Made by a program: the position numbers and the translations under genes
The notes under the pieces: model-generated
Database searches by the model: none
What the model saw: the letters and a program-made list of their open reading frames with translations, nothing else
Told to the model about the DNA's origin: nothing
Part shown: positions 1 to 59,973 of the stretch, piece after piece
Position numbering within the stretch: the stretch's first letter is position 1
How the letters are laid out: each line of letters begins with the position of its first letter
DNA from: a virus
Taxonomy: Duplodnaviria > Caudoviricetes
DNA: 59,973 nucleotides
IMG/VR virus record: IMGVR_UViG_3300035145_001735
Coordinates: 1 to 59,973 of that record
Strand: one strand, 5' to 3'

Positions 1-1
1 T

Positions 2-580
2 ATCATCAGGTGGATGGGCTATGGTCAGACATGGCAAGACTTCAAATGTAACGTCCACATCTCCGGCAGAAAAGGTCCGCAAGGTATCAAAGACATCCTT
101 CCAAGACTCTCTACAGAAGCACGAAACACAATTACCATTGAAAACGAAGAAAATGCGTGGGGACTCGAATCCATACTCGAGCTAAGTAAACATGTAGCAC
201 TAGTGATAGATATACATCACAATTGGGTGCGTACAGGAGAATATATTGCACGAGATGATGTTCGCATTAACCGTATTATCGATAGTTGGCGGGGTGTCCG
301 TCCTACTATGCATTACAGTCTTAGCCGTGAATCTTTACTGGAAAACGCTAGACCAAGTGTACGACCAGACATGGACACACTACTTGAACAAGGATACAAA
401 AAAGCCAAACTAAGAGCACACAGTGATATGTGTTGGAACCATGCCTGTAACGACTGGGCATTGAGTTTTTGGGATGACTTTGACATCATGGTAGAAGCAA
501 AGAATAAAAACTTGGCTAGTGCACAATTATATCAACACTACTTAATGCAAAAAGACCCATTTACAAGTAAGGCAGCATAA
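2..580 (+). CDS. uvsE: UV-damage endonuclease UvsE (5'-truncated by window edge)
   Basis: IENEE, DIHHNW, MHYS and RAHSD metal-ligand motifs plus DIMVEAKNKN, typical of the UvdE TIM barrel; frame is open back to position 2. Confidence 0.9.
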   Translation: MIRWMGYGQTWQDFKCNVHISGRKGPQGIKDILPRLSTEARNTITIENEENAWGLESILELSKHVALVIDIHHNWVRTGEYIARDDVRINRIIDSWRGVRPTMHYSLSRESLLENARPSVRPDMDTLLEQGYKKAKLRAHSDMCWNHACNDWALSFWDDFDIMVEAKNKNLASAQLYQHYLMQKDPFTSKAA

Positions 581-1347
581 TGGATTATGAAAGCGATTAC
601 AATCTAGTTCGTGAACAAGAAGATGATAAGATTCAAACATTTTATCTAAATGGCGAAGAACATAAGTTTCAGTGTATCCCAAACAAAACTACAAACTTTG
701 ATATTTTTATGTTAGCCAATCCTCAGATTAGTATGGAAAAGGCAACAGCAATTTGGGACTACTATCGTACAATGTTTATTAGTGCTAAACTTACTGGCGA
801 ATCGTTAACAAGTTTTAGAACAACCCTACAACGTTTTATTGAAAACAAATCGTATAATGATAAAAATAGTTGGGGACATCGCACTAGACAAGATGACATT
901 AATAGTTATATTGGACTTGCACGTTGGTTGGAACTACAGTTTAATGTAGATACAACAGTTCAACAATTAAACGAAAACACAAACATTAAAACACTAGAAG
1001 ATGATGCAAGTCGTATACTAGGTACTGTTCCATTTAATAATTACATCAGTTACTTTACAAACGATGTACACAAGAAACTAAAAAATCCTGCAGATTACGA
1101 TAGCAGAAAACTATTTGTACGTAGTGTATATGAATATACACACAAAGAAATCAGATGGTATGTATGTGCAAGCGAATACGGCGCAGTTAAAGTATGGGTA
1201 CACACAAAACACAATGCATTTTTACCTATGTTTGAAAACCGTATTAAGAATGGTACTACTATTAACGTAGTAACAAGCAAAATATTGCATAATATTGACA
1301 ACACCACCCCATATATTAAGATTGAGAACTTTTTCTTAGAGGAATAA
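580..1347 (+). CDS. hypothetical protein
   Basis: 255-aa ORF coupled to the uvsE stop (TAATG); no motif recognised. Confidence 0.75.
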   Translation: MDYESDYNLVREQEDDKIQTFYLNGEEHKFQCIPNKTTNFDIFMLANPQISMEKATAIWDYYRTMFISAKLTGESLTSFRTTLQRFIENKSYNDKNSWGHRTRQDDINSYIGLARWLELQFNVDTTVQQLNENTNIKTLEDDASRILGTVPFNNYISYFTNDVHKKLKNPADYDSRKLFVRSVYEYTHKEIRWYVCASEYGAVKVWVHTKHNAFLPMFENRIKNGTTINVVTSKILHNIDNTTPYIKIENFFLEE

Positions 1348-1351
1348 TCAC

Positions 1352-1365
1352 TAAATATTTTTATG
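1352..1365 (+). promoter_or_regulatory. late-promoter-like TAAATA 5 nt before ATG (probable leaderless start)
   Basis: TAAATA-TTTTT-ATG with no SD between motif and start; identical string at 46280-46293. Confidence 0.55.
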
Positions 1366-1860
1366 AGAGTGATTATTTTTTTATTAGCAGCCGCTATCAG
1401 CGGCTGTAATGCTGTTAGTACTAACGATAGTGTTATTACTGCACAGCCTTATGTAGGTTTAAAGGAACGACAAAATCGTTCAGAGTTAAAGGAACTAACA
1501 GGCGTAGATCCTGTGCGTACAGAATGGTGTGCAGCATTTGTTAATAGTGTACTAGAGATAGATAACATACCAGGTAGTGCAAGTGTAAGTGATAACCCAT
1601 TGATGGCTAGAAGTTTTCTCGATTGGGGAGAGCGTGTAGAACGTGTAAACATACAACGTGGCGATGTTGTTGTATTTCCAAGAGGCAATCAAGGCTGGCA
1701 AGGACATGTTGGCTTTTATGTGGAAACAAGACTTGTAGACAATACTGAATATTGGGTAATACTTGGTGGTAATCAGAATAACGAAGTTCGATATGACTAT
1801 TACAAACCGAATAAGGCTATTGGAATACGCAGATATCCGATAAATACTAATGCTCAATAA
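1363..1860 (+). CDS. TIGR02594 / NlpC-P60-like cysteine peptidase, putative lipoprotein
   Basis: WCAAFVN, ARSF, GDVVVF, GHVGF, LGGNQ motifs; N-terminal LLAAAISGC lipobox-like segment. Confidence 0.8.
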   Translation: MRVIIFLLAAAISGCNAVSTNDSVITAQPYVGLKERQNRSELKELTGVDPVRTEWCAAFVNSVLEIDNIPGSASVSDNPLMARSFLDWGERVERVNIQRGDVVVFPRGNQGWQGHVGFYVETRLVDNTEYWVILGGNQNNEVRYDYYKPNKAIGIRRYPINTNAQ

Positions 1861-1912
1861 GAGCTTATGGGGACATCACCCCGTAGACCTAGAACGTCAA
1901 AGGAGAAAACAA
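1840..1912 (+). promoter_or_regulatory. late promoter ATAAATA plus structured 5' leader (three short hairpins) and strong SD
   Basis: ATAAATA 1840-1846; GCTC/GAGC, TATGGGG/CCCCGTA and GAC/GTC stems; AAAGGAG 1899-1905. Confidence 0.55.
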
Positions 1913-2323
1913 ATGGGAAGACCACTAAACAAAAGATTTTTCGGAACACCAACAGCAGGCGGCAACGAAATCAAAGTACAATTTCATAACGGTACAGCAA
2001 GTGTAGCAGGATGGATTGTAAAACAAAAAGCGTCAAAGCGTTTTTTATGTTCAGACGGCACTAACACTGCAGTTTGCACACTAACAGATGCAGCATCAGC
2101 AGCACTTACAGCAGGTCAAATGTCAATTACAGTGTTAAATGACTCAGGCAACCAATTGCAAGTTACTAAAATTTCTGGAAGAAAAGTTACAGCGAATGAT
2201 GGAAACACATATCCTTGGAACTTCGATGCAGATCTAACAGATGGCGGCGCACAAATTGAAGAAGCAGGTGATGATTCAGCATTAACTAATGCAGACGACC
2301 TCGAAGGTGATGAAGCACCATAA
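1913..2323 (+). CDS. probable virion structural protein (MGRPLNKRFFG...)
   Basis: Start moved to ATG 1913 behind AGGAG; Ala/Gly/Thr-rich beta-type composition with acidic tail; late promoter upstream. Confidence 0.65.
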   Translation: MGRPLNKRFFGTPTAGGNEIKVQFHNGTASVAGWIVKQKASKRFLCSDGTNTAVCTLTDAASAALTAGQMSITVLNDSGNQLQVTKISGRKVTANDGNTYPWNFDADLTDGGAQIEEAGDDSALTNADDLEGDEAP

Positions 2324-2340
2324 GTTTTACTAAAAACTTT

Positions 2341-2383
2341 ACACCCTTGGATAAATAGTATTAACAACTATTACCAAGGGTGT
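2341..2383 (+). promoter_or_regulatory. long hairpin enclosing late promoter ATAAATA and masking the RBS of the next gene
   Basis: ACACCCTTGG (2341-2350) / CCAAGGGTGT (2374-2383) perfect 10-bp stem, inner AATAGT/ACTATT stem, ATAAATA at 2351-2357, ATG at 2388. Confidence 0.75.
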
Positions 2384-2387
2384 TATT

Positions 2388-2741
2388 ATGAAGATTTATG
2401 AATTTACACAACTTAACGAAGAAATTACGTTAGAAGATACACAAGACTTTCACGAAGAGTTTGGCGAACTAGGATATGCAGAAGAAGAAGGCGTATTTGA
2501 AGCAGAGTATCAAGGACGTAAAGTTAAACTAAACAAGCCAATGCGTGGTGATGTTAAAAAGTTTAAAGTATACGTTAAGGATCCTAAAACCGGTAACGTA
2601 AAGAAAGTTAACTTCGGTGATCCTAATATGCGTATCAAAAAATCTAATCCTGACAGACGTAGAAGTTTCCGTGCTAGACATAATTGCGATAACCCTGGTC
2701 CAAAGACTAAAGCACGTTATTGGTCATGTAGAAAGTGGTAA
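2388..2741 (+). CDS. probable internal head protein: acidic N-half, basic Cys-pair C-domain
   Basis: MKIYEF N-terminus; LNEE and VFEA sites; KKVNFGDP...FRARHNC...YWSC domain. Confidence 0.7.
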   Translation: MKIYEFTQLNEEITLEDTQDFHEEFGELGYAEEEGVFEAEYQGRKVKLNKPMRGDVKKFKVYVKDPKTGNVKKVNFGDPNMRIKKSNPDRRRSFRARHNCDNPGPKTKARYWSCRKW

Positions 2742-2742
2742 T

Positions 2743-3048
2743 ATGAAAACCAGTGAGATACTAGGAGAGAAATGGAGCGCAAAGTATAAGCGTTCAATTG
2801 ACTGTAATAATCCGAAAGGATTCTCTCAACGTGCTCACTGTGCAGGACGTAAAAAGAACGAAGCAGTACAACAAGAACTTCCGATTGATTTAGATCGTAT
2901 TAGAGATTTAATCCAACGTCTAGAAAGTAATCAAACAATTACACCCCAAGAAGCAGATGACATGCGTAGAGCAGCACAAGCACTTGCATCGGGTCGTTCT
3001 ACAATATTACCTGATAGAATATTACAATTATTATCAATGGTGGCCTAA
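2743..3048 (+). CDS. probable internal head protein (KWSAKYKRSIDCNNPKGFSQRAHC module)
   Basis: Start moved to ATG 2743 just after the previous stop; MKTSEILGE N-terminus. Confidence 0.7.
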   Translation: MKTSEILGEKWSAKYKRSIDCNNPKGFSQRAHCAGRKKNEAVQQELPIDLDRIRDLIQRLESNQTITPQEADDMRRAAQALASGRSTILPDRILQLLSMVA

Positions 3049-3645
3049 ATGAAAATTAATCAAATTATAACAGAAGATGGTAAAATTGTTCCAGGAGTTA
3101 ACACTACAGTAGATGTTAAGCCCGGTGAAACTGAACGCCAAGCCAGAAAGTTTTTTGGCGGCAACGGTAAACCAAAACCGTTGAGCGGAAGTAACACTCA
3201 TAAACTTTTTAATATGGGATTAGTAAACGAAAATGAAATAGTAGACAAACATGCAACAACACCAGACCAAAACTTATTTGATTTAACTGGTAACATTGCT
3301 AATTGGAATGGTTGGGTTAAACACCCAAAACATGGCATACTTGGATTTTCTACAAATGACGGCGACGACGGTTCGCAAGTTCAACGCTGGTTAAATAATT
3401 TAGGCTATGAAGTAGAGCAAGACGGAGTAATTGGTCCACAAACAACAGCCGCATTAAATGATGCAATAGGTAAAATTCGCAGTGGAGAAATTTCCTTACA
3501 GCCAACACCTGCAGCAAAGCCAGCACCAACTAATACACCAACTACAGCAATTCCAAAAGCCAAAACATCAACTAGTAATGTTGATGCACTGAGAGCCAAA
3601 AGAGCACATGAATTTAGACAAAAGCTAAGAAGGTCGATTAAATAA
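3049..3645 (+). CDS. virion protein with peptidoglycan-binding (PG_binding_1-like) domain
   Basis: MKINQIITE N-terminus; VQRWLNNLGY..EQDGVIGPQTTAAL motif. Confidence 0.7.
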   Translation: MKINQIITEDGKIVPGVNTTVDVKPGETERQARKFFGGNGKPKPLSGSNTHKLFNMGLVNENEIVDKHATTPDQNLFDLTGNIANWNGWVKHPKHGILGFSTNDGDDGSQVQRWLNNLGYEVEQDGVIGPQTTAALNDAIGKIRSGEISLQPTPAAKPAPTNTPTTAIPKAKTSTSNVDALRAKRAHEFRQKLRRSIK

Positions 3646-5195
3646 TGAAAGTAAATGAAATTGCTGAAAACATGAGCCATACTGCTAAACGTATTCACGA
3701 TACTGAGCGTAAGAATAAAGTTAAGCCAGGAACAGAAGAATGGTTTAAGTTATGGTTTAGTTTACCTTATCTTAAAGAAGGTGCTGAAATAGTACTAGAA
3801 GGTTATAAACTACAACTAGAACGCAGCGATGATATGGATATACTGCATATTGTAGATACAAAAACAGGCGAGCGTACTGAAGTAAGAGGCAAGCCCGATT
3901 ATGAACGTGCATATGATCCTGAAGATCCACTGCATCAATTGCTTGACAAAATTGGCAAAGCAAGTAATATTAGTGACCTAATCAATGGCGAGCCAGTTGG
4001 TATTAATCCAAAACATCCAGACGGTGATAGTGCAAAGGCAGCAACAGACAAAGCATTTAACGAAGATGTTAGTGTTCCTGAAAATATCTTTCATATGAAA
4101 AACAGACTGTTAAAAGTTAAAACAATAACAGACGCTATGGGCAATCGTCCTATCATGTTTAGAAGTTTTGTATATGATGCAGAACCTGTTGCAAAAATCA
4201 TTAAAAAGGTAACTAACGATTCTGCTAGAAATATTAAAACAGGATCAAATCAAAAGCAGAACGAAGTTTTACAAAAACTTGGGATTAAAAATCCAACATT
4301 CGCAGCCATGGCCAACAGCAAATATGCAAATGTAAGAAGAGATTCATTAGAAGATATGGAAGTTTCTGGGATGCAGAATATTTTTATTCCAATGAGCAAT
4401 GAAATATATTACAGTGATACTATTGAAGATTTAGGTATGGGTCGTAAAACCGGCGGACGTAATATTGCAGTACAATCAGACTTTGATGTAGATGCAGCGG
4501 CAGCGACTTATAAAAAAGGATGGCCTAGTGCTGGGTTTGATAACGAAATAATTGTTGACACAAAAGAATACTATCTCTTAAATTTACGTTCATTTTTACT
4601 AGAATTGACAAGTCCAGAAATCAAGGATAGAATAAAACGATTGAAAGCAATGTACGACAAATCATACAACAGACGTGCAGAAGAAAATCATATCAACGAT
4701 ATATTAAAAGACATATTCAAGACAAAAATAACTACATATGGCGATATATCACGCTGGATTGAAAATACGGCTGTTCCGTTTGTAGACATGCTTGCTGCAA
4801 ACAGAGGCGAGCCAACACAATATACATATACTGATTACAACGACGATGATGATTGGCTCGATTTATTAGATGATCCTAAAATGTTTGAAAACGAACCAGG
4901 AAGCCTTGCACATAAAATTAACTGGGGCGGACAAAATAAACAACCAAAACCAAAGCAACCGAGACAATCTAATCAACAACAAAGTTGGTGGCAATCTCTT
5001 AAACAACGTGTAATTGGAGAAAACTTTGCTGACGGTAAGAAAAAAGGCAAAAGCAGACCAGGACGTGTAAAACGTGCAGGTGCTAGTTGCGATGGTAGCG
5101 TAACAGAACTAAGACGTAAAGCAAAAAATAGCAGCGGCGAAAAACAAAAAATGTATCACTGGTGTGCTAATATGAAATCAGGGAAAAAGAAATGA
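3645..5195 (+). CDS. modular probable internal head polyprotein
   Basis: MKVNEIAE start; segments bounded by LKE/VLE/FNE/IGE; basic C-terminal ENFADGKKKG...C...WC module. Confidence 0.7.
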   Translation: MKVNEIAENMSHTAKRIHDTERKNKVKPGTEEWFKLWFSLPYLKEGAEIVLEGYKLQLERSDDMDILHIVDTKTGERTEVRGKPDYERAYDPEDPLHQLLDKIGKASNISDLINGEPVGINPKHPDGDSAKAATDKAFNEDVSVPENIFHMKNRLLKVKTITDAMGNRPIMFRSFVYDAEPVAKIIKKVTNDSARNIKTGSNQKQNEVLQKLGIKNPTFAAMANSKYANVRRDSLEDMEVSGMQNIFIPMSNEIYYSDTIEDLGMGRKTGGRNIAVQSDFDVDAAAATYKKGWPSAGFDNEIIVDTKEYYLLNLRSFLLELTSPEIKDRIKRLKAMYDKSYNRRAEENHINDILKDIFKTKITTYGDISRWIENTAVPFVDMLAANRGEPTQYTYTDYNDDDDWLDLLDDPKMFENEPGSLAHKINWGGQNKQPKPKQPRQSNQQQSWWQSLKQRVIGENFADGKKKGKSRPGRVKRAGASCDGSVTELRRKAKNSSGEKQKMYHWCANMKSGKKK

Positions 5196-5476
5196 CAGAT
5201 TTGTACAGAATTTTAGAACTAGCAGGTTTAGAATTAACCGAAGACTTAGGATACAAAGATTTACAAAACGCTTTTGACAAAGTATACGATTATGTTGGCA
5301 CAATAGGAGACAGTGCATTAGAATATCTTTATGACTATGCTCCAACATTTGACAATGCAATGGACTCGTACGGTGATATTGAATCTATTGCTAAAAATGC
5401 AAGCCAAGAAGAATTGAAAACATATATGGATGAACTCGAAGCAACAAGATATCAATTAGAGTTGGCATCATACTAA
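5192..5476 (+). CDS. hypothetical acidic protein (RILELAGL motif)
   Basis: 94-aa ORF, ATGA overlap with upstream gene. Confidence 0.65.
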   Translation: MTDLYRILELAGLELTEDLGYKDLQNAFDKVYDYVGTIGDSALEYLYDYAPTFDNAMDSYGDIESIAKNASQEELKTYMDELEATRYQLELASY

Positions 5477-5486
5477 AGGTAAAAAA

Positions 5487-5705
5487 ATGAAAAAACTGCT
5501 CAAACGATGGTGGCGTAATATGTTTCCTCAGTATATACTTGAGGTGAACCACCGTGGTGTTGAGCGTAGAATACACGTAGTTAAATTTACAAGTAAAAAA
5601 CCAAAAAAATTGGCAGGCGTGAATATCGATGGCGAGACCTTCGAACTAGTAAACACTGAACCAATGAATTACTACGTAAAAGAGTACAGGGATGATTTGA
5701 GATGA
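5487..5705 (+). CDS. hypothetical protein
   Basis: 72-aa ORF with AAGGT SD; coupled to the next gene. Confidence 0.65.
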   Translation: MKKLLKRWWRNMFPQYILEVNHRGVERRIHVVKFTSKKPKKLAGVNIDGETFELVNTEPMNYYVKEYRDDLR

Positions 5706-6340
5706 AATTATCAGAACTTTTAAACATCGACTTCCCTAATTTGGAGGAAGCGATGAGCAAAGATGAAGTAGAAGCAGAAATAAAACGACGACAAAAAGAA
5801 GCGTTTATTGATGCTATGTTAGCAGCAATGCACCGTCTTGTAATGAGTAAAGGTAATAGACGTAGTATCAGCAGTTATGCATTTGATATTGGAAGAACAT
5901 TTGGTGGATTTGATCACAGAGAAATCGAACGTATGTATCGTGACAAGTACATGGCTGAAAGTGAAGGTTACCCAACAGAAATTACACAGCCAATGTTAGA
6001 TACATTAGAAAAACATTTAGATAGACTGTTTGCTGCAGTTGGAATTGACGTAGAATTCACACGTCATTTTTTAGATCGTGTAAACGACAAAAGAAATAAA
6101 CAGCCTATTACACTAAAAGAGCTTGCAATTTTGTTTAAAGATGCTTATAATAAGTATGGTAAGCGAATTGCACAAATGGGTCCAGATGCAGAAGCAGTTA
6201 TTAAAGATATGCGTAGTGATGTGAACGTACCGTTTGCATTAGATTGGGATAACAACAAACAAGAACTAGATTTGATTGCTAAAACAGTTATGCGTAAAAA
6301 AGACTTTAGAACATCTAACCCAGAATTACCGTTAAATTAA
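5702..6340 (+). CDS. probable internal head protein with VEFTRHFLDRVND domain
   Basis: MKLSELL N-terminus; LEEA and MAESE boundaries; compact C-terminal domain ending KTVMRKKDF. Confidence 0.7.
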   Translation: MKLSELLNIDFPNLEEAMSKDEVEAEIKRRQKEAFIDAMLAAMHRLVMSKGNRRSISSYAFDIGRTFGGFDHREIERMYRDKYMAESEGYPTEITQPMLDTLEKHLDRLFAAVGIDVEFTRHFLDRVNDKRNKQPITLKELAILFKDAYNKYGKRIAQMGPDAEAVIKDMRSDVNVPFALDWDNNKQELDLIAKTVMRKKDFRTSNPELPLN

Positions 6341-6348
6341 GAGGCACA

Positions 6349-7224
6349 ATGCGTGTAGCAGTTTTATTAACAGGGCAACCTCGGCACTTAGAGCAAGGTT
6401 CGTTTTGGTTTAAAAATCATGTATTCCCAGCAGGCTGTGGAATTGATGTAGATTATTTTGGATATTTTTGGGACAACGGTGATGCAAATTTATCAAGCAG
6501 AATAGAAAATACTTATAATCCTGTACGTTATCATATACAAAATTATGACACAGTAATTAATAGTTTTATTGATCGTGTACAAAAGCGCAATAAAGAAATC
6601 AATGATTGGTCATATGTACCACAAGAATTTAAAAATACACACTTGTTTGGTGTTGAAAAACAACACATCAGCAACTATGCAAAAAACTTTTGGGGACAAT
6701 ATATATGTGCTGGTAAAATAAAAAATATGTTGGGTAATTTAGATGATTATGATATTGTAATTAGAACCAGAACTGATGTTGCATTTAAAAATATGGAAAC
6801 AAAATACTGGGAAGATGCGTTTACTAACTTGCATCGTAATCCCATATTTGATGATAAACTATTTTCTCCTTGGCTATATGTAGATAGAGGAATACCACTT
6901 TTTGCTGACTTTGCCTTTATTAGTAAACCAAAAGTATGGCAACAGTTTAATGATAATATTGAAGAAAATTGTTTTAGACTAGCAACTGAAAATAAACAAC
7001 TATGGTATGAATTAGAAGTAAGTAACTTTCCGCAACCTCCTCATTGGTTATGGAGTAAACTTGCAATGTATAATCGAACAAATATGTTAAGTTTTAGTGT
7101 TGTTTGGCCAATGCCGTTTGATTGTAAACTAATACGTTATGACGAAGATTTAAATTTATTAAACTTTGAGTACATTGAAAAAAGATTTAATCAGTTTCAA
7201 ATTGAAAACCCTTTTAAAGGTTAA
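6349..7224 (+). CDS. putative glycosyltransferase-like protein (VAVLLTGQPR family)
   Basis: LTGQPR, DYFGYFWD and YDIVIRTRTD motifs of a common viral GT-like family. Confidence 0.55.
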   Translation: MRVAVLLTGQPRHLEQGSFWFKNHVFPAGCGIDVDYFGYFWDNGDANLSSRIENTYNPVRYHIQNYDTVINSFIDRVQKRNKEINDWSYVPQEFKNTHLFGVEKQHISNYAKNFWGQYICAGKIKNMLGNLDDYDIVIRTRTDVAFKNMETKYWEDAFTNLHRNPIFDDKLFSPWLYVDRGIPLFADFAFISKPKVWQQFNDNIEENCFRLATENKQLWYELEVSNFPQPPHWLWSKLAMYNRTNMLSFSVVWPMPFDCKLIRYDEDLNLLNFEYIEKRFNQFQIENPFKG

Positions 7225-8282
7225 TAAAAATTAAAATATTTTATAGTATGATATTTTGATCTCTCATCACAGTGATCAATTGGGCCTCTAAATTCGCTTT
7301 GTTTTTTCCTGTTAAAGTTTTTTTCATATAATATATGAAAATACTCCCATGGTTTTGAATTATAATCTACGGGTATTGATTCAGGAAAACGTATGATATT
7401 ATGCTGTATTCTGTTTGTTAATTTAATTTGATAGTCATTGGATTTAATAGCCTTAAAAAATCTAATATGTTGTCCATCATCTACTGTAGAATATTTTGTT
7501 AGTAAGTTTTCTGCTAACATATTATTAACATTATTACTAGTCATCCACCAACCGTCGTGTAAACTTATTTTTTTATCAATTGGTGCTGTATTAATGTCAT
7601 ATGGCAAATCTTCTTTCCATTCATAACCTTCCCAGGCAAGTTCGGTATAAAAAACAGAATCAGTTGAACAGTGCTTAATAGCATTTATCATTTTATCATT
7701 GTTAGAAATTAAATCAGCAAGTACATCATATCTCCATTTAATAACGGCTGCATATTCTGTGTTTGAGTTTTTAATAAGTTTCTTTGATTCTGCTGCACTA
7801 AATGCTTGCGAAACAACATGAACAAATCTACAGTAGAATACATGATAGTGCCACCATTTATCAAATATATGATGAGGATTTTCAAAGTTATCAATAAAAA
7901 AGTTTGGATGTAAGTTTTTATTAAATTGTTGGTTTTCGATTAATGTTATAGAATCTTTAACCCAGTTATCATTTTTGAACTTTTCTTTATAATAAATTAA
8001 AAACTGATTGTGTATATCCGAAAACTGACTTATTTTATAATCAACAGGTTTAAAAATATCTATAGCACGATTTACACTTCCAAGATTTTCCCATGGCACT
8101 GATATTTTAGTAATTTGATAATCTATGTCATATGGATATAAACCATTACTATCCCAAAAATGACAATAATAATCAATTTGCAAGTTATTTCTTCTTGCAA
8201 AATCATCAAACATATGTTTAATATATTCTAGTGTTGGAGTTTTGTCTATTATTAGACCTGTGAGGAAAATTGCTATCTTCAT
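7221..8282 (-). CDS. putative glycosyltransferase-like protein, divergent paralog of 6349..7224
   Basis: IAIFLTG, DYYCHFWD and VIKWRYD align with the neighbour; very AT-rich. Confidence 0.55.
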   Translation of the reverse strand: MKIAIFLTGLIIDKTPTLEYIKHMFDDFARRNNLQIDYYCHFWDSNGLYPYDIDYQITKISVPWENLGSVNRAIDIFKPVDYKISQFSDIHNQFLIYYKEKFKNDNWVKDSITLIENQQFNKNLHPNFFIDNFENPHHIFDKWWHYHVFYCRFVHVVSQAFSAAESKKLIKNSNTEYAAVIKWRYDVLADLISNNDKMINAIKHCSTDSVFYTELAWEGYEWKEDLPYDINTAPIDKKISLHDGWWMTSNNVNNMLAENLLTKYSTVDDGQHIRFFKAIKSNDYQIKLTNRIQHNIIRFPESIPVDYNSKPWEYFHILYEKNFNRKKQSEFRGPIDHCDERSKYHTIKYFNFY

Positions 8283-8293
8283 GCTGTACTCTG

Positions 8294-8317
8294 ATAAATA
8301 AGTGTATAATTACTTAT
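8294..8317. promoter_or_regulatory. face-to-face late-promoter-like motifs
   Basis: ATAAATA on + (8294-8300) and ATAAGTA on - (8317-8311) between divergently oriented genes. Confidence 0.55.
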
Positions 8318-8338
8318 CATGATACTTGGAGCGTCTCA

Positions 8339-8785
8339 ATGAGATTAGAAAAAATACAATCAAACCCTGCAGCCAAACCACAACTCGTGAAAGAAGGCAG
8401 CGAATATAAAGTACTAGATGTTAACGGAGTAGAACGTAAAGTGTTCGAAGATATCGATGTTGCAAAAGCATGGATGAAAAGACATAGTACAGAATTAAAA
8501 GAAGGCACAGAGCCTACAGTTTACATGAGCGAAATCATGGAAGGTGTACTAGATGACACCGACGATGATGGATGGATGGCAAAAAGTGAACTATACAAAC
8601 TAGCAAAGTATGCAATTACATTGCATGGCATGATTCAAGACAGTGACAACTTAGAACCTTGGGTACAAAGTAAAATCACTAAAGCAGCAGACTATATTGC
8701 TACTGTAAAGCACTACATGGAATATGTAGAAGCAACAGAAGGTCAGCCAGAAGTAGTAGACGATCTTCCTATTGAGGAAATCTAA
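8339..8785 (+). CDS. probable head-associated protein (LEPWVQSKITKAADY motif)
   Basis: Start moved to ATG 8339 (GGAG SD); VKE/LKE/IME sites. Confidence 0.7.
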   Translation: MRLEKIQSNPAAKPQLVKEGSEYKVLDVNGVERKVFEDIDVAKAWMKRHSTELKEGTEPTVYMSEIMEGVLDDTDDDGWMAKSELYKLAKYAITLHGMIQDSDNLEPWVQSKITKAADYIATVKHYMEYVEATEGQPEVVDDLPIEEI

Positions 8786-10405
8786 ATGCGTTTAACTGAG
8801 TTAGTAGAATCTAAAACTGTACTAAAAGAAGCAGCACCAATTATATTACCAATAATCGGCGCTGTATCTCCTCAAACAGCAGCACTCATTGCAAGTGCAT
8901 TAGGATTAGGTGCGTTTTATACTAGCGATCAACTTAGTAAAATAAAAGTCGATTTTCCAGATGCATTTGAAAATTTTAATAATACTATAAACAATACTCA
9001 ATTCAAAGCACTAGCGGGCAATCCGTTTATTGCAACTATGCTACTAACTCAGCAACTCATTAATAATCCAGAAAAGTTTAATGACAAAAACGCAGTAAAC
9101 GATTTGGCTAAGTCAGTAGGTGCAGAGAGTTCAGAAATAAATGTTAGTGCAAGACCGGAAGTTACAGCAAAAGGTGGACATACAAAGCGTAATCAAATCA
9201 ATGCGCAACGTGCATGGGATGCAGCATACGGTCAAACACACTTTCACACAGGCGAGGTCAATCCAGATGCGGGTAAAATAGATCCTGCGTTAGTAAAAGC
9301 CAATATTATGGCTCAGCCAGATTACTATGATCCCAGAGGTAAAGATCAAAGAGCAACACCAGCAAGTGCTAAAAGTCCTGATGCAATGACACTTTCGCCT
9401 GAAGTACGTTCTACAGTAGATCAAGCAGCCGACGAAATGAGTGCACAAATTGCAGCAGGTGAAGATCCTGCAGTTATTGCAAAAAACTTTGTAAGCACAC
9501 TAAAAAGTGAAATTTCACCAGAAGACGTTCCAGATATTAGTGCAGCACCTACAGTAGGTCCGGCTGCCACAGATGCGCCTGCACCGCCTTCGTTTAGCAA
9601 AGGCGACGAAGTTTCATATACATCACGCAGAAATCCAGATGGTGCAACAGCAACATTTGTACAGAATTTAGACAACGGAATGGTACAGTTACAAAGAGAT
9701 GGTGCAACATTTGCTATAGATCCGGTAAACATCGACACTACGCCTCCTGCTGCACCTGCAAAATCTCCAAGTGCACAAACAAGTGCTCCTACTATGACAC
9801 CTAATACAAGTAGTGATGCTGCGCCAAGTGCACCAGAAAAAGATACAAGTATTAGTCGCAGCACTTCACAAACATTAGATGTGCCAAAAGACGATACATT
9901 AAATCCACCGGTTGCACAAGCACCGAGTGTTCAAATTAAAGCACCGGATCAACCGTTAGCGCCTGATCTTATAGGAGATATGCCTACAGATGCGATGCCA
10001 ACAAGAAAAACAGACAAACCTATTAGTAAAGCAGCACAACTTCCATTGACTGCTCCTACTGGTATAAAACAACCTGCAATTGGATTAAATCCTCCTAAGG
10101 ATACTACAAGCGATGCTCCAATTGCTGGCCTTCCAGATGTTGCAAAAGGACAAGATGCTACAAGCACTGATGCAACATCTGCAAGTCAGGCATTGAAAAA
10201 AGCGGCAGCCGCAGCAGGCATTGCAGGTGCAGCCGCGACTAATCAAAACTTAAATAGAAATCGTGGAGGTAAACGTGGTGGGAAAAAACGCAGACTCAGA
10301 CTTCCAATTGGATTACCAAAATTACCAGGAATCAAAGAGCCAAATGCAACTGCAATGCGCTTTAGTCCTATTAAATTAGCAGATCCTTTAAAACTAAACA
10401 GATAA
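8786..10405 (+). CDS. Pro/Ala-rich probable virion protein with hydrophobic N-segment and basic C-tail
   Basis: MRLTELVE...VLKE|AAPIILPIIG; long low-complexity P/A/T/D region; RNRGGKRGGKKRRLR tail. Confidence 0.7.
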   Translation: MRLTELVESKTVLKEAAPIILPIIGAVSPQTAALIASALGLGAFYTSDQLSKIKVDFPDAFENFNNTINNTQFKALAGNPFIATMLLTQQLINNPEKFNDKNAVNDLAKSVGAESSEINVSARPEVTAKGGHTKRNQINAQRAWDAAYGQTHFHTGEVNPDAGKIDPALVKANIMAQPDYYDPRGKDQRATPASAKSPDAMTLSPEVRSTVDQAADEMSAQIAAGEDPAVIAKNFVSTLKSEISPEDVPDISAAPTVGPAATDAPAPPSFSKGDEVSYTSRRNPDGATATFVQNLDNGMVQLQRDGATFAIDPVNIDTTPPAAPAKSPSAQTSAPTMTPNTSSDAAPSAPEKDTSISRSTSQTLDVPKDDTLNPPVAQAPSVQIKAPDQPLAPDLIGDMPTDAMPTRKTDKPISKAAQLPLTAPTGIKQPAIGLNPPKDTTSDAPIAGLPDVAKGQDATSTDATSASQALKKAAAAAGIAGAAATNQNLNRNRGGKRGGKKRRLRLPIGLPKLPGIKEPNATAMRFSPIKLADPLKLNR

Positions 10406-10419
10406 CATTGGAAAATAAA

Positions 10420-12213
10420 ATGAAAAATATTGAAGCAGCAAAAAACATATTAGACATTGCAAAAGAATCGAGAAACAAATTTGCAGTAACAGGTACAGAG
10501 TTTGATAAAGTTCAAGCAAATATGTATAGTGTATTTGAATGTTATGCACATGGAGTTATTAGTTGGGACACAACTAAAAAATATTTTCAAGAAAGCATTA
10601 AAAAATACTTGTCATTGCACAAAGGCAATATGCTTAAAGAAGAACGTGCTTCAATGAAAGAAGAATATAAGCGTATAGTAGTAGAATATAAAATTGCACT
10701 AGACGAATATAAAAAAGTTAACGAGCAAAAACTATCTAATAAACTACTAAAGCATGTAGGTTTTATTGGTGAAAGTGCTGCACAGGCACAAAGTAAAAAA
10801 TACTACAATGAACGTGCACTAACAGAATCAGAACTAAAAGATACTACATCTCTTTCATGGGAACGTGTAATGGAAGCATATCCAAATCTTACTACAAAAG
10901 ATGAAGACCGTATTCGTATGCTTACTATTTTCGAAGGTCCGACATTAGACACAACACAAATGATTACAACTGTAATGAAAGAAGATGACATTAACTTTAA
11001 TCCTAATGCAGGACATATGGATCAACCATCACATCCACAAAATAAAGGATTAACAAAACGTTCAACAAGTCCACGTCCTAAACTACGCCCTAAAAACTTT
11101 GATCAAATTGTACAACGTGCAGGTATTCAAAAAGCATTACAACAAGCAATGGGAGAAGGTTATAAAGAACTACCTCCAATTAACAGAGATCGTTATCAAG
11201 AACGTGATGGACTAGAAGGACCATTTAGCACACTAAGTGGCAAAGTTGTATACTATGATCCAAAAGAAGGTGCATACTACGATCCAGACACTGACATGTA
11301 TATGTCATATGATGAATTCCGTAAGTTAGACGACGACTACAAAGGTATGGAAGAAGGACATAGTCCACATCCAAAGGGTAGTGCAAAGTATAAAAAGCAT
11401 ATGGCTGCAATGCACGCCGGTATGAACGAAGAAATGTCAGACGATGAAGTAGATGCGTTCCACCGTGAACTAGACAAGATAGTACACAAGCATTTAGGAC
11501 ATAGTTCAGATGAAGTAGACGAACGTAAAATGACCAAATCTGAAAAAGCAAAAGAAGAACGTTTAAAAGACAAATACGACGACAGTGACATGAAAGCGTC
11601 AATGAAAAAGCAGTACGGCGATGATTGGGAAAGTGTGTACTATGCAACTATCCGTAAGCAAGCAATGAGCGAATGGAATGGCGACGACCAGTATCAAGCA
11701 GTTGAAAATTTCATTGGTATTGCCCTTGATACATTTGAACAAATGCTAGACAATGGAGAAGATGAACTTCGTGCTAGAGCAAAAGCACATGATTATCTCA
11801 AAGGCGAACTAGGAGACTTGGGTGTTACTCACGGTGATATTGAAAGCAAAGAATACCATGGCATGTTAGAAAAAGAAATAATCCAAATCATGAATCGTCG
11901 TGACAAAGGTATGCGTGAAGGTCATGCACCCGATCATAATATGCAAGCACGTATGAGATTAATGAAAATCTTAAATAAAGCTATCGAAGATAGTAAAAAG
12001 AAGCGTGGCATTGAAGATGAAAAAGATCGCACTGATGAAACAGTAGCAGGTGCTATTGCTGGTGTCGCACAGCCATTGGGCAAAATGCAACGCCGTAAAA
12101 AAACAGATGAAGCACATCCTAACAGTAAAGTATACGATAAGTGCTGGGACGGATATGAAAAAGTTCCAGGTAAAAAGCGTGGTGAACCAGGCTCTTGCCG
12201 TAAAAAAGACTAA
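10420..12213 (+). CDS. modular probable internal head polyprotein
   Basis: Series of short modules separated by MKE/MGE/MEE/MNE/VDE/MSE/MRE/TDE; ends in a KCWDGY...GSC module; TTG 10408 is an alternative start. Confidence 0.7.
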   Translation: MKNIEAAKNILDIAKESRNKFAVTGTEFDKVQANMYSVFECYAHGVISWDTTKKYFQESIKKYLSLHKGNMLKEERASMKEEYKRIVVEYKIALDEYKKVNEQKLSNKLLKHVGFIGESAAQAQSKKYYNERALTESELKDTTSLSWERVMEAYPNLTTKDEDRIRMLTIFEGPTLDTTQMITTVMKEDDINFNPNAGHMDQPSHPQNKGLTKRSTSPRPKLRPKNFDQIVQRAGIQKALQQAMGEGYKELPPINRDRYQERDGLEGPFSTLSGKVVYYDPKEGAYYDPDTDMYMSYDEFRKLDDDYKGMEEGHSPHPKGSAKYKKHMAAMHAGMNEEMSDDEVDAFHRELDKIVHKHLGHSSDEVDERKMTKSEKAKEERLKDKYDDSDMKASMKKQYGDDWESVYYATIRKQAMSEWNGDDQYQAVENFIGIALDTFEQMLDNGEDELRARAKAHDYLKGELGDLGVTHGDIESKEYHGMLEKEIIQIMNRRDKGMREGHAPDHNMQARMRLMKILNKAIEDSKKKRGIEDEKDRTDETVAGAIAGVAQPLGKMQRRKKTDEAHPNSKVYDKCWDGYEKVPGKKRGEPGSCRKKD

Positions 12214-12219
12214 GGATAT

Positions 12220-13023
12220 ATGAAAAAACGTATTGCGATATTAGGTTGCAGTCACACAGACTGGCAACAAGGATCCAGAGCACGTCGAGGCTGGGTAGAA
12301 CAATTAGCAGTACAATTTCCAGATGTTGAGTTTCACAATTTTGCTCGTATGGGACACGGTTCTCTTTGGTTTGACTTTGTATTAAAGCATCTTATTGCAA
12401 ACTATGAACCGGATTACTTCAGTGCAGTAATTGTGCAACTAACAGCACGTGGACGTTGGCTGTTTCCTTTAAGACACAGCGTTGACAAAGATCAATGGCT
12501 GTCACATGTTTTTAAAAAACGTCCAATTGGTAACTACTATACACATATGTTAAAGTCACATCGTGTAGTAACTACACAGCACGGTACGTTTGAAACTGGT
12601 AGTTATATACGAGATTGGGAACACGAGCCTTGGGCCTTCAGAACAGATACTGATATAGCCAATGATATAGGAAAACACTATCAAAATTGGCATCCACACG
12701 ACAACTACGATAACTTTAGTTTACAGTATGAAGATCTATTTGGAGATACACTGCTAAAGTTATACAGACCACACTTTAGAAACTTTTTCTACTTTACATT
12801 TTTCAACAGTTATAGTCCAAAACCCGAGGAATATAAAGAATATCACGTTGGAAACATCGGACCGTCAAAACCTTTTGTACAATGGGCTATCGACAAACAC
12901 GGTGAAGAAAAAGTAGTATTAGACATGTTTGATAACACCTGGCACACAAGCCAACAAGGTGAGGACATATTTGTAAATGAATATATACTGCCTAGCGAAA
13001 TAGGCAACTACTTGAGGAGTTAA
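12220..13023 (+). CDS. SGNH/GDSL-hydrolase-like protein
   Basis: AILGCSHT block I, NFARMGHG block II, VIVQLT block III, C-terminal His (NTWH). Confidence 0.55.
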   Translation: MKKRIAILGCSHTDWQQGSRARRGWVEQLAVQFPDVEFHNFARMGHGSLWFDFVLKHLIANYEPDYFSAVIVQLTARGRWLFPLRHSVDKDQWLSHVFKKRPIGNYYTHMLKSHRVVTTQHGTFETGSYIRDWEHEPWAFRTDTDIANDIGKHYQNWHPHDNYDNFSLQYEDLFGDTLLKLYRPHFRNFFYFTFFNSYSPKPEEYKEYHVGNIGPSKPFVQWAIDKHGEEKVVLDMFDNTWHTSQQGEDIFVNEYILPSEIGNYLRS

Positions 13024-13025
13024 TA

Positions 13026-13202
13026 ATGTCTTGTAAATGTAACAACTGTCATTGTGATCATCACTGCGGTACCGAGTGCCCAACCTGTGCTAACGATGTA
13101 TGTCAACGATGTGAATGCGAGCATTGTGCCGAACGTCCAATGAAACAAGTAGAAGAATGGCAATGGGCAGACAGTGGTGTAGAAATGGGGTTTGCTCACT
13201 GA
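13026..13202 (+). CDS. metallothionein-like Cys/His-rich peptide, 58 aa (not in ORF track)
   Basis: Hand-translated MSCKCNNCHCDHHCGTECPTCANDVCQRCECEHCAERPMKQVEEWQWADSGVEMGFAH; GAGGAG SD at 13014-13019; TGATG coupling to the next gene. Confidence 0.8.
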   Translation: MSCKCNNCHCDHHCGTECPTCANDVCQRCECEHCAERPMKQVEEWQWADSGVEMGFAH

Positions 13203-13795
13203 TGCATCCAGAAGAACAGGTATGGAAAAGTATCGATCCCAGTGATATGTGGGTATTAGATAAACTGATACTTGCTACAAAAATGGGATATCGTTGTGGC
13301 CCTGTTGGTGTACCAGTAGACGAGCCTGGATATTATATTGTGCGTCCATGTGTTAATCCAATTGGACTAGGATTAGGTACACAGATAGTGTACATAAACA
13401 ACAGCACTGATCATCTACCACCCGGACACTTTTGGTGTGAAATATTTACAGGTAGACATTTAAGTGTAGATTATCATTGGGGCTTACAGGTACTGTGTGT
13501 CGAAGGTTTTAAAAGCAAAGACACGTTTACTCGTTGGAATGAATGGAAACGCACAAAAGATTATGTGAACAGACCCAGTTTGATTATGCCGTTTTTACAG
13601 CGTTACGAGTGGGTAAACTGCGAGTACATTGACGGTAATCTAATTGAAGTTCATCTGAGGCACAACATAGACTTTGAAGGTGATGTAGATCATTTTATAC
13701 CAGTGTGGGAAGGTGACAGTACATACCCACCAGATGGTTACAGATATATAGATTATCCGGATATACACGGGCGGATTGGGGCCTTTGTTAAATAA
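13202..13795 (+). CDS. ATP-grasp-like protein (compact phage family)
   Basis: Start moved to ATG 13202; YIVRP..N..GLGLG, EIFTG...SVD and VNCEY..GNLIEVHLR resemble ATP-grasp motifs. Confidence 0.5.
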   Translation: MHPEEQVWKSIDPSDMWVLDKLILATKMGYRCGPVGVPVDEPGYYIVRPCVNPIGLGLGTQIVYINNSTDHLPPGHFWCEIFTGRHLSVDYHWGLQVLCVEGFKSKDTFTRWNEWKRTKDYVNRPSLIMPFLQRYEWVNCEYIDGNLIEVHLRHNIDFEGDVDHFIPVWEGDSTYPPDGYRYIDYPDIHGRIGAFVK

Positions 13796-13816
13796 ATACC
13801 AATACATAAAACAAGG
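13782..13816 (+). promoter_or_regulatory. late promoter ATAAATA inside an imperfect stem covering the endolysin SD
   Basis: CCTTTGTT (13782-13789) vs AACAAGG (13810-13816) with one bulge; ATAAATA 13792-13798. Confidence 0.45.
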
Positions 13817-13825
13817 AATTGTAAA

Positions 13826-14677
13826 ATGGCAGTAGAAGATTTTGAATTCGATTTTACAGAAGAAATGGCAATCGAATTACTACGTGGAAACGAAGAAGCA
13901 GAAGATTGGTATGACGCAATGTGTGAAGTTCTTCCTCTATGGGAAGTAGACACACCAGAACGTGTAGCAATGTTTATTGCACAATGCGGACACGAAAGCA
14001 ACAACTTTAAAGTACTAAGCGAAAACTTGAATTACAGTGCAAAAGCACTCAATGCTATTTTCCCAAAGTACTTTGAAAGGGCAGGTAGAGATGCTCAAGA
14101 ATATCACAGACAACCTCGTAAAATTGCTAACGTCATTTATGCCAATAGAATGGATAATGGGGATACTGATAGCGGTGATGGTTGGAGGTACCGTGGTGGT
14201 GGAATACTACAACTTACAGGACGTTATAACTATACTCAATTCGGAGCAGAAGTAGATATGACACCAGAAGAAGCAGTAGAATATGTGCGTACCAAAAAAG
14301 GTGCATTAGATAGTGCTTGCTGGTTCTGGGATACAAATGATATTAACAAGTATGCAGATGCTAGAGATATCAAAGGTGCTACAAAACGCATTAACGGTGG
14401 CTATATTGGACTAGAAGATCGTAAGAAGCATTACGAACACGCAATGGAAGTGCTAGGCGGACATTGGGAGCCAAGCAAAATTGTATACGAAACAGTGCGT
14501 TTAGGATCACGTGGTCCAACAGTACGTGCAGTACAAGAAGAATTGGAAATTGGTGCAGACGGAATTTTTGGACGTGGCACTGAAGCACATGTAAAAGCAT
14601 GGCAAGAAGAAAATGGACTTACACCAGATGGTGTTATGGGTCCAATTAGCCTTGCTATGTTGTTTGGAGAAGACTAA
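13826..14677 (+). CDS. glycoside hydrolase family 19 endolysin with C-terminal peptidoglycan-binding domain
   Basis: FIAQCGHES, ENLNYS, GDGWRYRGGGILQLTGRYNY, TKRINGG; GADGIFG...WQEENGLTPDG. Confidence 0.9.
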   Translation: MAVEDFEFDFTEEMAIELLRGNEEAEDWYDAMCEVLPLWEVDTPERVAMFIAQCGHESNNFKVLSENLNYSAKALNAIFPKYFERAGRDAQEYHRQPRKIANVIYANRMDNGDTDSGDGWRYRGGGILQLTGRYNYTQFGAEVDMTPEEAVEYVRTKKGALDSACWFWDTNDINKYADARDIKGATKRINGGYIGLEDRKKHYEHAMEVLGGHWEPSKIVYETVRLGSRGPTVRAVQEELEIGADGIFGRGTEAHVKAWQEENGLTPDGVMGPISLAMLFGED

Positions 14678-14868
14678 TGGCAGAAACAGATGATAAAGGT
14701 AAATTAGAAGTAAGTGTCCGCATACTAGGAAATGAGTTAGTTGCACTACGTATGGACGTAGATGACTTTAAAATGAAATGGTTGGTAATGGGTGTTGTTG
14801 CTATTGTTGCACTAGGCTGGGCAGCAGGTAGTTTCGGACCCGAACTAATCAGTATGTTCGGAGAGTAA
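14677..14868 (+). CDS. small membrane protein (lysis cassette candidate)
   Basis: One hydrophobic helix WLVMGVVAIVALGWAAG; coupled to the endolysin stop. Confidence 0.6.
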   Translation: MAETDDKGKLEVSVRILGNELVALRMDVDDFKMKWLVMGVVAIVALGWAAGSFGPELISMFGE

Positions 14869-14869
14869 T

Positions 14870-15055
14870 ATGGATGTAGATCATTATGTAATGAAACTAA
14901 AAGAGCACGAAGCAAAAAGAATATCAACTAATGATCGAAACAAATATTGGAGAGAGTACAATGAATTGGTTAAAAAACAGATTAAAAGAAAGAACCACAC
15001 TGGATGGACTGATGCTAGTAGCGGCTGGTTTGGTAATGGTAATGGCACCGGTTAA
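14870..15055 (+). CDS. hypothetical protein (3' half overlaps next gene)
   Basis: GGAGAG SD; fills the gap before 14961 but overlaps that gene by 95 nt. Confidence 0.4.
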   Translation: MDVDHYVMKLKEHEAKRISTNDRNKYWREYNELVKKQIKRKNHTGWTDASSGWFGNGNGTG

Positions 15056-15113
15056 CTTAGTTGGCTATGCCGCAATTGCATATGGCGCATGGACTATTTG
15101 GAAGTCTGAATAA
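14961..15113 (+). CDS. holin-like two-TM small protein
   Basis: Start moved to ATG 14961 (GGAGAG SD); MNWLKNRLKERTT followed by two hydrophobic segments. Confidence 0.6.
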   Translation: MNWLKNRLKERTTLDGLMLVAAGLVMVMAPVNLVGYAAIAYGAWTIWKSE

Positions 15114-15391
15114 TGTGGGATATGATTCAAAACATGGCGAGTGATCGCACATGGATTTATACAAGTATTGCTGGTAGTATTGCAGGTGCAATGGTACTGG
15201 CATATTTAAGCACAACTAGATTAGGCTTATGGGGTTATGCTAAGTTTGACCGTATGGTAGATTACTTAGTAGAACGGTGGGGCCTTACTTGGTTAGAACA
15301 ACCAGAGGATGCTTGGAGAAAGAAGTATCCTAAAATTACAGCAAAAATAGACAGCATAGAAAAGCGTCTAGAAGAATTAGAAAAGCGTTGA
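15113..15391 (+). CDS. membrane-anchored small protein
   Basis: N-terminal TM (IYTSIAGSIAGAMVLAYL), C-terminal coiled coil. Confidence 0.65.
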   Translation: MWDMIQNMASDRTWIYTSIAGSIAGAMVLAYLSTTRLGLWGYAKFDRMVDYLVERWGLTWLEQPEDAWRKKYPKITAKIDSIEKRLEELEKR

Positions 15392-15406
15392 CAAAACGCT
15401 TTTTTT
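15381..15406 (+). terminator. intrinsic terminator ending the late/lysis block
   Basis: AAAAGCGTT-GACAA-AACGCTTTT stem-loop running into a T tract. Confidence 0.65.
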
Positions 15407-15416
15407 ATCTTATATT
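15388..15416 (+). promoter_or_regulatory. sigma70-type promoter for the replication block
   Basis: TTGACA-N17-TATATT. Confidence 0.8.
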
Positions 15417-15450
15417 CATAACAATATAACTAACTTAAAAGGAGTAGCAT

Positions 15451-15711
15451 ATGCCTACACGTTCTTTCAGTGACAGCGAAATCACAAAACTTAAACAAAT
15501 TGTAAACGAAGGTATTCAAGTAACAAGCGAAATCGAAACCCTCAAAGGCGGGTTAAGCGATACTGTAAAAGCAGTAGCAGAAGAACTAGATATGAAACCA
15601 AGTGTTATCAACAAAGCAATTCGTATTGCTTACAAAAACGAATTTGCACAAGTACAAGAAGGTTTCAATCAAGTTGAGGAAGTACTAGCAGCAGTTGGTA
15701 AAGGCGTTTAA
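15451..15711 (+). CDS. phage dsDNA-binding protein (T4 DsbA/GapR-like)
   Basis: 86-aa helical protein, VKAVAEELDMKPSVINKAIRIAYK pattern; directly upstream of the polymerase. Confidence 0.6.
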   Translation: MPTRSFSDSEITKLKQIVNEGIQVTSEIETLKGGLSDTVKAVAEELDMKPSVINKAIRIAYKNEFAQVQEGFNQVEEVLAAVGKGV

Positions 15712-18404
15712 TGTACGTAGACGCACATTTTGATAGAGACAAAGATATTATATACGTAGCAGAGCGTGTCAACGGTCGCAGAGAATATCGTGAGTATCCT
15801 GCACGTTACACGTTTTACTACAAAGATCAGCGTGGCAAATACGAAAGTATTTTTGGCGATAAGTTAGAACGCTTTACAACTACAAATGGTAAAGCATTCA
15901 AAAAAGAAAAGAAACTATACAGCGGGCAACGTCTTTTTGAAAGTGACATTAATCCTGTATTTAGATGTTTAGCAGATAATTATTTAAATATCGATCCACC
16001 GGAACTACAAACTGCATTTTTCGATATTGAGGTTGACTTTGATAAAGATGTAGGCTTTGCTCCGCCTGAGGATCCGTTTAACCCTGTTACAGCAATTGCT
16101 GTGCACTTAAACTGGATTGGTAGGACTATATGTCTAGTTATCAAACCCGATACACTTACACGTGAAACTGCAAAAGAAATTTGCGATAAGTTTGACGATA
16201 CACTGCTAATGGATAATGAACGTGAATTGTTACAAACGTTCTTAGATCTTATTGAAGATGCAGATGTACTAAGTGGCTGGAACAGCGAAGGCTTTGATAT
16301 TCCATACATGGTTAATCGAATAGCAAGAGTTCTTGGTAAAGAGCATACTAAACGTTTTTGTTTATGGAACAAATATCCTAAACGCAGAGAATATGAAAAG
16401 TTTGGAAAAACACAAGAAACATTTGACACCATTGGACGTTTGCACTTAGACTATATGGAACTGTATCGCAAGTATACATATCACGAAATGCATTCATATA
16501 GTTTGGATGCTATCGGTGAATATGAACTCGACGAGCGTAAAGTTGCGTATCAAGGTACACTAGATCAGTTGTACAACAATGACTTCTATACGTTTATTGA
16601 CTATAACAGACAAGACGTTGAACTACTTGTTAAGTTAGACAAAAAGTTACAATTTATTGACCTTGCAAACGTTATTGCACATGACAACACAGTGCTTGTA
16701 CCTACTACAATGGGTGCTGTTGCTGTTACAGACCAAGCAATTGTTAACGAAGCACACAGACGTGGATATATTGTTCCTGACAAAGAACACGATCGTATAC
16801 AACAGCATTATCCAAAACAAGTTCCAGCGGCTGGTGCTTATGTTGCTACACCTAAACAAGGATACCACGAATGGATTGGTAGCATGGACTTAAACAGTCT
16901 GTATCCAAGTATCTTACGCAGTACTAATTTAAGTACCGAAACTATTGTTGGTCAGATTAGACATACATTAACTGTACCAATGTTAGATGAACACAAATGG
17001 GAACCTGCAAAAGCATGGGAAGGCAAATTTGCGTGTCCAGAATACGAACTTGTTATGAGTAAAGATCAAGATGTCTTGATGTACATTGACTTTGAAAATG
17101 GCGAAGAACTTCCAGCAACGGGTGCAGAAATATACAACATTGTGTTTGAAAGTGGACAACCTTGGGTATTAACAAGTAATGGTACAATTGTTGATCAAAC
17201 AAAAAAAGGTATTATTCCAGGTTTACTAGAACGTTGGTATAGTGAACGCAAGGTTCTACAAAAAAACGCCAAAGAACAAAAAGGCGTCGATGACGAAAAG
17301 TTTGCGTTTTGGGATAAAAGACAACTTGTTAAAAAGATTAACTTGAACAGTTTGTATGGTGCTGTACTCAATCCAGGTTCACGCTTCTTTGACAACCGCA
17401 TGGGACAAAGTACAACACTAACTGGACGTTGTATTGCTAGACATATGGGTGCCAAAGTAAATGAACTATTTACAGGTGAATACAATCATGTGGGTCCAGC
17501 AATTATATATGGTGATACAGACTCTGTGTACTTTAGTGCTTATCCTGTATTTAAAGAACAAATCGAAGCAGGTGAAATTGATTGGACTAAAGAAAACGTT
17601 ACTGCAATCTATGACGAAGTTTGTGAACAAGCAAATGTAACATTTCCAAGTTATATGGCAAGTGCACATAATGTACTTAATCCAGAGCAAGGCGAAATTA
17701 TTGCAGCAGGTCGTGAAGTTTGCGCAAGAGCAGGTATTTTCATTAAGAAGAAACGCTATGCAATTCTTGTGTATGACAATGAAGGATTTAGAGAAGATCA
17801 AAATGGCAAGCCAGGTAAAATTAAAGCAATGGGCTTAGATCTTAAACGTAGTGATACTCCTGCATTTATGCAAGACTTCTTGAATGAACTATTGTTAAAA
17901 ACACTAACAGGTACAGACAGTAACGAACTTATCGAACGTATTATTGAGTTTAGACAAGAGTTTAGAAACAAAGATCCTTGGGAGATTGGTACACCTAAAC
18001 GTGTTAACAAACTAACATACTATACAGGGCTGGAATGGGAAAAGACTCGTGACGGACAAGAAATGTACAAAGGCAAAGCAAACATGCCTGGACATGTCCG
18101 TGCAGCAATTAACTATAACAGAATGCGCAGACTAAATGGCGACAAGTATAGTATGGAAATTATGGACGGTATGAAAACTATTGTCTGTAAATTAAAAAGT
18201 AATCCGATGGGATTTACTAGTATTGGATATCCAACAGATGAAGCCAGAATTCCAGACTGGTTTAAAGAACTTCCGTTTGATACAGATGAAATGGAAGAAG
18301 TTATTATCACCAAAAAGATCGAAAACTTGTTAGGAGTTTTGGATATCGATTTAACTAAAGCAGAGGACAAAACAACATTTGAAAGTTTGTTTGATTTTGG
18401 ATGA
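15711..18404 (+). CDS. polB: family B DNA polymerase
   Basis: Exo motifs FFDIEV, GWNSEGFDIPY and YNRQD; pol motifs DLNSLYPS, KINLNSLYG, YGDTDS and KKRYA; no intein visible. Confidence 0.97.
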   Translation: MYVDAHFDRDKDIIYVAERVNGRREYREYPARYTFYYKDQRGKYESIFGDKLERFTTTNGKAFKKEKKLYSGQRLFESDINPVFRCLADNYLNIDPPELQTAFFDIEVDFDKDVGFAPPEDPFNPVTAIAVHLNWIGRTICLVIKPDTLTRETAKEICDKFDDTLLMDNERELLQTFLDLIEDADVLSGWNSEGFDIPYMVNRIARVLGKEHTKRFCLWNKYPKRREYEKFGKTQETFDTIGRLHLDYMELYRKYTYHEMHSYSLDAIGEYELDERKVAYQGTLDQLYNNDFYTFIDYNRQDVELLVKLDKKLQFIDLANVIAHDNTVLVPTTMGAVAVTDQAIVNEAHRRGYIVPDKEHDRIQQHYPKQVPAAGAYVATPKQGYHEWIGSMDLNSLYPSILRSTNLSTETIVGQIRHTLTVPMLDEHKWEPAKAWEGKFACPEYELVMSKDQDVLMYIDFENGEELPATGAEIYNIVFESGQPWVLTSNGTIVDQTKKGIIPGLLERWYSERKVLQKNAKEQKGVDDEKFAFWDKRQLVKKINLNSLYGAVLNPGSRFFDNRMGQSTTLTGRCIARHMGAKVNELFTGEYNHVGPAIIYGDTDSVYFSAYPVFKEQIEAGEIDWTKENVTAIYDEVCEQANVTFPSYMASAHNVLNPEQGEIIAAGREVCARAGIFIKKKRYAILVYDNEGFREDQNGKPGKIKAMGLDLKRSDTPAFMQDFLNELLLKTLTGTDSNELIERIIEFRQEFRNKDPWEIGTPKRVNKLTYYTGLEWEKTRDGQEMYKGKANMPGHVRAAINYNRMRRLNGDKYSMEIMDGMKTIVCKLKSNPMGFTSIGYPTDEARIPDWFKELPFDTDEMEEVIITKKIENLLGVLDIDLTKAEDKTTFESLFDFG

Positions 18405-18793
18405 ATAGTATAGCAACATATAACGATACACACAAAACTTGTCGTAAATGTAATTTACATTTGCCAATGAATGCATTTTCTAATGCGAGCGGCGGCAAGT
18501 ATAAAAGATCTGAATGCAGAACTTGTGAAAAAGAACTTAACCGTATAAGACGGTATCTTAAAGAAACTGCACCAGTTGTACCAAAAAACCATGTATGTCC
18601 TATTTGTAATAGAACAGAAGAACAAGTAAAAGATATTGGTGGTAAAAAATCAGGAGCATGGTGTTTAGATCATAATCACAAAACGCATAAATTTAGAGGC
18701 TGGTTATGTCATCAATGTAATCGTGCACTAGGTGCACTTGGTGATGATGTAGACAAGTTAAAACGAGCTATCAGATATTTAAATGAAACGTAA
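18401..18793 (+). CDS. endonuclease VII-type His-Me nuclease with N-terminal Zn ribbon
   Basis: CRKC...CRTC; CPIC...LDHNH..FRGWLCHQCNRALG. Confidence 0.85.
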   Translation: MNSIATYNDTHKTCRKCNLHLPMNAFSNASGGKYKRSECRTCEKELNRIRRYLKETAPVVPKNHVCPICNRTEEQVKDIGGKKSGAWCLDHNHKTHKFRGWLCHQCNRALGALGDDVDKLKRAIRYLNET

Positions 18794-19025
18794 GTTAGAT
18801 TTACATGGTCATCACATACATGTTGCATGGAAAATGGTTGACAGGTTCTTGCAAGAGTGTTATTATGATAACTATAAATCTTGTGAAATTATTTGTGGAC
18901 AAGGAATGATACGTAACGAAATTGAAACGTGGCTCCACCTAAATAGATTTGTACGAAACTACAAATTTAATACTCGCACACAAGGCAGTTATAACGTACA
19001 GTTAATAAAAAGGAAAAACACATGA
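18783..19025 (+). CDS. Smr/MutS2 C-terminal-like domain protein
   Basis: KLDLHG and EIICGQG motifs, 80 aa. Confidence 0.75.
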   Translation: MKRKLDLHGHHIHVAWKMVDRFLQECYYDNYKSCEIICGQGMIRNEIETWLHLNRFVRNYKFNTRTQGSYNVQLIKRKNT

Positions 19026-19747
19026 GAGATTATCTACTCGATATTGTAAAGCATACACGTGGTGTAGGCGATATTGAAGCAGTTAAAGTAACAGACGGTA
19101 GTACCGTCGAAGCAAAAGATGACAACAACAAAGTTGTTGTTAAAGCAACATACAAGCAGGCTATTCCCGGGCTTGAAAGCAATACATTCGGACTACCAAA
19201 CTTGAGTAAACTAAATGTTATTCTTAATATTCCAGAGTATAAAGAAAACGCAGATATCAATGTAAACACACGTGAACGCAATGGAGAGGTTGAGCCTTTT
19301 AGTTTAGACTTTAAAAACTCTTCGGGTGATTTTAAAAACACATTCCGCTTTATGCAAAAAGAACTAATGGAAGAAAAACTTGCAAGTGTTCGATTTAAAG
19401 GTGCTAACTGGAATGTCGAAGTACAACCACATAGTGCAAGTGTTGCACGTTTTAAAATGCAAGCACAAGCAAACAGTGAAGAAATTGTTTTTGTTGCTAA
19501 AACTGAAGACAATGATTTAAAATTTTACTTTGGTGACGGTAGTGGACATACCGGTGACTTTACATTCCAAACAGATATTAATGGAAGTTTAAAATCTCCA
19601 TGGAGTTATCCTGTTGCTGAAGTAATGAGTGTGCTATCACTCGACGGCGATATTACAATGAAGTTTAGTGATATGGGTGCACTACAGATTGATGTAGACA
19701 ACGGCATGGCTGTATACGAGTATATTTTTCCTGCACAAAGTAAGTAA
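19022..19747 (+). CDS. sliding clamp (gp45/PCNA-like)
   Basis: 241 aa, beta-rich, near PolB; C-terminal GALQIDVD....YEYIFPA typical of clamps. Confidence 0.6.
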   Translation: MRDYLLDIVKHTRGVGDIEAVKVTDGSTVEAKDDNNKVVVKATYKQAIPGLESNTFGLPNLSKLNVILNIPEYKENADINVNTRERNGEVEPFSLDFKNSSGDFKNTFRFMQKELMEEKLASVRFKGANWNVEVQPHSASVARFKMQAQANSEEIVFVAKTEDNDLKFYFGDGSGHTGDFTFQTDINGSLKSPWSYPVAEVMSVLSLDGDITMKFSDMGALQIDVDNGMAVYEYIFPAQSK

Positions 19748-19750
19748 TAC

Positions 19751-21208
19751 ATGGAACAAGATAACCTAACAAATAAACAACACGACTATGCTGTATTCTT
19801 ACCTAGTATTAGTACATTCTATGCTACATTTATAGGTAAACAGCGTTACGAAGATTATGTTGATCCTGCTAGAGTGCCAGCAGGGTTAGGTGATGTTGAA
19901 TCATTAAACTTTTTAAACACCAACAAGGGAGCCTTTCATTATAAATGGGCTCTCTACAGTGCCGGACATGCTAATCTAGATGTTAATAAAGAATCTAAAA
20001 AAGAAGATATGATTCGAAAACGTGACAGAGAAAACAGTTGGTTGCTTGGTGACTCAGGTGGATTCCAAATTGCTAAAGGATTATGGCCAGGCAACTGGAC
20101 TGATCCGAATTGTCCAGAAGCACAAAAGAAAAGAGAACTGGTTGTAAACTGGATGGAAGAATATATGGATTATGGAATGATGTTGGATATTCCAACTTGG
20201 ACATTCCAAGATCCTAAAGCGGCAGCAGCAGCAAACATTCGCAGTTATCAAGATGCTGTAGATGCTACGCACATTAATGCACGTTACTACATGGCAAACC
20301 GACGTGGTAACTTTAAAGTGCTAAATGTATTGCAAGGTAGCAATCACACTGATGCAGACAACTGGTATAACGAGTTTAAGGACTATTGTGATCCTGCAAA
20401 GTATCCAGATACACACTTTAACGGCTGGGCAATGGGCGGACAGAACATGTGTGATGTACACCTTATTTTACGCAGACTTGTACATATGATACACGATGGG
20501 TTGTTAGAAGAAGGCGTACACGATGTTATGCACTTCTTAGGCACAAGTAAACTAGAATGGGCTGTGTTGCTTACAGACATTCAACGTGCAGTGCGCAAGT
20601 ATCACAATCCAAACTTTATGATCACTTATGACTGTGCATCACCATTCCTTGCTAGTGCAAATGGACAGATTTATCATAATATACGATTAGATGATCGTGG
20701 TAAGTGGAGTTATCAGATGTCTCCGGGCGCCGATGACAAAGCACTTGCAACAGACACACGAAAGTTCCGTGAGGCAGTACTACAAGATAACATCTTAGAA
20801 TCATTTGAAGATTCACCTATTAGTAAACACTGCAATATCAATGATGTGTGTATTTACAAACCGGGTGATGTTAATAAAATTGGAAAAGAAGGCAAAACTT
20901 CGTGGGATTCATTTAGTTATGCATTACAAATGGGTCATAACGTATGGATGCACATAGAAAGTACACAACGAGCAAATAGAAGTTATGATAATGGTAATAG
21001 TCCGTACATGTTAGTTGATGAACGGTTCGAGCGTAAGTATTTTAAAGATGTAGTTGATGAAATTTTTAGTTTGCAAGATCGTGAAAAATCTATTAAACTA
21101 ATCGATGACAATGATACATTTTGGATGCAAGTTATTGGCACTAGACTAAACGTTGGAAAGAAAACAAAAAATGCACATACTAAATTTAATGAGTTGTTTG
21201 AATTATGA
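19751..21208 (+). CDS. dpdA: tRNA-guanine-transglycosylase-like protein (DpdA-type DNA deazaguanine insertase candidate)
   Basis: LGDSGGFQ catalytic motif, MLDIP, NVLQG, MHFLG, TYDCAS; linked to folE, queE and a T-fold gene. Confidence 0.75.
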   Translation: MEQDNLTNKQHDYAVFLPSISTFYATFIGKQRYEDYVDPARVPAGLGDVESLNFLNTNKGAFHYKWALYSAGHANLDVNKESKKEDMIRKRDRENSWLLGDSGGFQIAKGLWPGNWTDPNCPEAQKKRELVVNWMEEYMDYGMMLDIPTWTFQDPKAAAAANIRSYQDAVDATHINARYYMANRRGNFKVLNVLQGSNHTDADNWYNEFKDYCDPAKYPDTHFNGWAMGGQNMCDVHLILRRLVHMIHDGLLEEGVHDVMHFLGTSKLEWAVLLTDIQRAVRKYHNPNFMITYDCASPFLASANGQIYHNIRLDDRGKWSYQMSPGADDKALATDTRKFREAVLQDNILESFEDSPISKHCNINDVCIYKPGDVNKIGKEGKTSWDSFSYALQMGHNVWMHIESTQRANRSYDNGNSPYMLVDERFERKYFKDVVDEIFSLQDREKSIKLIDDNDTFWMQVIGTRLNVGKKTKNAHTKFNELFEL

Positions 21209-21708
21209 AACGTACATATGAAACTGGAACAAGTAATGTAGTGAAACTATTCACTGGTAGAGAAATTGAACACACGCCTGCATACAACATGGAAACATTA
21301 TTTGTAGTAGGACTACAAGATATTGAAACTGTAAGACAAACTGCAGCAGATGCAGGTGTTGAGCATATCTATCTTGGAGCCAATATGAGTTACTATGCAC
21401 ATGAAGATTGGGACGAAATAGTTTTAACATTACTAAAAGAAGGTTGGTGGGTTACATTAGATTTTGATATACGTGATGTAGAATATGTACTAGAATCTGG
21501 TTACACAGAATACAATAGATTTATTCCAATGATCTCGGCTAAACTTCCATATATTGATCAACTAGGTTATAATGCTTGTCTGAAAATCGACGATAAAGAT
21601 TTTGACGCAAGCAATCCTGGTGTGTGGGTACACAGAGTACACGATTTGAAAGATAAAACAGTTTTTACAGATTGGTCTAAATATACTAAAGATAAGGTGT
21701 TAAAATGA
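21205..21708 (+). CDS. hypothetical protein coupled to the DpdA-like gene
   Basis: ATGA overlap; EIEHTPA, TLFVVG and SNPGVW look conserved. Confidence 0.75.
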   Translation: MKRTYETGTSNVVKLFTGREIEHTPAYNMETLFVVGLQDIETVRQTAADAGVEHIYLGANMSYYAHEDWDEIVLTLLKEGWWVTLDFDIRDVEYVLESGYTEYNRFIPMISAKLPYIDQLGYNACLKIDDKDFDASNPGVWVHRVHDLKDKTVFTDWSKYTKDKVLK

Positions 21709-22166
21709 TAGTAGGATTTACCTGTAGTACATTTGATTTACTTCACGCAGGACATATTATGATGTTACGTGAAGCAAAAGAACATTGTGATAAGTTAATA
21801 GTTGGTCTCCAAACGGATCCAACTATTGACAGGCCGGGAGATAAGAATAAGCCGGTTCAAAGTTTAGTTGAGCGTTATGCACAACTAAGTGCAGTAGAGT
21901 ATGTAGATGAAATTATTCCATATGAAACTGAGCAAGATTTAATTGATATTCTAAATATGTATAGCATTGATATGCGAGTATTAGGCGAGGAGTATCGTGA
22001 AAAAGATTTTACAGGTAAAGAAGTTTGCCGTAAGCGTGGTATTGAACTGTACTTTAATAAAAGAGATCACAGATTCAGTACAAGTGATCTAAGGGAAAGA
22101 GTTGAAAATGCCCCGAGAAAAAACACAACTGTTAAAAAGTTTGGAAAAGAAACACAGAACACTTGA
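21705..22166 (+). CDS. cytidylyltransferase (TagD/RfaE-II-like)
   Basis: TFDLLHAGH, LIVGLQTD, ERY..L.AV.YVD, RDHRFSTS. Confidence 0.9.
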   Translation: MIVGFTCSTFDLLHAGHIMMLREAKEHCDKLIVGLQTDPTIDRPGDKNKPVQSLVERYAQLSAVEYVDEIIPYETEQDLIDILNMYSIDMRVLGEEYREKDFTGKEVCRKRGIELYFNKRDHRFSTSDLRERVENAPRKNTTVKKFGKETQNT

Positions 22167-22290
22167 CAACGAGATAAAACAGTTGTATAAACATACTAAT
22201 GCTGATATGAGTTTAAAAGAACTTAAAAAGCAGAAACTAAAACTTAAAGAACAAATTGAAACCGTTAAAAAGGAAATAACAAATGGTTAA
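22108..22290 (+). CDS. DUF465/YdcH-like coiled-coil protein
   Basis: LEKKHRTLDNEI...LKKQKLKLKEQI. Confidence 0.7.
   Translation: MPREKTQLLKSLEKKHRTLDNEIKQLYKHTNADMSLKELKKQKLKLKEQIETVKKEITNG
22163..22191 (+). promoter_or_regulatory. sigma70-type promoter (intragenic)
   Basis: TTGACA-N17-TATAAA. Confidence 0.55.
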
Positions 22291-22465
22291 GAAGATTCGT
22301 GTAATCGACGAGCCAGTTGAAGAAACAACTGAAGTTACGTTAGAGACTTTTTATGAACTTGCAAAAACAATGGATTGGAAATTGTGGGAAATGATGCAAG
22401 TCATGCAAAGACTTGAAAAGAAAATTCAAGTACTTGATCAATCAGATGATACTGATGTTGAGTAA
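22283..22465 (+). CDS. hypothetical protein (MDWKLWE motif)
   Basis: 60 aa, AAGGA SD. Confidence 0.7.
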   Translation: MVKKIRVIDEPVEETTEVTLETFYELAKTMDWKLWEMMQVMQRLEKKIQVLDQSDDTDVE

Positions 22466-22899
22466 TGCAAGAACGTTATTACGAATATATGCTAAGGCGT
22501 ATGCGTGAGGAAGATAATAAAATGAAAAAAACAAACACAAGCATTTGGGTTACATTTAGTAAAGAAGGATTACACAAATATCCTGCAGCACTAGATGATC
22601 CTAATCTTGCAACAGGTGATGAATACGATGTTAGTTTCTTAGGCTATATTCATCGTCACATGTTTCATTTTAAAGTTGAGATTGAAGTGTTCCACGACGA
22701 TCGAGACATTGAATTTATTCAGTTTAAACGCTGGCTAGAAAAACTTTATGCAGAAAAAACTCTGCAACTTGATTTTAAATCCTGCGAGATGATTTGTGAT
22801 GATCTTGCAGAAGCAATTAACAACAAATATCCTAATCGCAAAATGACAATTACTGTAAGCGAGGATAATGAAAATGGAGCAACATGCGGCTATGAATGA
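22465..22899 (+). CDS. QueD-like T-fold protein, HRH type (DpdL-like)
   Basis: EGLH...LGYIHRHMFHFKV...SCEMI...VSEDNENGA; LxxxHRHxF instead of the canonical QueD CxxxHGH. Confidence 0.7.
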   Translation: MQERYYEYMLRRMREEDNKMKKTNTSIWVTFSKEGLHKYPAALDDPNLATGDEYDVSFLGYIHRHMFHFKVEIEVFHDDRDIEFIQFKRWLEKLYAEKTLQLDFKSCEMICDDLAEAINNKYPNRKMTITVSEDNENGATCGYE

Positions 22900-23206
22900 A
22901 GTAGCAACCAATATTCGTGACGTTCGTCAAGGGCGTGTAAGTGTTAACGACATCAAATGGGATCTTATTAAGATCATCGAACCATATGATGGTATATTAG
23001 CAACCAATGATGGAAGCGAGCGTACAATACGCCGTCTTTTTAATTCATATTTAAGTGATCTTAAATATGCCGATTTAATACAACAATATGAGATTAATGG
23101 TACAGTACGTGACACTGCAATTACATATGATGTAAGTGTTAAGTTAAGTGCTGAACGCAGTCCCAAGAAACTTAAAATTCACGTAGGTGTATATAATCGT
23201 GCGTAA
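22892..23206 (+). CDS. hypothetical protein
   Basis: ORF between the T-fold gene and the glycosyltransferase; start moved to ATG 22892. Confidence 0.65.
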   Translation: MNEVATNIRDVRQGRVSVNDIKWDLIKIIEPYDGILATNDGSERTIRRLFNSYLSDLKYADLIQQYEINGTVRDTAITYDVSVKLSAERSPKKLKIHVGVYNRA

Positions 23207-24380
23207 ACTGTTCTATATGGGTTTAGAACCCTATGAAGGTAGATACACGCTGCAACTAACTGATTGGAGTAGGCGTGCATTTGAGCGACAAGGCGTTGAC
23301 TGGGTAAACGTGCCTGGTACAACTATTGACAATACAAAAGCAATTCAAGTAGGCCAAGTGCTAGATGCACATGGCCGTTCCTACTTTGCAATGTCGCAAA
23401 TGATGAACTTGGTGCAAATGATGCGTAACGGTGAAGTTACAGGTGAAGATGTAGTTTTCTTTGAAGATATGTTCCAGCCTGGCATGGAATCGTTGCCTTA
23501 CATTATGGATCAGATTCCAGCAGAGCAACGTCCTAAAGTTTGGATTCGTTGTTTGGCACAGGCTGTAGATCCAGATGACTTTGTACACGTTTGGGGTATG
23601 GGCAAATGGATGAGTTTGTATGAAGAAATGTGCAATGAATTTGTTACTGGTGTACTTGCAAGTAATGAAGAAATGGTTGCACATATGAAGATTGCAAACT
23701 GGAAAGCGCCTATCTACAACATCAGTGGTCTTGCATTTGACAAAGACGAAGTACAAGAGCGTGTCGGTGTTAAACTAAACAGTTGGGACAAACGTGACAA
23801 TCGTGTTGTGTTTGCTGCACGTTTTGATCAAGAGAAACAACCAGACTTCTTTATGGATATGATTGAAGAATGGTATGGTACACCAGGTACAAGTGATGTA
23901 GAGTTTGCTATTCTGCAAGGCGGTCCATTGCGTAGTAACAATCCAAAGTACATTGATCGTGCTAGAAAAATGGAAGAACGAGGACAACTTAAAATTTATG
24001 AGAACCTCAAAAAAGACGAGTACTATGATATTGTAAATCGCAGTAAAGTTCTGTTTAACTGTGCATTGCAAGACTGGACTAGTAATACTGTAAGTGAAGC
24101 AGACGCATTAGGATGTAATGTATTGTTTCCTGCTTACAGAAGTTTTCCAGAAGTGTTTGCAAACTGTCATGAACGCTTGTATGTGCCTTGGAGCATTGAA
24201 GATGCAATGAATAAACTAGAGCCTCTTATGGCTGCACCGCACAAAAACATTGGCAAGATTAGCGATTGGACAAGTGCTACTATCGATCGTTACATTGACA
24301 TTATGTCTGGTAATGGTGAACAATGGCGGCGTGACGATAACCGCTACAGAGATCATGTAGCATACAGAAAGTATTCATAA
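23199..24380 (+). CDS. GT-B fold glycosyltransferase (GT4-like)
   Basis: VVFAARFDQEKQP and SNTVSEADALG donor-binding motifs; probable GTG start at 23199. Confidence 0.8.
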   Translation: MRKLFYMGLEPYEGRYTLQLTDWSRRAFERQGVDWVNVPGTTIDNTKAIQVGQVLDAHGRSYFAMSQMMNLVQMMRNGEVTGEDVVFFEDMFQPGMESLPYIMDQIPAEQRPKVWIRCLAQAVDPDDFVHVWGMGKWMSLYEEMCNEFVTGVLASNEEMVAHMKIANWKAPIYNISGLAFDKDEVQERVGVKLNSWDKRDNRVVFAARFDQEKQPDFFMDMIEEWYGTPGTSDVEFAILQGGPLRSNNPKYIDRARKMEERGQLKIYENLKKDEYYDIVNRSKVLFNCALQDWTSNTVSEADALGCNVLFPAYRSFPEVFANCHERLYVPWSIEDAMNKLEPLMAAPHKNIGKISDWTSATIDRYIDIMSGNGEQWRRDDNRYRDHVAYRKYS

Positions 24381-25249
24381 TGCGAGTTTTGGTCACAGGC
24401 GCTACAGGTTATATTGGTAGCCACGTATGTAAACTATTAAAAGAGCACGGACATCATGTTACTGCTTGGGATATAAACATACACGGTGAATACAATGACA
24501 TTATGTCATACTGTGACCATTATTCAAGTTATGATATCACAAAGTTTGTATGGGGTGATTTTGATGCTGTTGTGCATTTAGCAGGACGTAGTGTAGTACC
24601 TGATAGTATACGTGAACCAACAGAGTATTATCGTGTAAATGTTATGGGTACTGCTAACTTGTTAGATCGTGTAAACACAGATCATATACTATTTGCAAGT
24701 ACAGCAAGTGCATGGGGCATGGATAGTCCCTATGCACGTAGTAAAGTAGCAGCAGAAGATGTAATAAAGGAAAAAGCCCGTGGATACACTATCTTTAGAT
24801 TTTTTAACGTATCTGGTACTGACGGTGTTAATCGTCAACTAGGAACTGCTACTCATCTTATTCGTGTTGCTGCCATGACGGCTGCTGGCAAGATTCCAAA
24901 CATTAAGATCTTTGGTACGGACTATGATACTAGGGATGGTACTTGTATTCGTGATTATATTCACGTTGTTGATTTGGCTAGTGCCATTGTTAACGCAATC
25001 CACAACGGACCTGCAAACACAGATTATGAGTGTTTGGGTTCCAACATAGGTTACAGTGTACGTGAAGTAATTGATACTATGGAACGTGTTACTGGTAAAA
25101 CCATAAACAAAATTGAATCTAAACGCAGACTTGGTGATACACCTGTTAGTTTAGTAGACACACAAAGCAGTCTAGTTGAACTTTCATATTCGCTAGAAGA
25201 TATGTGTTTGGATCAATACAATCTAGAGAAAGGAAAGAACCATGCGTGA
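24380..25249 (+). CDS. galE: UDP-glucose 4-epimerase-like NAD-dependent epimerase
   Basis: TGATGYIGSH, VVHLAG, YARSK, DGTCIRDYIHVVDLA. Confidence 0.9.
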   Translation: MRVLVTGATGYIGSHVCKLLKEHGHHVTAWDINIHGEYNDIMSYCDHYSSYDITKFVWGDFDAVVHLAGRSVVPDSIREPTEYYRVNVMGTANLLDRVNTDHILFASTASAWGMDSPYARSKVAAEDVIKEKARGYTIFRFFNVSGTDGVNRQLGTATHLIRVAAMTAAGKIPNIKIFGTDYDTRDGTCIRDYIHVVDLASAIVNAIHNGPANTDYECLGSNIGYSVREVIDTMERVTGKTINKIESKRRLGDTPVSLVDTQSSLVELSYSLEDMCLDQYNLEKGKNHA

Positions 25250-25442
25250 AATTCTATTAGAAGCACTGCGTAGTCATGCCAAAGGGCATGTGGATAAACA
25301 CAAAGCAAATGTTGAAGTTTATCTAAATAGTACTACAGGCATCGGCGAGCATCCAGACATTATTGAAGCAATGGAAATGGAAATCATGGAAATTGCAAAG
25401 TACGACGATGTTCTCGAAATGCTTGACAAATACTTTAAGTAA
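25242..25442 (+). CDS. conserved small phage protein (GIGEHPDI motif)
   Basis: 66 aa, AAGGA SD. Confidence 0.75.
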   Translation: MREILLEALRSHAKGHVDKHKANVEVYLNSTTGIGEHPDIIEAMEMEIMEIAKYDDVLEMLDKYFK

Positions 25443-25451
25443 AAGTATATT
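25423..25451 (+). promoter_or_regulatory. sigma70-type promoter for folE
   Basis: TTGACA-N17-TATATT. Confidence 0.75.
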
Positions 25452-25455
25452 ATAA

Positions 25456-25479
25456 GAGATCCACCTCACTAACTCGGAG
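25456..25479 (+). promoter_or_regulatory. candidate mini-pseudoknot cis-element in the folE leader
   Basis: GAG-ATCCAC-CTC stem-loop whose loop TCC is complementary to the SD GGA(G) at 25476-25479. Confidence 0.35.
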
Positions 25480-25487
25480 TAAAAGAA

Positions 25488-26174
25488 TTGAGTAAAAGTA
25501 AACAATTAATTGTACGTCTTAAAGATGCTGGCATTCGGTATTGGGCCGGTGACAACATTTCAGAGATTATGCAAAAAGGCGATAAGGAAGAACTTATCGA
25601 AGAACTTACAGGCAAGTTTGAAGCAGTACTAGACAGTTTGGTAATCGACAGACATAACGATCCAAACAGTATGGATACAGGACGCAGACTTGCTAAAATG
25701 TACGTTAACGAAATTATGGCAGGTCGATATGATCCTCGCCCTAGTGCAACTAGTTTCCCTAATGATAGTAATGATCGTTATGAAGGTATGCTTGTTGTAC
25801 GTAGCGAACTACGTAGTATGTGTTCGCATCATCACCAACCAGTAACCGGCGTAGCATATATTGGTATTATTGCTGCACAAAAACTGATTGGTCTTAGCAA
25901 GTACACTCGTATTGCCCAATGGTGTGCTCGACGTGGCACACTGCAAGAAGAACTTGCTAACGATATTGCTAAGGAAATCATGAAAGCTACAGGTAGTACA
26001 GACGTAGGCGTATACGTACAGGCTACACACGGCTGTTGTGAAAACAGAGGCATTATGGCACATAGTAGTCTAACACAGACTAGTGTGCTACATGGTGCTT
26101 TTAATAAAGACATGGGCACAAAGAAAGAATTCTTTGACAACATCAAGTTGCAACAAGAGTTTGCACCAAGATAA
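25488..26174 (+). CDS. folE: GTP cyclohydrolase I
   Basis: SMCSHHHQP, GLSKYTRI, LQEEL, HGCCENRG; TTG start with GGAG SD. Confidence 0.95.
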   Translation: MSKSKQLIVRLKDAGIRYWAGDNISEIMQKGDKEELIEELTGKFEAVLDSLVIDRHNDPNSMDTGRRLAKMYVNEIMAGRYDPRPSATSFPNDSNDRYEGMLVVRSELRSMCSHHHQPVTGVAYIGIIAAQKLIGLSKYTRIAQWCARRGTLQEELANDIAKEIMKATGSTDVGVYVQATHGCCENRGIMAHSSLTQTSVLHGAFNKDMGTKKEFFDNIKLQQEFAPR

Positions 26175-26185
26175 GGAAAAAAACA

Positions 26186-27277
26186 TTGAAACTATTTAAA
26201 TTACTTACTGCCGTTTTTGTAGCGGCCGGTCTCTTTGTTTCTCCTGCAGTTGCGAAAGATAAAGTAAAAGTAGGTTTTGTCTATGTGGGGCCAGTTGGCG
26301 ACCACGGCTGGACTTACCGACATGATATCGGACGTCAACAAGTAGAAGAAGCATACGGTGATCGTGTAGAAACAATTTACCAAGAAAGTGTACCGGAAGG
26401 TGCAGATGCAGAACGTGCATTAACTACTATGGCACTGCAAGGTGCAGACATTATTTTTGCTACATCATTTGGTTATATGGATGCTGTTGAGCGTGTAGCC
26501 AAGAAGTTTCCAAATGTGAAATTTGAACACGCAACAGGTTACAAAACAAACGGCGTAAACAGTAGTAACTACGGACTACGACTATATCAAGCAAGACACG
26601 TACAAGGTGTAGTAGCAGGTATGATGACAAAGACAAATAAAATTTGTTATGTTGCAGCGTTCCCAATTCCAGAAGTTATCCGTGAAATTAACACATACTA
26701 CTTAGGTGCTAAAAGTGTTAACCCAGATGTAGATATTGATATTGTTTGGGTGTTTACATGGTATGATCCGGGCAAAGAAGCAGACGCAGCACAAGCAATG
26801 CTAGATCAGGGCTGCGATGTTATTGCACAACACACAGACTCTCCTGCTCCATTGCAAACAGCAGAAGCATTGGGTAAAGTAGGCTTTGGACAAGCAAGTG
26901 ATCAAATCCGTTTTGCACCCAAAGCACAGTTAACAGCAACAATCGACAACTGGGGTCCATACTATATTGAAAAAGTAGGACAGGTACTAGATGGTACTTG
27001 GACACCAATGTGTGATGGTCCAGACGGTTGTTACTTTGGACACATGAATGATGGTTCTGTTGAAATGGCACCGTTTACAAATATGCCAGCAGAAGTAGCA
27101 GCGAAAGCACAAGAAGTAAAAGATGCTATTACAGCAGGTGAATACTTTGCTTTCACTGGCCCACTGAATGACAACGAAGGTAATCAAGTATTAGCAGCAG
27201 GTGAAATTGCAGACCGTATGCATTTGGATACTATGAATTATTACGTTGAAGGTATTGATGCGGTGGTGCCTAACTGA
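26186..27277 (+). CDS. BMP-family ABC transporter substrate-binding protein (purine/nucleoside type)
   Basis: Signal peptide; VGFVYVGPVGDHGW, FATSFGYM, FEHATG, WYDPGKE, QHTDS, NWGPYY. Confidence 0.9.
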   Translation: MKLFKLLTAVFVAAGLFVSPAVAKDKVKVGFVYVGPVGDHGWTYRHDIGRQQVEEAYGDRVETIYQESVPEGADAERALTTMALQGADIIFATSFGYMDAVERVAKKFPNVKFEHATGYKTNGVNSSNYGLRLYQARHVQGVVAGMMTKTNKICYVAAFPIPEVIREINTYYLGAKSVNPDVDIDIVWVFTWYDPGKEADAAQAMLDQGCDVIAQHTDSPAPLQTAEALGKVGFGQASDQIRFAPKAQLTATIDNWGPYYIEKVGQVLDGTWTPMCDGPDGCYFGHMNDGSVEMAPFTNMPAEVAAKAQEVKDAITAGEYFAFTGPLNDNEGNQVLAAGEIADRMHLDTMNYYVEGIDAVVPN

Positions 27278-28140
27278 TGATACCAGTAATCGATTTAAAA
27301 GCACAAGACGCTTTGGATCGTATTGACGAAGCCTACACCACTGTGGGCTTCGCTGTCTTTACAAATGCGTTGGATGCAGAAGACAACACAAATATGAAAA
27401 ACTGGCAACAGCAAATGAAAGCATTCTTTGACTTGCCAGATGAAGTAAAAAAGCAGTATCCTTATGAAGGTGATACCAACTTGGGATACAGCATGGTAGG
27501 TGATGAAAACGTAGATCCTACAGCACCTAAAGATATCAAAGAATCGTTTAACTATAACAATATGCGTATGCCTGAACACTTGTGGCCCGTTGAACTTAAA
27601 GGCTTCAAGGAGAGTGCATTACAAAGCATAGACATTGCAGATAGACTCACACTGCGTATCTTGGGTAAATTTGATGAAATACTGGACACAGGCACTACAC
27701 TTGTAGATGCACATTTAGAGCCATTCAACACCACAAGAGTTATTCACTATCCTGCTTATGACGGACCTGTTGAAAACAAACAGATGCGTATAGGTGAACA
27801 CAGTGACTATGGTACTATCACATTGCTATGGCAAATCAATGATGTGCCAGGCTTGGAAGTACAAGACTTGACAGGTACTTGGCATCCAGTACCATACGCA
27901 GAAGATGGCATTGTGGTTAATATTGGTGACTTGCTACAGCGTTGGACAAACGATTACTTTGTTAGTACCAAGCACAGAGTTGTGAATAGTCATATTCATC
28001 AACAGCGTTACAGTATGCCACACTTTGTTGATCCTACACCTGGCACACAAGTATTCAACTTGCGCAAAGGTGAAGCAGCAAAGTATCCGCCTATTGAATC
28101 AAAAGAATATTTGATGTGGCGCCTAGCACAAAGTTACTAA
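27277..28140 (+). CDS. isopenicillin-N-synthase-family 2OG-Fe(II) oxygenase
   Basis: IPVIDL, HSDYGTITLL, NIGDLLQRWTND, HRVV, RYSMP. Confidence 0.9.
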   Translation: MIPVIDLKAQDALDRIDEAYTTVGFAVFTNALDAEDNTNMKNWQQQMKAFFDLPDEVKKQYPYEGDTNLGYSMVGDENVDPTAPKDIKESFNYNNMRMPEHLWPVELKGFKESALQSIDIADRLTLRILGKFDEILDTGTTLVDAHLEPFNTTRVIHYPAYDGPVENKQMRIGEHSDYGTITLLWQINDVPGLEVQDLTGTWHPVPYAEDGIVVNIGDLLQRWTNDYFVSTKHRVVNSHIHQQRYSMPHFVDPTPGTQVFNLRKGEAAKYPPIESKEYLMWRLAQSY

Positions 28141-28430
28141 TGGAACATGAACTAGCATTACCAGTTAATGAACTAAGCAACCGTCCTAACCATTTACCCG
28201 GTGGGGGCGGTGCACTAAACGCAGGATACACACCCGTAGATGCGCTTGCACTTGTGTCAAACTTACTAGGACAAATTGGATTAGAATACGGTAAAGATTT
28301 TCATTGGAGAAGTTTCGAATACGGAAGTTTCGAAGGAGATACTGTAAGTTTAAATCAAAATTTGGTGTTGACATTTAAAAATAAAGATGCTATGCTTAGT
28401 GCAAAGTTAGCAATAGAAAGTATGAAATGA
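28140..28430 (+). CDS. hypothetical small protein
   Basis: Start moved to ATG 28140 (TAATG coupling). Confidence 0.65.
   Translation: MEHELALPVNELSNRPNHLPGGGGALNAGYTPVDALALVSNLLGQIGLEYGKDFHWRSFEYGSFEGDTVSLNQNLVLTFKNKDAMLSAKLAIESMK
28368..28396 (+). promoter_or_regulatory. sigma70-type promoter with extended -10
   Basis: TTGACA-N17-TATGCT preceded by TG. Confidence 0.7.
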
Positions 28431-29011
28431 AAAAACATTACTATACCTATCAGGAAATGCACAATGCTGCAATGAATATTGTATTGCAAATGTACAAAGA
28501 CAATTGGCGGCCAGACTATATCGTAGGTATCAACAGAGGTGGATTACCACTGGCTCTACGTATCAGTCACTTACTGGATGTGCGTATGTATACACTAGAT
28601 GTGAGTTTGCGTGACGGCGGTGATGTTGGTCCAGAATCTAACTGCTGGATGGCAGAGGATGCATTTGGTTATGTTTATCAAGATGATCGTGACAAGGTTT
28701 GGGGTAAGGCATCAAGTGATGCTAATGCTAAGAAGAATATCCTAGTTGTAGACGACATCAATGATACTGGTGCTACATTTAAATGGATTAAAGAAGATTG
28801 GCAAAGCGGTTGCTTGCCTGGTCATCCAAATTGGGATACAGTTTGGAATCAAAACGTTCGTTTTGCTACATGGTGTGAAAAAACACATACACAATTTGAT
28901 GGTGTTGATTACTATGTAGATGAATTCGATACTAGTGAACAAGATACTTGGATTGTTTTTCCGTGGGAAATGAATGATCCAGTTGCAATGCACAAGGTGA
29001 TACAAGGATGA
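28427..29011 (+). CDS. type I phosphoribosyltransferase (xanthine/guanine PRT-like)
   Basis: GINRGG, ILVVDDINDTGATF PRPP loop, WIVFPWE. Confidence 0.9.
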   Translation: MKKHYYTYQEMHNAAMNIVLQMYKDNWRPDYIVGINRGGLPLALRISHLLDVRMYTLDVSLRDGGDVGPESNCWMAEDAFGYVYQDDRDKVWGKASSDANAKKNILVVDDINDTGATFKWIKEDWQSGCLPGHPNWDTVWNQNVRFATWCEKTHTQFDGVDYYVDEFDTSEQDTWIVFPWEMNDPVAMHKVIQG

Positions 29012-29163
29012 AGATTACTATTGTAATGGTTTTTTTAATGGCAGGATCTTTTTTAGCAGGTATGGAACTTGCCGATACATTAAATCCATACGAACAGTGT
29101 AAGCGTATGTATGAGACACCAGAAGATATCGGTGAATGTGTTTACTTAAAGGAGAATCCGTGA
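29008..29163 (+). CDS. small exported/membrane peptide, 51 aa (not in ORF track)
   Basis: MKITIVMVFLMAGSFLAG...C...C; overlaps both neighbours (ATGA, TGATG). Confidence 0.6.
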   Translation: MKITIVMVFLMAGSFLAGMELADTLNPYEQCKRMYETPEDIGECVYLKENP

Positions 29164-29327
29164 TGTGGACACTTTGGATTATTAGCACTGTTATTGGTAG
29201 TGCAGAACCTAAATACACTCGTTATGATGTGTACGATAACAAAATGAGTTGTCAGATAGAATGGCATCTTGTTACTATGGACTTTACAGAAAATGAAATT
29301 GCGTATTGCGAAGGACCAGAAGATTGA
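29163..29327 (+). CDS. small hypothetical protein
   Basis: MWTLWIIS...C...C; AAGGAG SD. Confidence 0.6.
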   Translation: MWTLWIISTVIGSAEPKYTRYDVYDNKMSCQIEWHLVTMDFTENEIAYCEGPED

Positions 29328-29479
29328 ATTTTAAAAGAGAATTGTCAGATAAAGATCAAAAATTGATCGACGAATGGCTGAAGAAGAACAAAGTAACCGA
29401 ATGCGAAGCAGGACAATACACCGATCCTGAAGAGATTGAATACACATTTAAAGTTGGTAAAAGAGGAAAGTCAAAATGA
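29324..29479 (+). CDS. small hypothetical protein, 51 aa (not in ORF track)
   Basis: TTG start; MNFKRELSDKDQKLIDEWLKKNKVTECEAG...; overlaps both neighbours by 4 nt. Confidence 0.6.
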   Translation: MNFKRELSDKDQKLIDEWLKKNKVTECEAGQYTDPEEIEYTFKVGKRGKSK

Positions 29480-29721
29480 GTTTTGATTGGTTACGCATAC
29501 ACAAATGGGAAGAAAACATCGAAGCACAAGTAACAGACAGTGTATACGATTATGTTTGCGAATTTTACGGTATCGATGATGTTGAAGAACTTACACAAGA
29601 ACAATTGTCGGAAATTGAATCATTTAGAGAAGAACTAAACGACTATAGTGTAATGCAAATTGGATTTAGTAACTTAATTAGTCATATGGACACAGTACTC
29701 TGGGAGAAAGAAAATGGGTAA
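29476..29721 (+). CDS. hypothetical acidic protein
   Basis: 81 aa, GAGG SD. Confidence 0.7.
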   Translation: MSFDWLRIHKWEENIEAQVTDSVYDYVCEFYGIDDVEELTQEQLSEIESFREELNDYSVMQIGFSNLISHMDTVLWEKENG

Positions 29722-30475
29722 GAAAATTTATATTCGTGGTAGTAACTACGGCGGTGAACTAACTATTGGAACAATAACACCAGAGTTTGTTACATACTGG
29801 CAAGGACGTGATGAAGATGAACTTATTGAACATTTACAAGCACTAGAAGATTGGAATGGGGACGGAGAAGGACTTGACCCAGACAGTCCTGATATTTTAG
29901 AGGACATGGAATACTACAACAGTTGGTATGAAATTGATGATATTATTCATGACACTAGCAGTAGTGGTTTGGAACTAATGGCGTTCGAATTAGACGATGA
30001 TAATGAAATTGATTGGGACAAACGTGTAGATTTTGATCCGCATCAACTTTACTCACGTGAATGCTACACACAAGAAGAACCACAAGACGAAGAAGACGAA
30101 GACGATAGCGTACCAGTACTAATGTTTTACAGTGCAGAAAAAGGTGAGTTCGGCGGATGGATCGTTGAACTAAAAGATGGCGAAGAATTTGATCCTAATC
30201 AAGTTGCAGTTTCTGGTGTAGAAACTGATCATGGAGAAATGATTGAGCGACTATGGTACAAAAAAGAAGAAATTGAAAAAGACTATGATTTTGTAGACAG
30301 TCGTGGCAAAGGTTATTATGCTGGTGTAGCATGGTTTAACAAGCGTTGGGAAGATAGTCATATGCAAGAAGGCGATGATTATTGGGAAGAAGTTTGGCAA
30401 TACTATGACGACGAACTAGAAGAAAAACGTGCACGTGCAGAGGAAGAAACAGTTGAAACAGCCCAAGAAAATTGA
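29714..30475 (+). CDS. highly acidic hypothetical protein
   Basis: 253 aa, D/E-rich; YGGELTIG and SAEKGEF motifs. Confidence 0.75.
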   Translation: MGKKIYIRGSNYGGELTIGTITPEFVTYWQGRDEDELIEHLQALEDWNGDGEGLDPDSPDILEDMEYYNSWYEIDDIIHDTSSSGLELMAFELDDDNEIDWDKRVDFDPHQLYSRECYTQEEPQDEEDEDDSVPVLMFYSAEKGEFGGWIVELKDGEEFDPNQVAVSGVETDHGEMIERLWYKKEEIEKDYDFVDSRGKGYYAGVAWFNKRWEDSHMQEGDDYWEEVWQYYDDELEEKRARAEEETVETAQEN

Positions 30476-30680
30476 TTTACTTGAACGCCGAGCATTGCGT
30501 ATTATGGAAGATCATTATGTAGTAACAGGACTCAACTTGTACTTTCGTAATGCACTATACAGAAATTTTAAAACAGACATTTCACATCTCGCAAAACGTC
30601 TAGAGCGTGATCACGTTGATCGTGTCAACGTTAAAGGTGCTATTGCATACAAACTAAGGAATATTGATCTTGACAAATAA
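30429..30680 (+). CDS. hypothetical basic protein
   Basis: ORF track; true start uncertain. Confidence 0.55.
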   Translation: MHVQRKKQLKQPKKIDLLERRALRIMEDHYVVTGLNLYFRNALYRNFKTDISHLAKRLERDHVDRVNVKGAIAYKLRNIDLDK

Positions 30681-30876
30681 AGAACCATATTATAAACTAA
30701 GTGATAATAACTGGGTCGTTACTGTACAAGAAAACGGTAAAGACAAAGAACTATACATTGAACTGCCACCTGAGGCACTTAATCAAGTTGGCTGGGACGA
30801 AGGAGATACACTGCTCTGGGAAGAACTTCCAAGCGGTGCATGGCAAGTAACAAAGAAAGAAGAAGATGAAACTTAG
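30664..30876 (+). CDS. AbrB/MazE-like small DNA-binding protein
   Basis: YIELPPEALNQVGWDEGDTLLW swapped-hairpin pattern. Confidence 0.65.
   Translation: MILTNKEPYYKLSDNNWVVTVQENGKDKELYIELPPEALNQVGWDEGDTLLWEELPSGAWQVTKKEEDET
30670..30698 (+). promoter_or_regulatory. sigma70-type promoter upstream of queE
   Basis: TTGACA-N17-TAAACT. Confidence 0.55.
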
Positions 30877-31762
30877 ATATAGTGAAGCATTTTACAGTGT
30901 ACAAGGCGAGGGTAAATACGTAGGAGTACCAAGTGTATTTCTACGTACTTTTGGTTGTAACTTTCGTTGCATGAACTTTGGTGTTGATAAAAGCGTTGGA
31001 GACCGTTGGGAACAACACGCAGAAGGCAATCGCTACAATGCAGAAGTAAAAGCATTGTTGGATGATGGTATTGTAGAGAAAACAGAAAAGTTTGAAGACT
31101 TGCCAATTGTACATACAGGTTGTGATACATACGCAAGTATCTATCCAGAGTTTAAAGACTTTAACAAACTTGCAACTGTAGATGAAGTTGTAGAACACTT
31201 GCTTAGTTTGTTGCCAGAAGGCAAGTGGACTATGGATAATGGACAGGATGTACATCTTATTCTAACAGGTGGCGAGCCATTACTTGCTTGGCAGCGTTTG
31301 TATGTCGAGTTATTTGAACACCCAGGTATGCAGGATCTTAAAAATGTCACAATTGAAACCAACACTACACAGCATCTACACGATGACTTCTACAATTACC
31401 TCAACGGTCACGAAAGAATTCAACTCACTTTTAGTTGCTCACCAAAACTATCCGTTTCGGGCGAGTCTTGGGATGATGCTATTAAGCCTGATGTTGCTAG
31501 TCAGTATTCCCTTGTTGATGGTAGCGATATGTACTTTAAGTTTGTTGTTGCTGATCAAGACGATGTTGATGAAGTTGGTAGAGCAGTTGACACCTATCGT
31601 GAAGCAGGCGTGGATGTACCTGTATACCTCATGCCGCTTGGAGGGCGCAGTGAAGAATACACGCTCAACGTACAAGAGGTGGCGAACCTCTGTATGGAAC
31701 GAGGGTGGAGGTTCTCACCTAGACTCCACATCAGCCTATTCGGAAATGCCTGGGGAACTTAA
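30866..31762 (+). CDS. queE: 7-carboxy-7-deazaguanine synthase (radical SAM)
   Basis: EAFYSVQGEG, FLRTFGCNFRC...GCDT, LTGGEP, IETN, SCSPKL, SPRLH. Confidence 0.92.
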   Translation: MKLRYSEAFYSVQGEGKYVGVPSVFLRTFGCNFRCMNFGVDKSVGDRWEQHAEGNRYNAEVKALLDDGIVEKTEKFEDLPIVHTGCDTYASIYPEFKDFNKLATVDEVVEHLLSLLPEGKWTMDNGQDVHLILTGGEPLLAWQRLYVELFEHPGMQDLKNVTIETNTTQHLHDDFYNYLNGHERIQLTFSCSPKLSVSGESWDDAIKPDVASQYSLVDGSDMYFKFVVADQDDVDEVGRAVDTYREAGVDVPVYLMPLGGRSEEYTLNVQEVANLCMERGWRFSPRLHISLFGNAWGT

Positions 31763-31832
31763 AGAAGTTGCAAAGTATAGCAAAGGTATACATACCGAAG
31801 AACAATACGAACGTATAAGGAAACAATTATGA
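31344..31832 (+). CDS. candidate overprinted gene in the +1 frame of queE
   Basis: +1 frame open from 31269 to 31832; ATG 31344 has AGGA 8 nt upstream; stop overlaps the next ATG (ATGA). Confidence 0.4.
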   Translation: MSQLKPTLHSIYTMTSTITSTVTKEFNSLLVAHQNYPFRASLGMMLLSLMLLVSIPLLMVAICTLSLLLLIKTMLMKLVEQLTPIVKQAWMYLYTSCRLEGAVKNTRSTYKRWRTSVWNEGGGSHLDSTSAYSEMPGELKEVAKYSKGIHTEEQYERIRKQL

Positions 31833-32122
31833 GCGAATGGTTTAGACGACTTATCTTCAAGAACACAGGTAAAGATGTGTATGCTAAAGAAGAAGAAACA
31901 AAAGAAAATGCACTAGGTCCATGGGTCAAAGTAATTGAAGTACATTTTGATAAAGATAACCCACAACGTGGATACTTTGAACTTGACTGGAACGACGACT
32001 TCGTTGGACTACTCGGAGAAGCAGGCTACGCTGGAGAAACACCAGAAGCAATTGTTGACTTATGGTTTAACGACTTGTGCCGTAGCGTAGCACTAGAAGC
32101 ACAAGGTGAAGATGACATATAA
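31829..32122 (+). CDS. conserved hypothetical protein (GYFELDWN motif)
   Basis: 97 aa, AAGGA SD. Confidence 0.75.
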   Translation: MSEWFRRLIFKNTGKDVYAKEEETKENALGPWVKVIEVHFDKDNPQRGYFELDWNDDFVGLLGEAGYAGETPEAIVDLWFNDLCRSVALEAQGEDDI

Positions 32123-32127
32123 TTGCT

Positions 32128-32553
32128 ATGAGACTATGTAATGATCCTACATTGTTCTGTTATGAACATTTAGAAAAAATTTGCAAACATTACGATGCAC
32201 AGTATGTAGTCGATACTGAGTTTGAGGATCAAGCATATGCAGTGTTTTATAGTAGTAAGCCACATCCAGACAGTAACAGCAGATATTTTGCTATGTACTT
32301 GGATTATGAAACACAACAATTATTAGTAACAGATGGCAGTTTTGTAGAGGATCAAGAATTTGCAGGTATCATTGCAGACAATGGAGATATTATCTTCAGT
32401 AGGGGAAGGCACGATTATCGGGTTAGCGATGACGAGTCTGTTTGGATTGATGGCGGTCGTGATTATACAAGACGACCATTAGTAAACATAGATAGATTAG
32501 TAAGATTAACAGTTCACAAAGGTAGACTGGAGGCATGGTTTGACAACGATTAA
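32128..32553 (+). CDS. hypothetical protein (RHDY...IDGGRDY motif)
   Basis: 141-aa ORF. Confidence 0.7.
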   Translation: MRLCNDPTLFCYEHLEKICKHYDAQYVVDTEFEDQAYAVFYSSKPHPDSNSRYFAMYLDYETQQLLVTDGSFVEDQEFAGIIADNGDIIFSRGRHDYRVSDDESVWIDGGRDYTRRPLVNIDRLVRLTVHKGRLEAWFDND

Positions 32554-32695
32554 TGGATGCTGCGGCGATCCTCGTACTGCACATTTCTTAACAGAAGCAA
32601 CTACACCAGAAGGACATGAATACAGAATTACTATTTCATATTGTAAAACCTGTGGTAGTCAAAAAGCAACATCAAACATAAAACACGTAAAATGA
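32540..32695 (+). CDS. small Zn-ribbon-like protein, 51 aa (not in ORF track)
   Basis: GGAGG SD and TTG start; GCC...YCKTCGS; ATGA coupling. Confidence 0.6.
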   Translation: MTTINGCCGDPRTAHFLTEATTPEGHEYRITISYCKTCGSQKATSNIKHVK

Positions 32696-32865
32696 AAGAA
32701 CACTTTTTGTATCTAATAGATGATCAACTAGCAGTAATTACACGTGAAGAAGCAGTTGCAATTAAACTTATGCATCCAGAAAAAGATGTTTGGAACGCAT
32801 CTGAGTCACTAGATATGGAACCTGTTTTAATGGACACAGAAAATGACACCTGCAGAGATATTTGA
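32692..32865 (+). CDS. small hypothetical protein, 57 aa (not in ORF track)
   Basis: MKEHFLYLIDDQLAVITREEAVAIKLMHP...; fills the gap between coupled genes. Confidence 0.55.
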   Translation: MKEHFLYLIDDQLAVITREEAVAIKLMHPEKDVWNASESLDMEPVLMDTENDTCRDI

Positions 32866-33073
32866 ATACAAACAACGTTGGAAGCCAGGTACAACTGTGC
32901 GACTGCACAGTGATGTAGTTGACCGTGGAAAAGTTTATTGCAGACGTCAACTTGAACAGCATCAGTGGAGTGTAACAACTTGGACTGGACAATACGAGCA
33001 TACGTTTCACTTTGAATGTAGCGGTGAAGCATTAAGATTTAAGTTAGCAATGGGAGAATATGCAGACCAATGA
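32843..33073 (+). CDS. hypothetical small protein
   Basis: 76 aa; YEHTFHFE...ALRFKL. Confidence 0.7.
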   Translation: MTPAEIFEYKQRWKPGTTVRLHSDVVDRGKVYCRRQLEQHQWSVTTWTGQYEHTFHFECSGEALRFKLAMGEYADQ

Positions 33074-33363
33074 CAGAACCAGCTACAGATCCTATCATCG
33101 GTTTTATTGCAATAGTACTAATACTAATTCCAATTGTTTGGTTTATACGCTGGAGTCATAAAGATCAGCCACAGCCCAAACTAGACTTTGGACCCGAAAA
33201 AGATCAGGGCTGGATCTATTATGTTTGGAACTGGCGTACATATGCATTCTATGCACTACTAATTTTTGCTTGTGTATTAGGATTTTTAGATCAAGGCATT
33301 GCAGGTATATTTTATGGTGCGTGTCTTATATATGGATTGAAACTACTAGGGAAGTTATTCTAA
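33070..33363 (+). CDS. membrane protein
   Basis: Three hydrophobic segments. Confidence 0.7.
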   Translation: MTEPATDPIIGFIAIVLILIPIVWFIRWSHKDQPQPKLDFGPEKDQGWIYYVWNWRTYAFYALLIFACVLGFLDQGIAGIFYGACLIYGLKLLGKLF

Positions 33364-33436
33364 TGATTGGTATACTAGCAGCCATAATTTTACCGCAACT
33401 ATGCCTAATTGTAGGCTTTATGTTAGGAGAGATAAA

Positions 33437-33703
33437 ATGAAAGATCGTAACGAAATATTAAATGCACTTAAACATGGCGATGTCATCGTAGAGTTTACAA
33501 AAGTAAATGGCGACTATCGCAAGATGATTTGTACACTAAATGAAGAAATGTTACCTCCTGCTAAAAAAGATGACAGTGTAACACAGAAAAAAGTACGTGA
33601 AGTTAATCCAGATGTTTGTGTTGTATGGGATGTCAATGCAAAAGGATGGCGCAGTTTTAGATGGGAGAATGTAGTCAATGCAGAAGTTGATGTCCCGTTT
33701 TAA
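33437..33703 (+). CDS. WYL_2/SH3-barrel (DUF2693-like) protein
   Basis: VEFTKVNGDYRKMICTL...VWDV..KGWRSFR; start moved to ATG 33437 (AGGAG SD). Confidence 0.75.
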   Translation: MKDRNEILNALKHGDVIVEFTKVNGDYRKMICTLNEEMLPPAKKDDSVTQKKVREVNPDVCVVWDVNAKGWRSFRWENVVNAEVDVPF

Positions 33704-33872
33704 ATACTATATAATGGATACCAAATTGTTTTGGCGACTATGGTTCTGGTGGGGTATTAGGCAAGCCCGCATACGCAGAGAAGCAAGAGAAGCAAAACAA
33801 AAGACCATGCCACAATTAGATACAGAACAGTATTGGGAGAAAGTACATAATGAGCGAAATCGTAATTTATAA
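33690..33872 (+). CDS. hypothetical small protein
   Basis: Trp-rich ORF; start uncertain. Confidence 0.55.
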   Translation: MSRFKYYIMDTKLFWRLWFWWGIRQARIRREAREAKQKTMPQLDTEQYWEKVHNERNRNL

Positions 33873-33972
33873 TATACTATTTTGGGTGCCATACATTTGG
33901 GTATGCAGTTTACCAGCAAAACTAATGCAACTAGCAATTAACGGTGACGGTAAATGGAACAGCCTAAGTTAA
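33850..33972 (+). CDS. small membrane peptide, 40 aa (not in ORF track)
   Basis: GGGAG SD; MSEIVIYNILFWVPYIWVCSLPAKLMQLAI... Confidence 0.5.
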   Translation: MSEIVIYNILFWVPYIWVCSLPAKLMQLAINGDGKWNSLS

Positions 33973-34184
33973 TATTACTGTCAGACATCATAGAACAAAA
34001 AGTTCGAAAAGAAAAAGAACTAGAGTTCTACACAGCAGAACTAGAAAAACTCAAAGAAAAAATGTATTGGCTTCAGCGTGATATTGATGTCAACAATATA
34101 ATCATTGACATGATTAAATCTGATGCTATACTAGATGTAAAAGAGAACATGGAAAATAAATTACTAAAGGATGACTCAAAATGA
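33954..34184 (+). CDS. coiled-coil hypothetical protein
   Basis: 76 aa; RKEKELEFY..ELEKL. Confidence 0.7.
   Translation: MEQPKLILLSDIIEQKVRKEKELEFYTAELEKLKEKMYWLQRDIDVNNIIIDMIKSDAILDVKENMENKLLKDDSK
34105..34132 (+). promoter_or_regulatory. sigma70-type promoter upstream of rnh
   Basis: TTGACA-N16-TATACT with TG extension. Confidence 0.6.
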
Positions 34185-35161
34185 CTTACATCTTAGTCGA
34201 CAGTCTTAATATGTTTTATCGTGCACGTCACGTAGTACGTGGTGATGACATTGAAACTAAAATTGGTATGGCATATCATATTATGTTCAGTGCAGTTAAC
34301 AAAGCATGGAAAGACTTCAATGGCAGTCATGTTGTTTTTTGCTTTGAAGGACGCAGTTGGCGTAAAGATCACTATGAACCTTACAAGCGCAATCGTAAAG
34401 AAGCACGTGATGCACTAAGTCCACGTGAACAAGAAGAAGATCGTGCATACTTTGAAGCATTTGATGAACTAAAAACATTTATTGAAAAGCGTACTAACTG
34501 TACTGTGCTGCAGCATCCTACTTGTGAAGCAGATGACTTTATTGCACGTTTTATACAAAATCATCCTAATGATGAACATGTTATTATCAGTAGCGACAGT
34601 GACTTTTATCAGTTGCTTGCTAACAATGTTAGTCAGTATAATGGTATTACTAATCAACATATTCGTTTAGACGGTGTGTATGATGATAAAGGCAAGCCTG
34701 TTGTAGATAAGAAAACTAAAGAACACAAAATTGTAGGTGATCCCGAATGGCTACTGTTTGAAAAGTGCATACGTGGTGATACTAGTGACAACATCTTTAG
34801 TGCATATCCAGGTGCACGTAAAAAAGGCACAAAGAATAAAGTAGGACTACTAGAAGCATTTGAAGATAAAAACGACAAAGGTTTTAATTGGAATAACTTT
34901 ATGCTACAAAAGTGGGTCGATCACGAAGGTGTAGAACATCGTGTACTAGACGATTATCAACGCAATCGTGAACTAATTGATCTTACAGCACAGCCTACAG
35001 AAATTAAAAGTGTACTAGACGAAACTATTGTTAATCAAGTACAACGTGTTCCTGTAAGCGGAGTCGGTATTCATTTTATGAAGTTTTGTGGTAAACATGA
35101 TTTACAAAGAGTAAGTGCACAGGCAGAGGCTCATGCTGAGTATCTAAATGCCGCTTATTAA
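34181..35161 (+). CDS. rnh: T4-type RNase H / 5'-3' flap exonuclease
   Basis: ILVDSLN, YKRNR, EADD, SSDSDF, GDTSDNI. Confidence 0.9.
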   Translation: MTYILVDSLNMFYRARHVVRGDDIETKIGMAYHIMFSAVNKAWKDFNGSHVVFCFEGRSWRKDHYEPYKRNRKEARDALSPREQEEDRAYFEAFDELKTFIEKRTNCTVLQHPTCEADDFIARFIQNHPNDEHVIISSDSDFYQLLANNVSQYNGITNQHIRLDGVYDDKGKPVVDKKTKEHKIVGDPEWLLFEKCIRGDTSDNIFSAYPGARKKGTKNKVGLLEAFEDKNDKGFNWNNFMLQKWVDHEGVEHRVLDDYQRNRELIDLTAQPTEIKSVLDETIVNQVQRVPVSGVGIHFMKFCGKHDLQRVSAQAEAHAEYLNAAY

Positions 35162-35396
35162 AGTATGTCGTGCAACAATACCGCACGGCATTTTAACAAC
35201 AAACTTTGAAGTAGAAGACGTAGTTGATACGTGGATTAAATCAGGCAAAGGAAAGTGGGTTAGTGAGAATTGTAAAGCATTAACAACCGAAGTTAATGAT
35301 AGTTGGGCAGATGGTTCATTAGCAGTTACTATAATAGCAGACTTTACAAGAGAACAACACATAACCTATAAACTTATGTGGTTACATGAATTATAA
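35148..35396 (+). CDS. hypothetical small protein
   Basis: 82 aa ending TYKLMW. Confidence 0.6.
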   Translation: MPLIKVCRATIPHGILTTNFEVEDVVDTWIKSGKGKWVSENCKALTTEVNDSWADGSLAVTIIADFTREQHITYKLMWLHEL

Positions 35397-35853
35397 AGCA
35401 AAACCAGTATTAGAAAATAAGTTTTGGATCGTAGAATCCAACGGTAGTAAAATCGGAACACTTAAGGCTGTAAAAGATAAATATATATTGTACAATAGCT
35501 ATAATAACTCAGAAACTGTTTATGACGATCTAGATAATTTTGTAGTTGAAGAAAAAAAGTCAAAGACCTTTATTAACGAAACTGTTTATGGTTATCCTGC
35601 TAATACTGAACAAGCACACGACATTGACCTACTAGATAATGTGCCAATATATAAAAAAACGCCAACATCGAGCGTATATTTTGCGGCAGGATACTACGGA
35701 TTAAAGTTTCCGACGATTGGATGGAGACATGCATATTGCCCTAGAGTTAAAACGCTAGAAACATATGACTGGATCGGACCTTTTAAGAACGAATCGGACA
35801 TGAATCTGGCTATTAAGCGTAAAGGGCAAGAAAATGAAATATCTAATAACTAG
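35386..35853 (+). CDS. conserved hypothetical protein
   Basis: AKPVLENKFWIVE, YFAAGYY, CPRVKTL..Y..IGPFK. Confidence 0.75.
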   Translation: MNYKAKPVLENKFWIVESNGSKIGTLKAVKDKYILYNSYNNSETVYDDLDNFVVEEKKSKTFINETVYGYPANTEQAHDIDLLDNVPIYKKTPTSSVYFAAGYYGLKFPTIGWRHAYCPRVKTLETYDWIGPFKNESDMNLAIKRKGQENEISNN

Positions 35854-36181
35854 TGTTTTAGTATTATTATCTTCTAATGTGTTTGCACAAGACAGTGATA
35901 AAACATATTTTTTCACTAGATCTGAATGTTGGCCAAGTGAAAAATTCATGCAAATGGTTATGACCAGATGGGGCGAAGATGCACTGTTTACTGGAACTAG
36001 CATGACTTTCAGTCAAGATGGTAAATCATATCAAGGCGGTATGATGTTTTTTGTAAATCAAGATAGCGGTACATGGACATTAGCAAATTTATATGCAGAT
36101 GGTACAATTTGTATACAAAATGCTGGTACTGATTTTTCTCCTTTTAGCGTAGACAAATCTAAAAAAGGAGACAAAAGTTGA
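35834..36181 (+). CDS. exported protein with signal peptide and Cys pair
   Basis: MKYLITSVLVLLSSNVFA; FVNQDSGTWT...CI. Confidence 0.7.
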   Translation: MKYLITSVLVLLSSNVFAQDSDKTYFFTRSECWPSEKFMQMVMTRWGEDALFTGTSMTFSQDGKSYQGGMMFFVNQDSGTWTLANLYADGTICIQNAGTDFSPFSVDKSKKGDKS

Positions 36182-36411
36182 AATGGTTAGTAGTAGTGTT
36201 GTTTGCAACACCGGGTCAGGATCTTTATATTTTTACAGATCCAACATTTGAAACAAAACAGGAGTGCGATACAAGTATACGTGATCCTGAACAAGTTCCA
36301 AAATACATAAAGAAACTTTCACAAGAATACTTGCACTTACCTCCTATTCGTGCAGTAGGGTGTATTGAAGAACAAGAAATGAAAAAGATTTTGGAAGGCA
36401 AAGGCGCTTAA
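36178..36411 (+). CDS. hypothetical small protein
   Basis: AAGGAG SD, TTG start; FETKQEC...C. Confidence 0.65.
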   Translation: MKWLVVVLFATPGQDLYIFTDPTFETKQECDTSIRDPEQVPKYIKKLSQEYLHLPPIRAVGCIEEQEMKKILEGKGA

Positions 36412-36451
36412 TTCTGTACTACTTTAATAAATATATTAAAGCAGTATAGAA
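36412..36451 (+). promoter_or_regulatory. 18-bp hairpin with late promoter ATAAATA at its apex
   Basis: TTCTGTACTACTTTAATA / TATTAAAGCAGTATAGAA (one mismatch, one G-U); ATAAATA 36427-36433. Confidence 0.7.
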
Positions 36452-36460
36452 AGAGTGACA

Positions 36461-36766
36461 ATGGCTAGACCTAAACCAAAGATTTTAATGGAGTGGACAG
36501 ACCCCAAAACATTCCGTAGTGAACAGTTGTTAGATGCAGATGCAATATATGCAGTATTCCACGACGGCAAACCAATCAACTTGCGTAGTTTAAATAGTTT
36601 ATCAAATTACCCCGGGCCTAAGTATAAAAAAGTATCGTTTAGCAATAGCGGACATGCATTCAACTTAGCGGAACGCTTGAACAAGTTATACAAAACAGAT
36701 AAGTTTGAAGTAGTAAAACTCACACAAGGTGAGGTAATAAAAGAAGATGACACCGGACTTTTATAA
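36461..36766 (+). CDS. conserved hypothetical protein (MARPKP...GPKYKKVSFSNSGHA)
   Basis: Start at ATG 36461 behind the late promoter. Confidence 0.75.
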   Translation: MARPKPKILMEWTDPKTFRSEQLLDADAIYAVFHDGKPINLRSLNSLSNYPGPKYKKVSFSNSGHAFNLAERLNKLYKTDKFEVVKLTQGEVIKEDDTGLL

Positions 36767-37115
36767 CAGTGTATTAGCACATGCTAAAACAATGGAATAC
36801 GGCGACCGAATGTCTCTAAGAAATATCTTTAAAAATTATAGAAACGGCAAGGGCCTCAACTTAACAAAGTTTGGGGTCGCTGTTTTGAATGACATGGGCT
36901 TCGAAAGTGAACACTTTATGCTTAATGTAGAACCAAAATTTAATGCACATTTACGCATATTGTTAGACAGATATAACAAATATCCTTATTACATTAGCAG
37001 ACGTGAATTAGTATTGTATGGAAGTGAGGATCGCATGTTGTACAAACTGTATGGACATGACTTAACTGCTTGGGTTGAACACATGGAAGAAAATATGAAA
37101 GAAGAGGGAGGCTGA
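36747..37115 (+). CDS. hypothetical protein
   Basis: 122 aa; GLNLTKFG and LDRY..YPYY. Confidence 0.7.
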   Translation: MTPDFYNSVLAHAKTMEYGDRMSLRNIFKNYRNGKGLNLTKFGVAVLNDMGFESEHFMLNVEPKFNAHLRILLDRYNKYPYYISRRELVLYGSEDRMLYKLYGHDLTAWVEHMEENMKEEGG

Positions 37116-37144
37116 ATTTTCATTGTTATGATCTTTCAGCCTTC
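37107..37144. terminator. hairpin at a convergent gene junction
   Basis: GGAGGCTGAA / TTCAGCCTTC 10-bp stem (one G-U). Confidence 0.55.
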
Positions 37145-37151
37145 AAGGCCG

Positions 37152-37382
37152 TTACTTACGGTTCCAGATACCCCAAAGTACCCAGATCGCAATCAAGCCC
37201 ATTAGGCCTTCTGCGCCAAGTGTCGACAGCATACCTGCTACATTAGCAACTACACTAGTCTCTGGAAAGAATGGAATTGCGCCCATGCCTAGTACTTCTA
37301 CTACGATCATAAGTGCTGCAATTGAAAGACCTACATCTGCAAGTCCTGCTGCCCATGCTTTTACTTTGTTCAACATATCCAT
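37152..37382 (-). CDS. small membrane protein with its own late promoter
   Basis: Two to three hydrophobic helices; AAGGGAG SD; ATAAGTA and TACGG/CCGTA leader hairpin upstream. Confidence 0.75.
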   Translation of the reverse strand: MDMLNKVKAWAAGLADVGLSIAALMIVVEVLGMGAIPFFPETSVVANVAGMLSTLGAEGLMGLIAIWVLWGIWNRK

Positions 37383-37486
37383 GATATATCTCCCTTCCTT
37401 TTGTTGGCTACGGATTTTATTTTACCCGTAATAGTACTTATCTAAATCTGCGCTAAATTAACGCAGGGTAAGATATCTCGAAAAGG

Positions 37487-37864
37487 TTAACTAACATATG
37501 ATGACATGTCAGGATCTGAAGGGCTCAGGCGTGAATAGATTGTATTTACTCCATAATAATCGCCGTATAATATTTTATATTTTTGAATTTTTTCTTTAAC
37601 TTCTGCAGTTGTTAGTCCTACGTGTGTCTCTCCATCAAACTGTGAATAACAAGAATAAAAACCGTTGCCGTCAATTGACAAAATTTGTTCGTCATTTAAC
37701 GCATCAGATGGAATTGTCCACCCATTATATGAATTTCCACTTAACAGTTTAACTTGACAATAAGTAGTAGGTTTATTATCTATCTTATTTTTCATTTCTA
37801 ATACTGCAGCATTTAACTCATCTATTGTATTATATGTATTACCTGCGTAAATAAAATTTGACAT
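37487..37864 (-). CDS. hypothetical protein coupled to the adhesin gene
   Basis: 125 aa, TAATG coupling. Confidence 0.7.
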   Translation of the reverse strand: MSNFIYAGNTYNTIDELNAAVLEMKNKIDNKPTTYCQVKLLSGNSYNGWTIPSDALNDEQILSIDGNGFYSCYSQFDGETHVGLTTAEVKEKIQKYKILYGDYYGVNTIYSRLSPSDPDMSSYVS

Positions 37865-39126
37865 TATATTGCTCCGTAAATTGTTCCGTTATTCGAAACA
37901 GTTGCTGATCCAGATATGGCTGCGCCGCCTCCGCCTCCAGTTGATCCGCCGTCAGCATTGCCGCCTGATGCACCCCAGCCACCTCCGCCGCCACCGCCGC
38001 CGGATATACTGCTATGGTGAATATCGAGAATTCCTAGCCCACCGGCATTACCGCCATCGCCACCGGCACCGCCACCTGCAGTACCAACATCTCGTAAACC
38101 AGGTAAGCCACCTGTCCCTGGCAGTATACATCCACCACCGCCGCCGGAACCAGACTGATCAGAACCCCATCCTTGGCCACCACCACCGCCAGAACCGCCA
38201 CCTTGGCCGCCATCGGGATTATTCCACGCAGGATTGCCCGGACCGAGTGTACCATTGCCGCCGGATTGATTAATACCACCGCCAGTACCACCGGCTGTTC
38301 CGTTAGCAGAAGCACCGCCGTCTCCTCCGCCGGCTCCGCCGCCTCCTGCGCCTCCTGCGCCCGGGCTTGCCCAGTATTTGCCACCGCCGCCGCCTCCGCC
38401 ACCGCCGGCGATGTAAGAGTTATTAGTAATAGATACCCCAGATGCTGCTACACTAATTGCAGGCCCACCTGCGCTGCCCGGGTTACCCGGAGATCCACCT
38501 GTACCACCTTTGCCAATAATATTGCCATTATTAATAATAGTTAAATTTGAAGTGTTAACAGTTAAGGCTGCAGTACTAGTACTATTAGAAGATAACCAAA
38601 CACCACTATTAATAACTAATACATCACCACTAGACATCCCCAAACCACTAGTTGACACATTTGATGTAGTACTTGAAACATAAAATGTTTGCGACGGAGG
38701 CGACACAGTAACACTTGCTGTTGCACTGTCTGATCCGCCCGAACTCGACGCTGATAATGTATAAGTTGTGCTACTAGCAGGACTGACAGTTACACTCCCG
38801 CTTGATGAATTTACTGTTCCTATTCCACTAATAGAAGCACTTGTTGCATCGCTAATTGACCAAAATAATGTAGTACTATCGCCTTCTGTTATTGACGATG
38901 GTAATGCATAAAAGTTATTGATAACTGCAGGTGGGCGATATGCTATAGCACCATGAAAATCTGAAAAACTTATTCCTCCAGATGTAGGTATAGTATTAGG
39001 ATCAGTTACTGAATTAGTTACATATGACCCATTTTTATAATATTCAGCCAGACTAGTAGGACTTGAACCGCCGAATTCATTTTGAATATTAGTAAGACTT
39101 ATTGCTCCACTACTCTGCAATGCCAT
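37864..39126 (-). CDS. glycine-rich tail adhesin-like protein (gp38-like polyglycine domain plus Ig-like domain)
   Basis: MALQSSGAISL..IQNEFGG N-terminus; Ig/PKD-like TTLFW...TTYTL; multiple GGGGG motifs; ends NNGTIYGAI. Confidence 0.75.
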   Translation of the reverse strand: MALQSSGAISLTNIQNEFGGSSPTSLAEYYKNGSYVTNSVTDPNTIPTSGGISFSDFHGAIAYRPPAVINNFYALPSSITEGDSTTLFWSISDATSASISGIGTVNSSSGSVTVSPASSTTYTLSASSSGGSDSATASVTVSPPSQTFYVSSTTSNVSTSGLGMSSGDVLVINSGVWLSSNSTSTAALTVNTSNLTIINNGNIIGKGGTGGSPGNPGSAGGPAISVAASGVSITNNSYIAGGGGGGGGGKYWASPGAGGAGGGGAGGGDGGASANGTAGGTGGGINQSGGNGTLGPGNPAWNNPDGGQGGGSGGGGGQGWGSDQSGSGGGGGCILPGTGGLPGLRDVGTAGGGAGGDGGNAGGLGILDIHHSSISGGGGGGGGWGASGGNADGGSTGGGGGAAISGSATVSNNGTIYGAI

Positions 39127-39145
39127 AGTTTAATCCTATTTTTTA

Positions 39146-39152
39146 TATTTAT
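39146..39152 (-). promoter_or_regulatory. late promoter ATAAATA for the adhesin
   Basis: TATTTAT on +, 20 nt upstream of the minus-strand ATG with AGGA SD. Confidence 0.6.
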
Positions 39153-39185
39153 CGTAATTTTTTTAAAAAAAGATGTATTTAGGGG

Positions 39186-39214
39186 TTGACAACCAAGACG
39201 TCTTACATTATATT
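39186..39214 (+). promoter_or_regulatory. strong sigma70-type early promoter with palindromic spacer
   Basis: A/T tract, TTGACA-N17-TATATT; AAGACGTCTT palindrome 39195-39204. Confidence 0.85.
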
Positions 39215-39245
39215 ATATATGTAAGTTGATGTTAAGGAGACACAA

Positions 39246-39485
39246 ATGTTTAGAATTCCAGATTTTCATGTTGTAGAAATGACGTTTGATGAAGCAAAGT
39301 CAACACTTTCTCGTTTGACAGAAGGCGGTTTGCTTGCCGGACTTGAGTACATGAACAAACAATGGGATGAGCATTGCGTCACTGAAGATGCAGACGATGA
39401 TGATTTTTACGGTATGTGGTGTTACGAGTGTAGTGCTTTCAATATCGTATTTGAAAAAATGGCACCTCTTTTTGCAGAGAAGTAA
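39246..39485 (+). CDS. early hypothetical acidic protein
   Basis: TAAGGAG SD; 79 aa. Confidence 0.75.
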   Translation: MFRIPDFHVVEMTFDEAKSTLSRLTEGGLLAGLEYMNKQWDEHCVTEDADDDDFYGMWCYECSAFNIVFEKMAPLFAEK

Positions 39486-39494
39486 AAAAAGTAG

Positions 39495-39523
39495 TTGACA
39501 TAGTCTTTAACATATAATATGCT
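39495..39523 (+). promoter_or_regulatory. sigma70-type promoter for the MoxR gene
   Basis: A tract then TTGACA-N17-TATGCT. Confidence 0.8.
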
Positions 39524-39555
39524 ATACATGTAAATACCAACCCAGGAGAAAAAAC

Positions 39556-40653
39556 ATGTCATTCGAAACACAAGCACGTACAATTAAACTTTCCGAACTA
39601 ACAAAGTATGCAAAACATCACTTTGCTACTAAGCGTCCAATTATGGTATGGGGTCCTCCCGGCATCGGTAAGTCAGATACGTTTAAGGGTATCAAAGAAT
39701 CATATGAAGCAGAAGGCAAGTCTTGCTTGCTAATCGACTGCCGCTTGTCACTTTGGGAGCCAACTGACCTCAAAGGTTATCCTTACTACAATCAAGAAAC
39801 AAATCGTATGAGTTTTAGTGCACCAGATGAACTACCTAGTGCAGAAGAGGCAGCCGAGTACGATATTATTATATTGTTCTTAGATGAACTTAACGGTGCT
39901 GCACCTGCAACACAGGCTGCTGCCTACCAGTTAATCCTTAACCGTGCTATTGGCAAATATACATTGCCTGATAATGTTGTTATTGCTGCTGCTGGTAACC
40001 GTGAGACAGACAAAGGCGTTACATACCGTATGCCTAAGCCACTTGCAAACCGCTTCCTACACTACGAAGTACGTGTTGACTTTGAAGACTGGTTTGACTG
40101 GGCAGTATTGCACAACCAGCACCCAGACGTAATTGGTTACCTAACTACGTTCAAAGAGGACTTGTACAAGTTTGACGCTACAAGTTCAGACCGTTCGTTT
40201 GCTACACCTCGTTCATGGGAGTTTGTATCTGATACAATCCAAAACACAGAAGGATTTACTGAAGAAGAAGTAACCGATATGGTTGCTGCTGGTATCGGCG
40301 AAGGTACTGCTCTTAAGTTTAAAACACACCGCCAAGTTGCAAGTCAGTTGCCTAACCCAAGCGACATCTTAGACGGTAAAGTTAAGGAGTTGCAGACAGA
40401 CAATATTTCTGCAAAGTACTCGCTAACTACTGCACTATGCTACGAACTTAAAGAAGCATATGACAATAACAAAGATGTCAACGGCAAGTTCGATAACTTC
40501 TTGGAGTTCATCCAAAACAACTTTGAAGCGGAAATGGTCGTTATGGCTTGTACAGTTGCGCTAGGCAAGTACAAAATCCGTATTAAGTTTAATCAGCTAA
40601 ACAACTGGAAAGGATTTATTTCCAAGTACGGTACGCTGATTGAAATGGCGTAA
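39556..40653 (+). CDS. MoxR-family AAA+ ATPase
   Basis: WGPPGIGKS Walker A, LFLDEL Walker B, AAGN, PLANRF, TPRSW. Confidence 0.92.
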   Translation: MSFETQARTIKLSELTKYAKHHFATKRPIMVWGPPGIGKSDTFKGIKESYEAEGKSCLLIDCRLSLWEPTDLKGYPYYNQETNRMSFSAPDELPSAEEAAEYDIIILFLDELNGAAPATQAAAYQLILNRAIGKYTLPDNVVIAAAGNRETDKGVTYRMPKPLANRFLHYEVRVDFEDWFDWAVLHNQHPDVIGYLTTFKEDLYKFDATSSDRSFATPRSWEFVSDTIQNTEGFTEEEVTDMVAAGIGEGTALKFKTHRQVASQLPNPSDILDGKVKELQTDNISAKYSLTTALCYELKEAYDNNKDVNGKFDNFLEFIQNNFEAEMVVMACTVALGKYKIRIKFNQLNNWKGFISKYGTLIEMA

Positions 40654-40676
40654 TATTAGTTACGTCACTCCTGGGT

Positions 40677-40706
40677 GAAGTAGGGTCCTAGTGGCCCTAC
40701 TTCTTT
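40677..40706 (+). terminator. intrinsic terminator after MoxR
   Basis: GAAGTAGGGTC-CTAGT-GGCCCTACTTC followed by TTT. Confidence 0.8.
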
Positions 40707-40721
40707 ATGATAAGTATATGT

Positions 40722-40985
40722 ATGGCTAAATCTATACATGAACAAATAGAAGACATGAATAATAACCCGGAACTTAACAAACAAAACAGCCAAGAAGCAA
40801 AAGAGTCTTTTAAAGAAAAAAACGAACCAAAAATTGATCCCTGGGAAAACACTACGCCATTGTGGAAATCACTGGTACCAAAAAACTGGGAAGATCGATG
40901 GTGGAATTTTGTAACACTTACAGGTGGCACAATATGGATCTGGGTCATAAACACGTTCTTAGATTATTTTTTAACTAAGTACTAG
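40722..40985 (+). CDS. hypothetical protein with C-terminal hydrophobic segment
   Basis: Start moved to ATG 40722, 5 nt after TAAGTA. Confidence 0.65.
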   Translation: MAKSIHEQIEDMNNNPELNKQNSQEAKESFKEKNEPKIDPWENTTPLWKSLVPKNWEDRWWNFVTLTGGTIWIWVINTFLDYFLTKY

Positions 40986-40986
40986 T

Positions 40987-41289
40987 ATGGAGTTGTTATT
41001 GACAGAAGTAACTAACCCACATTGTGGATACATGAAAAAGTTTGAACACGTTGTAGATTTAAACAGTCATGGTGTCTCAAGTAAGTACATAGAATGGTGT
41101 AACGCTAACTGTACACACCGTTGGGGATGGCACTTTTGGCAAAGCGAAGAAGCAAAACGAATTTCACAAATGGCATGGCACGACGATTGGCTACCGCCTA
41201 AAAAGGTTGTAGAAGGTACCCAAGCATACGTTAGTTTTGAATCATATGATGAAATGATTTTATTTAAAATAATTAATCTTAGTGGTTGA
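40987..41289 (+). CDS. hypothetical protein (IEWC...WGWHF...SFE motif)
   Basis: ATG 5 nt after TAAGTA. Confidence 0.7.
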   Translation: MELLLTEVTNPHCGYMKKFEHVVDLNSHGVSSKYIEWCNANCTHRWGWHFWQSEEAKRISQMAWHDDWLPPKKVVEGTQAYVSFESYDEMILFKIINLSG

Positions 41290-41314
41290 CAATACATCTT
41301 ACTTCGTTTACTAT
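41286..41314 (+). promoter_or_regulatory. sigma70-type promoter for the VWA gene
   Basis: TTGACA-N17-TACTAT. Confidence 0.75.
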
Positions 41315-41347
41315 AATACTGTAATAGAAATTCCAGGAGTATATTAT

Positions 41348-42559
41348 ATGCAACAGTTCAATACAGCATACGACAAGTTAGTTGCCGCACGTGTAAAAAT
41401 GTTGTTTAAGCAACCGTTTTTTGGACAAGTAGCGTGTCGTTTAAAACTAGTACGTGCAGACGATTGGTGTCCTACTGCAGCAGTAGATGGTCGCAACTTT
41501 TATTACAACGAAGAATTTGTAATGAAACTTGACATTGACGAAACTGTGTTCCTAGTAGGACATGAAGTTGGGCACTGCATATATGAACACTTCTTACGCA
41601 GAGGTGACAGAGATGGTATGCTATGGAATATGGCAGGTGACTACAAAATTAACGGTATGCTAGTACGTGAAAAAATCGGTCGCCTTATTACTACTGTTAA
41701 ACCTTTGTATGATGCAAAATACGACACAGATGAGTGGACTGCTGAAAGCATATACGATGAACTAAAAGAGTCTGGTGCAATGGTACAACAGACAATTGAC
41801 ATTCATTTAGAAATGGGCGATGACGATAACGACAGCGAAGGTAGTTCGCAAAGTGAAGGTAAGGGCAAGGCTCCTAAGATTTCGAAAGATGATGCTAAGG
41901 CTATCTCAGACGAAATGAAAAACGCAATTATACAAGCCGCACAAAGTGCAGGCGCCGGTAATATTCCTGGAGATATTAGACGTATGATTGGCGAACTAAC
42001 AGAGCCTAAAATGGACTGGCGCCAAATGATTCGTGTGTCACTTGAAAGCAACTTAGTATCCGATTTTACCTTTATGCGTCCTAACCGCAAAAGTCAATTT
42101 AGCAATGTAATACTACCAGGTATGTTAAAGGACCAACAAATTGATATTGCTATTGCACTAGATGTAAGCGGTAGTATTAGTTACGATGATTCCAAAGACT
42201 TCTTAAGCGAAGTACAAGGTATTATGGATCAGTTTGAATCATACAAAATCCGTATTTGGTGCTTTGATACAGAAGTTAGTGGTTACGACGAGTTTACACA
42301 CGAAGATGGACGTTCGATTACCGAGTTTGAAATGACAGGCGGTGGTGGTACAGACTTTATGCCTAACTGGACATTTATGGAAGAACAAGGTATTGAACCT
42401 GATCAATTTATTATGTTTACAGATGGTGAGCCTTGGGGCAAGTGGGGAGATCCAGACTATTGTGATACACTATTCCTTATTAAAAACCCTTACAGTAAGC
42501 CTGTTGCACCGTTTGGACAAAGTGTATACTATGAATCGCAGGAAAGAAAGGCTGCATAA
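41348..42559 (+). CDS. metallopeptidase-VWA protein (DUF2201-like), MoxR partner
   Basis: PTAAVDG, HEVGH (HExxH), DVSGS MIDAS, GGGGTDF, FTDG; start moved to ATG 41348 (CAGGAG SD). Confidence 0.9.
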   Translation: MQQFNTAYDKLVAARVKMLFKQPFFGQVACRLKLVRADDWCPTAAVDGRNFYYNEEFVMKLDIDETVFLVGHEVGHCIYEHFLRRGDRDGMLWNMAGDYKINGMLVREKIGRLITTVKPLYDAKYDTDEWTAESIYDELKESGAMVQQTIDIHLEMGDDDNDSEGSSQSEGKGKAPKISKDDAKAISDEMKNAIIQAAQSAGAGNIPGDIRRMIGELTEPKMDWRQMIRVSLESNLVSDFTFMRPNRKSQFSNVILPGMLKDQQIDIAIALDVSGSISYDDSKDFLSEVQGIMDQFESYKIRIWCFDTEVSGYDEFTHEDGRSITEFEMTGGGGTDFMPNWTFMEEQGIEPDQFIMFTDGEPWGKWGDPDYCDTLFLIKNPYSKPVAPFGQSVYYESQERKAA

Positions 42560-42565
42560 ATATCT

Positions 42566-42844
42566 ATGAAAATTGTTAAACAGGGATTGACACTAAGCGA
42601 TAATGATCTTCATATTATAGATGTTGCAGTAGTAACTAAAATGATGAAGAATCGCTTAGTAGTAGAATTCAACGACGAGCCGGATTTAGACAGTTTAGAC
42701 TTTAGTGGCTGCACTGGCTTTCATTACATAAAAAGTTTAGGTAAAAAGTTGTATCAATTTTGGTTTGAAGAAGCAACCGATTTTGATACATTTTATTCAA
42801 ATCTTATAGCGTATAAAATGTCAATTGATAATAGTGATAAATAA
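42566..42844 (+). CDS. hypothetical protein
   Basis: ATAAATA immediately upstream (42556-42562). Confidence 0.7.
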   Translation: MKIVKQGLTLSDNDLHIIDVAVVTKMMKNRLVVEFNDEPDLDSLDFSGCTGFHYIKSLGKKLYQFWFEEATDFDTFYSNLIAYKMSIDNSDK

Positions 42845-42879
42845 GTACGTATATAATTAATAGTCAATAGGAGTATAAT

Positions 42880-43140
42880 ATGGCTGAAGAAAATCAAAAC
42901 CCAGAAACAGAAGCGGAAGCACCTGCAGCAGAAGCACAGACAGTTGCACCAAGTTTAGGTGTAGCAGACTTGCAAAATGCAGCACAAGTTATTGACTTAG
43001 CAATGCAACGTGGTGCATTCCGTGCTGCGGAGGCTGCACAAGTAGGTGTTGTATACAATCGTTTAACAGCATTTATTACAAGTGTACAAGATCAACAAAA
43101 AGATCAAAATGAAGAAGCCGCAGCCGAAGAAACAGCATAA
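42880..43140 (+). CDS. conserved hypothetical protein (IDLAMQRGAFRAAE motif)
   Basis: ATAAATA 42837-42843, AGGAG SD. Confidence 0.75.
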   Translation: MAEENQNPETEAEAPAAEAQTVAPSLGVADLQNAAQVIDLAMQRGAFRAAEAAQVGVVYNRLTAFITSVQDQQKDQNEEAAAEETA

Positions 43141-43151
43141 GGAGGCTTATC

Positions 43152-43808
43152 ATGGCAAATTTAAAACACATCGGGCAAGTAACTAACACAGGTATTAAAT
43201 GTGTAGTTCTGTTCCGTGAAATCTACGACGACCGTGGTAATGTACAGGATCACGACCATTGTTTAGTAGTAGAAACTGACAGACTACCAGATTATGCACA
43301 CGACGATGTTGTTCGTGTAGTAGAGTCAGTAGCAGGACAAGAAGCCAACGAATTCTACGAAATTGCTAATCGTAGTTACTTTAGCGATGGTGCACCTATG
43401 TTACAAGAGATGCATAAACGTGGATGGATTAAAAAATATCCAACTACTAATATTACATTAACACCTAATCGTAGTACAGGCGTATTATTAAGTGAAGTTA
43501 ACGAAGTGATTCGTAAACAAAAAACTGGTATGAGCGAACGTGACATTCGTAATACAATGACAAATGACACAGACCAGCCGCCACGCACACAGACTACATT
43601 AGATCCAACACAGACTATCGATCAAGCAGTGAATACCAATGAACAAGCATTAGATGATACAGCAATTGCACAAGGTTTGTTATCACAAGCGGAAACGTTT
43701 TTAGCGGAAGCAGAAAGATTAAAAGCACAAGCATACGAAATGGATCCAAATTTGAAACCAAAGCGAGGACGCAAACCTAAAAAAGCAACTGCTAATGCCG
43801 ATACATAA
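43152..43808 (+). CDS. conserved hypothetical protein
   Basis: GGAGG SD; LKHIGQ...VLFRE...CLVV; basic C-tail. Confidence 0.75.
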   Translation: MANLKHIGQVTNTGIKCVVLFREIYDDRGNVQDHDHCLVVETDRLPDYAHDDVVRVVESVAGQEANEFYEIANRSYFSDGAPMLQEMHKRGWIKKYPTTNITLTPNRSTGVLLSEVNEVIRKQKTGMSERDIRNTMTNDTDQPPRTQTTLDPTQTIDQAVNTNEQALDDTAIAQGLLSQAETFLAEAERLKAQAYEMDPNLKPKRGRKPKKATANADT

Positions 43809-44127
43809 AAAAGATCGAACATTTCAAAATATATTAAGAGACGCTAACATCGACGAAGTACCATTGGAATTCGTCGATCGTCTTATCCTTGTTTTAGAAA
43901 ACGGTGACCGAGTTATATTTGAAGGAGAGGATTTACAAGATGTCGACGAGCCTAATATTGTACTTTTTATTTTAAGTGCAGTCGAAGACTTAGGTGAAGA
44001 CTATGGAAGTCCTGTAAGTGATATTGAAATAGTAATAGATTACAATAAACTTGAAGATCAAATTAATAACTTGACAAAAAATTTATTGGACAAAAAGAAA
44101 GATGATTCGAGCGATACTAGCGTGTGA
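43795..44127 (+). CDS. hypothetical acidic protein
   Basis: 110 aa. Confidence 0.7.
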   Translation: MPIHKKDRTFQNILRDANIDEVPLEFVDRLILVLENGDRVIFEGEDLQDVDEPNIVLFILSAVEDLGEDYGSPVSDIEIVIDYNKLEDQINNLTKNLLDKKKDDSSDTSV

Positions 44128-44581
44128 TAATGATTGGGGTATAGGCAAAGACAATACTTTGCCTTGGCCACATAATCCAGCAGACTTAAAATGGTTTAAA
44201 GAAAATACCACAGGCGGTGTAGTTGCTATGGGTAAAGCAACTTGGGATAGTCTACCTAACAAACCTTTACCTAATCGTAATAATATTGTTGTAACAAGTA
44301 GTTCTGATGATTATAACGGCGGTGGCTATCATTATGTAAAATTTGAAACTGCTAAAACAGAACTAGTCAACATGAACAAACTGCAAGATGTTTGGATTAT
44401 TGGCGGTGCACAACTTGTTAACGGATTGTTACCTATTATCGACGAGATATGGTTAAGCCGTATTCCAGGTACATATGATTGTGACGTATTCCTTCCACGT
44501 GAAATTATCGAAACGTCATATGAAATGTTTAGCAGTGAACGAGAGGGAGACTTGTGGATTGACAAGTGGAGACAAATATGA
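44102..44581 (+). CDS. folA: dihydrofolate reductase
   Basis: IGKDNTLPW, DLKWFK, MGKATWDSLP, PLPNRNNIVVT, IIGG. Confidence 0.95.
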   Translation: MIRAILACDNDWGIGKDNTLPWPHNPADLKWFKENTTGGVVAMGKATWDSLPNKPLPNRNNIVVTSSSDDYNGGGYHYVKFETAKTELVNMNKLQDVWIIGGAQLVNGLLPIIDEIWLSRIPGTYDCDVFLPREIIETSYEMFSSEREGDLWIDKWRQI

Positions 44582-45006
44582 AAATACTAATATTTGGATT
44601 ACCAGGTAGTGGCAAAACTACACTTGCAAAACCACTAGCAGAATTATTAGGTGCTGTACATTTAAATGCCAATGACATTAGAGAACACTACAAAGATTGG
44701 GACTTTACACCTACAGGACGTATGCGACAAGCAGACCGTATGCGCTTGTTAGCAGATGGAGTTGTTCGTGCAGGTAAGATAGCAGTTGCTGATTTTGTGG
44801 CACCTACAGATCAAGCACGTATGGAGTTTAACCCCGACTTTACTATCTGGATGGATACCATTAAAGAAGGCAGATTTGAAGATACAAACAAAATGTTTGT
44901 GCCGCCATATAATGCATATGTTGATTATCATGTAAGCGAATGGTTCGATGATACACATACGGTATTACTCAAAGTTGTTCAAACTTGGATGGAAAGAAAT
45001 AAATGA
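44578..45006 (+). CDS. adenylyl-sulfate kinase-like P-loop kinase
   Basis: GLPGSGKTT, HLNANDIR, DFT..GRMRQ, ADFVAP, FVPP; start ATG 44578. Confidence 0.7.
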   Translation: MKILIFGLPGSGKTTLAKPLAELLGAVHLNANDIREHYKDWDFTPTGRMRQADRMRLLADGVVRAGKIAVADFVAPTDQARMEFNPDFTIWMDTIKEGRFEDTNKMFVPPYNAYVDYHVSEWFDDTHTVLLKVVQTWMERNK

Positions 45007-45419
45007 AATACTTTGACACTCAAAAACCGACTGTACAATTACTAGGACGTTGGCAACCATGGCATGATGGGCATACTGAATTAATTAAAAAAGCACTTGA
45101 AATAACCGGACAAGTATGTATTATGGTACGAGATGTAGGCGGCATTATAGGAGAAGATGCCGGCGACGGACGAACTACAGTACAAGATGATAATCCATTT
45201 ACATTTAATGAAGTTAGAAAAAACATTATCAATGCACTATATGATGAAAACATTGCACACAATAAACATTATATTATTATGAAAGTTCCTAACATTGTAG
45301 ATATTAGTTACGGACGTGGAGTAGGGTATACATTTACAGAACACGACTTAGGTGAAAAAATACATCAGATTAGTGCAACCGAGATAAGAGCACAAATGAG
45401 GGAAGAGGGCAAACTTTGA
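45003..45419 (+). CDS. small HxGH nucleotidyltransferase
   Basis: LGRWQPWHDGH, DNPFTF, YGRGVGY, ISATEIR. Confidence 0.8.
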   Translation: MKYFDTQKPTVQLLGRWQPWHDGHTELIKKALEITGQVCIMVRDVGGIIGEDAGDGRTTVQDDNPFTFNEVRKNIINALYDENIAHNKHYIIMKVPNIVDISYGRGVGYTFTEHDLGEKIHQISATEIRAQMREEGKL

Positions 45420-46282
45420 AACAGTATTTAGATGCGTTACAATATATTTTTGATAACGGAGAAGAAGTTACTGATCGTACCGGAGTAGGTACAAAGAGCG
45501 TGTTTGGATATCAAATGCGCTTTAATTTACAAGACGGCTTTCCTGCTGTTACTACTAAACGTCTTGCATGGAAAAGTGTGGTTGGAGAACTGTTATGGTT
45601 CTTAGAGGGCAGTACAGACGAGCGTAGACTAGCCGAACTTACGTATGGAGAACATCGTGGCAAGTTAATAGACAAAACAACTATTTGGACTGCTAATGCT
45701 GACAAGCAAGGTGTAGAACTAGGCTACCTTAACAACAAATTTACAAAACACTTAGGTCCTGTGTATGGCGCACAGTGGCGTAACTTTAATGGCGAACACC
45801 CAAAGTGTGATCAAATTGCTAACATTATTAAACAAATTAAAACAGAACCAGACAGTAGACGTATTATACTAAGTGCTTGGAATCCATTAAAAATTGAAGA
45901 AATGGCATTACCTCCATGTCATACACTAGCACAGTTTAGAGTAATGAACGGTCGTCTAAGTTGTCAACTATACCAGCGTAGTGCAGATATGTTCTTAGGC
46001 GTACCGTTTAACATTGCAAGTTACAGTCTACTAACACATATGCTAGCACACATCTGTGAACTGGAAGTTGGCGAGTTTGTGTGGACTGGCGGTGATTGTC
46101 ACATTTATATGAATCACTTAGAACAAGTCGAAGAGCAACTAACAAGAGACGAACGTAAACTACCTTACTTGTTTATGCCTCCTTTCTGTGATTTAGAAAC
46201 ATTACTAAACACAAGAACCTCAGATTACAAACTTGTAGGATATGATCCGATGCCAAGTATTAAGGCGCCAATGGCTGTATAA
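45416..46282 (+). CDS. thyA: thymidylate synthase
   Basis: DRTGVGT, ELLWFL, GPVYG.QWR, PDSRR, LPPCH, YQRSAD.FLGVPFN, HIY; uninterrupted. Confidence 0.97.
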   Translation: MKQYLDALQYIFDNGEEVTDRTGVGTKSVFGYQMRFNLQDGFPAVTTKRLAWKSVVGELLWFLEGSTDERRLAELTYGEHRGKLIDKTTIWTANADKQGVELGYLNNKFTKHLGPVYGAQWRNFNGEHPKCDQIANIIKQIKTEPDSRRIILSAWNPLKIEEMALPPCHTLAQFRVMNGRLSCQLYQRSADMFLGVPFNIASYSLLTHMLAHICELEVGEFVWTGGDCHIYMNHLEQVEEQLTRDERKLPYLFMPPFCDLETLLNTRTSDYKLVGYDPMPSIKAPMAV

Positions 46283-46293
46283 ATATTTTTATG
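46278..46293 (+). promoter_or_regulatory. T4-consensus late promoter TATAAATA 5 nt before ATG
   Basis: TATAAATA-TTTTT-ATG, no SD. Confidence 0.65.
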
Positions 46294-46845
46294 AAATATT
46301 TTACTCAGTTAAATTATCCAGAGTATGATTTAAAAACAGAGTTATATAATCTACTAGATAATAATAAAATTACATGGCATCATGGACAAATATGTATTAC
46401 TGGAGTCGAAGATGATCCAGATAATCAATCCATTGGTTGTGGTAGTTTATACTATGACTGGGATAATTCGTACTATGATGATCAAAATAATTTTGTTTTA
46501 CCTAAACGTAAAAAAATATACAAAGAAACAGATTTTAAAATATTAAACTCAGCGTTCCGTGGAACACTCTTCGAAAATGTACACAACATGCTAACTGAAA
46601 AACATACAGTTGGACGTATTAGGTTAATGAAATCAAAATTAAAAACTTGCTTGTCGTGGCATACAGATGATTCAACTAGAATACATTACCCTATAGTAAC
46701 ACAACCCGGTTGTATGATGGTAATCGAAGATGAAGTTATGCACATGCCAACTAACACATGGTGGCACACAGATACTACAAAGGAACACACTGCTTTTAAC
46801 GGAAGCAAAGAAGATAGAATTCATCTTGTTGTTTGTTTAACATGA
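46291..46845 (+). CDS. Asp/Asn beta-hydroxylase-like 2OG-Fe(II) oxygenase
   Basis: GRIRLM, WHTD, RIHYPI, HTAFN...DRIHLV. Confidence 0.8.
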   Translation: MKYFTQLNYPEYDLKTELYNLLDNNKITWHHGQICITGVEDDPDNQSIGCGSLYYDWDNSYYDDQNNFVLPKRKKIYKETDFKILNSAFRGTLFENVHNMLTEKHTVGRIRLMKSKLKTCLSWHTDDSTRIHYPIVTQPGCMMVIEDEVMHMPTNTWWHTDTTKEHTAFNGSKEDRIHLVVCLT

Positions 46846-47399
46846 ATAAAATTGCACTTACAGGACATACCAGCGGGTTAGGACTTGCTATACACAATCA
46901 TTTTTCAATAGAATGTGTTTTTTCTAGATCCAATAACTATGATTTGCTTGATGCAAAAAATATTAAAAGTATGGTTAATGCTGCTCAAGACTGTGATATT
47001 TTTATTAACAATGCTTTTCCTGCAATTGCAGCAGATAAAGTAGAAGGCATGAGTACACAGTTAGATATATTATATCAAATGTATCAGCGTTGGGAAAAAC
47101 ACAACAACAAATTAATTATTAACTTAGGATCAAACACAAGCGACGGAATTAAAAAACATGTATGGCCATATGCTGCAGCAAAAGCCGCTACTGATAAAGC
47201 ATGTGAACAACTATCGTATTTAAAAGATGGACCTAAGGTTTGTAATCTTAGATTTGGATATATTGACTTTCCGCATATTAACAAGATAGCGCCAAACGAA
47301 AAGAAGATATCCGTTGCAACTGCACTTAATTCTATACAATATGTTATTAACACCTTCAATGCCGGAAATACAGTCAGAGAACTTACAGTAATACCATGA
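46842..47399 (+). CDS. short-chain dehydrogenase/reductase (compact)
   Basis: TGHTSGLG, FINNA, YAAAK. Confidence 0.8.
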   Translation: MNKIALTGHTSGLGLAIHNHFSIECVFSRSNNYDLLDAKNIKSMVNAAQDCDIFINNAFPAIAADKVEGMSTQLDILYQMYQRWEKHNNKLIINLGSNTSDGIKKHVWPYAAAKAATDKACEQLSYLKDGPKVCNLRFGYIDFPHINKIAPNEKKISVATALNSIQYVINTFNAGNTVRELTVIP

Positions 47400-48055
47400 T
47401 CGAATTTGACTTGCCACCTGAGACATTAGAGCAACTTATCGAGTTATCAGTTACTGGTAAAGCAAGCGAAATGTACGAACTAAGCATTATAGAAGAACAA
47501 GAAAAAATAAAAAATATTATAAGTTCTTTTATTGATACAAAACATTACCATTATGGAAACTTGTTTTCACACATTAACCCATTTACAATACATGCAGATA
47601 TATCTGACAAAAAACAAACAATAATGTTAATGCCTATATCTGCAGCACCATCTCAACATTTTATAGTATTTGATCAAACAATTAATAGTCCGAGTCCTGT
47701 AAGTTGGATTTGGAATATATTTGATGATAAAACTGATAAAGAATTAGAAGAAATGTATTATCTAAGTGCATTAAAAAGTAGACCATGTGAATACAAAAAC
47801 ATATCAGGGTTAACAAATAAACCAATCGACGATGGTTTAATGCAACACCTACCTTACAGTAAAGAGTTTTACTACAGTCTAAGCGGGAAAGCATGGCCAT
47901 ATACACCAGGCAAAGCATTGATATTTTCTGCTGTTCACCCACATGCCACAGGTATAATGCAGTCTCCTAAGATTGGCTGTACTGTACAGTTTAATGTTTC
48001 GTATGAGCAAGTAATACTTGGGCTGAATTCATCAATACAACACAACCGATTTTAA
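47396..48055 (+). CDS. 2OG-Fe(II)/cupin-like oxygenase
   Basis: IHAD...VFDQ...PGKALIF...HAT...KIG. Confidence 0.65.
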   Translation: MIEFDLPPETLEQLIELSVTGKASEMYELSIIEEQEKIKNIISSFIDTKHYHYGNLFSHINPFTIHADISDKKQTIMLMPISAAPSQHFIVFDQTINSPSPVSWIWNIFDDKTDKELEEMYYLSALKSRPCEYKNISGLTNKPIDDGLMQHLPYSKEFYYSLSGKAWPYTPGKALIFSAVHPHATGIMQSPKIGCTVQFNVSYEQVILGLNSSIQHNRF

Positions 48056-48680
48056 ATGCACTCTGCACTGCAGTTCCGTGTATTTGACTGCTTTTAAATA
48101 GCAATGCAGCACCAGGTCTCCAGTGCCATGCAACACCTGTTAGTCCATGATAAAAATCTTCATTACCGTAAGGTAATAAATTTTGTATATCTGCAGGTAA
48201 CGGCTGATCAGTAATTGCACTTACACCCGGTGTGTCTGCAGGACGTACATCAACTAATACTTCACTTGGTAAGTGATCGTTATCAGCATCACTAGTGCTC
48301 TGATGTTCAGGACCTGCTGGTTCATGTTTTTCGTGTTCTATACTACTAAGTCTCCAACTCATACCATGTGATGTAAACTGTTGATCAAATACTAGTAGAC
48401 GCTGTTCTTGTTCAGTAGTCTTGTATAAAGGTACACATAAATTGTAAATAGCATTCTTTTTGTATCTGTCTACATGTAACGGAATTGGCTGTGTATGTGC
48501 ATAGATATATGCTGTTTCCATTATATTAGTATCTAAGTAAGAACCAAACGCACGTTCACGTAATTCAGCAGGTACATTCATATAAAAAGGATCTACCCGT
48601 GTTTCTAGGTCAACATGTTCACGCACATAACTCATTAGTATATCAATTGTGTGCTGTTGTATTGCTACTTCTTGTGTCAT
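47991..48680 (-). CDS. 2OG-Fe(II)/cupin-like oxygenase, paralog of 47396..48055
   Basis: LHVD...VFDQ...PGAALLF...HGT...KIG. Confidence 0.65.
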   Translation of the reverse strand: MTQEVAIQQHTIDILMSYVREHVDLETRVDPFYMNVPAELRERAFGSYLDTNIMETAYIYAHTQPIPLHVDRYKKNAIYNLCVPLYKTTEQEQRLLVFDQQFTSHGMSWRLSSIEHEKHEPAGPEHQSTSDADNDHLPSEVLVDVRPADTPGVSAITDQPLPADIQNLLPYGNEDFYHGLTGVAWHWRPGAALLFKSSQIHGTAVQSAFKIGCVVLMNSAQVLLAHTKH

Positions 48681-49291
48681 TGTGGTAAATCATCAACACC
48701 ATCTAAACTGAACATCAGTGCAATTCTAGGACGATTGCTCATGTTCACAACTGCATGTGGATATCCGATATTTAGGAAGTAAGCATTACCATCTTCTAAA
48801 TTGTAGGCTTCTAGATCGCCGTCACGTTTAAACAAATTAACAACATTGTTACCTCCGTGGATAGGACAAATACAACGCACAGCATAACTCACATCGTAGT
48901 CAACATGAAAAGGAATTATTTTACCTGGTGCAAGTTTTGTAATGCGTACACGACTTGCAGGTGCTTTTAACTGTGTTACAACTTGTTCAAAGTAACTGCC
49001 TGTGTACTGTTCCGTAGGAACATTGTACAAGTGTTCTTCACGTCTACGCAATCTTTCTTTGATACTGGCTTCGTATGGCAATATTTCACTTGGTGTTGTT
49101 AGGTTAATTTGCTCAAAGTTATCGTAAACATTTGCTACCAGTTCCATGTGATTGTCACACAGCATAGGATTGGCAGTTCTAACATCTGTGTAACTTTCTG
49201 CCAGTGCATCTGCTGCACTGCGTAAACGTTCTAGATCAATATCCAAATTGAAATTATGTATAGTGGGCAGTTGATGCTTTTTTAAACTCAT
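48677..49291 (-). CDS. Asp/Asn beta-hydroxylase-like 2OG-Fe(II) oxygenase
   Basis: RVRITKLAPG.IPFHVD, HAVVN....R. Confidence 0.8.
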   Translation of the reverse strand: MSLKKHQLPTIHNFNLDIDLERLRSAADALAESYTDVRTANPMLCDNHMELVANVYDNFEQINLTTPSEILPYEASIKERLRRREEHLYNVPTEQYTGSYFEQVVTQLKAPASRVRITKLAPGKIIPFHVDYDVSYAVRCICPIHGGNNVVNLFKRDGDLEAYNLEDGNAYFLNIGYPHAVVNMSNRPRIALMFSLDGVDDLPQ

Positions 49292-49895
49292 AGTATTCTC
49301 CTACTTGTTCTAAGTTTATTCCTTGTTGTTGCATTTGTTGTTCATAATCAACTATTGTGCTTAGTTGATGATACCGTGAAAACGGCAACGCCAGATCTTC
49401 ATAGTATACAACTGTACCTTCAACAGCGTCTAACTGATCTTTTATAGCAAAAAATTGATCTAAACTGGCCTGCAAATCAACAGTGTTATCAATATTTATA
49501 TCGTGGGCATATTCCACATCAACTATGCCAGCAGTACGCCAATGTACCAATTCCTGCCACATAAAGCTCAATGCCCAACGCCAAAGGTTTTTGCGTTTCA
49601 GTACCAACACTTGATCATTACAGTAAAAATCTACAAACCATGTGTTGTAATAATCAAATTGATCAGTTTGCAAATAGTTTATATGATGCTTGAACGTGTA
49701 TTCACGTCCCAGTTCACGCTCACTGTTAAGCCATGCTATTTTGGTTGCTGTATCCCATTCGCTTTTTATATCAGGATTCAAAAACTCTGCCTTGTCATGT
49801 GGCTTGTACACATTGGGCAACAGAAGATTTTCACGGTCAATGTGCTCGTAGTAATAACTGCTACCCGAACGAGGTGCACTCAACAGTACCTTCAT
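49254..49895 (-). CDS. sulfotransferase (Stf0-like)
   Basis: APRSGSS PAPS 5'-loop, LKRKN...ALS 3'-phosphate motif, YYEDL. Confidence 0.75.
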   Translation of the reverse strand: MKVLLSAPRSGSSYYYEHIDRENLLLPNVYKPHDKAEFLNPDIKSEWDTATKIAWLNSERELGREYTFKHHINYLQTDQFDYYNTWFVDFYCNDQVLVLKRKNLWRWALSFMWQELVHWRTAGIVDVEYAHDINIDNTVDLQASLDQFFAIKDQLDAVEGTVVYYEDLALPFSRYHQLSTIVDYEQQMQQQGINLEQVGEYYEFKKASTAHYT

Positions 49896-50494
49896 ATATA
49901 GTCCTCAGCAGGCACAATCAAATCACTTTTGGGTTGCCAAACATAGTCAGGATCTTGTAATCTAATACTGTAAACATACTGTACAATTGGTCCTGTTTTG
50001 AACAAAAAGTCTGGTTCTAACTGTAAACTGTTATACCATTCACCCGTTGTCCATTCATTGAAACTGCTAACAGTCATACGTTTTTTACGTTGATACAGTG
50101 CATTGATTGCACGTTTTGTAATGTCATGTGTAACGTACAGTATTTGATAACCTTGTTCTCTAGCCCACGGTATCTGCAGTTCTCCCATACGCAAACCACA
50201 ATGTGTAAAACGATAGTCTTTTAATATATGATATCTACAAATTCTAACAGCAATGTCAGGATCATTTGTATAATGAGATTGCTCTGCTGCACTAATGCTA
50301 ATTAGTTTATTATCTATAAAGCACATCCAAGTTTCAATACGAGGATCGTCTGGATCGTAATGTCTTGACTTGTATTTTACAAAACTATCATTACCTTCAG
50401 CAATGCATTGTTTAGCAAACTCGTGTACTAAAGGTCTATAGTAGTCAGGATCTTCACTGTATCTATAAATTGAGATGTTCTGTTGTGATTGCAT
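49892..50494 (-). CDS. GNAT-like acyltransferase
   Basis: WMCFIDNKLISISA, RYHILKDYR, WAREQGYQILYVT, NALY. Confidence 0.55.
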   Translation of the reverse strand: MQSQQNISIYRYSEDPDYYRPLVHEFAKQCIAEGNDSFVKYKSRHYDPDDPRIETWMCFIDNKLISISAAEQSHYTNDPDIAVRICRYHILKDYRFTHCGLRMGELQIPWAREQGYQILYVTHDITKRAINALYQRKKRMTVSSFNEWTTGEWYNSLQLEPDFLFKTGPIVQYVYSIRLQDPDYVWQPKSDLIVPAEDYI

Positions 50495-51257
50495 ATTCTT
50501 TATATTTGTTCCAACTTTTTTCTAGCAACTCGTGCCATTTAGGTAAATCGTAAACACCATGTAATACCAATTGCACTCGCTCACGCATTTCAAATCCACG
50601 GTCAACACCATGTTCATATACTGCACCATCATATGCAAATGCATTTGTTTCTGGAGGTAACATAGGATAAACTTGTGTAGCATCACTATCTGGAGTCATG
50701 TAAAAATGTTCGTTACGCCAATCAGTTACTCTGCTCCATCTAAAGTGCAAGTGACTAGGTGCCTGTGTTTTAAGTATATCGTTTATTGCTAATTCTTCGT
50801 CATAGTGACAAGGTATTGCTTGTGGTGATTGTACAAAAAATGCTTGGTGTATAGTTTCAAATGGTAAGTTTTCAACATACTCAATAATGTCAGGAAATGC
50901 TTCTGTTGCAAAGCCATACCAGTCTGGATTAGCACCGGCTTGCCCGCACATGTTTGGTTTTAAAAATGTTAACTGTCCTACATTACGAGTTTGATAATAG
51001 TATTCTTGTAAAGTTGGATCTTCTGCTAAATCTGCTACTAAATCCATATCAACATCTAAGTAAGGTAAATCAACTGGTGTCCATACCATATCACGATATC
51101 CTGTATATTCATCATTTAATGAAAGATATTCGTAACTTGGACGATCTACTTTAACTAATGTACCAGGATCATCATTGATATAGCGCCTAATAGGTTCGCC
51201 ATTTTCATAATATTCTATTTCGTTTTTTACTATACGAAAGTTATCTGTATTGTACAT
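50463..51257 (-). CDS. 2OG-Fe(II)/cupin-like oxygenase
   Basis: VENLPF, IPCHYD, EHGVD...R. Confidence 0.6.
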   Translation of the reverse strand: MYNTDNFRIVKNEIEYYENGEPIRRYINDDPGTLVKVDRPSYEYLSLNDEYTGYRDMVWTPVDLPYLDVDMDLVADLAEDPTLQEYYYQTRNVGQLTFLKPNMCGQAGANPDWYGFATEAFPDIIEYVENLPFETIHQAFFVQSPQAIPCHYDEELAINDILKTQAPSHLHFRWSRVTDWRNEHFYMTPDSDATQVYPMLPPETNAFAYDGAVYEHGVDRGFEMRERVQLVLHGVYDLPKWHELLEKSWNKYKEYAITTEHLNL

Positions 51258-51732
51258 CTAATATTGTCCTATGTCCTACAGGTATGTTTAAATTAAATTC
51301 ATACCTAAAATGTTCGTAACGATTAAAATAATCCAAATCAGTATACGGCAAGTCTTCTGTATTTTTATTATTTACTTCATGTATAATGGCACGTTTTGGT
51401 TTATAAAAATTACAAATACGTTCAAACATGTTCAATGGATCGTTGTCATAAATTAACACACTTCCAAACACAATAACATCACATGCAACTAATTTTAAAT
51501 TATTCCAGTCTCGAATTTCAAATGTTTTGTCAGGATATGTTTGTTTAGCAAAATTTATAGGTTCCTCACTAGTATCGAAACCATAATAATCATATGTATG
51601 TTTTTTTAAATATTTGTTTACTTCACCTGTACGACATCCTACATCGACTATATGTTTACAATTATTTTTAACAACAATTGTGGCTATTGTTTGATACAGT
51701 ACACTAGCATCAGTACTGTCTAAATAGTTCAT
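51241..51732 (-). CDS. class I SAM-dependent methyltransferase
   Basis: IVDVGCRTG, YYGFDTS, DVIVFGSVL; start moved to ATG 51732 (GAGGA SD). Confidence 0.85.
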   Translation of the reverse strand: MNYLDSTDASVLYQTIATIVVKNNCKHIVDVGCRTGEVNKYLKKHTYDYYGFDTSEEPINFAKQTYPDKTFEIRDWNNLKLVACDVIVFGSVLIYDNDPLNMFERICNFYKPKRAIIHEVNNKNTEDLPYTDLDYFNRYEHFRYEFNLNIPVGHRTILDVQYR

Positions 51733-51736
51733 TTCC

Positions 51737-52558
51737 TCAATAGTGTAATTCTTCTGCAGGTGTGATGTGTTGATAATCACAAGCAATTCTCCAAAGCAAT
51801 CTATTCCTATCTAGAACAGGTGTACGCCTATGTAGTGTTGTAAACTGATCCATTAATAACAAGTCACCACGTTTAAAAATATGATGATACTGATGCTTAC
51901 TTTTAAAAATAATAGGCATAAGTTTTTTGATCATTTCTTCATGGTCTATTTTCTTTTTACCTTCCCACGCACCAATGATAAAATGATATGGAAAGTAAAA
52001 ATAACTTTTACCTGTATGCGGATGTTCGCCTACTAACGGACGTATACTTCCTTTATTTTTACTCATAAACTCTAGTTCAGGATCATCGTCGTCTAAGTGA
52101 TACATTGTATTGTTTTGGAACTTAATACGTATTTTTATACTACGCCAGTATTCTTGTTCGTCCTTGCTTAGTTCATAAAAAGGATCACTAGTATTACATA
52201 TGCTTAGTGTAGTATTAATGTCTTCTTCTATGCAGTATAGTCCAATTACAATTTTATCAATTAAGTGTCTACTGTTACCATTACTGTGCCATCCTAGTTC
52301 TGTATCTCCGAACATACCAATCTTTTTACCATCATCGTCACGTTTGCCTGTAACTAAAAATATCTCAGGATATTCTTTTGGATTCATAAACAAGTCAGGT
52401 GCTTCACATTCGCCAAACTTTTTCATTGTGTTAATATAATCACGTTGTGTTAAGTTTTGCTCGTGAAATATAGTCATACCAACAGTTTGCAATTCATTTG
52501 CAATAAGTTGTAAATCATTTATTTTAGTAATATCGTCTATTCTTCTATTAGGTTGCAT
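51737..52558 (-). CDS. TauD/TfdA-family dioxygenase (HxN variant)
   Basis: GMTIFHEQNLT, WHSNG, HPHTGK, GDLLLMDQ..TLHRR, RLLWR. Confidence 0.85.
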   Translation of the reverse strand: MQPNRRIDDITKINDLQLIANELQTVGMTIFHEQNLTQRDYINTMKKFGECEAPDLFMNPKEYPEIFLVTGKRDDDGKKIGMFGDTELGWHSNGNSRHLIDKIVIGLYCIEEDINTTLSICNTSDPFYELSKDEQEYWRSIKIRIKFQNNTMYHLDDDDPELEFMSKNKGSIRPLVGEHPHTGKSYFYFPYHFIIGAWEGKKKIDHEEMIKKLMPIIFKSKHQYHHIFKRGDLLLMDQFTTLHRRTPVLDRNRLLWRIACDYQHITPAEELHY

Positions 52559-53327
52559 GATATTGCTCCTTAATCAAATCGGCAATACATAATCTATTTG
52601 TATAGTTACGTCTAAACTTATTGTAACACGAATCGTCAGAAGTTGCAAGCCAAATTGCATCGCTAGGTGTAAGATTTAATTCTTCGCATATACTTGTTTG
52701 ATATGGTTTAAGTGTATCATAAACTAAATTACTGTCTATGCACTGCATCAAATGTTCTCCTAATCCCATACTATAATAATTATAGTACTTGGCACTAGTA
52801 TGCAATGGTTCCAATCGCTTGTCAGGTGTACGACTCCAGTAATATCCAATTCTATAATTACGTAAACCAAAGCATTTGCTAAAACTAAAAAACACACGTT
52901 CTACATTGTTTGGTATATCAATGTATTTCTTTTTTGTACTTAACAAGTATGCTAAATCTAATACAACAGGCATGTCTGTAGGAATTGTGCAATAGTTGCC
53001 ATCATAACTTGTTGGATTACTAAGATATAAAACTTCTCCAGTTGATTTACCAGTAACCCATTGATAGTCATCAGCGGCCATTTTAATTGTACGCTTTTCT
53101 TGCCACATCCAATAATTGAGACCTTCAGTAATACCATTCAATGGATAAAAGTAATCAAATGTACTTAAATCACAATAAGGCTTTAAATAATCAACTATTT
53201 GACTTTGATGCTTGTGCACTGCAGTATAGTTATCGAATGTATAAGACTCTACTGCACTTATTACTTCACGTATAGGAAACGTGCGGATAGCAAGACTTTG
53301 ATTTAATATTTTTTGAATTTTTTCCAT
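52548..53327 (-). CDS. PLP-dependent aminotransferase-like protein (fold type I, compact)
   Basis: NGITEGL, LSNPT..DG, LDLAY, SFSKCFGL..YRIG. Confidence 0.75.
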   Translation of the reverse strand: MEKIQKILNQSLAIRTFPIREVISAVESYTFDNYTAVHKHQSQIVDYLKPYCDLSTFDYFYPLNGITEGLNYWMWQEKRTIKMAADDYQWVTGKSTGEVLYLSNPTSYDGNYCTIPTDMPVVLDLAYLLSTKKKYIDIPNNVERVFFSFSKCFGLRNYRIGYYWSRTPDKRLEPLHTSAKYYNYYSMGLGEHLMQCIDSNLVYDTLKPYQTSICEELNLTPSDAIWLATSDDSCYNKFRRNYTNRLCIADLIKEQYHAT

Positions 53328-53329
53328 AA

Positions 53330-53983
53330 CTATACAGTTTTAAATACACCAATTTTTATTAATTGCTGTGCAATCCACCCACCAGTATCATATGTGTGTA
53401 ATCGAATTTTTCTAAAGTTGTTGTGATGTTCACGATGATAGCCTTCACCTGCAATCAACAGGTTAAGCCATGGTACATTTGATCCACCTTCTTCACGATG
53501 TCCTACTGTGTTTAACAATCCAAAACCAAGTTTTGCATGAATGAATGGCATAAGTGCAAATGCTACAAAGAATTTAAAACTGATCAGCAAACTGACGATC
53601 CATACAGCCGTTACAATTTTAAACCAATGATTATGACAGAATACCAAACGTGGATTCTCATATAGATCTTTTGCATACTTGACAGGTATACGAGGAATAT
53701 CCCAGGTGGTTAGTAGTACACGCCAATAACCTACGTGCTTTGCAGCGTGTGGATCTTCAGGTCCGTCGCTGTGTGCATGATGCATTCTGTGACTAGCAAT
53801 CCAACCGATAGGTGAACGTATAACTGCAATCATAAGCATAGCAAGTCCAACTGTTTCAAACCACACCGGTACACGAAACTGTCGATGACAATAATATCTA
53901 TGTAACAAAATACTTGCACCCCAATGGGATATCAGTGTTCCCCACAAGTATCCAATTGCTATTACCCAAATCCAATCCATCAA
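53330..53983 (-). CDS. membrane fatty-acid desaturase (delta-9-like)
   Basis: His boxes HRYYCH, HRMHH, HREHH; TM segments. Confidence 0.9.
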   Translation of the reverse strand: MMDWIWVIAIGYLWGTLISHWGASILLHRYYCHRQFRVPVWFETVGLAMLMIAVIRSPIGWIASHRMHHAHSDGPEDPHAAKHVGYWRVLLTTWDIPRIPVKYAKDLYENPRLVFCHNHWFKIVTAVWIVSLLISFKFFVAFALMPFIHAKLGFGLLNTVGHREEGGSNVPWLNLLIAGEGYHREHHNNFRKIRLHTYDTGGWIAQQLIKIGVFKTV

Positions 53984-54696
53984 ATTGCCTTTACAATATC
54001 AATACTTTCTTGCCAAGTCTGTGTTGCACTTTCAAAATTAATATTTGCAATCACACGATGCTGTGTACCTTGGTTGTATGCTTCGTGCCACTGTTTAACA
54101 TTCCACAGCACTGGTCTATCAATTAGTGCATATCTACACACTGCTTCTTCATCAGTGAGCAGATAACGTTCGTTGTCTTTGTTGTAGGTTTTCCAATAGT
54201 ATTCGCTCCAGTATACACCTATGCTAGGATCGTCTGGTATGTAACCATCTACATCCTCATACGCAGGCCAACTGGTAATAGTATTTTCATCACAGCCTGC
54301 AATTGGAAAAATTAAACTTGCAACACTGCTAGTATAATGATGTCTATGACAGAAAAACAAGTGCTCTACGCTTTTAAAACTTGGCTGTGTAGGATCACTT
54401 TGAAAGAACTTGATTGCACGTGTAAATCCTAAACGTCCTAGCATATCGCTTAATTCACGATAAGGTTCTATGTCTGCTAGATATACAACCTGCATAAGAG
54501 GTTTGTCTGGATCATAAAGTGCATAATGCTCTTTTATGTGTTCTTTAAAAAATTCTGATTCTGGCTCTTGTGTATAAATGTTTGGTAAATGTGAATATAT
54601 TTCCATACACTGATCATGCATCCATTGTAAACCAGAAGTTAAATCTGGCTCGCACACAAAATTTGTTGCTAGTGTTGGATCTGTTAAAATCGGCAT
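53980..54696 (-). CDS. cupin/2OG-oxygenase-like protein
   Basis: CHRH, SLIFPI, PVLWNVKQWHEAYN....RVI. Confidence 0.55.
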   Translation of the reverse strand: MPILTDPTLATNFVCEPDLTSGLQWMHDQCMEIYSHLPNIYTQEPESEFFKEHIKEHYALYDPDKPLMQVVYLADIEPYRELSDMLGRLGFTRAIKFFQSDPTQPSFKSVEHLFFCHRHHYTSSVASLIFPIAGCDENTITSWPAYEDVDGYIPDDPSIGVYWSEYYWKTYNKDNERYLLTDEEAVCRYALIDRPVLWNVKQWHEAYNQGTQHRVIANINFESATQTWQESIDIVKAI

Positions 54697-54708
54697 ATTG
54701 CTATTTAT
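54694..54708 (-). promoter_or_regulatory. late promoter ATAAATA 5 nt before ATG
   Basis: Minus strand reads ATAAATA-GCAAT-ATG. Confidence 0.55.
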
Positions 54709-55828
54709 TTACTTTTCTCTTGGGTATTTTACTATCTGCACTACTAACACATGCAGGTGTAGTACAAACACGTGGCCCATCGAACAGTTTAAATCCTGTT
54801 TCAATATTGCCTAATGGAACGTCATGACAACTGTAACTACGCTTAATACTACCATCAGGCTCACGGATAATGATACCGCTATACCCACTTTGACACATCC
54901 ATCCTTCAAACTTGTTAAATCCAAAAGCATTAAATCTCTCCGCTTGATCCATGTACCATTTTTTGCCTTTACTATCTGTAAACTCAACTTGCATATGCCA
55001 TGGTACGCTTTTATCGTTTTCGCCTATTGCATAAGGCGGCAATTCGAAACTAGGCCTTGGACGAGCGGCCCACTTTCGTTTTGACTCAGTATACGCCATT
55101 TGCGGCATTCCGTTCCACAATCGCTGTAACATTTCTTCTGTATAACCGTCCACGACTCTTGACGCCGTTGGGTCGGATTGGGGTTTAAGGGTAACGTTGA
55201 TTCCTTGCTCGTGGAAGAATAAAGCATTTTCCCAATCTTTTTCAAACCACTCGGGAACCATGACCATGTTGATTGTAATTTGTACATCGTGTTCTTGGCA
55301 CAAGATTAATTTATCTGCAAAGTCTTGCATCTTGTCACGTGTATTTAAGTGTTCTGTGTGTAAACTAGCGGTTATACTTGCTCTATGAAATGGTTTTGCA
55401 CGTTCTACATAGTCTTCAAACCATTTCATAGGACGACTGCAGTTTGATGTCATATGGATAGAAGTATAATTAGTATTAGGCACATCGTCAGCCAAGTAGC
55501 CAAGTATGTCCAAGTACCCTGGATGAAAGGTAGGCTCGCCCCCAGACAAACTAAAATGAAAACTATTAAATCCGTTATCACGTGCTTGCCTCTTTATTTC
55601 ATCAATAGTCTTAAGACATAAGTCGGTGGGTCGGTGGTCTTTACGATCTGATCGGGCGTAAGGCCAACAATAGCTGCAACGATAATTGCAAAACCTACCA
55701 AGTAGCCAACTAACAGTAAACAAATCTCTGTAAAGAAGAGTACGTTGTCCAACTTGGACAATGTCGTCATACGGAATTTTTGTGAAATCATAATCACTCC
55801 ATTTTAAATCTTCATTCGACTCTGCCAT
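54701..55828 (-). CDS. radical SAM protein with C-terminal Cys cluster
   Basis: CNYRCSYC, SGGEPT, MTSN; C-terminal C...SC...C..C. Confidence 0.9.
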   Translation of the reverse strand: MAESNEDLKWSDYDFTKIPYDDIVQVGQRTLLYRDLFTVSWLLGRFCNYRCSYCWPYARSDRKDHRPTDLCLKTIDEIKRQARDNGFNSFHFSLSGGEPTFHPGYLDILGYLADDVPNTNYTSIHMTSNCSRPMKWFEDYVERAKPFHRASITASLHTEHLNTRDKMQDFADKLILCQEHDVQITINMVMVPEWFEKDWENALFFHEQGINVTLKPQSDPTASRVVDGYTEEMLQRLWNGMPQMAYTESKRKWAARPRPSFELPPYAIGENDKSVPWHMQVEFTDSKGKKWYMDQAERFNAFGFNKFEGWMCQSGYSGIIIREPDGSIKRSYSCHDVPLGNIETGFKLFDGPRVCTTPACVSSADSKIPKRKVNK

Positions 55829-55970
55829 CTAACCTCATTTCCAAATACTTAATAACTTGTTCAAACATTGTTTTCATATCAGGGTCGTTTGTTTCTTCGT
55901 ACATTATTCGAACTTCTTTTAGTTCTTCTTCAAATAATTTTTTAACACTTATAATTTTATGATCAACCAA
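55812..55970 (-). CDS. small helical protein, 52 aa (not in ORF track)
   Basis: TTG start with GGAG SD; MVDHKIISVKKLFEEELKEVRIMYEETNDPDMKTMFEQVIKYLEMRLDGRVE. Confidence 0.6.
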   Translation of the reverse strand: MVDHKIISVKKLFEEELKEVRIMYEETNDPDMKTMFEQVIKYLEMRLDGRVE

Positions 55971-55971
55971 T

Positions 55972-56649
55972 TTAAAATTCTCCAAACGCCCATTTACGTT
56001 CTAAACACCACCAACACTCGCCGCACGGAGTATACTCAAACTCCGGATTGTAATAATTGTGCACAGGCATGTCTTCACAACTTCTAGTTAATTGTAATAA
56101 ATCGTTTACTGCATATTGTTTATACATCGATGCAATAAATCTTTTATCTACATTTATAAATGGTGTATAGTAATGGTTAATCCACAGTGGTTTATTTCTT
56201 CCTATACGATATGCAGGTTCCGGAGGATATAAATTAAATACATTTCCATTTATAGTTTTTACCGTTTCTCCCTCGTCAGGACATGCTGTTAGCCCTGATA
56301 TAACACAATCGATATTTTGTTGCTCAAACAAGTTTTTTTCTACTGTATCAAAATATTCAACATTCTGAACATCTTTATAATACGAATAATGCATATTAAT
56401 TTTTGTAGTTTTTGTTTTATCAATTACATAATTAATAACATCTGCTGCACGTCTACCATTCCATCTATGCTTTTCATCGTTCGAACAAGTTAGTACATTT
56501 ATAACAACATCTTTGTTTTCAAAATATTTTACTAACATATATAATAAAATACTACTATCGGCACCACCACTACAACGAACTCCAATTTTTTTATATTGAT
56601 CTGGTATAGAAAAATCTATAGTTTGATTGTATTCGTCTGTCAGTGTCAT
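55972..56649 (-). CDS. QueC-like PP-loop ATPase
   Basis: SGGADS PP-loop; TPF..DK; TRSC...CGECWWC.ER Zn motif. Confidence 0.75.
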   Translation of the reverse strand: MTLTDEYNQTIDFSIPDQYKKIGVRCSGGADSSILLYMLVKYFENKDVVINVLTCSNDEKHRWNGRRAADVINYVIDKTKTTKINMHYSYYKDVQNVEYFDTVEKNLFEQQNIDCVISGLTACPDEGETVKTINGNVFNLYPPEPAYRIGRNKPLWINHYYTPFINVDKRFIASMYKQYAVNDLLQLTRSCEDMPVHNYYNPEFEYTPCGECWWCLERKWAFGEF

Positions 56650-57611
56650 TATAGTTCTTCTTTAATAAAAACATCTCTTTTCATTTGTTTACATACTTGC
56701 ATACAACGTGGTACTGGATTATCGCTTGTCCAACTATCTTTAATGCCTTGCCATATATTACTATTAATAGCCTGATCAATGCTAGCATTTTTTAAATTAA
56801 TAGTATCATAATAATTGTTACTTTCGATTAATGTTTCAAAGTCATCTTTAACTTCTCCACTAGCAGTGTATTCCATCATTTTACTATTCAAATGACAACA
56901 TGGAATAACATTGCCGTTATGATTAATAAAAATTCTTTTTTGATTTCCGTACTTACAACTAATATACGGTATCTCAGGCGCATTGTCAATCTCTTCTGTT
57001 TTTGCAGCCTTAACTGTGTCGCCTTTTGATTCTTTGCGATGACTAATAATAGTCTTAAACCCTTTAAAGCCTTCATCAGTTGCACGTTGTTTTGCTTCCT
57101 CAAGTTGATGCTCATTATGTTCAAATACAATAAACTGCCAATTACTGCGACCTCCTGCAGCATTAAATGCACGAAAGTTACGTTCTACTTTAACAAAGTT
57201 AGAACCTTCTCTATACACTTCGCTCAGTTCGTCGCTGCCGTCTATTCCCCAAGTAACTGCATGACTTGTACCTTTAAGGATACTAGCAAGTTTTTCCCAC
57301 CATTGCTCGGTGCGGGTACTTCCGTTTGTAGCAATATTAATATGTGCTCCCCAATCTGAAAAGTACTCTACTATAGCATGAAAGTCAGGATGTGTTGTAG
57401 GTTCATCTACACTGCCGCAAAAATTAACAATTTTAATTGCAGGCATTTCTTCTTTACGAAAGCGTTCACGTATTGTATCTAATGTAATGTATTCTTTATT
57501 TAAAATTTTGTCTGCTTGTTTGCTAAGTTCTCTGAAGCAACCTTTACAACGAATATTACAAAAACTTGTAAGTTCAATATCTAGCCATTCAAGTGTGTCC
57601 ATACTCCACAT
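56649..57611 (-). CDS. radical SAM/SPASM-twitch protein
   Basis: CNIRCKGC, ATNG, GIDG, VIPCC, C...C; start moved to ATG 57611. Confidence 0.9.
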   Translation of the reverse strand: MWSMDTLEWLDIELTSFCNIRCKGCFRELSKQADKILNKEYITLDTIRERFRKEEMPAIKIVNFCGSVDEPTTHPDFHAIVEYFSDWGAHINIATNGSTRTEQWWEKLASILKGTSHAVTWGIDGSDELSEVYREGSNFVKVERNFRAFNAAGGRSNWQFIVFEHNEHQLEEAKQRATDEGFKGFKTIISHRKESKGDTVKAAKTEEIDNAPEIPYISCKYGNQKRIFINHNGNVIPCCHLNSKMMEYTASGEVKDDFETLIESNNYYDTINLKNASIDQAINSNIWQGIKDSWTSDNPVPRCMQVCKQMKRDVFIKEEL

Positions 57612-57612
57612 A

Positions 57613-58230
57613 TTAAAATCCCTTAGATACCGAAGAAATACTTTCTTTAACTTTAGAAAAAAGTCCTTTATTTTTTTTACTTCTATGTTCAGTATTTTGT
57701 ATCGGGTCAATACTTAACTCATTGATAGCCAAATGTTTTGGTTGCGTAAATATCCAATTAATGTATTCTGCTGCTACATCAATATCCATACAAGTCCTGC
57801 CAGGATGCTTTTCTTGATTATTGCTCAGTGTGCCAAAACTTATATAAGATATTTTTGGACCACTATGCCATACATTAACCAGTCCTAAACTATTACAATA
57901 ATCACGTAGTGCTTTTTTTTCTGCATTATACAGCCAACTATTTCCTTTACTAGTTCTATCAGTAGTACTACCAATACATACAATATGTGCGTCATTCTGA
58001 GCCTTTTTAAGTGTTTTGTATACTGTATCTAGTAGTAAAGTTTGGTTAAACTTCCATAGTGCACTGTTAATAACAACTTTGTCATGATCTAAGCATCGAT
58101 CAGCAAATGCTTCTTGTCCGTCGGTTTTAGTTAAATCAAACCCAGTTGCTCTACTACAAAATTCTGCATCTGGATAATGTAACAATAAACTTTTTGCAAT
58201 TCCTTTTTCTGGATTTCCTGTAATAATCAT
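57613..58230 (-). CDS. short-chain dehydrogenase/reductase (compact)
   Basis: ITGNPEKGIA, VINSA, IGST, YNAEK. Confidence 0.75.
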   Translation of the reverse strand: MIITGNPEKGIAKSLLLHYPDAEFCSRATGFDLTKTDGQEAFADRCLDHDKVVINSALWKFNQTLLLDTVYKTLKKAQNDAHIVCIGSTTDRTSKGNSWLYNAEKKALRDYCNSLGLVNVWHSGPKISYISFGTLSNNQEKHPGRTCMDIDVAAEYINWIFTQPKHLAINELSIDPIQNTEHRSKKNKGLFSKVKESISSVSKGF

Positions 58231-58231
58231 T

Positions 58232-58867
58232 TTATAATCCTATTGTGTATGTTGTTAAATTTTTAGTTCTCGGTTCTACTGTTCTTACTAGTTCGTTATT
58301 GTCATCAAGTACATAGTTCCACGGAACTCCTGTTACAGGAACACCAATTCCTAATAATAATTCTATTCCACCGAGTTCAGATGGCGTTATGCCAACTGTT
58401 GAAGATATTAATTCTTTAATTTCACTATTTAAAAAACATTGGTTATAGCCTGTTTTATATCCCAATTGACAAGCACTTAACGCAACTGCTCCGCTACTAA
58501 TTCCAATGGCTGTTCTTACATTTAAGTCCCATGGATCATAATGTCCTTCTGCATTTGTCATATCTGTAAACCCAGGACCTTGATGGGTATTAAACCACAT
58601 AAAAACAACATGTGCATCTGATTGTGCATTTCTGTCAATAGTATCTGGATTGTCTAGATCAACAGAAAAGTTGTATAGTTGTCGATTAATAGTTTGGTCG
58701 GTAGATACAACAAGTCTGAAATATTCTACATTCTGTTTTGTAGGCATATTAGTTGCTATTTCTATTAGACCATTTACATGTTCAGTTGGCACGTTTACTG
58801 ATTTGTCCCAATTGCGTTGACAATGATTTGCTGTTTTACTTGCTAATATTAAATTTTCTATAGTCAT
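58232..58867 (-). CDS. nitroreductase-family protein
   Basis: CQRNWD, PTKQN, GISSG.VALSA..LGYKTG, LLGIG. Confidence 0.8.
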   Translation of the reverse strand: MTIENLILASKTANHCQRNWDKSVNVPTEHVNGLIEIATNMPTKQNVEYFRLVVSTDQTINRQLYNFSVDLDNPDTIDRNAQSDAHVVFMWFNTHQGPGFTDMTNAEGHYDPWDLNVRTAIGISSGAVALSACQLGYKTGYNQCFLNSEIKELISSTVGITPSELGGIELLLGIGVPVTGVPWNYVLDDNNELVRTVEPRTKNLTTYTIGL

Positions 58868-59973
58868 TTTGTATTCTCAAATATACTCATATCTTCAATA
58901 TGCTGCGGAAGTATTTCCATTAGTGCACCACGTTCTATACTCTTAGGTGTACACATACCACATCCACAGTGTTTTCCTGGTCCCAATGGGCAAGTAATAA
59001 TAGGCATAGTTTTGTTTTCTAAATTTTCTCGTAGTTCAGTAATAATATCATCACATTTACTAATACTTCCAATAGGACCACGTGTTCCATCAAACCGTGC
59101 TTGACAAGTTTGATGATGCCAAATAGTATCTGTTTGTTGTTCAATATGTAAAAAGAACCAGTTAACACTGCACTGCCAATTACTAAACTTAGCAAATTCT
59201 AAAAATGTACTTTTACTCCAACAGCCATCTGTGCTGCAAGTTTCCATTGTACGGCTACCGCAGCATGGTCTGCCTAGTTGTCTAGCAAGTTTCTTTTCTT
59301 CTGTTTTTTCTACTTGCACAGCGCCTGCTTCGTGTCCTACTTCTGCTTCTGCTTCTTCAGTAGTTTTGTTTAGTGCTGCATTTTTATTTGCCCAATAATC
59401 TTTCATCCATTGTAATTGTTCATCTGTGTAACGATGTGCATAACTGTTTTTACTATCTTCGTGTTCACCAATCATACGTGGCACGTATCCGATGCCATCA
59501 CGTTCTAATCTAGCACACAATTCTGCACACTCGTCCCAGTACTCAGCGTGAAACATTACATTAATTTTAATAGGAAATTTACGTTCGTGCAATAGATATA
59601 TGTTATTAATAACTTGTTGTTTTAAACTATTATGTGCTTCAGCATGATAACTAATAGTCATGAAGCCATAGTGTTCTACAACACTATTTGCCATTTTAGG
59701 ACCAAACGCACCATTACTAGTTATAGTTAAATTCATATGAAATTTATCTTTGTGATTTTCTTTCCAAGTTGTTTTAAGCCATTCGCCAAACGGTAAGAAA
59801 TTAGGATTTGCTGTAGGCTCGCCGCCGGTAAAATTAATGTTTAATCTTTTATTCTTTTTATAAGGAAAAATTAATTCAGCATAATCAAATATAAATTGTC
59901 CTGTCTTTTTCAATGTTTCAATATCAGCATGTGGGCTAAAGTTATCATGTCTGTGTGGAGGACAATATGTACA
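58864..59973 (-). CDS. radical SAM protein (5'-truncated by window edge)
   Basis: Window edge reads CTYCPPHRH (end of CxxxCxxC); FTGGEPT, TSNG; Cys-rich C-terminus. Confidence 0.88.
   Translation of the reverse strand, partial: CTYCPPHRHDNFSPHADIETLKKTGQFIFDYAELIFPYKKNKRLNINFTGGEPTANPNFLPFGEWLKTTWKENHKDKFHMNLTITSNGAFGPKMANSVVEHYGFMTISYHAEAHNSLKQQVINNIYLLHERKFPIKINVMFHAEYWDECAELCARLERDGIGYVPRMIGEHEDSKNSYAHRYTDEQLQWMKDYWANKNAALNKTTEEAEAEVGHEAGAVQVEKTEEKKLARQLGRPCCGSRTMETCSTDGCWSKSTFLEFAKFSNWQCSVNWFFLHIEQQTDTIWHHQTCQARFDGTRGPIGSISKCDDIITELRENLENKTMPIITCPLGPGKHCGCGMCTPKSIERGALMEILPQHIEDMSIFENTK

Follow-up and report, generated by a model that had tools for sequence, protein, structure and literature searches.

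Arrays of radical SAM genes in phage genomes have been described before (Timms 2010; Nishimura 2017; Zaragoza-Solas 2020). Campylobacter phage CP220 is reported to carry 11 radical SAM genes and to have DNA that is fully 7-deazaguanine-modified (PMC2853527; bioRxiv 10.1101/2023.04.13.536721), and comparable phage regions have been called hypervariable (PMC7029224). The locus considered here occupies positions 46291-59973 of a 59,973-nucleotide viral record, the whole of which is referred to as the window. It is best explained as the ThyA-proximal 13.7 kb of a ~50-kb biosynthetic super-island in a marine jumbo myovirus. A sequence-only reading of the window had pictured an island of tailoring enzymes of ~14 kb. 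The island exists, with 19 genes plus a 57-aa ORF (Table 1), but its apparent size only reflects where the contig stops: g19 is missing its N-terminus there, and the record contains nothing outside the window. Only the ThyA-proximal edge had been in view: the super-island runs past 59973 and, judged from the nearest relative, is dominated by a stretch containing 18 radical SAM frames.

Table 1. Genes and predicted products of the island, with positions in the window
Gene	Assignment	Positions	Strand	Basis
g01	AspH-type 2OG-Fe(II) oxygenase	46291..46845	+	PF05118, 43.2 bits (cut-off 22.6)
g02	Short SDR-like, sub-threshold	46833..47399	+	PF00106 adh_short, 18.6 bits vs cut-off 26.6
g03	Paralogue of g04, no assigned family	47396..48055	+	HxD...H invariant
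g04	Candidate 2-His-1-carboxylate oxygenase	47991..48680	-	A5 HxD...H motif; closes colinear cassette
g05	AspH-type 2OG-Fe(II) oxygenase	48677..49291	-	PF05118, 27.5 bits
g06	Stf0-type sulfotransferase-like (lead)	49254..49895	-	Atlas structure look-alikes
g07	GNAT-like acyltransferase (lead)	49892..50494	-	PF00583 in few homologues
g08	HxD...H protein	50463..51257	-	H151, D153, H216 invariant (alignment A6)
g09	Class I SAM-dependent methyltransferase	51241..51786	-	PF13489, 45 bits
g10	TauD/TfdA-family	51737..52558	-	PF02668, 72.1 bits
g11	Short PLP aminotransferase-like (lead)	52548..53327	-	Atlas cluster, PDB matches
g12	Membrane His-box enzyme, fatty-acid desaturase family	53330..53983	-	PF00487 FA_desaturase, 39.2 bits (cut-off 29.7)
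g13	His-rich protein	53980..54696	-	Opens colinear cassette
g14	Radical SAM, Cys-bearing C-terminal domain	54701..55828	-	PF04055, 57 bits
	Acidic 57-aa ORF directly upstream of g14	55812..55985	-	Conserved in window, L002, L003, L012
g15	PP-loop ATPase, QueC-like C-terminal end	55972..56649	-	PF06508, 28.8 bits, residues 161-224
g16	Radical SAM/SPASM	56649..57608	-	PF04055, 45.6 bits; PF13186 SPASM, 25.2 bits
g17	Short SDR-like	57613..58230	-	NCBIfam SDR_TniO_fam, E 4.2e-5, far under cut-off
g18	Nitroreductase-like, sub-threshold	58232..58867	-	PF00881, 18.0 bits vs 23.5
g19	Radical SAM, N-terminus lost at contig end	58864..59973	-	18.4 bits as cut

The 19 ORFs called in the island encode 181-375 aa, three on the plus strand (g01-g03) and sixteen on the minus strand (g04-g19). 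Genes g19 to g04 are packed so closely that neighbours either overlap or stand no more than 4 nt apart, with probable inner starts used for g16 and g09. Values of dN/dS lie between 0.012 and 0.363 in all 17 genes tested against orthologues in two related loci (L002 and L003); the island genes are real and under purifying selection. Curated family cut-offs are passed by g01, g05, g09, g10, g12, g14, g15 and g16, and by g19 via a full-length orthologue. NRPS and PKS families were absent from the matches in Pfam/NCBIfam-type searches of the island, in agreement with the earlier remark that no such scaffold is visible. Late expression had been proposed from promoter motifs at 46278 (+) and 54708 (-). 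The motif TATAAATA occurs exactly at the former position, with no exact match at the latter; as it is found twice in the window against 7.5 occurrences expected, it is not enriched, and the proposed timing, based on one 8-base match, was not upheld.

The island falls into two modules, each colinear among relatives. All 13 loci found via g13 share the order g13-g12-g11-g10-g09-g08-g07-g06-g05-g04; they comprise seven distinct arrangements, and colinearity persists down to 42-66% amino-acid identity. Differences consist of a B12 radical SAM gene that separates g06 from g05 and is confined to L109-L111, ~2 kb insertions in L114 and L121, and a cassette adjoining ThyA without g14 in L112/L113. Since the order is kept throughout, the shuffled content without a conserved sub-cluster that would have spoken against a coherent cluster is not what the relatives display.

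Genes g13-g04, with g03-g01, are best explained as a phage-specific cassette whose enzymes use oxygen or transfer groups. Its predicted members are oxygenases of the AspH and TauD types, a membrane enzyme with His boxes and aminotransferase-like, methyltransferase, GNAT-like and sulfotransferase-like proteins. About seven 2OG-Fe/cupin oxygenases had been proposed, and three (g01, g05 and g10) are borne out. Residues H124, D126 and H166 of g01 are invariant (alignment A4), g05 is 65-97% identical across related loci, and in g10 HxN replaces HxD, with WHxN in 7/7 family members. Three more (g03, g04 and g08) keep an invariant HxD...H, but hhalign comparison of these proteins with the AspH profile gave no significant match. 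Of these, g03 is 29% identical to g04, has H69, D71 and H201 invariant (alignment A5) and found no match in Pfam, PHROG or NCBIfam searches, while g04 has a dN/dS of 0.08-0.12. For g13, homologue, Pfam-domain and PDB-profile checks gave no support to a 2OG or cupin assignment: none of its 42 homologues, all at least 56% identical, has a Pfam domain, and a PDB profile search returned no relative. The g13 family appears to be known only from the present phage group.

The methyltransferase g09, for which four other methyltransferase families are also above cut-off, and the desaturase-type g12 (NCBIfam DesA family 30 bits, under cut-off) stand as first read, as does the TauD assignment of g10. The sulfotransferase, GNAT and PLP enzyme survive as leads from look-alikes or homologues, none being over a Pfam cut-off. 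With no Pfam match and no PDB match by sequence, g06 resembles Stf0/NodH-type carbohydrate sulfotransferases through its structural look-alikes (Stf0/Sulfotransfer_3, PF09037/PF13469; TM 0.52-0.68). PF00583 occurs in 2/120 homologues of g07 among the matches listed, and one JGI name is GNAT. For g11, Aminotran_1_2 is found in 17% of Atlas cluster members, residues 113-163 match PDB aminotransferases at E 0.59 and 1.7, and there are weak relatives (23-29%) in Bdellovibrionota islands. The two putative SDRs and the nitroreductase have weak matches, all sub-threshold; g02 has weak NCBIfam SDR matches and 72-82% conservation in L109-L113, g17 has 36-40% relatives within Bdellovibrionota islands, and g18 has phage-locus relatives at 30-90% identity.

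Genes g14-g19, together with the continuation past the contig end, are best explained as a radical SAM core. Its enzymes would be of the SPASM, N-terminal-twitch (NF033640) and B12 types, and its companions PP-loop ATPases, SDR-like and nitroreductase-like reductases, a GT-A-fold protein and a partner protein of no assigned family. All three radical SAM genes recognised at first hold up: g14 and g16 pass PF04055, and so does g19 through its full-length orthologue (L002:7633-8841, 97% identical, 32.9 bits); g19 also has relatives at 46-51% in Bdellovibrionota loci. Conservation in the island is highest for g14, which has 78-99% identity in 23/26 loci, 4863 homologues and a dN/dS of 0.012-0.021. 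The structures nearest to its model are BlsE (top, Z 14.9), EpeE and SkfB (Z 14.6-14.9), and sugar (BlsE), peptide (EpeE, SkfB, CteB, PqqE) and nucleotide (viperin, MoaA) enzymes tie within 1.5 Z. By sequence, the closest solved relatives of g16 are the tetraether lipid synthase GDGT-MAS (7tol, 3.6e-7) and then BlsE (7vob, 0.007), not peptide maturases; its start is taken as the Met common to relatives, with alignments beginning at about residue 34 of the longest ORF. The QueC-like assignment of g15 holds for the C-terminal 64 residues only; the N-terminus has weak NAD_synthase and ATP_bind_3 matches, and TIGR00364 scores 17.2 against a cut-off of 150.

The continuation can be seen in the nearest relative, G005, which is 64-99% identical gene by gene. 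Within the 8.5-52.1 kb section of its contig, 18 frames account for 19 PF04055 matches (10-21 matches in other related records), and 11 of its 15 radical SAM proteins tested pass NF033640 with 220-410 bits (cut-off 170). The same island encodes a NodU-like carbamoyltransferase (PF02543/PF16861, 128/181 bits), a sugar-1-phosphate nucleotidyltransferase-like protein and two paralogues of one GT-A-fold family. The GT-A-fold protein carries a DxD motif, and its AF2 model (pLDDT 90.6) has RmlT, SunS, WrtF, GtrB and TarS as top Foldseek matches (VIA Z 10-11.7); since IspD and MobA reach Z 9.7-11, this match does not separate glycosyltransferases from nucleotidyltransferases. Fusions of the GT-A-fold domain occur in L052, with an N-twitch radical SAM enzyme, and in L077, with one of the SPASM type. 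At its far end the G005 island adjoins a virion structural protein of >2542 aa (phrog_10938, 576 bits) and a fibre-like protein.

These observations favour a pathway in which radical and oxygen-dependent enzymes modify a sugar or glycoconjugate, a reading to which we give a probability of roughly 0.45; decoration of glycans, one of the earlier suggestions, is the option that the wider island favours. The substrate would be a nucleotide-activated sugar or a sugar already carrier-bound. Radical SAM enzymes would transform C-H bonds of this substrate independently of oxygen (epimerisation, dehydration, decarboxylation or C-methylation), PP-loop enzymes may amidate carboxylates, and the g13-g01 cassette would afterwards add amino, acetyl, methyl, sulfate and hydroxyl groups. 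Support comes from the carbamoyltransferase, nucleotidyltransferase-like and GT-A-fold genes and the GT-A/radical SAM fusions, from the carbohydrate-sulfotransferase likeness of g06, the PDB matches of g16 and the BlsE neighbour of g14 (tied with peptide enzymes), and also from the virion-protein neighbour, colinearity, dN/dS and, elsewhere in the window, a heptose-1-phosphate adenylyltransferase-like gene and an NDP-sugar epimerase. Positions 46291-59973 contain no glycosyltransferase, sugar-nucleotide or export gene, and the case for a sugar is drawn from the continuation in the relative. Set against a sugar are the membership of g12 in a family of membrane enzymes acting on lipids, the neighbour tie of g14, the ambiguity of the GT-A fold and four annotated Bdellovibrionota loci (L055, L062, L070, L080), which have no polysaccharide polymerase, flippase or classical glycosyltransferase in ~10 kb around. 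Radical SAM enzymes are oxygen-labile and the g13-g01 cassette requires oxygen, so that a single joint pathway is not self-evident.

RiPP-like maturation, in which SPASM/twitch radical SAM enzymes would cross-link, epimerise or methylate a phage peptide or virion protein before oxygenases, methyltransferase and sulfotransferase decorated its side chains, is unlikely. AspH-type enzymes classically hydroxylate protein Asp/Asn, and the peptide enzymes near g14 (EpeE, SkfB, CteB, PqqE, SuiB and anSME, Z 13-14.7), numerous weak NCBIfam matches to peptide maturases and the giant virion protein at the island end are consistent with such a role. The conserved 57-aa ORF (dN/dS 0.27-0.29) and a conserved 73-aa protein heading the arrays of relatives also fit, but the former is Cys-free and absent from L004 and most lineages, and the latter is conserved over its full length, unlike leader-plus-core precursors. 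Moreover, CxxxCxxC lies so near the N-terminus (residues 47-54 in g14, 17-24 in g16) that no space is left for a peptide-recognition domain, and the lipid- and sugar-modifying relatives of g16 and the GT-A fusions likewise argue against a peptide. A doubtful rival is the remodelling of lipid A or of membrane lipids belonging to the host or associated with the phage, with family-level resemblance to LpxO, OlsC and OlsB as its original basis. The functions of LpxO, OlsC, OlsE and OlsB are the basis of the analogy: AspH-type proteins would play the part of LpxO/OlsC, the His-box enzyme would desaturate or hydroxylate acyl chains, the GNAT-like protein would be an N-acyltransferase and the methyltransferase a head-group methylase, and some radical SAM enzymes would act on lipids. 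The family matches of g12, g01 and g05, the GDGT-MAS match and weak matches of the relatives' B12 radical SAM family to a 'lipid biosynthesis B12-binding/radical SAM' model and HpnJ agree with this. Bar two broad Pfam families, however, lipid-type matches are far under family cut-offs, no acyl carrier, PlsC/OlsA-type acyltransferase or lipid A gene turned up in the island or the relative's continuation, and the sulfotransferase-like, carbamoyltransferase, nucleotidyltransferase and GT-A-fold genes suit sugars better.

Hypermodification of phage DNA bases or nucleotides, with g15 as a QueC-like 7-deazaguanine enzyme and radical SAM enzymes tailoring further, seems improbable, although the island adjoins ThyA, DHFR and kinase genes, ThyA is directly abutted by g14 in 9/26 loci, and the window carries, in its 25.5-31.8 kb region, FolE (PF01227, 131.8 bits) together with a QueE-like gene (phrog_2076, 180.5 bits). 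The QueC-like end of g15, the viperin-type neighbours of g14 and the reported pairing in CP220 point the same way. By contrast, QueC matches in a six-frame search are sub-threshold and confined to radical SAM islands (none in G001, 198 kb), PP-loop paralogues occur two to three per island beside radical SAM genes, and the same core is present in chromosomes of Bdellovibrionota, whose four annotated loci showed neither FolE nor QueE. TGT/DpdA families were unmatched in five related records, which are fragments, and DpdA is divergent. Equally hard to credit is a hypervariable dumping ground, in which unrelated auxiliary metabolic genes co-travel where recombination is tolerated: the cassette gains and losses among relatives and the published term for comparable regions speak for it, but the ten-gene order, gaps never above 4 nt, uniform purifying selection and a core order recurring in Bdellovibrionota chromosomes do not.

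That recurrence links the phages to another group of organisms. Orthologues of g14 occur in 16 of 301 sampled Bdellovibrionota genomes at 59-67% identity, and in none of 300 further Bacteroidota or 401 Pseudomonadota genomes. Bdellovibrionota chromosomes repeat the order g17-like, g16-like, g14, g16-like, N-twitch radical SAM, GT-A-fold and partner protein, and the radical SAM core is common to a subset of this phylum. If sugar tailoring is the correct reading, the product would be a heavily decorated glycoconjugate located on virions or in the infected-cell envelope. The ~50-kb block of radical SAM and decorating enzymes is, in part, common to abundant marine giant phages and predatory Bdellovibrionota.

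The terminal island of the window comprises 19 open reading frames (ORFs g01 to g19) of 181–375 amino acids, together with one conserved ORF of 57 amino acids. Genes g01 to g03 run rightward from the thymidylate synthase stop codon and the other sixteen run leftward from the contig end. Between g19 and g04, neighbouring genes either overlap or lie no more than 4 nt apart. With orthologues in the related loci L002 and L003, dN/dS lies between 0.012 and 0.363 for all 17 genes compared, which are therefore real and functional. The sequence-only reading had described a cluster of some 14 kb with late-promoter motifs at 46278 (+) and 54708 (−). This description has to be revised: the island runs off the end of the contig, which leaves g19 without its N-terminus, and of these two positions only 46278 has the exact motif, TATAAATA. 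With two occurrences in the window against 7.5 expected, the motif is rarer than chance, i.e. not enriched.

Features of the window and of its relatives discussed in the text
Feature	Record	Position	Description
Island g01–g19	window	46291–59973	Genes g01–g03 on +, g04–g19 on −
g10	window	51737–52558	TauD/TfdA-family protein
g14	window	54701–55828	Radical SAM enzyme
57-aa ORF	window	55812–55985	Acidic, probably helical; overlaps the ends of g15 and g14
ThyA	window		Thymidylate synthase, PF00303, 344 bits; its stop is the start point of rightward g01–g03
Kinase/ThyA stretch	window	44.5–46.1 kb	Stretch of raised contig depth
Kinase pair	window	44566–45419	Two small overlapping genes, P-loop kinase and NMN-adenylyltransferase-like nucleotidyltransferase, flanked by DHFR and ThyA
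ATPase/VWA group	window	39556–42559	AAA/MoxR-like ATPase, two small ORFs, then DUF2201 metallopeptidase-VWA protein (PF13203, 137.5 bits)
FolE/QueE group	window	25488–31762	GTP cyclohydrolase I, PnrA/Bmp-like nucleoside-binding protein, 2OG-Fe(II) oxygenase, phosphoribosyltransferase, QueE-like radical SAM
Sugar-nucleotide genes	window	21705–25249	Heptose-1-phosphate adenylyltransferase-like cytidylyltransferase, NAD-dependent sugar epimerase/dehydratase
Radical SAM array	G005 (nearest relative)	8.5–52.1 kb	19 PF04055 matches in 18 frames
Carbamoyltransferase	G005		NodU-like, 151 bits against a family cut-off of 1000
Nucleotidyltransferase	G005		Sugar-1-phosphate nucleotidyltransferase-like
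Further enzymes	G005		Additional 2OG oxygenase and methyltransferase genes; second PP-loop protein
SGNH-like protein	G005		Motif reading
Conserved trio	G005		Proteins of 238, 377 and 74 aa
73–83-aa protein	L008	4017–4268	At head of radical SAM array
73–83-aa protein	L012	2995–3216	At head of radical SAM array
73–83-aa protein	L028	2596–2820	At head of radical SAM array

The enzymes named in the earlier reading have fared unevenly. Its three radical SAM enzymes are confirmed by curated cut-offs, one of them with a SPASM domain. Against PF04055 (cut-off 29.5 bits), g14 and g16 score 57 and 45.6 bits, and their CxxxCxxC motif is invariant (C47/C51/C54 in g14, C17/C21/C24 in g16); the truncated g19 scores 18.4 bits and a 97%-identical full-length orthologue 32.9 bits. 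The SPASM match (PF13186) of g16 amounts to 25.2 bits with a cut-off of 21.5, residues C64, C237, C238, C302 and C306 being invariant in alignment A2, and there is no such match in g14 or g19. The TauD-family protein, a class I methyltransferase and a desaturase-family His-box enzyme likewise lie above curated cut-offs. Of the proposed QueC-like ATPase there remains a PP-loop protein, g15, whose QueC-like end passes the Pfam cut-off (28.8 bits, confined to profile positions 155–208), but a full-length QueC it is not, TIGR00364 giving 17.2 bits against 150 and a six-frame search 18.7 bits, under the cut-off. Matches for the two SDRs and the nitroreductase are all sub-threshold, and the sulfotransferase, PLP enzyme and GNAT are leads which agree with the earlier motif reading. 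Searches of PDB sequences returned nothing for g06, one chance match for g07, chance matches for g15 and two non-significant aminotransferase matches for g11; PDB profile searches with g13 and the two partner families of the G005 island gave nothing usable. Structure look-alikes show g06 to be similar to carbohydrate sulfotransferases.

About seven oxygenases had been counted. Three are confirmed, three have an invariant HxD...H motif only, and g13, with no relatives detectable outside its own phage group, is without support. Against PF05118 (cut-off 22.6 bits), g01 and g05 reach 43.2 and 27.5 bits, and the AspH iron triad H124, D126 and H166 is invariant across 12 sequences; g03, g04, g08 and g13 are not placed in this family by hhalign, which gives a probability below 1% against its profile. 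g10 scores 72.1 bits on PF02668 (TauD/TfdA, cut-off 27). TauD/TfdA dioxygenases bind iron through an HxD...H triad, and in all seven aligned members of the g10 family (window, L002–L005, L026 and L027) the HxD is replaced by WHxN, with the distal histidine kept. This suggests that the carboxylate ligand may be missing, as it is in halogenase-type 2OG enzymes.

A scan of viral contigs with g16 returned 26 related loci, the nearest being L002 on record G005, with genes 64–99% identical to those of the window. Past the point at which the window stops, the series of radical SAM genes goes on in G005; this record has 19 PF04055 matches in 18 frames between 8.5 and 52.1 kb of its contig, and its island ends at a virion structural family protein of >2542 aa (576 bits) and a fibre-like protein. 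Four other related records have 10, 11, 13 and 21 PF04055 matches, and BLAST clustering places 212 ORFs of the 26 loci and the window end in two main radical SAM families. NF033640 (NCBIfam N_Twi_rSAM, or N-twitch) is passed by 11 of the 15 G005 radical SAM proteins tested, at 220–410 bits against a cut-off of 170; proteins of this type carry a SPASM/twitch-like Fe–S domain N-terminal of the radical SAM core, and one further G005 protein belongs to the B12-binding class. The N-twitch type, shared by most tested G005 enzymes, is not shared by those of the window, where g14 reaches 42 and g16 58 bits and g19 is not among the matches listed.

The 238-aa protein of the G005 trio belongs to a family with no member inside the window. 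Its AF2 model (pLDDT 90.6) has a GT-A nucleotide-sugar-transferase fold, and the top 20 Foldseek matches are glycosyltransferases, the best being RmlT, SunS, WrtF, GtrB and TarS. VIA gave Z 10–11.7 over residues 1–150, with the nucleotidyltransferases IspD and MobA close behind. A D(G/A)D column of the DxD type is conserved, and Pfam GT2 matches one member only, at E 7.7e-4 at best. Bacterial proteins combine the 238-aa domain in one chain with an N-twitch radical SAM enzyme (L052, 722 aa) or with a SPASM radical SAM enzyme (L077, 635 aa), fusions which tie the GT-A domain and the radical SAM enzymes to the same substrate. After the genes for the GT-A-fold protein and its 377-aa partner, at the head of radical SAM arrays in several loci, lies a protein of 73–83 aa, highly conserved over its full length and with no family match.

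Gene order in related phages bears out the earlier suggestion of a cluster. A further scan, based on aligned g13 sequences, returned 13 loci in 7 distinct arrangements, and in all of them g13-g12-g11-g10-g09-g08-g07-g06-g05-g04 stand on one strand in this order, even where g04 and g06 fall to 42–47% identity and g13 to 66%. What varies between the loci amounts to clean gains or losses of cassettes: a gene for a B12 radical SAM enzyme, absent from the window, lies between g06 and g05 in L109–L111, insertions of ~2 kb separate g12 from g11 in L114 and L121, a g01-like gene stands between g14 and g13 in L115–L121, and in L112 and L113 the cassette directly adjoins ThyA. One 81.9-kb MAG contig has g13 and g07 homologues six genes apart by NCBI locus tags, like the window. 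In the g16 scan, g14 is present at 78–99% identity in 23 of 26 loci, its neighbours falling to 30–60%, and it adjoins ThyA without an intervening cassette in 9. From these patterns of conservation, the window combines an accessory cassette, g01–g13, with the edge of a radical SAM core, g14–g19.

Counterparts of the core are found in bacteria. When one genome per prokaryote species was scanned with the g16-family alignment, 78 loci were obtained; in 18 of them g14 has a counterpart ORF of 55% identity or more, 17 of these records being labelled Bdellovibrionota, and in 19 one N-twitch enzyme of G005 has such a counterpart. The bacterial islands, each with 4–9 radical SAM genes, repeat the order g17-like, g16-like, g14, g16-like, N-twitch radical SAM, 238-aa family, 377-aa family, with PP-loop, B12 radical SAM, AspH-like and g11-like genes close to it. 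They are chromosomal, L055 lying on a 558-kb contig by dnaG and rpoD, and L070 by a seryl-tRNA synthetase gene. Between bacterium and virus, g14 and one N-twitch enzyme are about 60–67% identical. The 78 bacterial loci yielded no homologue of g04–g10, g12 or g13, and the cassette is therefore phage-specific in this sample.

In whole-genome samples, g14 occurs in 16 of 301 Bdellovibrionota genomes (E ≤1e-40, 59–67% identity), in 0 of 300 further Bacteroidota genomes and in 0 of 401 Pseudomonadota; the genome at the centre of the Bacteroidota sample has its own 83% match, on a 33-kb contig resembling binned phage DNA. In a quick g14 tree all 13 phage-type sequences form one clade (SH-aLRT 99) amid bacterial ones, beside two Bacteriovoracaceae sequences (support 86; root unsure), and since the outgroup branches are very long, no donor is claimed for the phage gene. 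Two loci with bacterial MAG labels look like phage contigs binned into bacteria: L068 (Gammaproteobacteria), with g14 at 90% and the phage kinase pair and g17 at 61–65%, and L075 (Crocinitomicaceae), with g14 at 83%. The Bdellovibrionota genomes of L055, L062 and L074 (G006, G008 and G009; 3.4–4.1 Mb) have 35–47 Radical_SAM matches each, seemingly many for their size, in dense arrays such as ~14 within 20 kb on one G008 contig.

The window is a complete IMG/VR record of 59,973 bases, a linear fragment by record class, estimated at 17% of a genome of about 350 kb, with a GC content of 33–43%. Its family-B DNA polymerase is 44–48% identical to those of Phosso, Atu_ph07 and Rak2-type jumbo myoviruses, and baseplate-lysozyme, endolysin and nucleotide-metabolism genes are also encoded. 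By gene content, sugar-nucleotide genes lie 20 kb distant from the island. The FolE/QueE group looks like 7-deazapurine genes. Neither the window nor four related records yielded a QueD, a full QueC or a TGT/DpdA; as all five are fragmentary, absence of TGT/DpdA and full QueC from the phage is not thereby shown. PHROGs labels the DUF2201 protein 'HNH endonuclease', without Pfam backing. One PHROG family, phrog_10255, is matched by each half of the kinase pair; we would guess at a fused, NadR-like form, and the pair is conserved at 61–65% in L068 and L112. The idea that it supplies PAPS for g06 was dropped on its NCBIfam matches, a generic P-loop kinase and an NMN-adenylyltransferase-like protein.

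What the pathway acts upon is best discussed as a choice between four classes of substrate. A sugar or glycoconjugate is favoured, at a probability of roughly 45%, on the combination of carbamoyltransferase, nucleotidyltransferase and GT-A fusions with the likenesses of g06, g14 and g16. BlsE, BtrN and DesII are SPASM/twitch radical SAM enzymes which modify sugars or nucleosides. Structural or sequence neighbours of g14 and g16, they are nonetheless just 11–14% identical to them. The g14 model (pLDDT 76), from a family with 4863 homologues in public data, has BlsE as its top structural neighbour (Z 14.9, rmsd 4.2, 254 residues aligned), with DesII and BtrN at Z 10.9–11.9, and BlsE, a sugar-nucleoside decarboxylase, is the second PDB sequence match of g16. 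As EpeE, SkfB, CteB, viperins, PqqE and MoaA all lie within 1.5 Z of BlsE, peptide, nucleotide and sugar enzymes stand side by side and the fold of g14 does not decide the substrate; peptide-modifying enzymes scoring equally well, the likeness to BlsE taken by itself permits no conclusion on it. The presence of these peptide maturases amongst the structural neighbours, together with the small ORFs, keeps alive the reading in which the island modifies a protein. RiPP radical SAM/SPASM maturases have an RRE/PqqD-like peptide-recognition domain in or beside the enzyme. There is no room for one ahead of CxxxCxxC in g16 (16 residues) or g14 (46 residues), and family-profile searches of the window and the G005 continuation gave no PqqD match. 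The 57-aa ORF, the only small conserved ORF of the window in a search for RiPP precursors, has no cysteine and is missing from most lineages; it accompanies g14 also in L012 and is deleted in L004. After removal of shadow ORFs, this ORF and the 73-aa protein of the relatives were the candidates left, and neither seems precursor-like.

A lipid target is likewise alive, drawing on g12, the AspH-type enzymes and the best PDB sequence match of g16, the lipid synthase GDGT-MAS. LpxO, OlsC and OlsE are lipid hydroxylases, and g12 is comparable to this group as a His-box membrane enzyme. The analogy to LpxO and OlsC drawn in the sequence-only reading stands in that g01 and g05 are in the same Pfam family, but no gene of lipid A or ornithine-lipid synthesis lies alongside. 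Modification of a nucleobase is the other live alternative, to which FolE, QueE, the QueC-like end of g15 and the ThyA neighbourhood would speak. For the sugar or glycoconjugate reading a parallel is offered by Nod factors, which are decorated by the sulfotransferase NodH, the carbamoyltransferase NodU and the methyltransferase NodS. The present genes suggest a like set of decorations of a sugar backbone, and 'Nodulation H' is among the look-alikes of g06 (TM 0.52), but there is no NodA/B/C set and all scores are far under the family cut-offs; the comparison is a functional analogy only.

Amongst isolated phages the island has no close counterpart. Megablast against 50,697 phage records gave no match, and protein searches with g14 and g16 gave partial matches of 25–32% only, in Campylobacter phages, one Pelagibacter phage and one unclassified record. 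The group II Campylobacter phages CP220 and CPt10 have 11 and 12 radical SAM genes, described as "highly unusual" (Timms et al. 2010, PMC2853527), and as far as the accessible portions of that paper go, they resemble the present phage as large virulent myoviruses whose radical SAM genes are partly an interchangeable module. They differ in host and habitat, their identity to g14 and g16 is just 27–32% over a third to three quarters of the protein, and those portions describe no oxygenase/transferase cassette. Closer in habitat are a 183-kb T4-like marine genome with 12 radical SAM genes (Nishimura et al. 2017, PMC5332604) and the variable host recognition cluster of pelagimyophages, where radical SAM cassettes occur alongside glycosyltransferases and AspH genes (Zaragoza-Solas et al. 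2020, PMC7029224). On the accessible text of both papers, the points of resemblance are marine myoviruses with as many as 12 radical SAM genes, cassettes of such genes that change from one close relative to another, a single large variable island by fibre genes where glycosyltransferases and LPS-type sugar genes are found, and AspH-type hydroxylases, which are common among the phage genes. The phages nevertheless differ, the polymerase of the window being nearest to Rak2/Atu_ph07-type jumbo phages and the genome about 350 kb. The pelagimyophage cluster is placed between VrlC and gp14 in the same portions of PMC7029224, whereas the present island lies, in the relative, between ThyA and the giant virion protein. 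Neither the colinear g13–g04 cassette nor a link to Bdellovibrionota appears in those parts of PMC5332604 and PMC7029224, and no product is assigned to the radical SAM arrays in the accessible parts of the three papers. In literature searches, no functional study of phage radical SAM arrays or of N-twitch/NF033640 enzymes was found. The present analysis thus adds a colinear oxygen-dependent cassette, a division between shared core and phage-specific cassette, and a specific orthology with a subset of Bdellovibrionota.

Near-identical copies of the island, sharing 62% or more of the sampled words, occur in 19 runs. Without the possible source there are 18, drawn from 13 studies and bearing the labels seawater, marine, wetland, sediment and aquaculture metagenome; in three of these runs contigs are colinear across the whole island. 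In two of them, X2 and X4, contig depth summed over g14 (54660–55725) reaches about five times the depth of the adjacent genes (108–259 against 18–54), and the kinase/ThyA stretch shows the same excess. Many different co-occurring phages would seem to share g14 and the kinase/ThyA genes at 90% nucleotide identity or more. In the oligo-dT RNA library X20, small contigs lie on g14 (two of three pieces without differences) and on g03; given possible carry-over of DNA and contigs without a level, they are no proof of transcription, and parts of the island without RNA cover carry no meaning.

A far more speculative proposal, which we consider improbable as a whole, would unite these observations in one old pathway of at least ten radical SAM enzymes round g14 and one N-twitch enzyme, limited to some predatory Bdellovibrionota and an abundant clade of marine jumbo phages. 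Its product would be a radically tailored, sugar-derived molecule, used by both at the envelope of Gram-negative prey for entry, masking or the exclusion of competitors, and the phages would have added a 13-gene oxygen-dependent decoration cassette. In a bolder variant, these phages may infect Bdellovibrionota.

Some 50 kb, a seventh of the estimated 350-kb genome, are spent on about 18 radical SAM and a dozen decorating enzymes. Radical SAM arrays have been reported in phages since 2010. Concrete handles now come from the GT-A/radical SAM fusions, from the colinear cassette and from the presence of an orthologous core in Bdellovibrionota, some members of which phylum can be cultured: the small conserved gene set is expressible, and the bacterial system may permit knock-outs. 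Should the product prove to be a new class of radically edited sugar, it would matter to radical SAM enzymology as well as to the way marine phages and hosts recognise each other.
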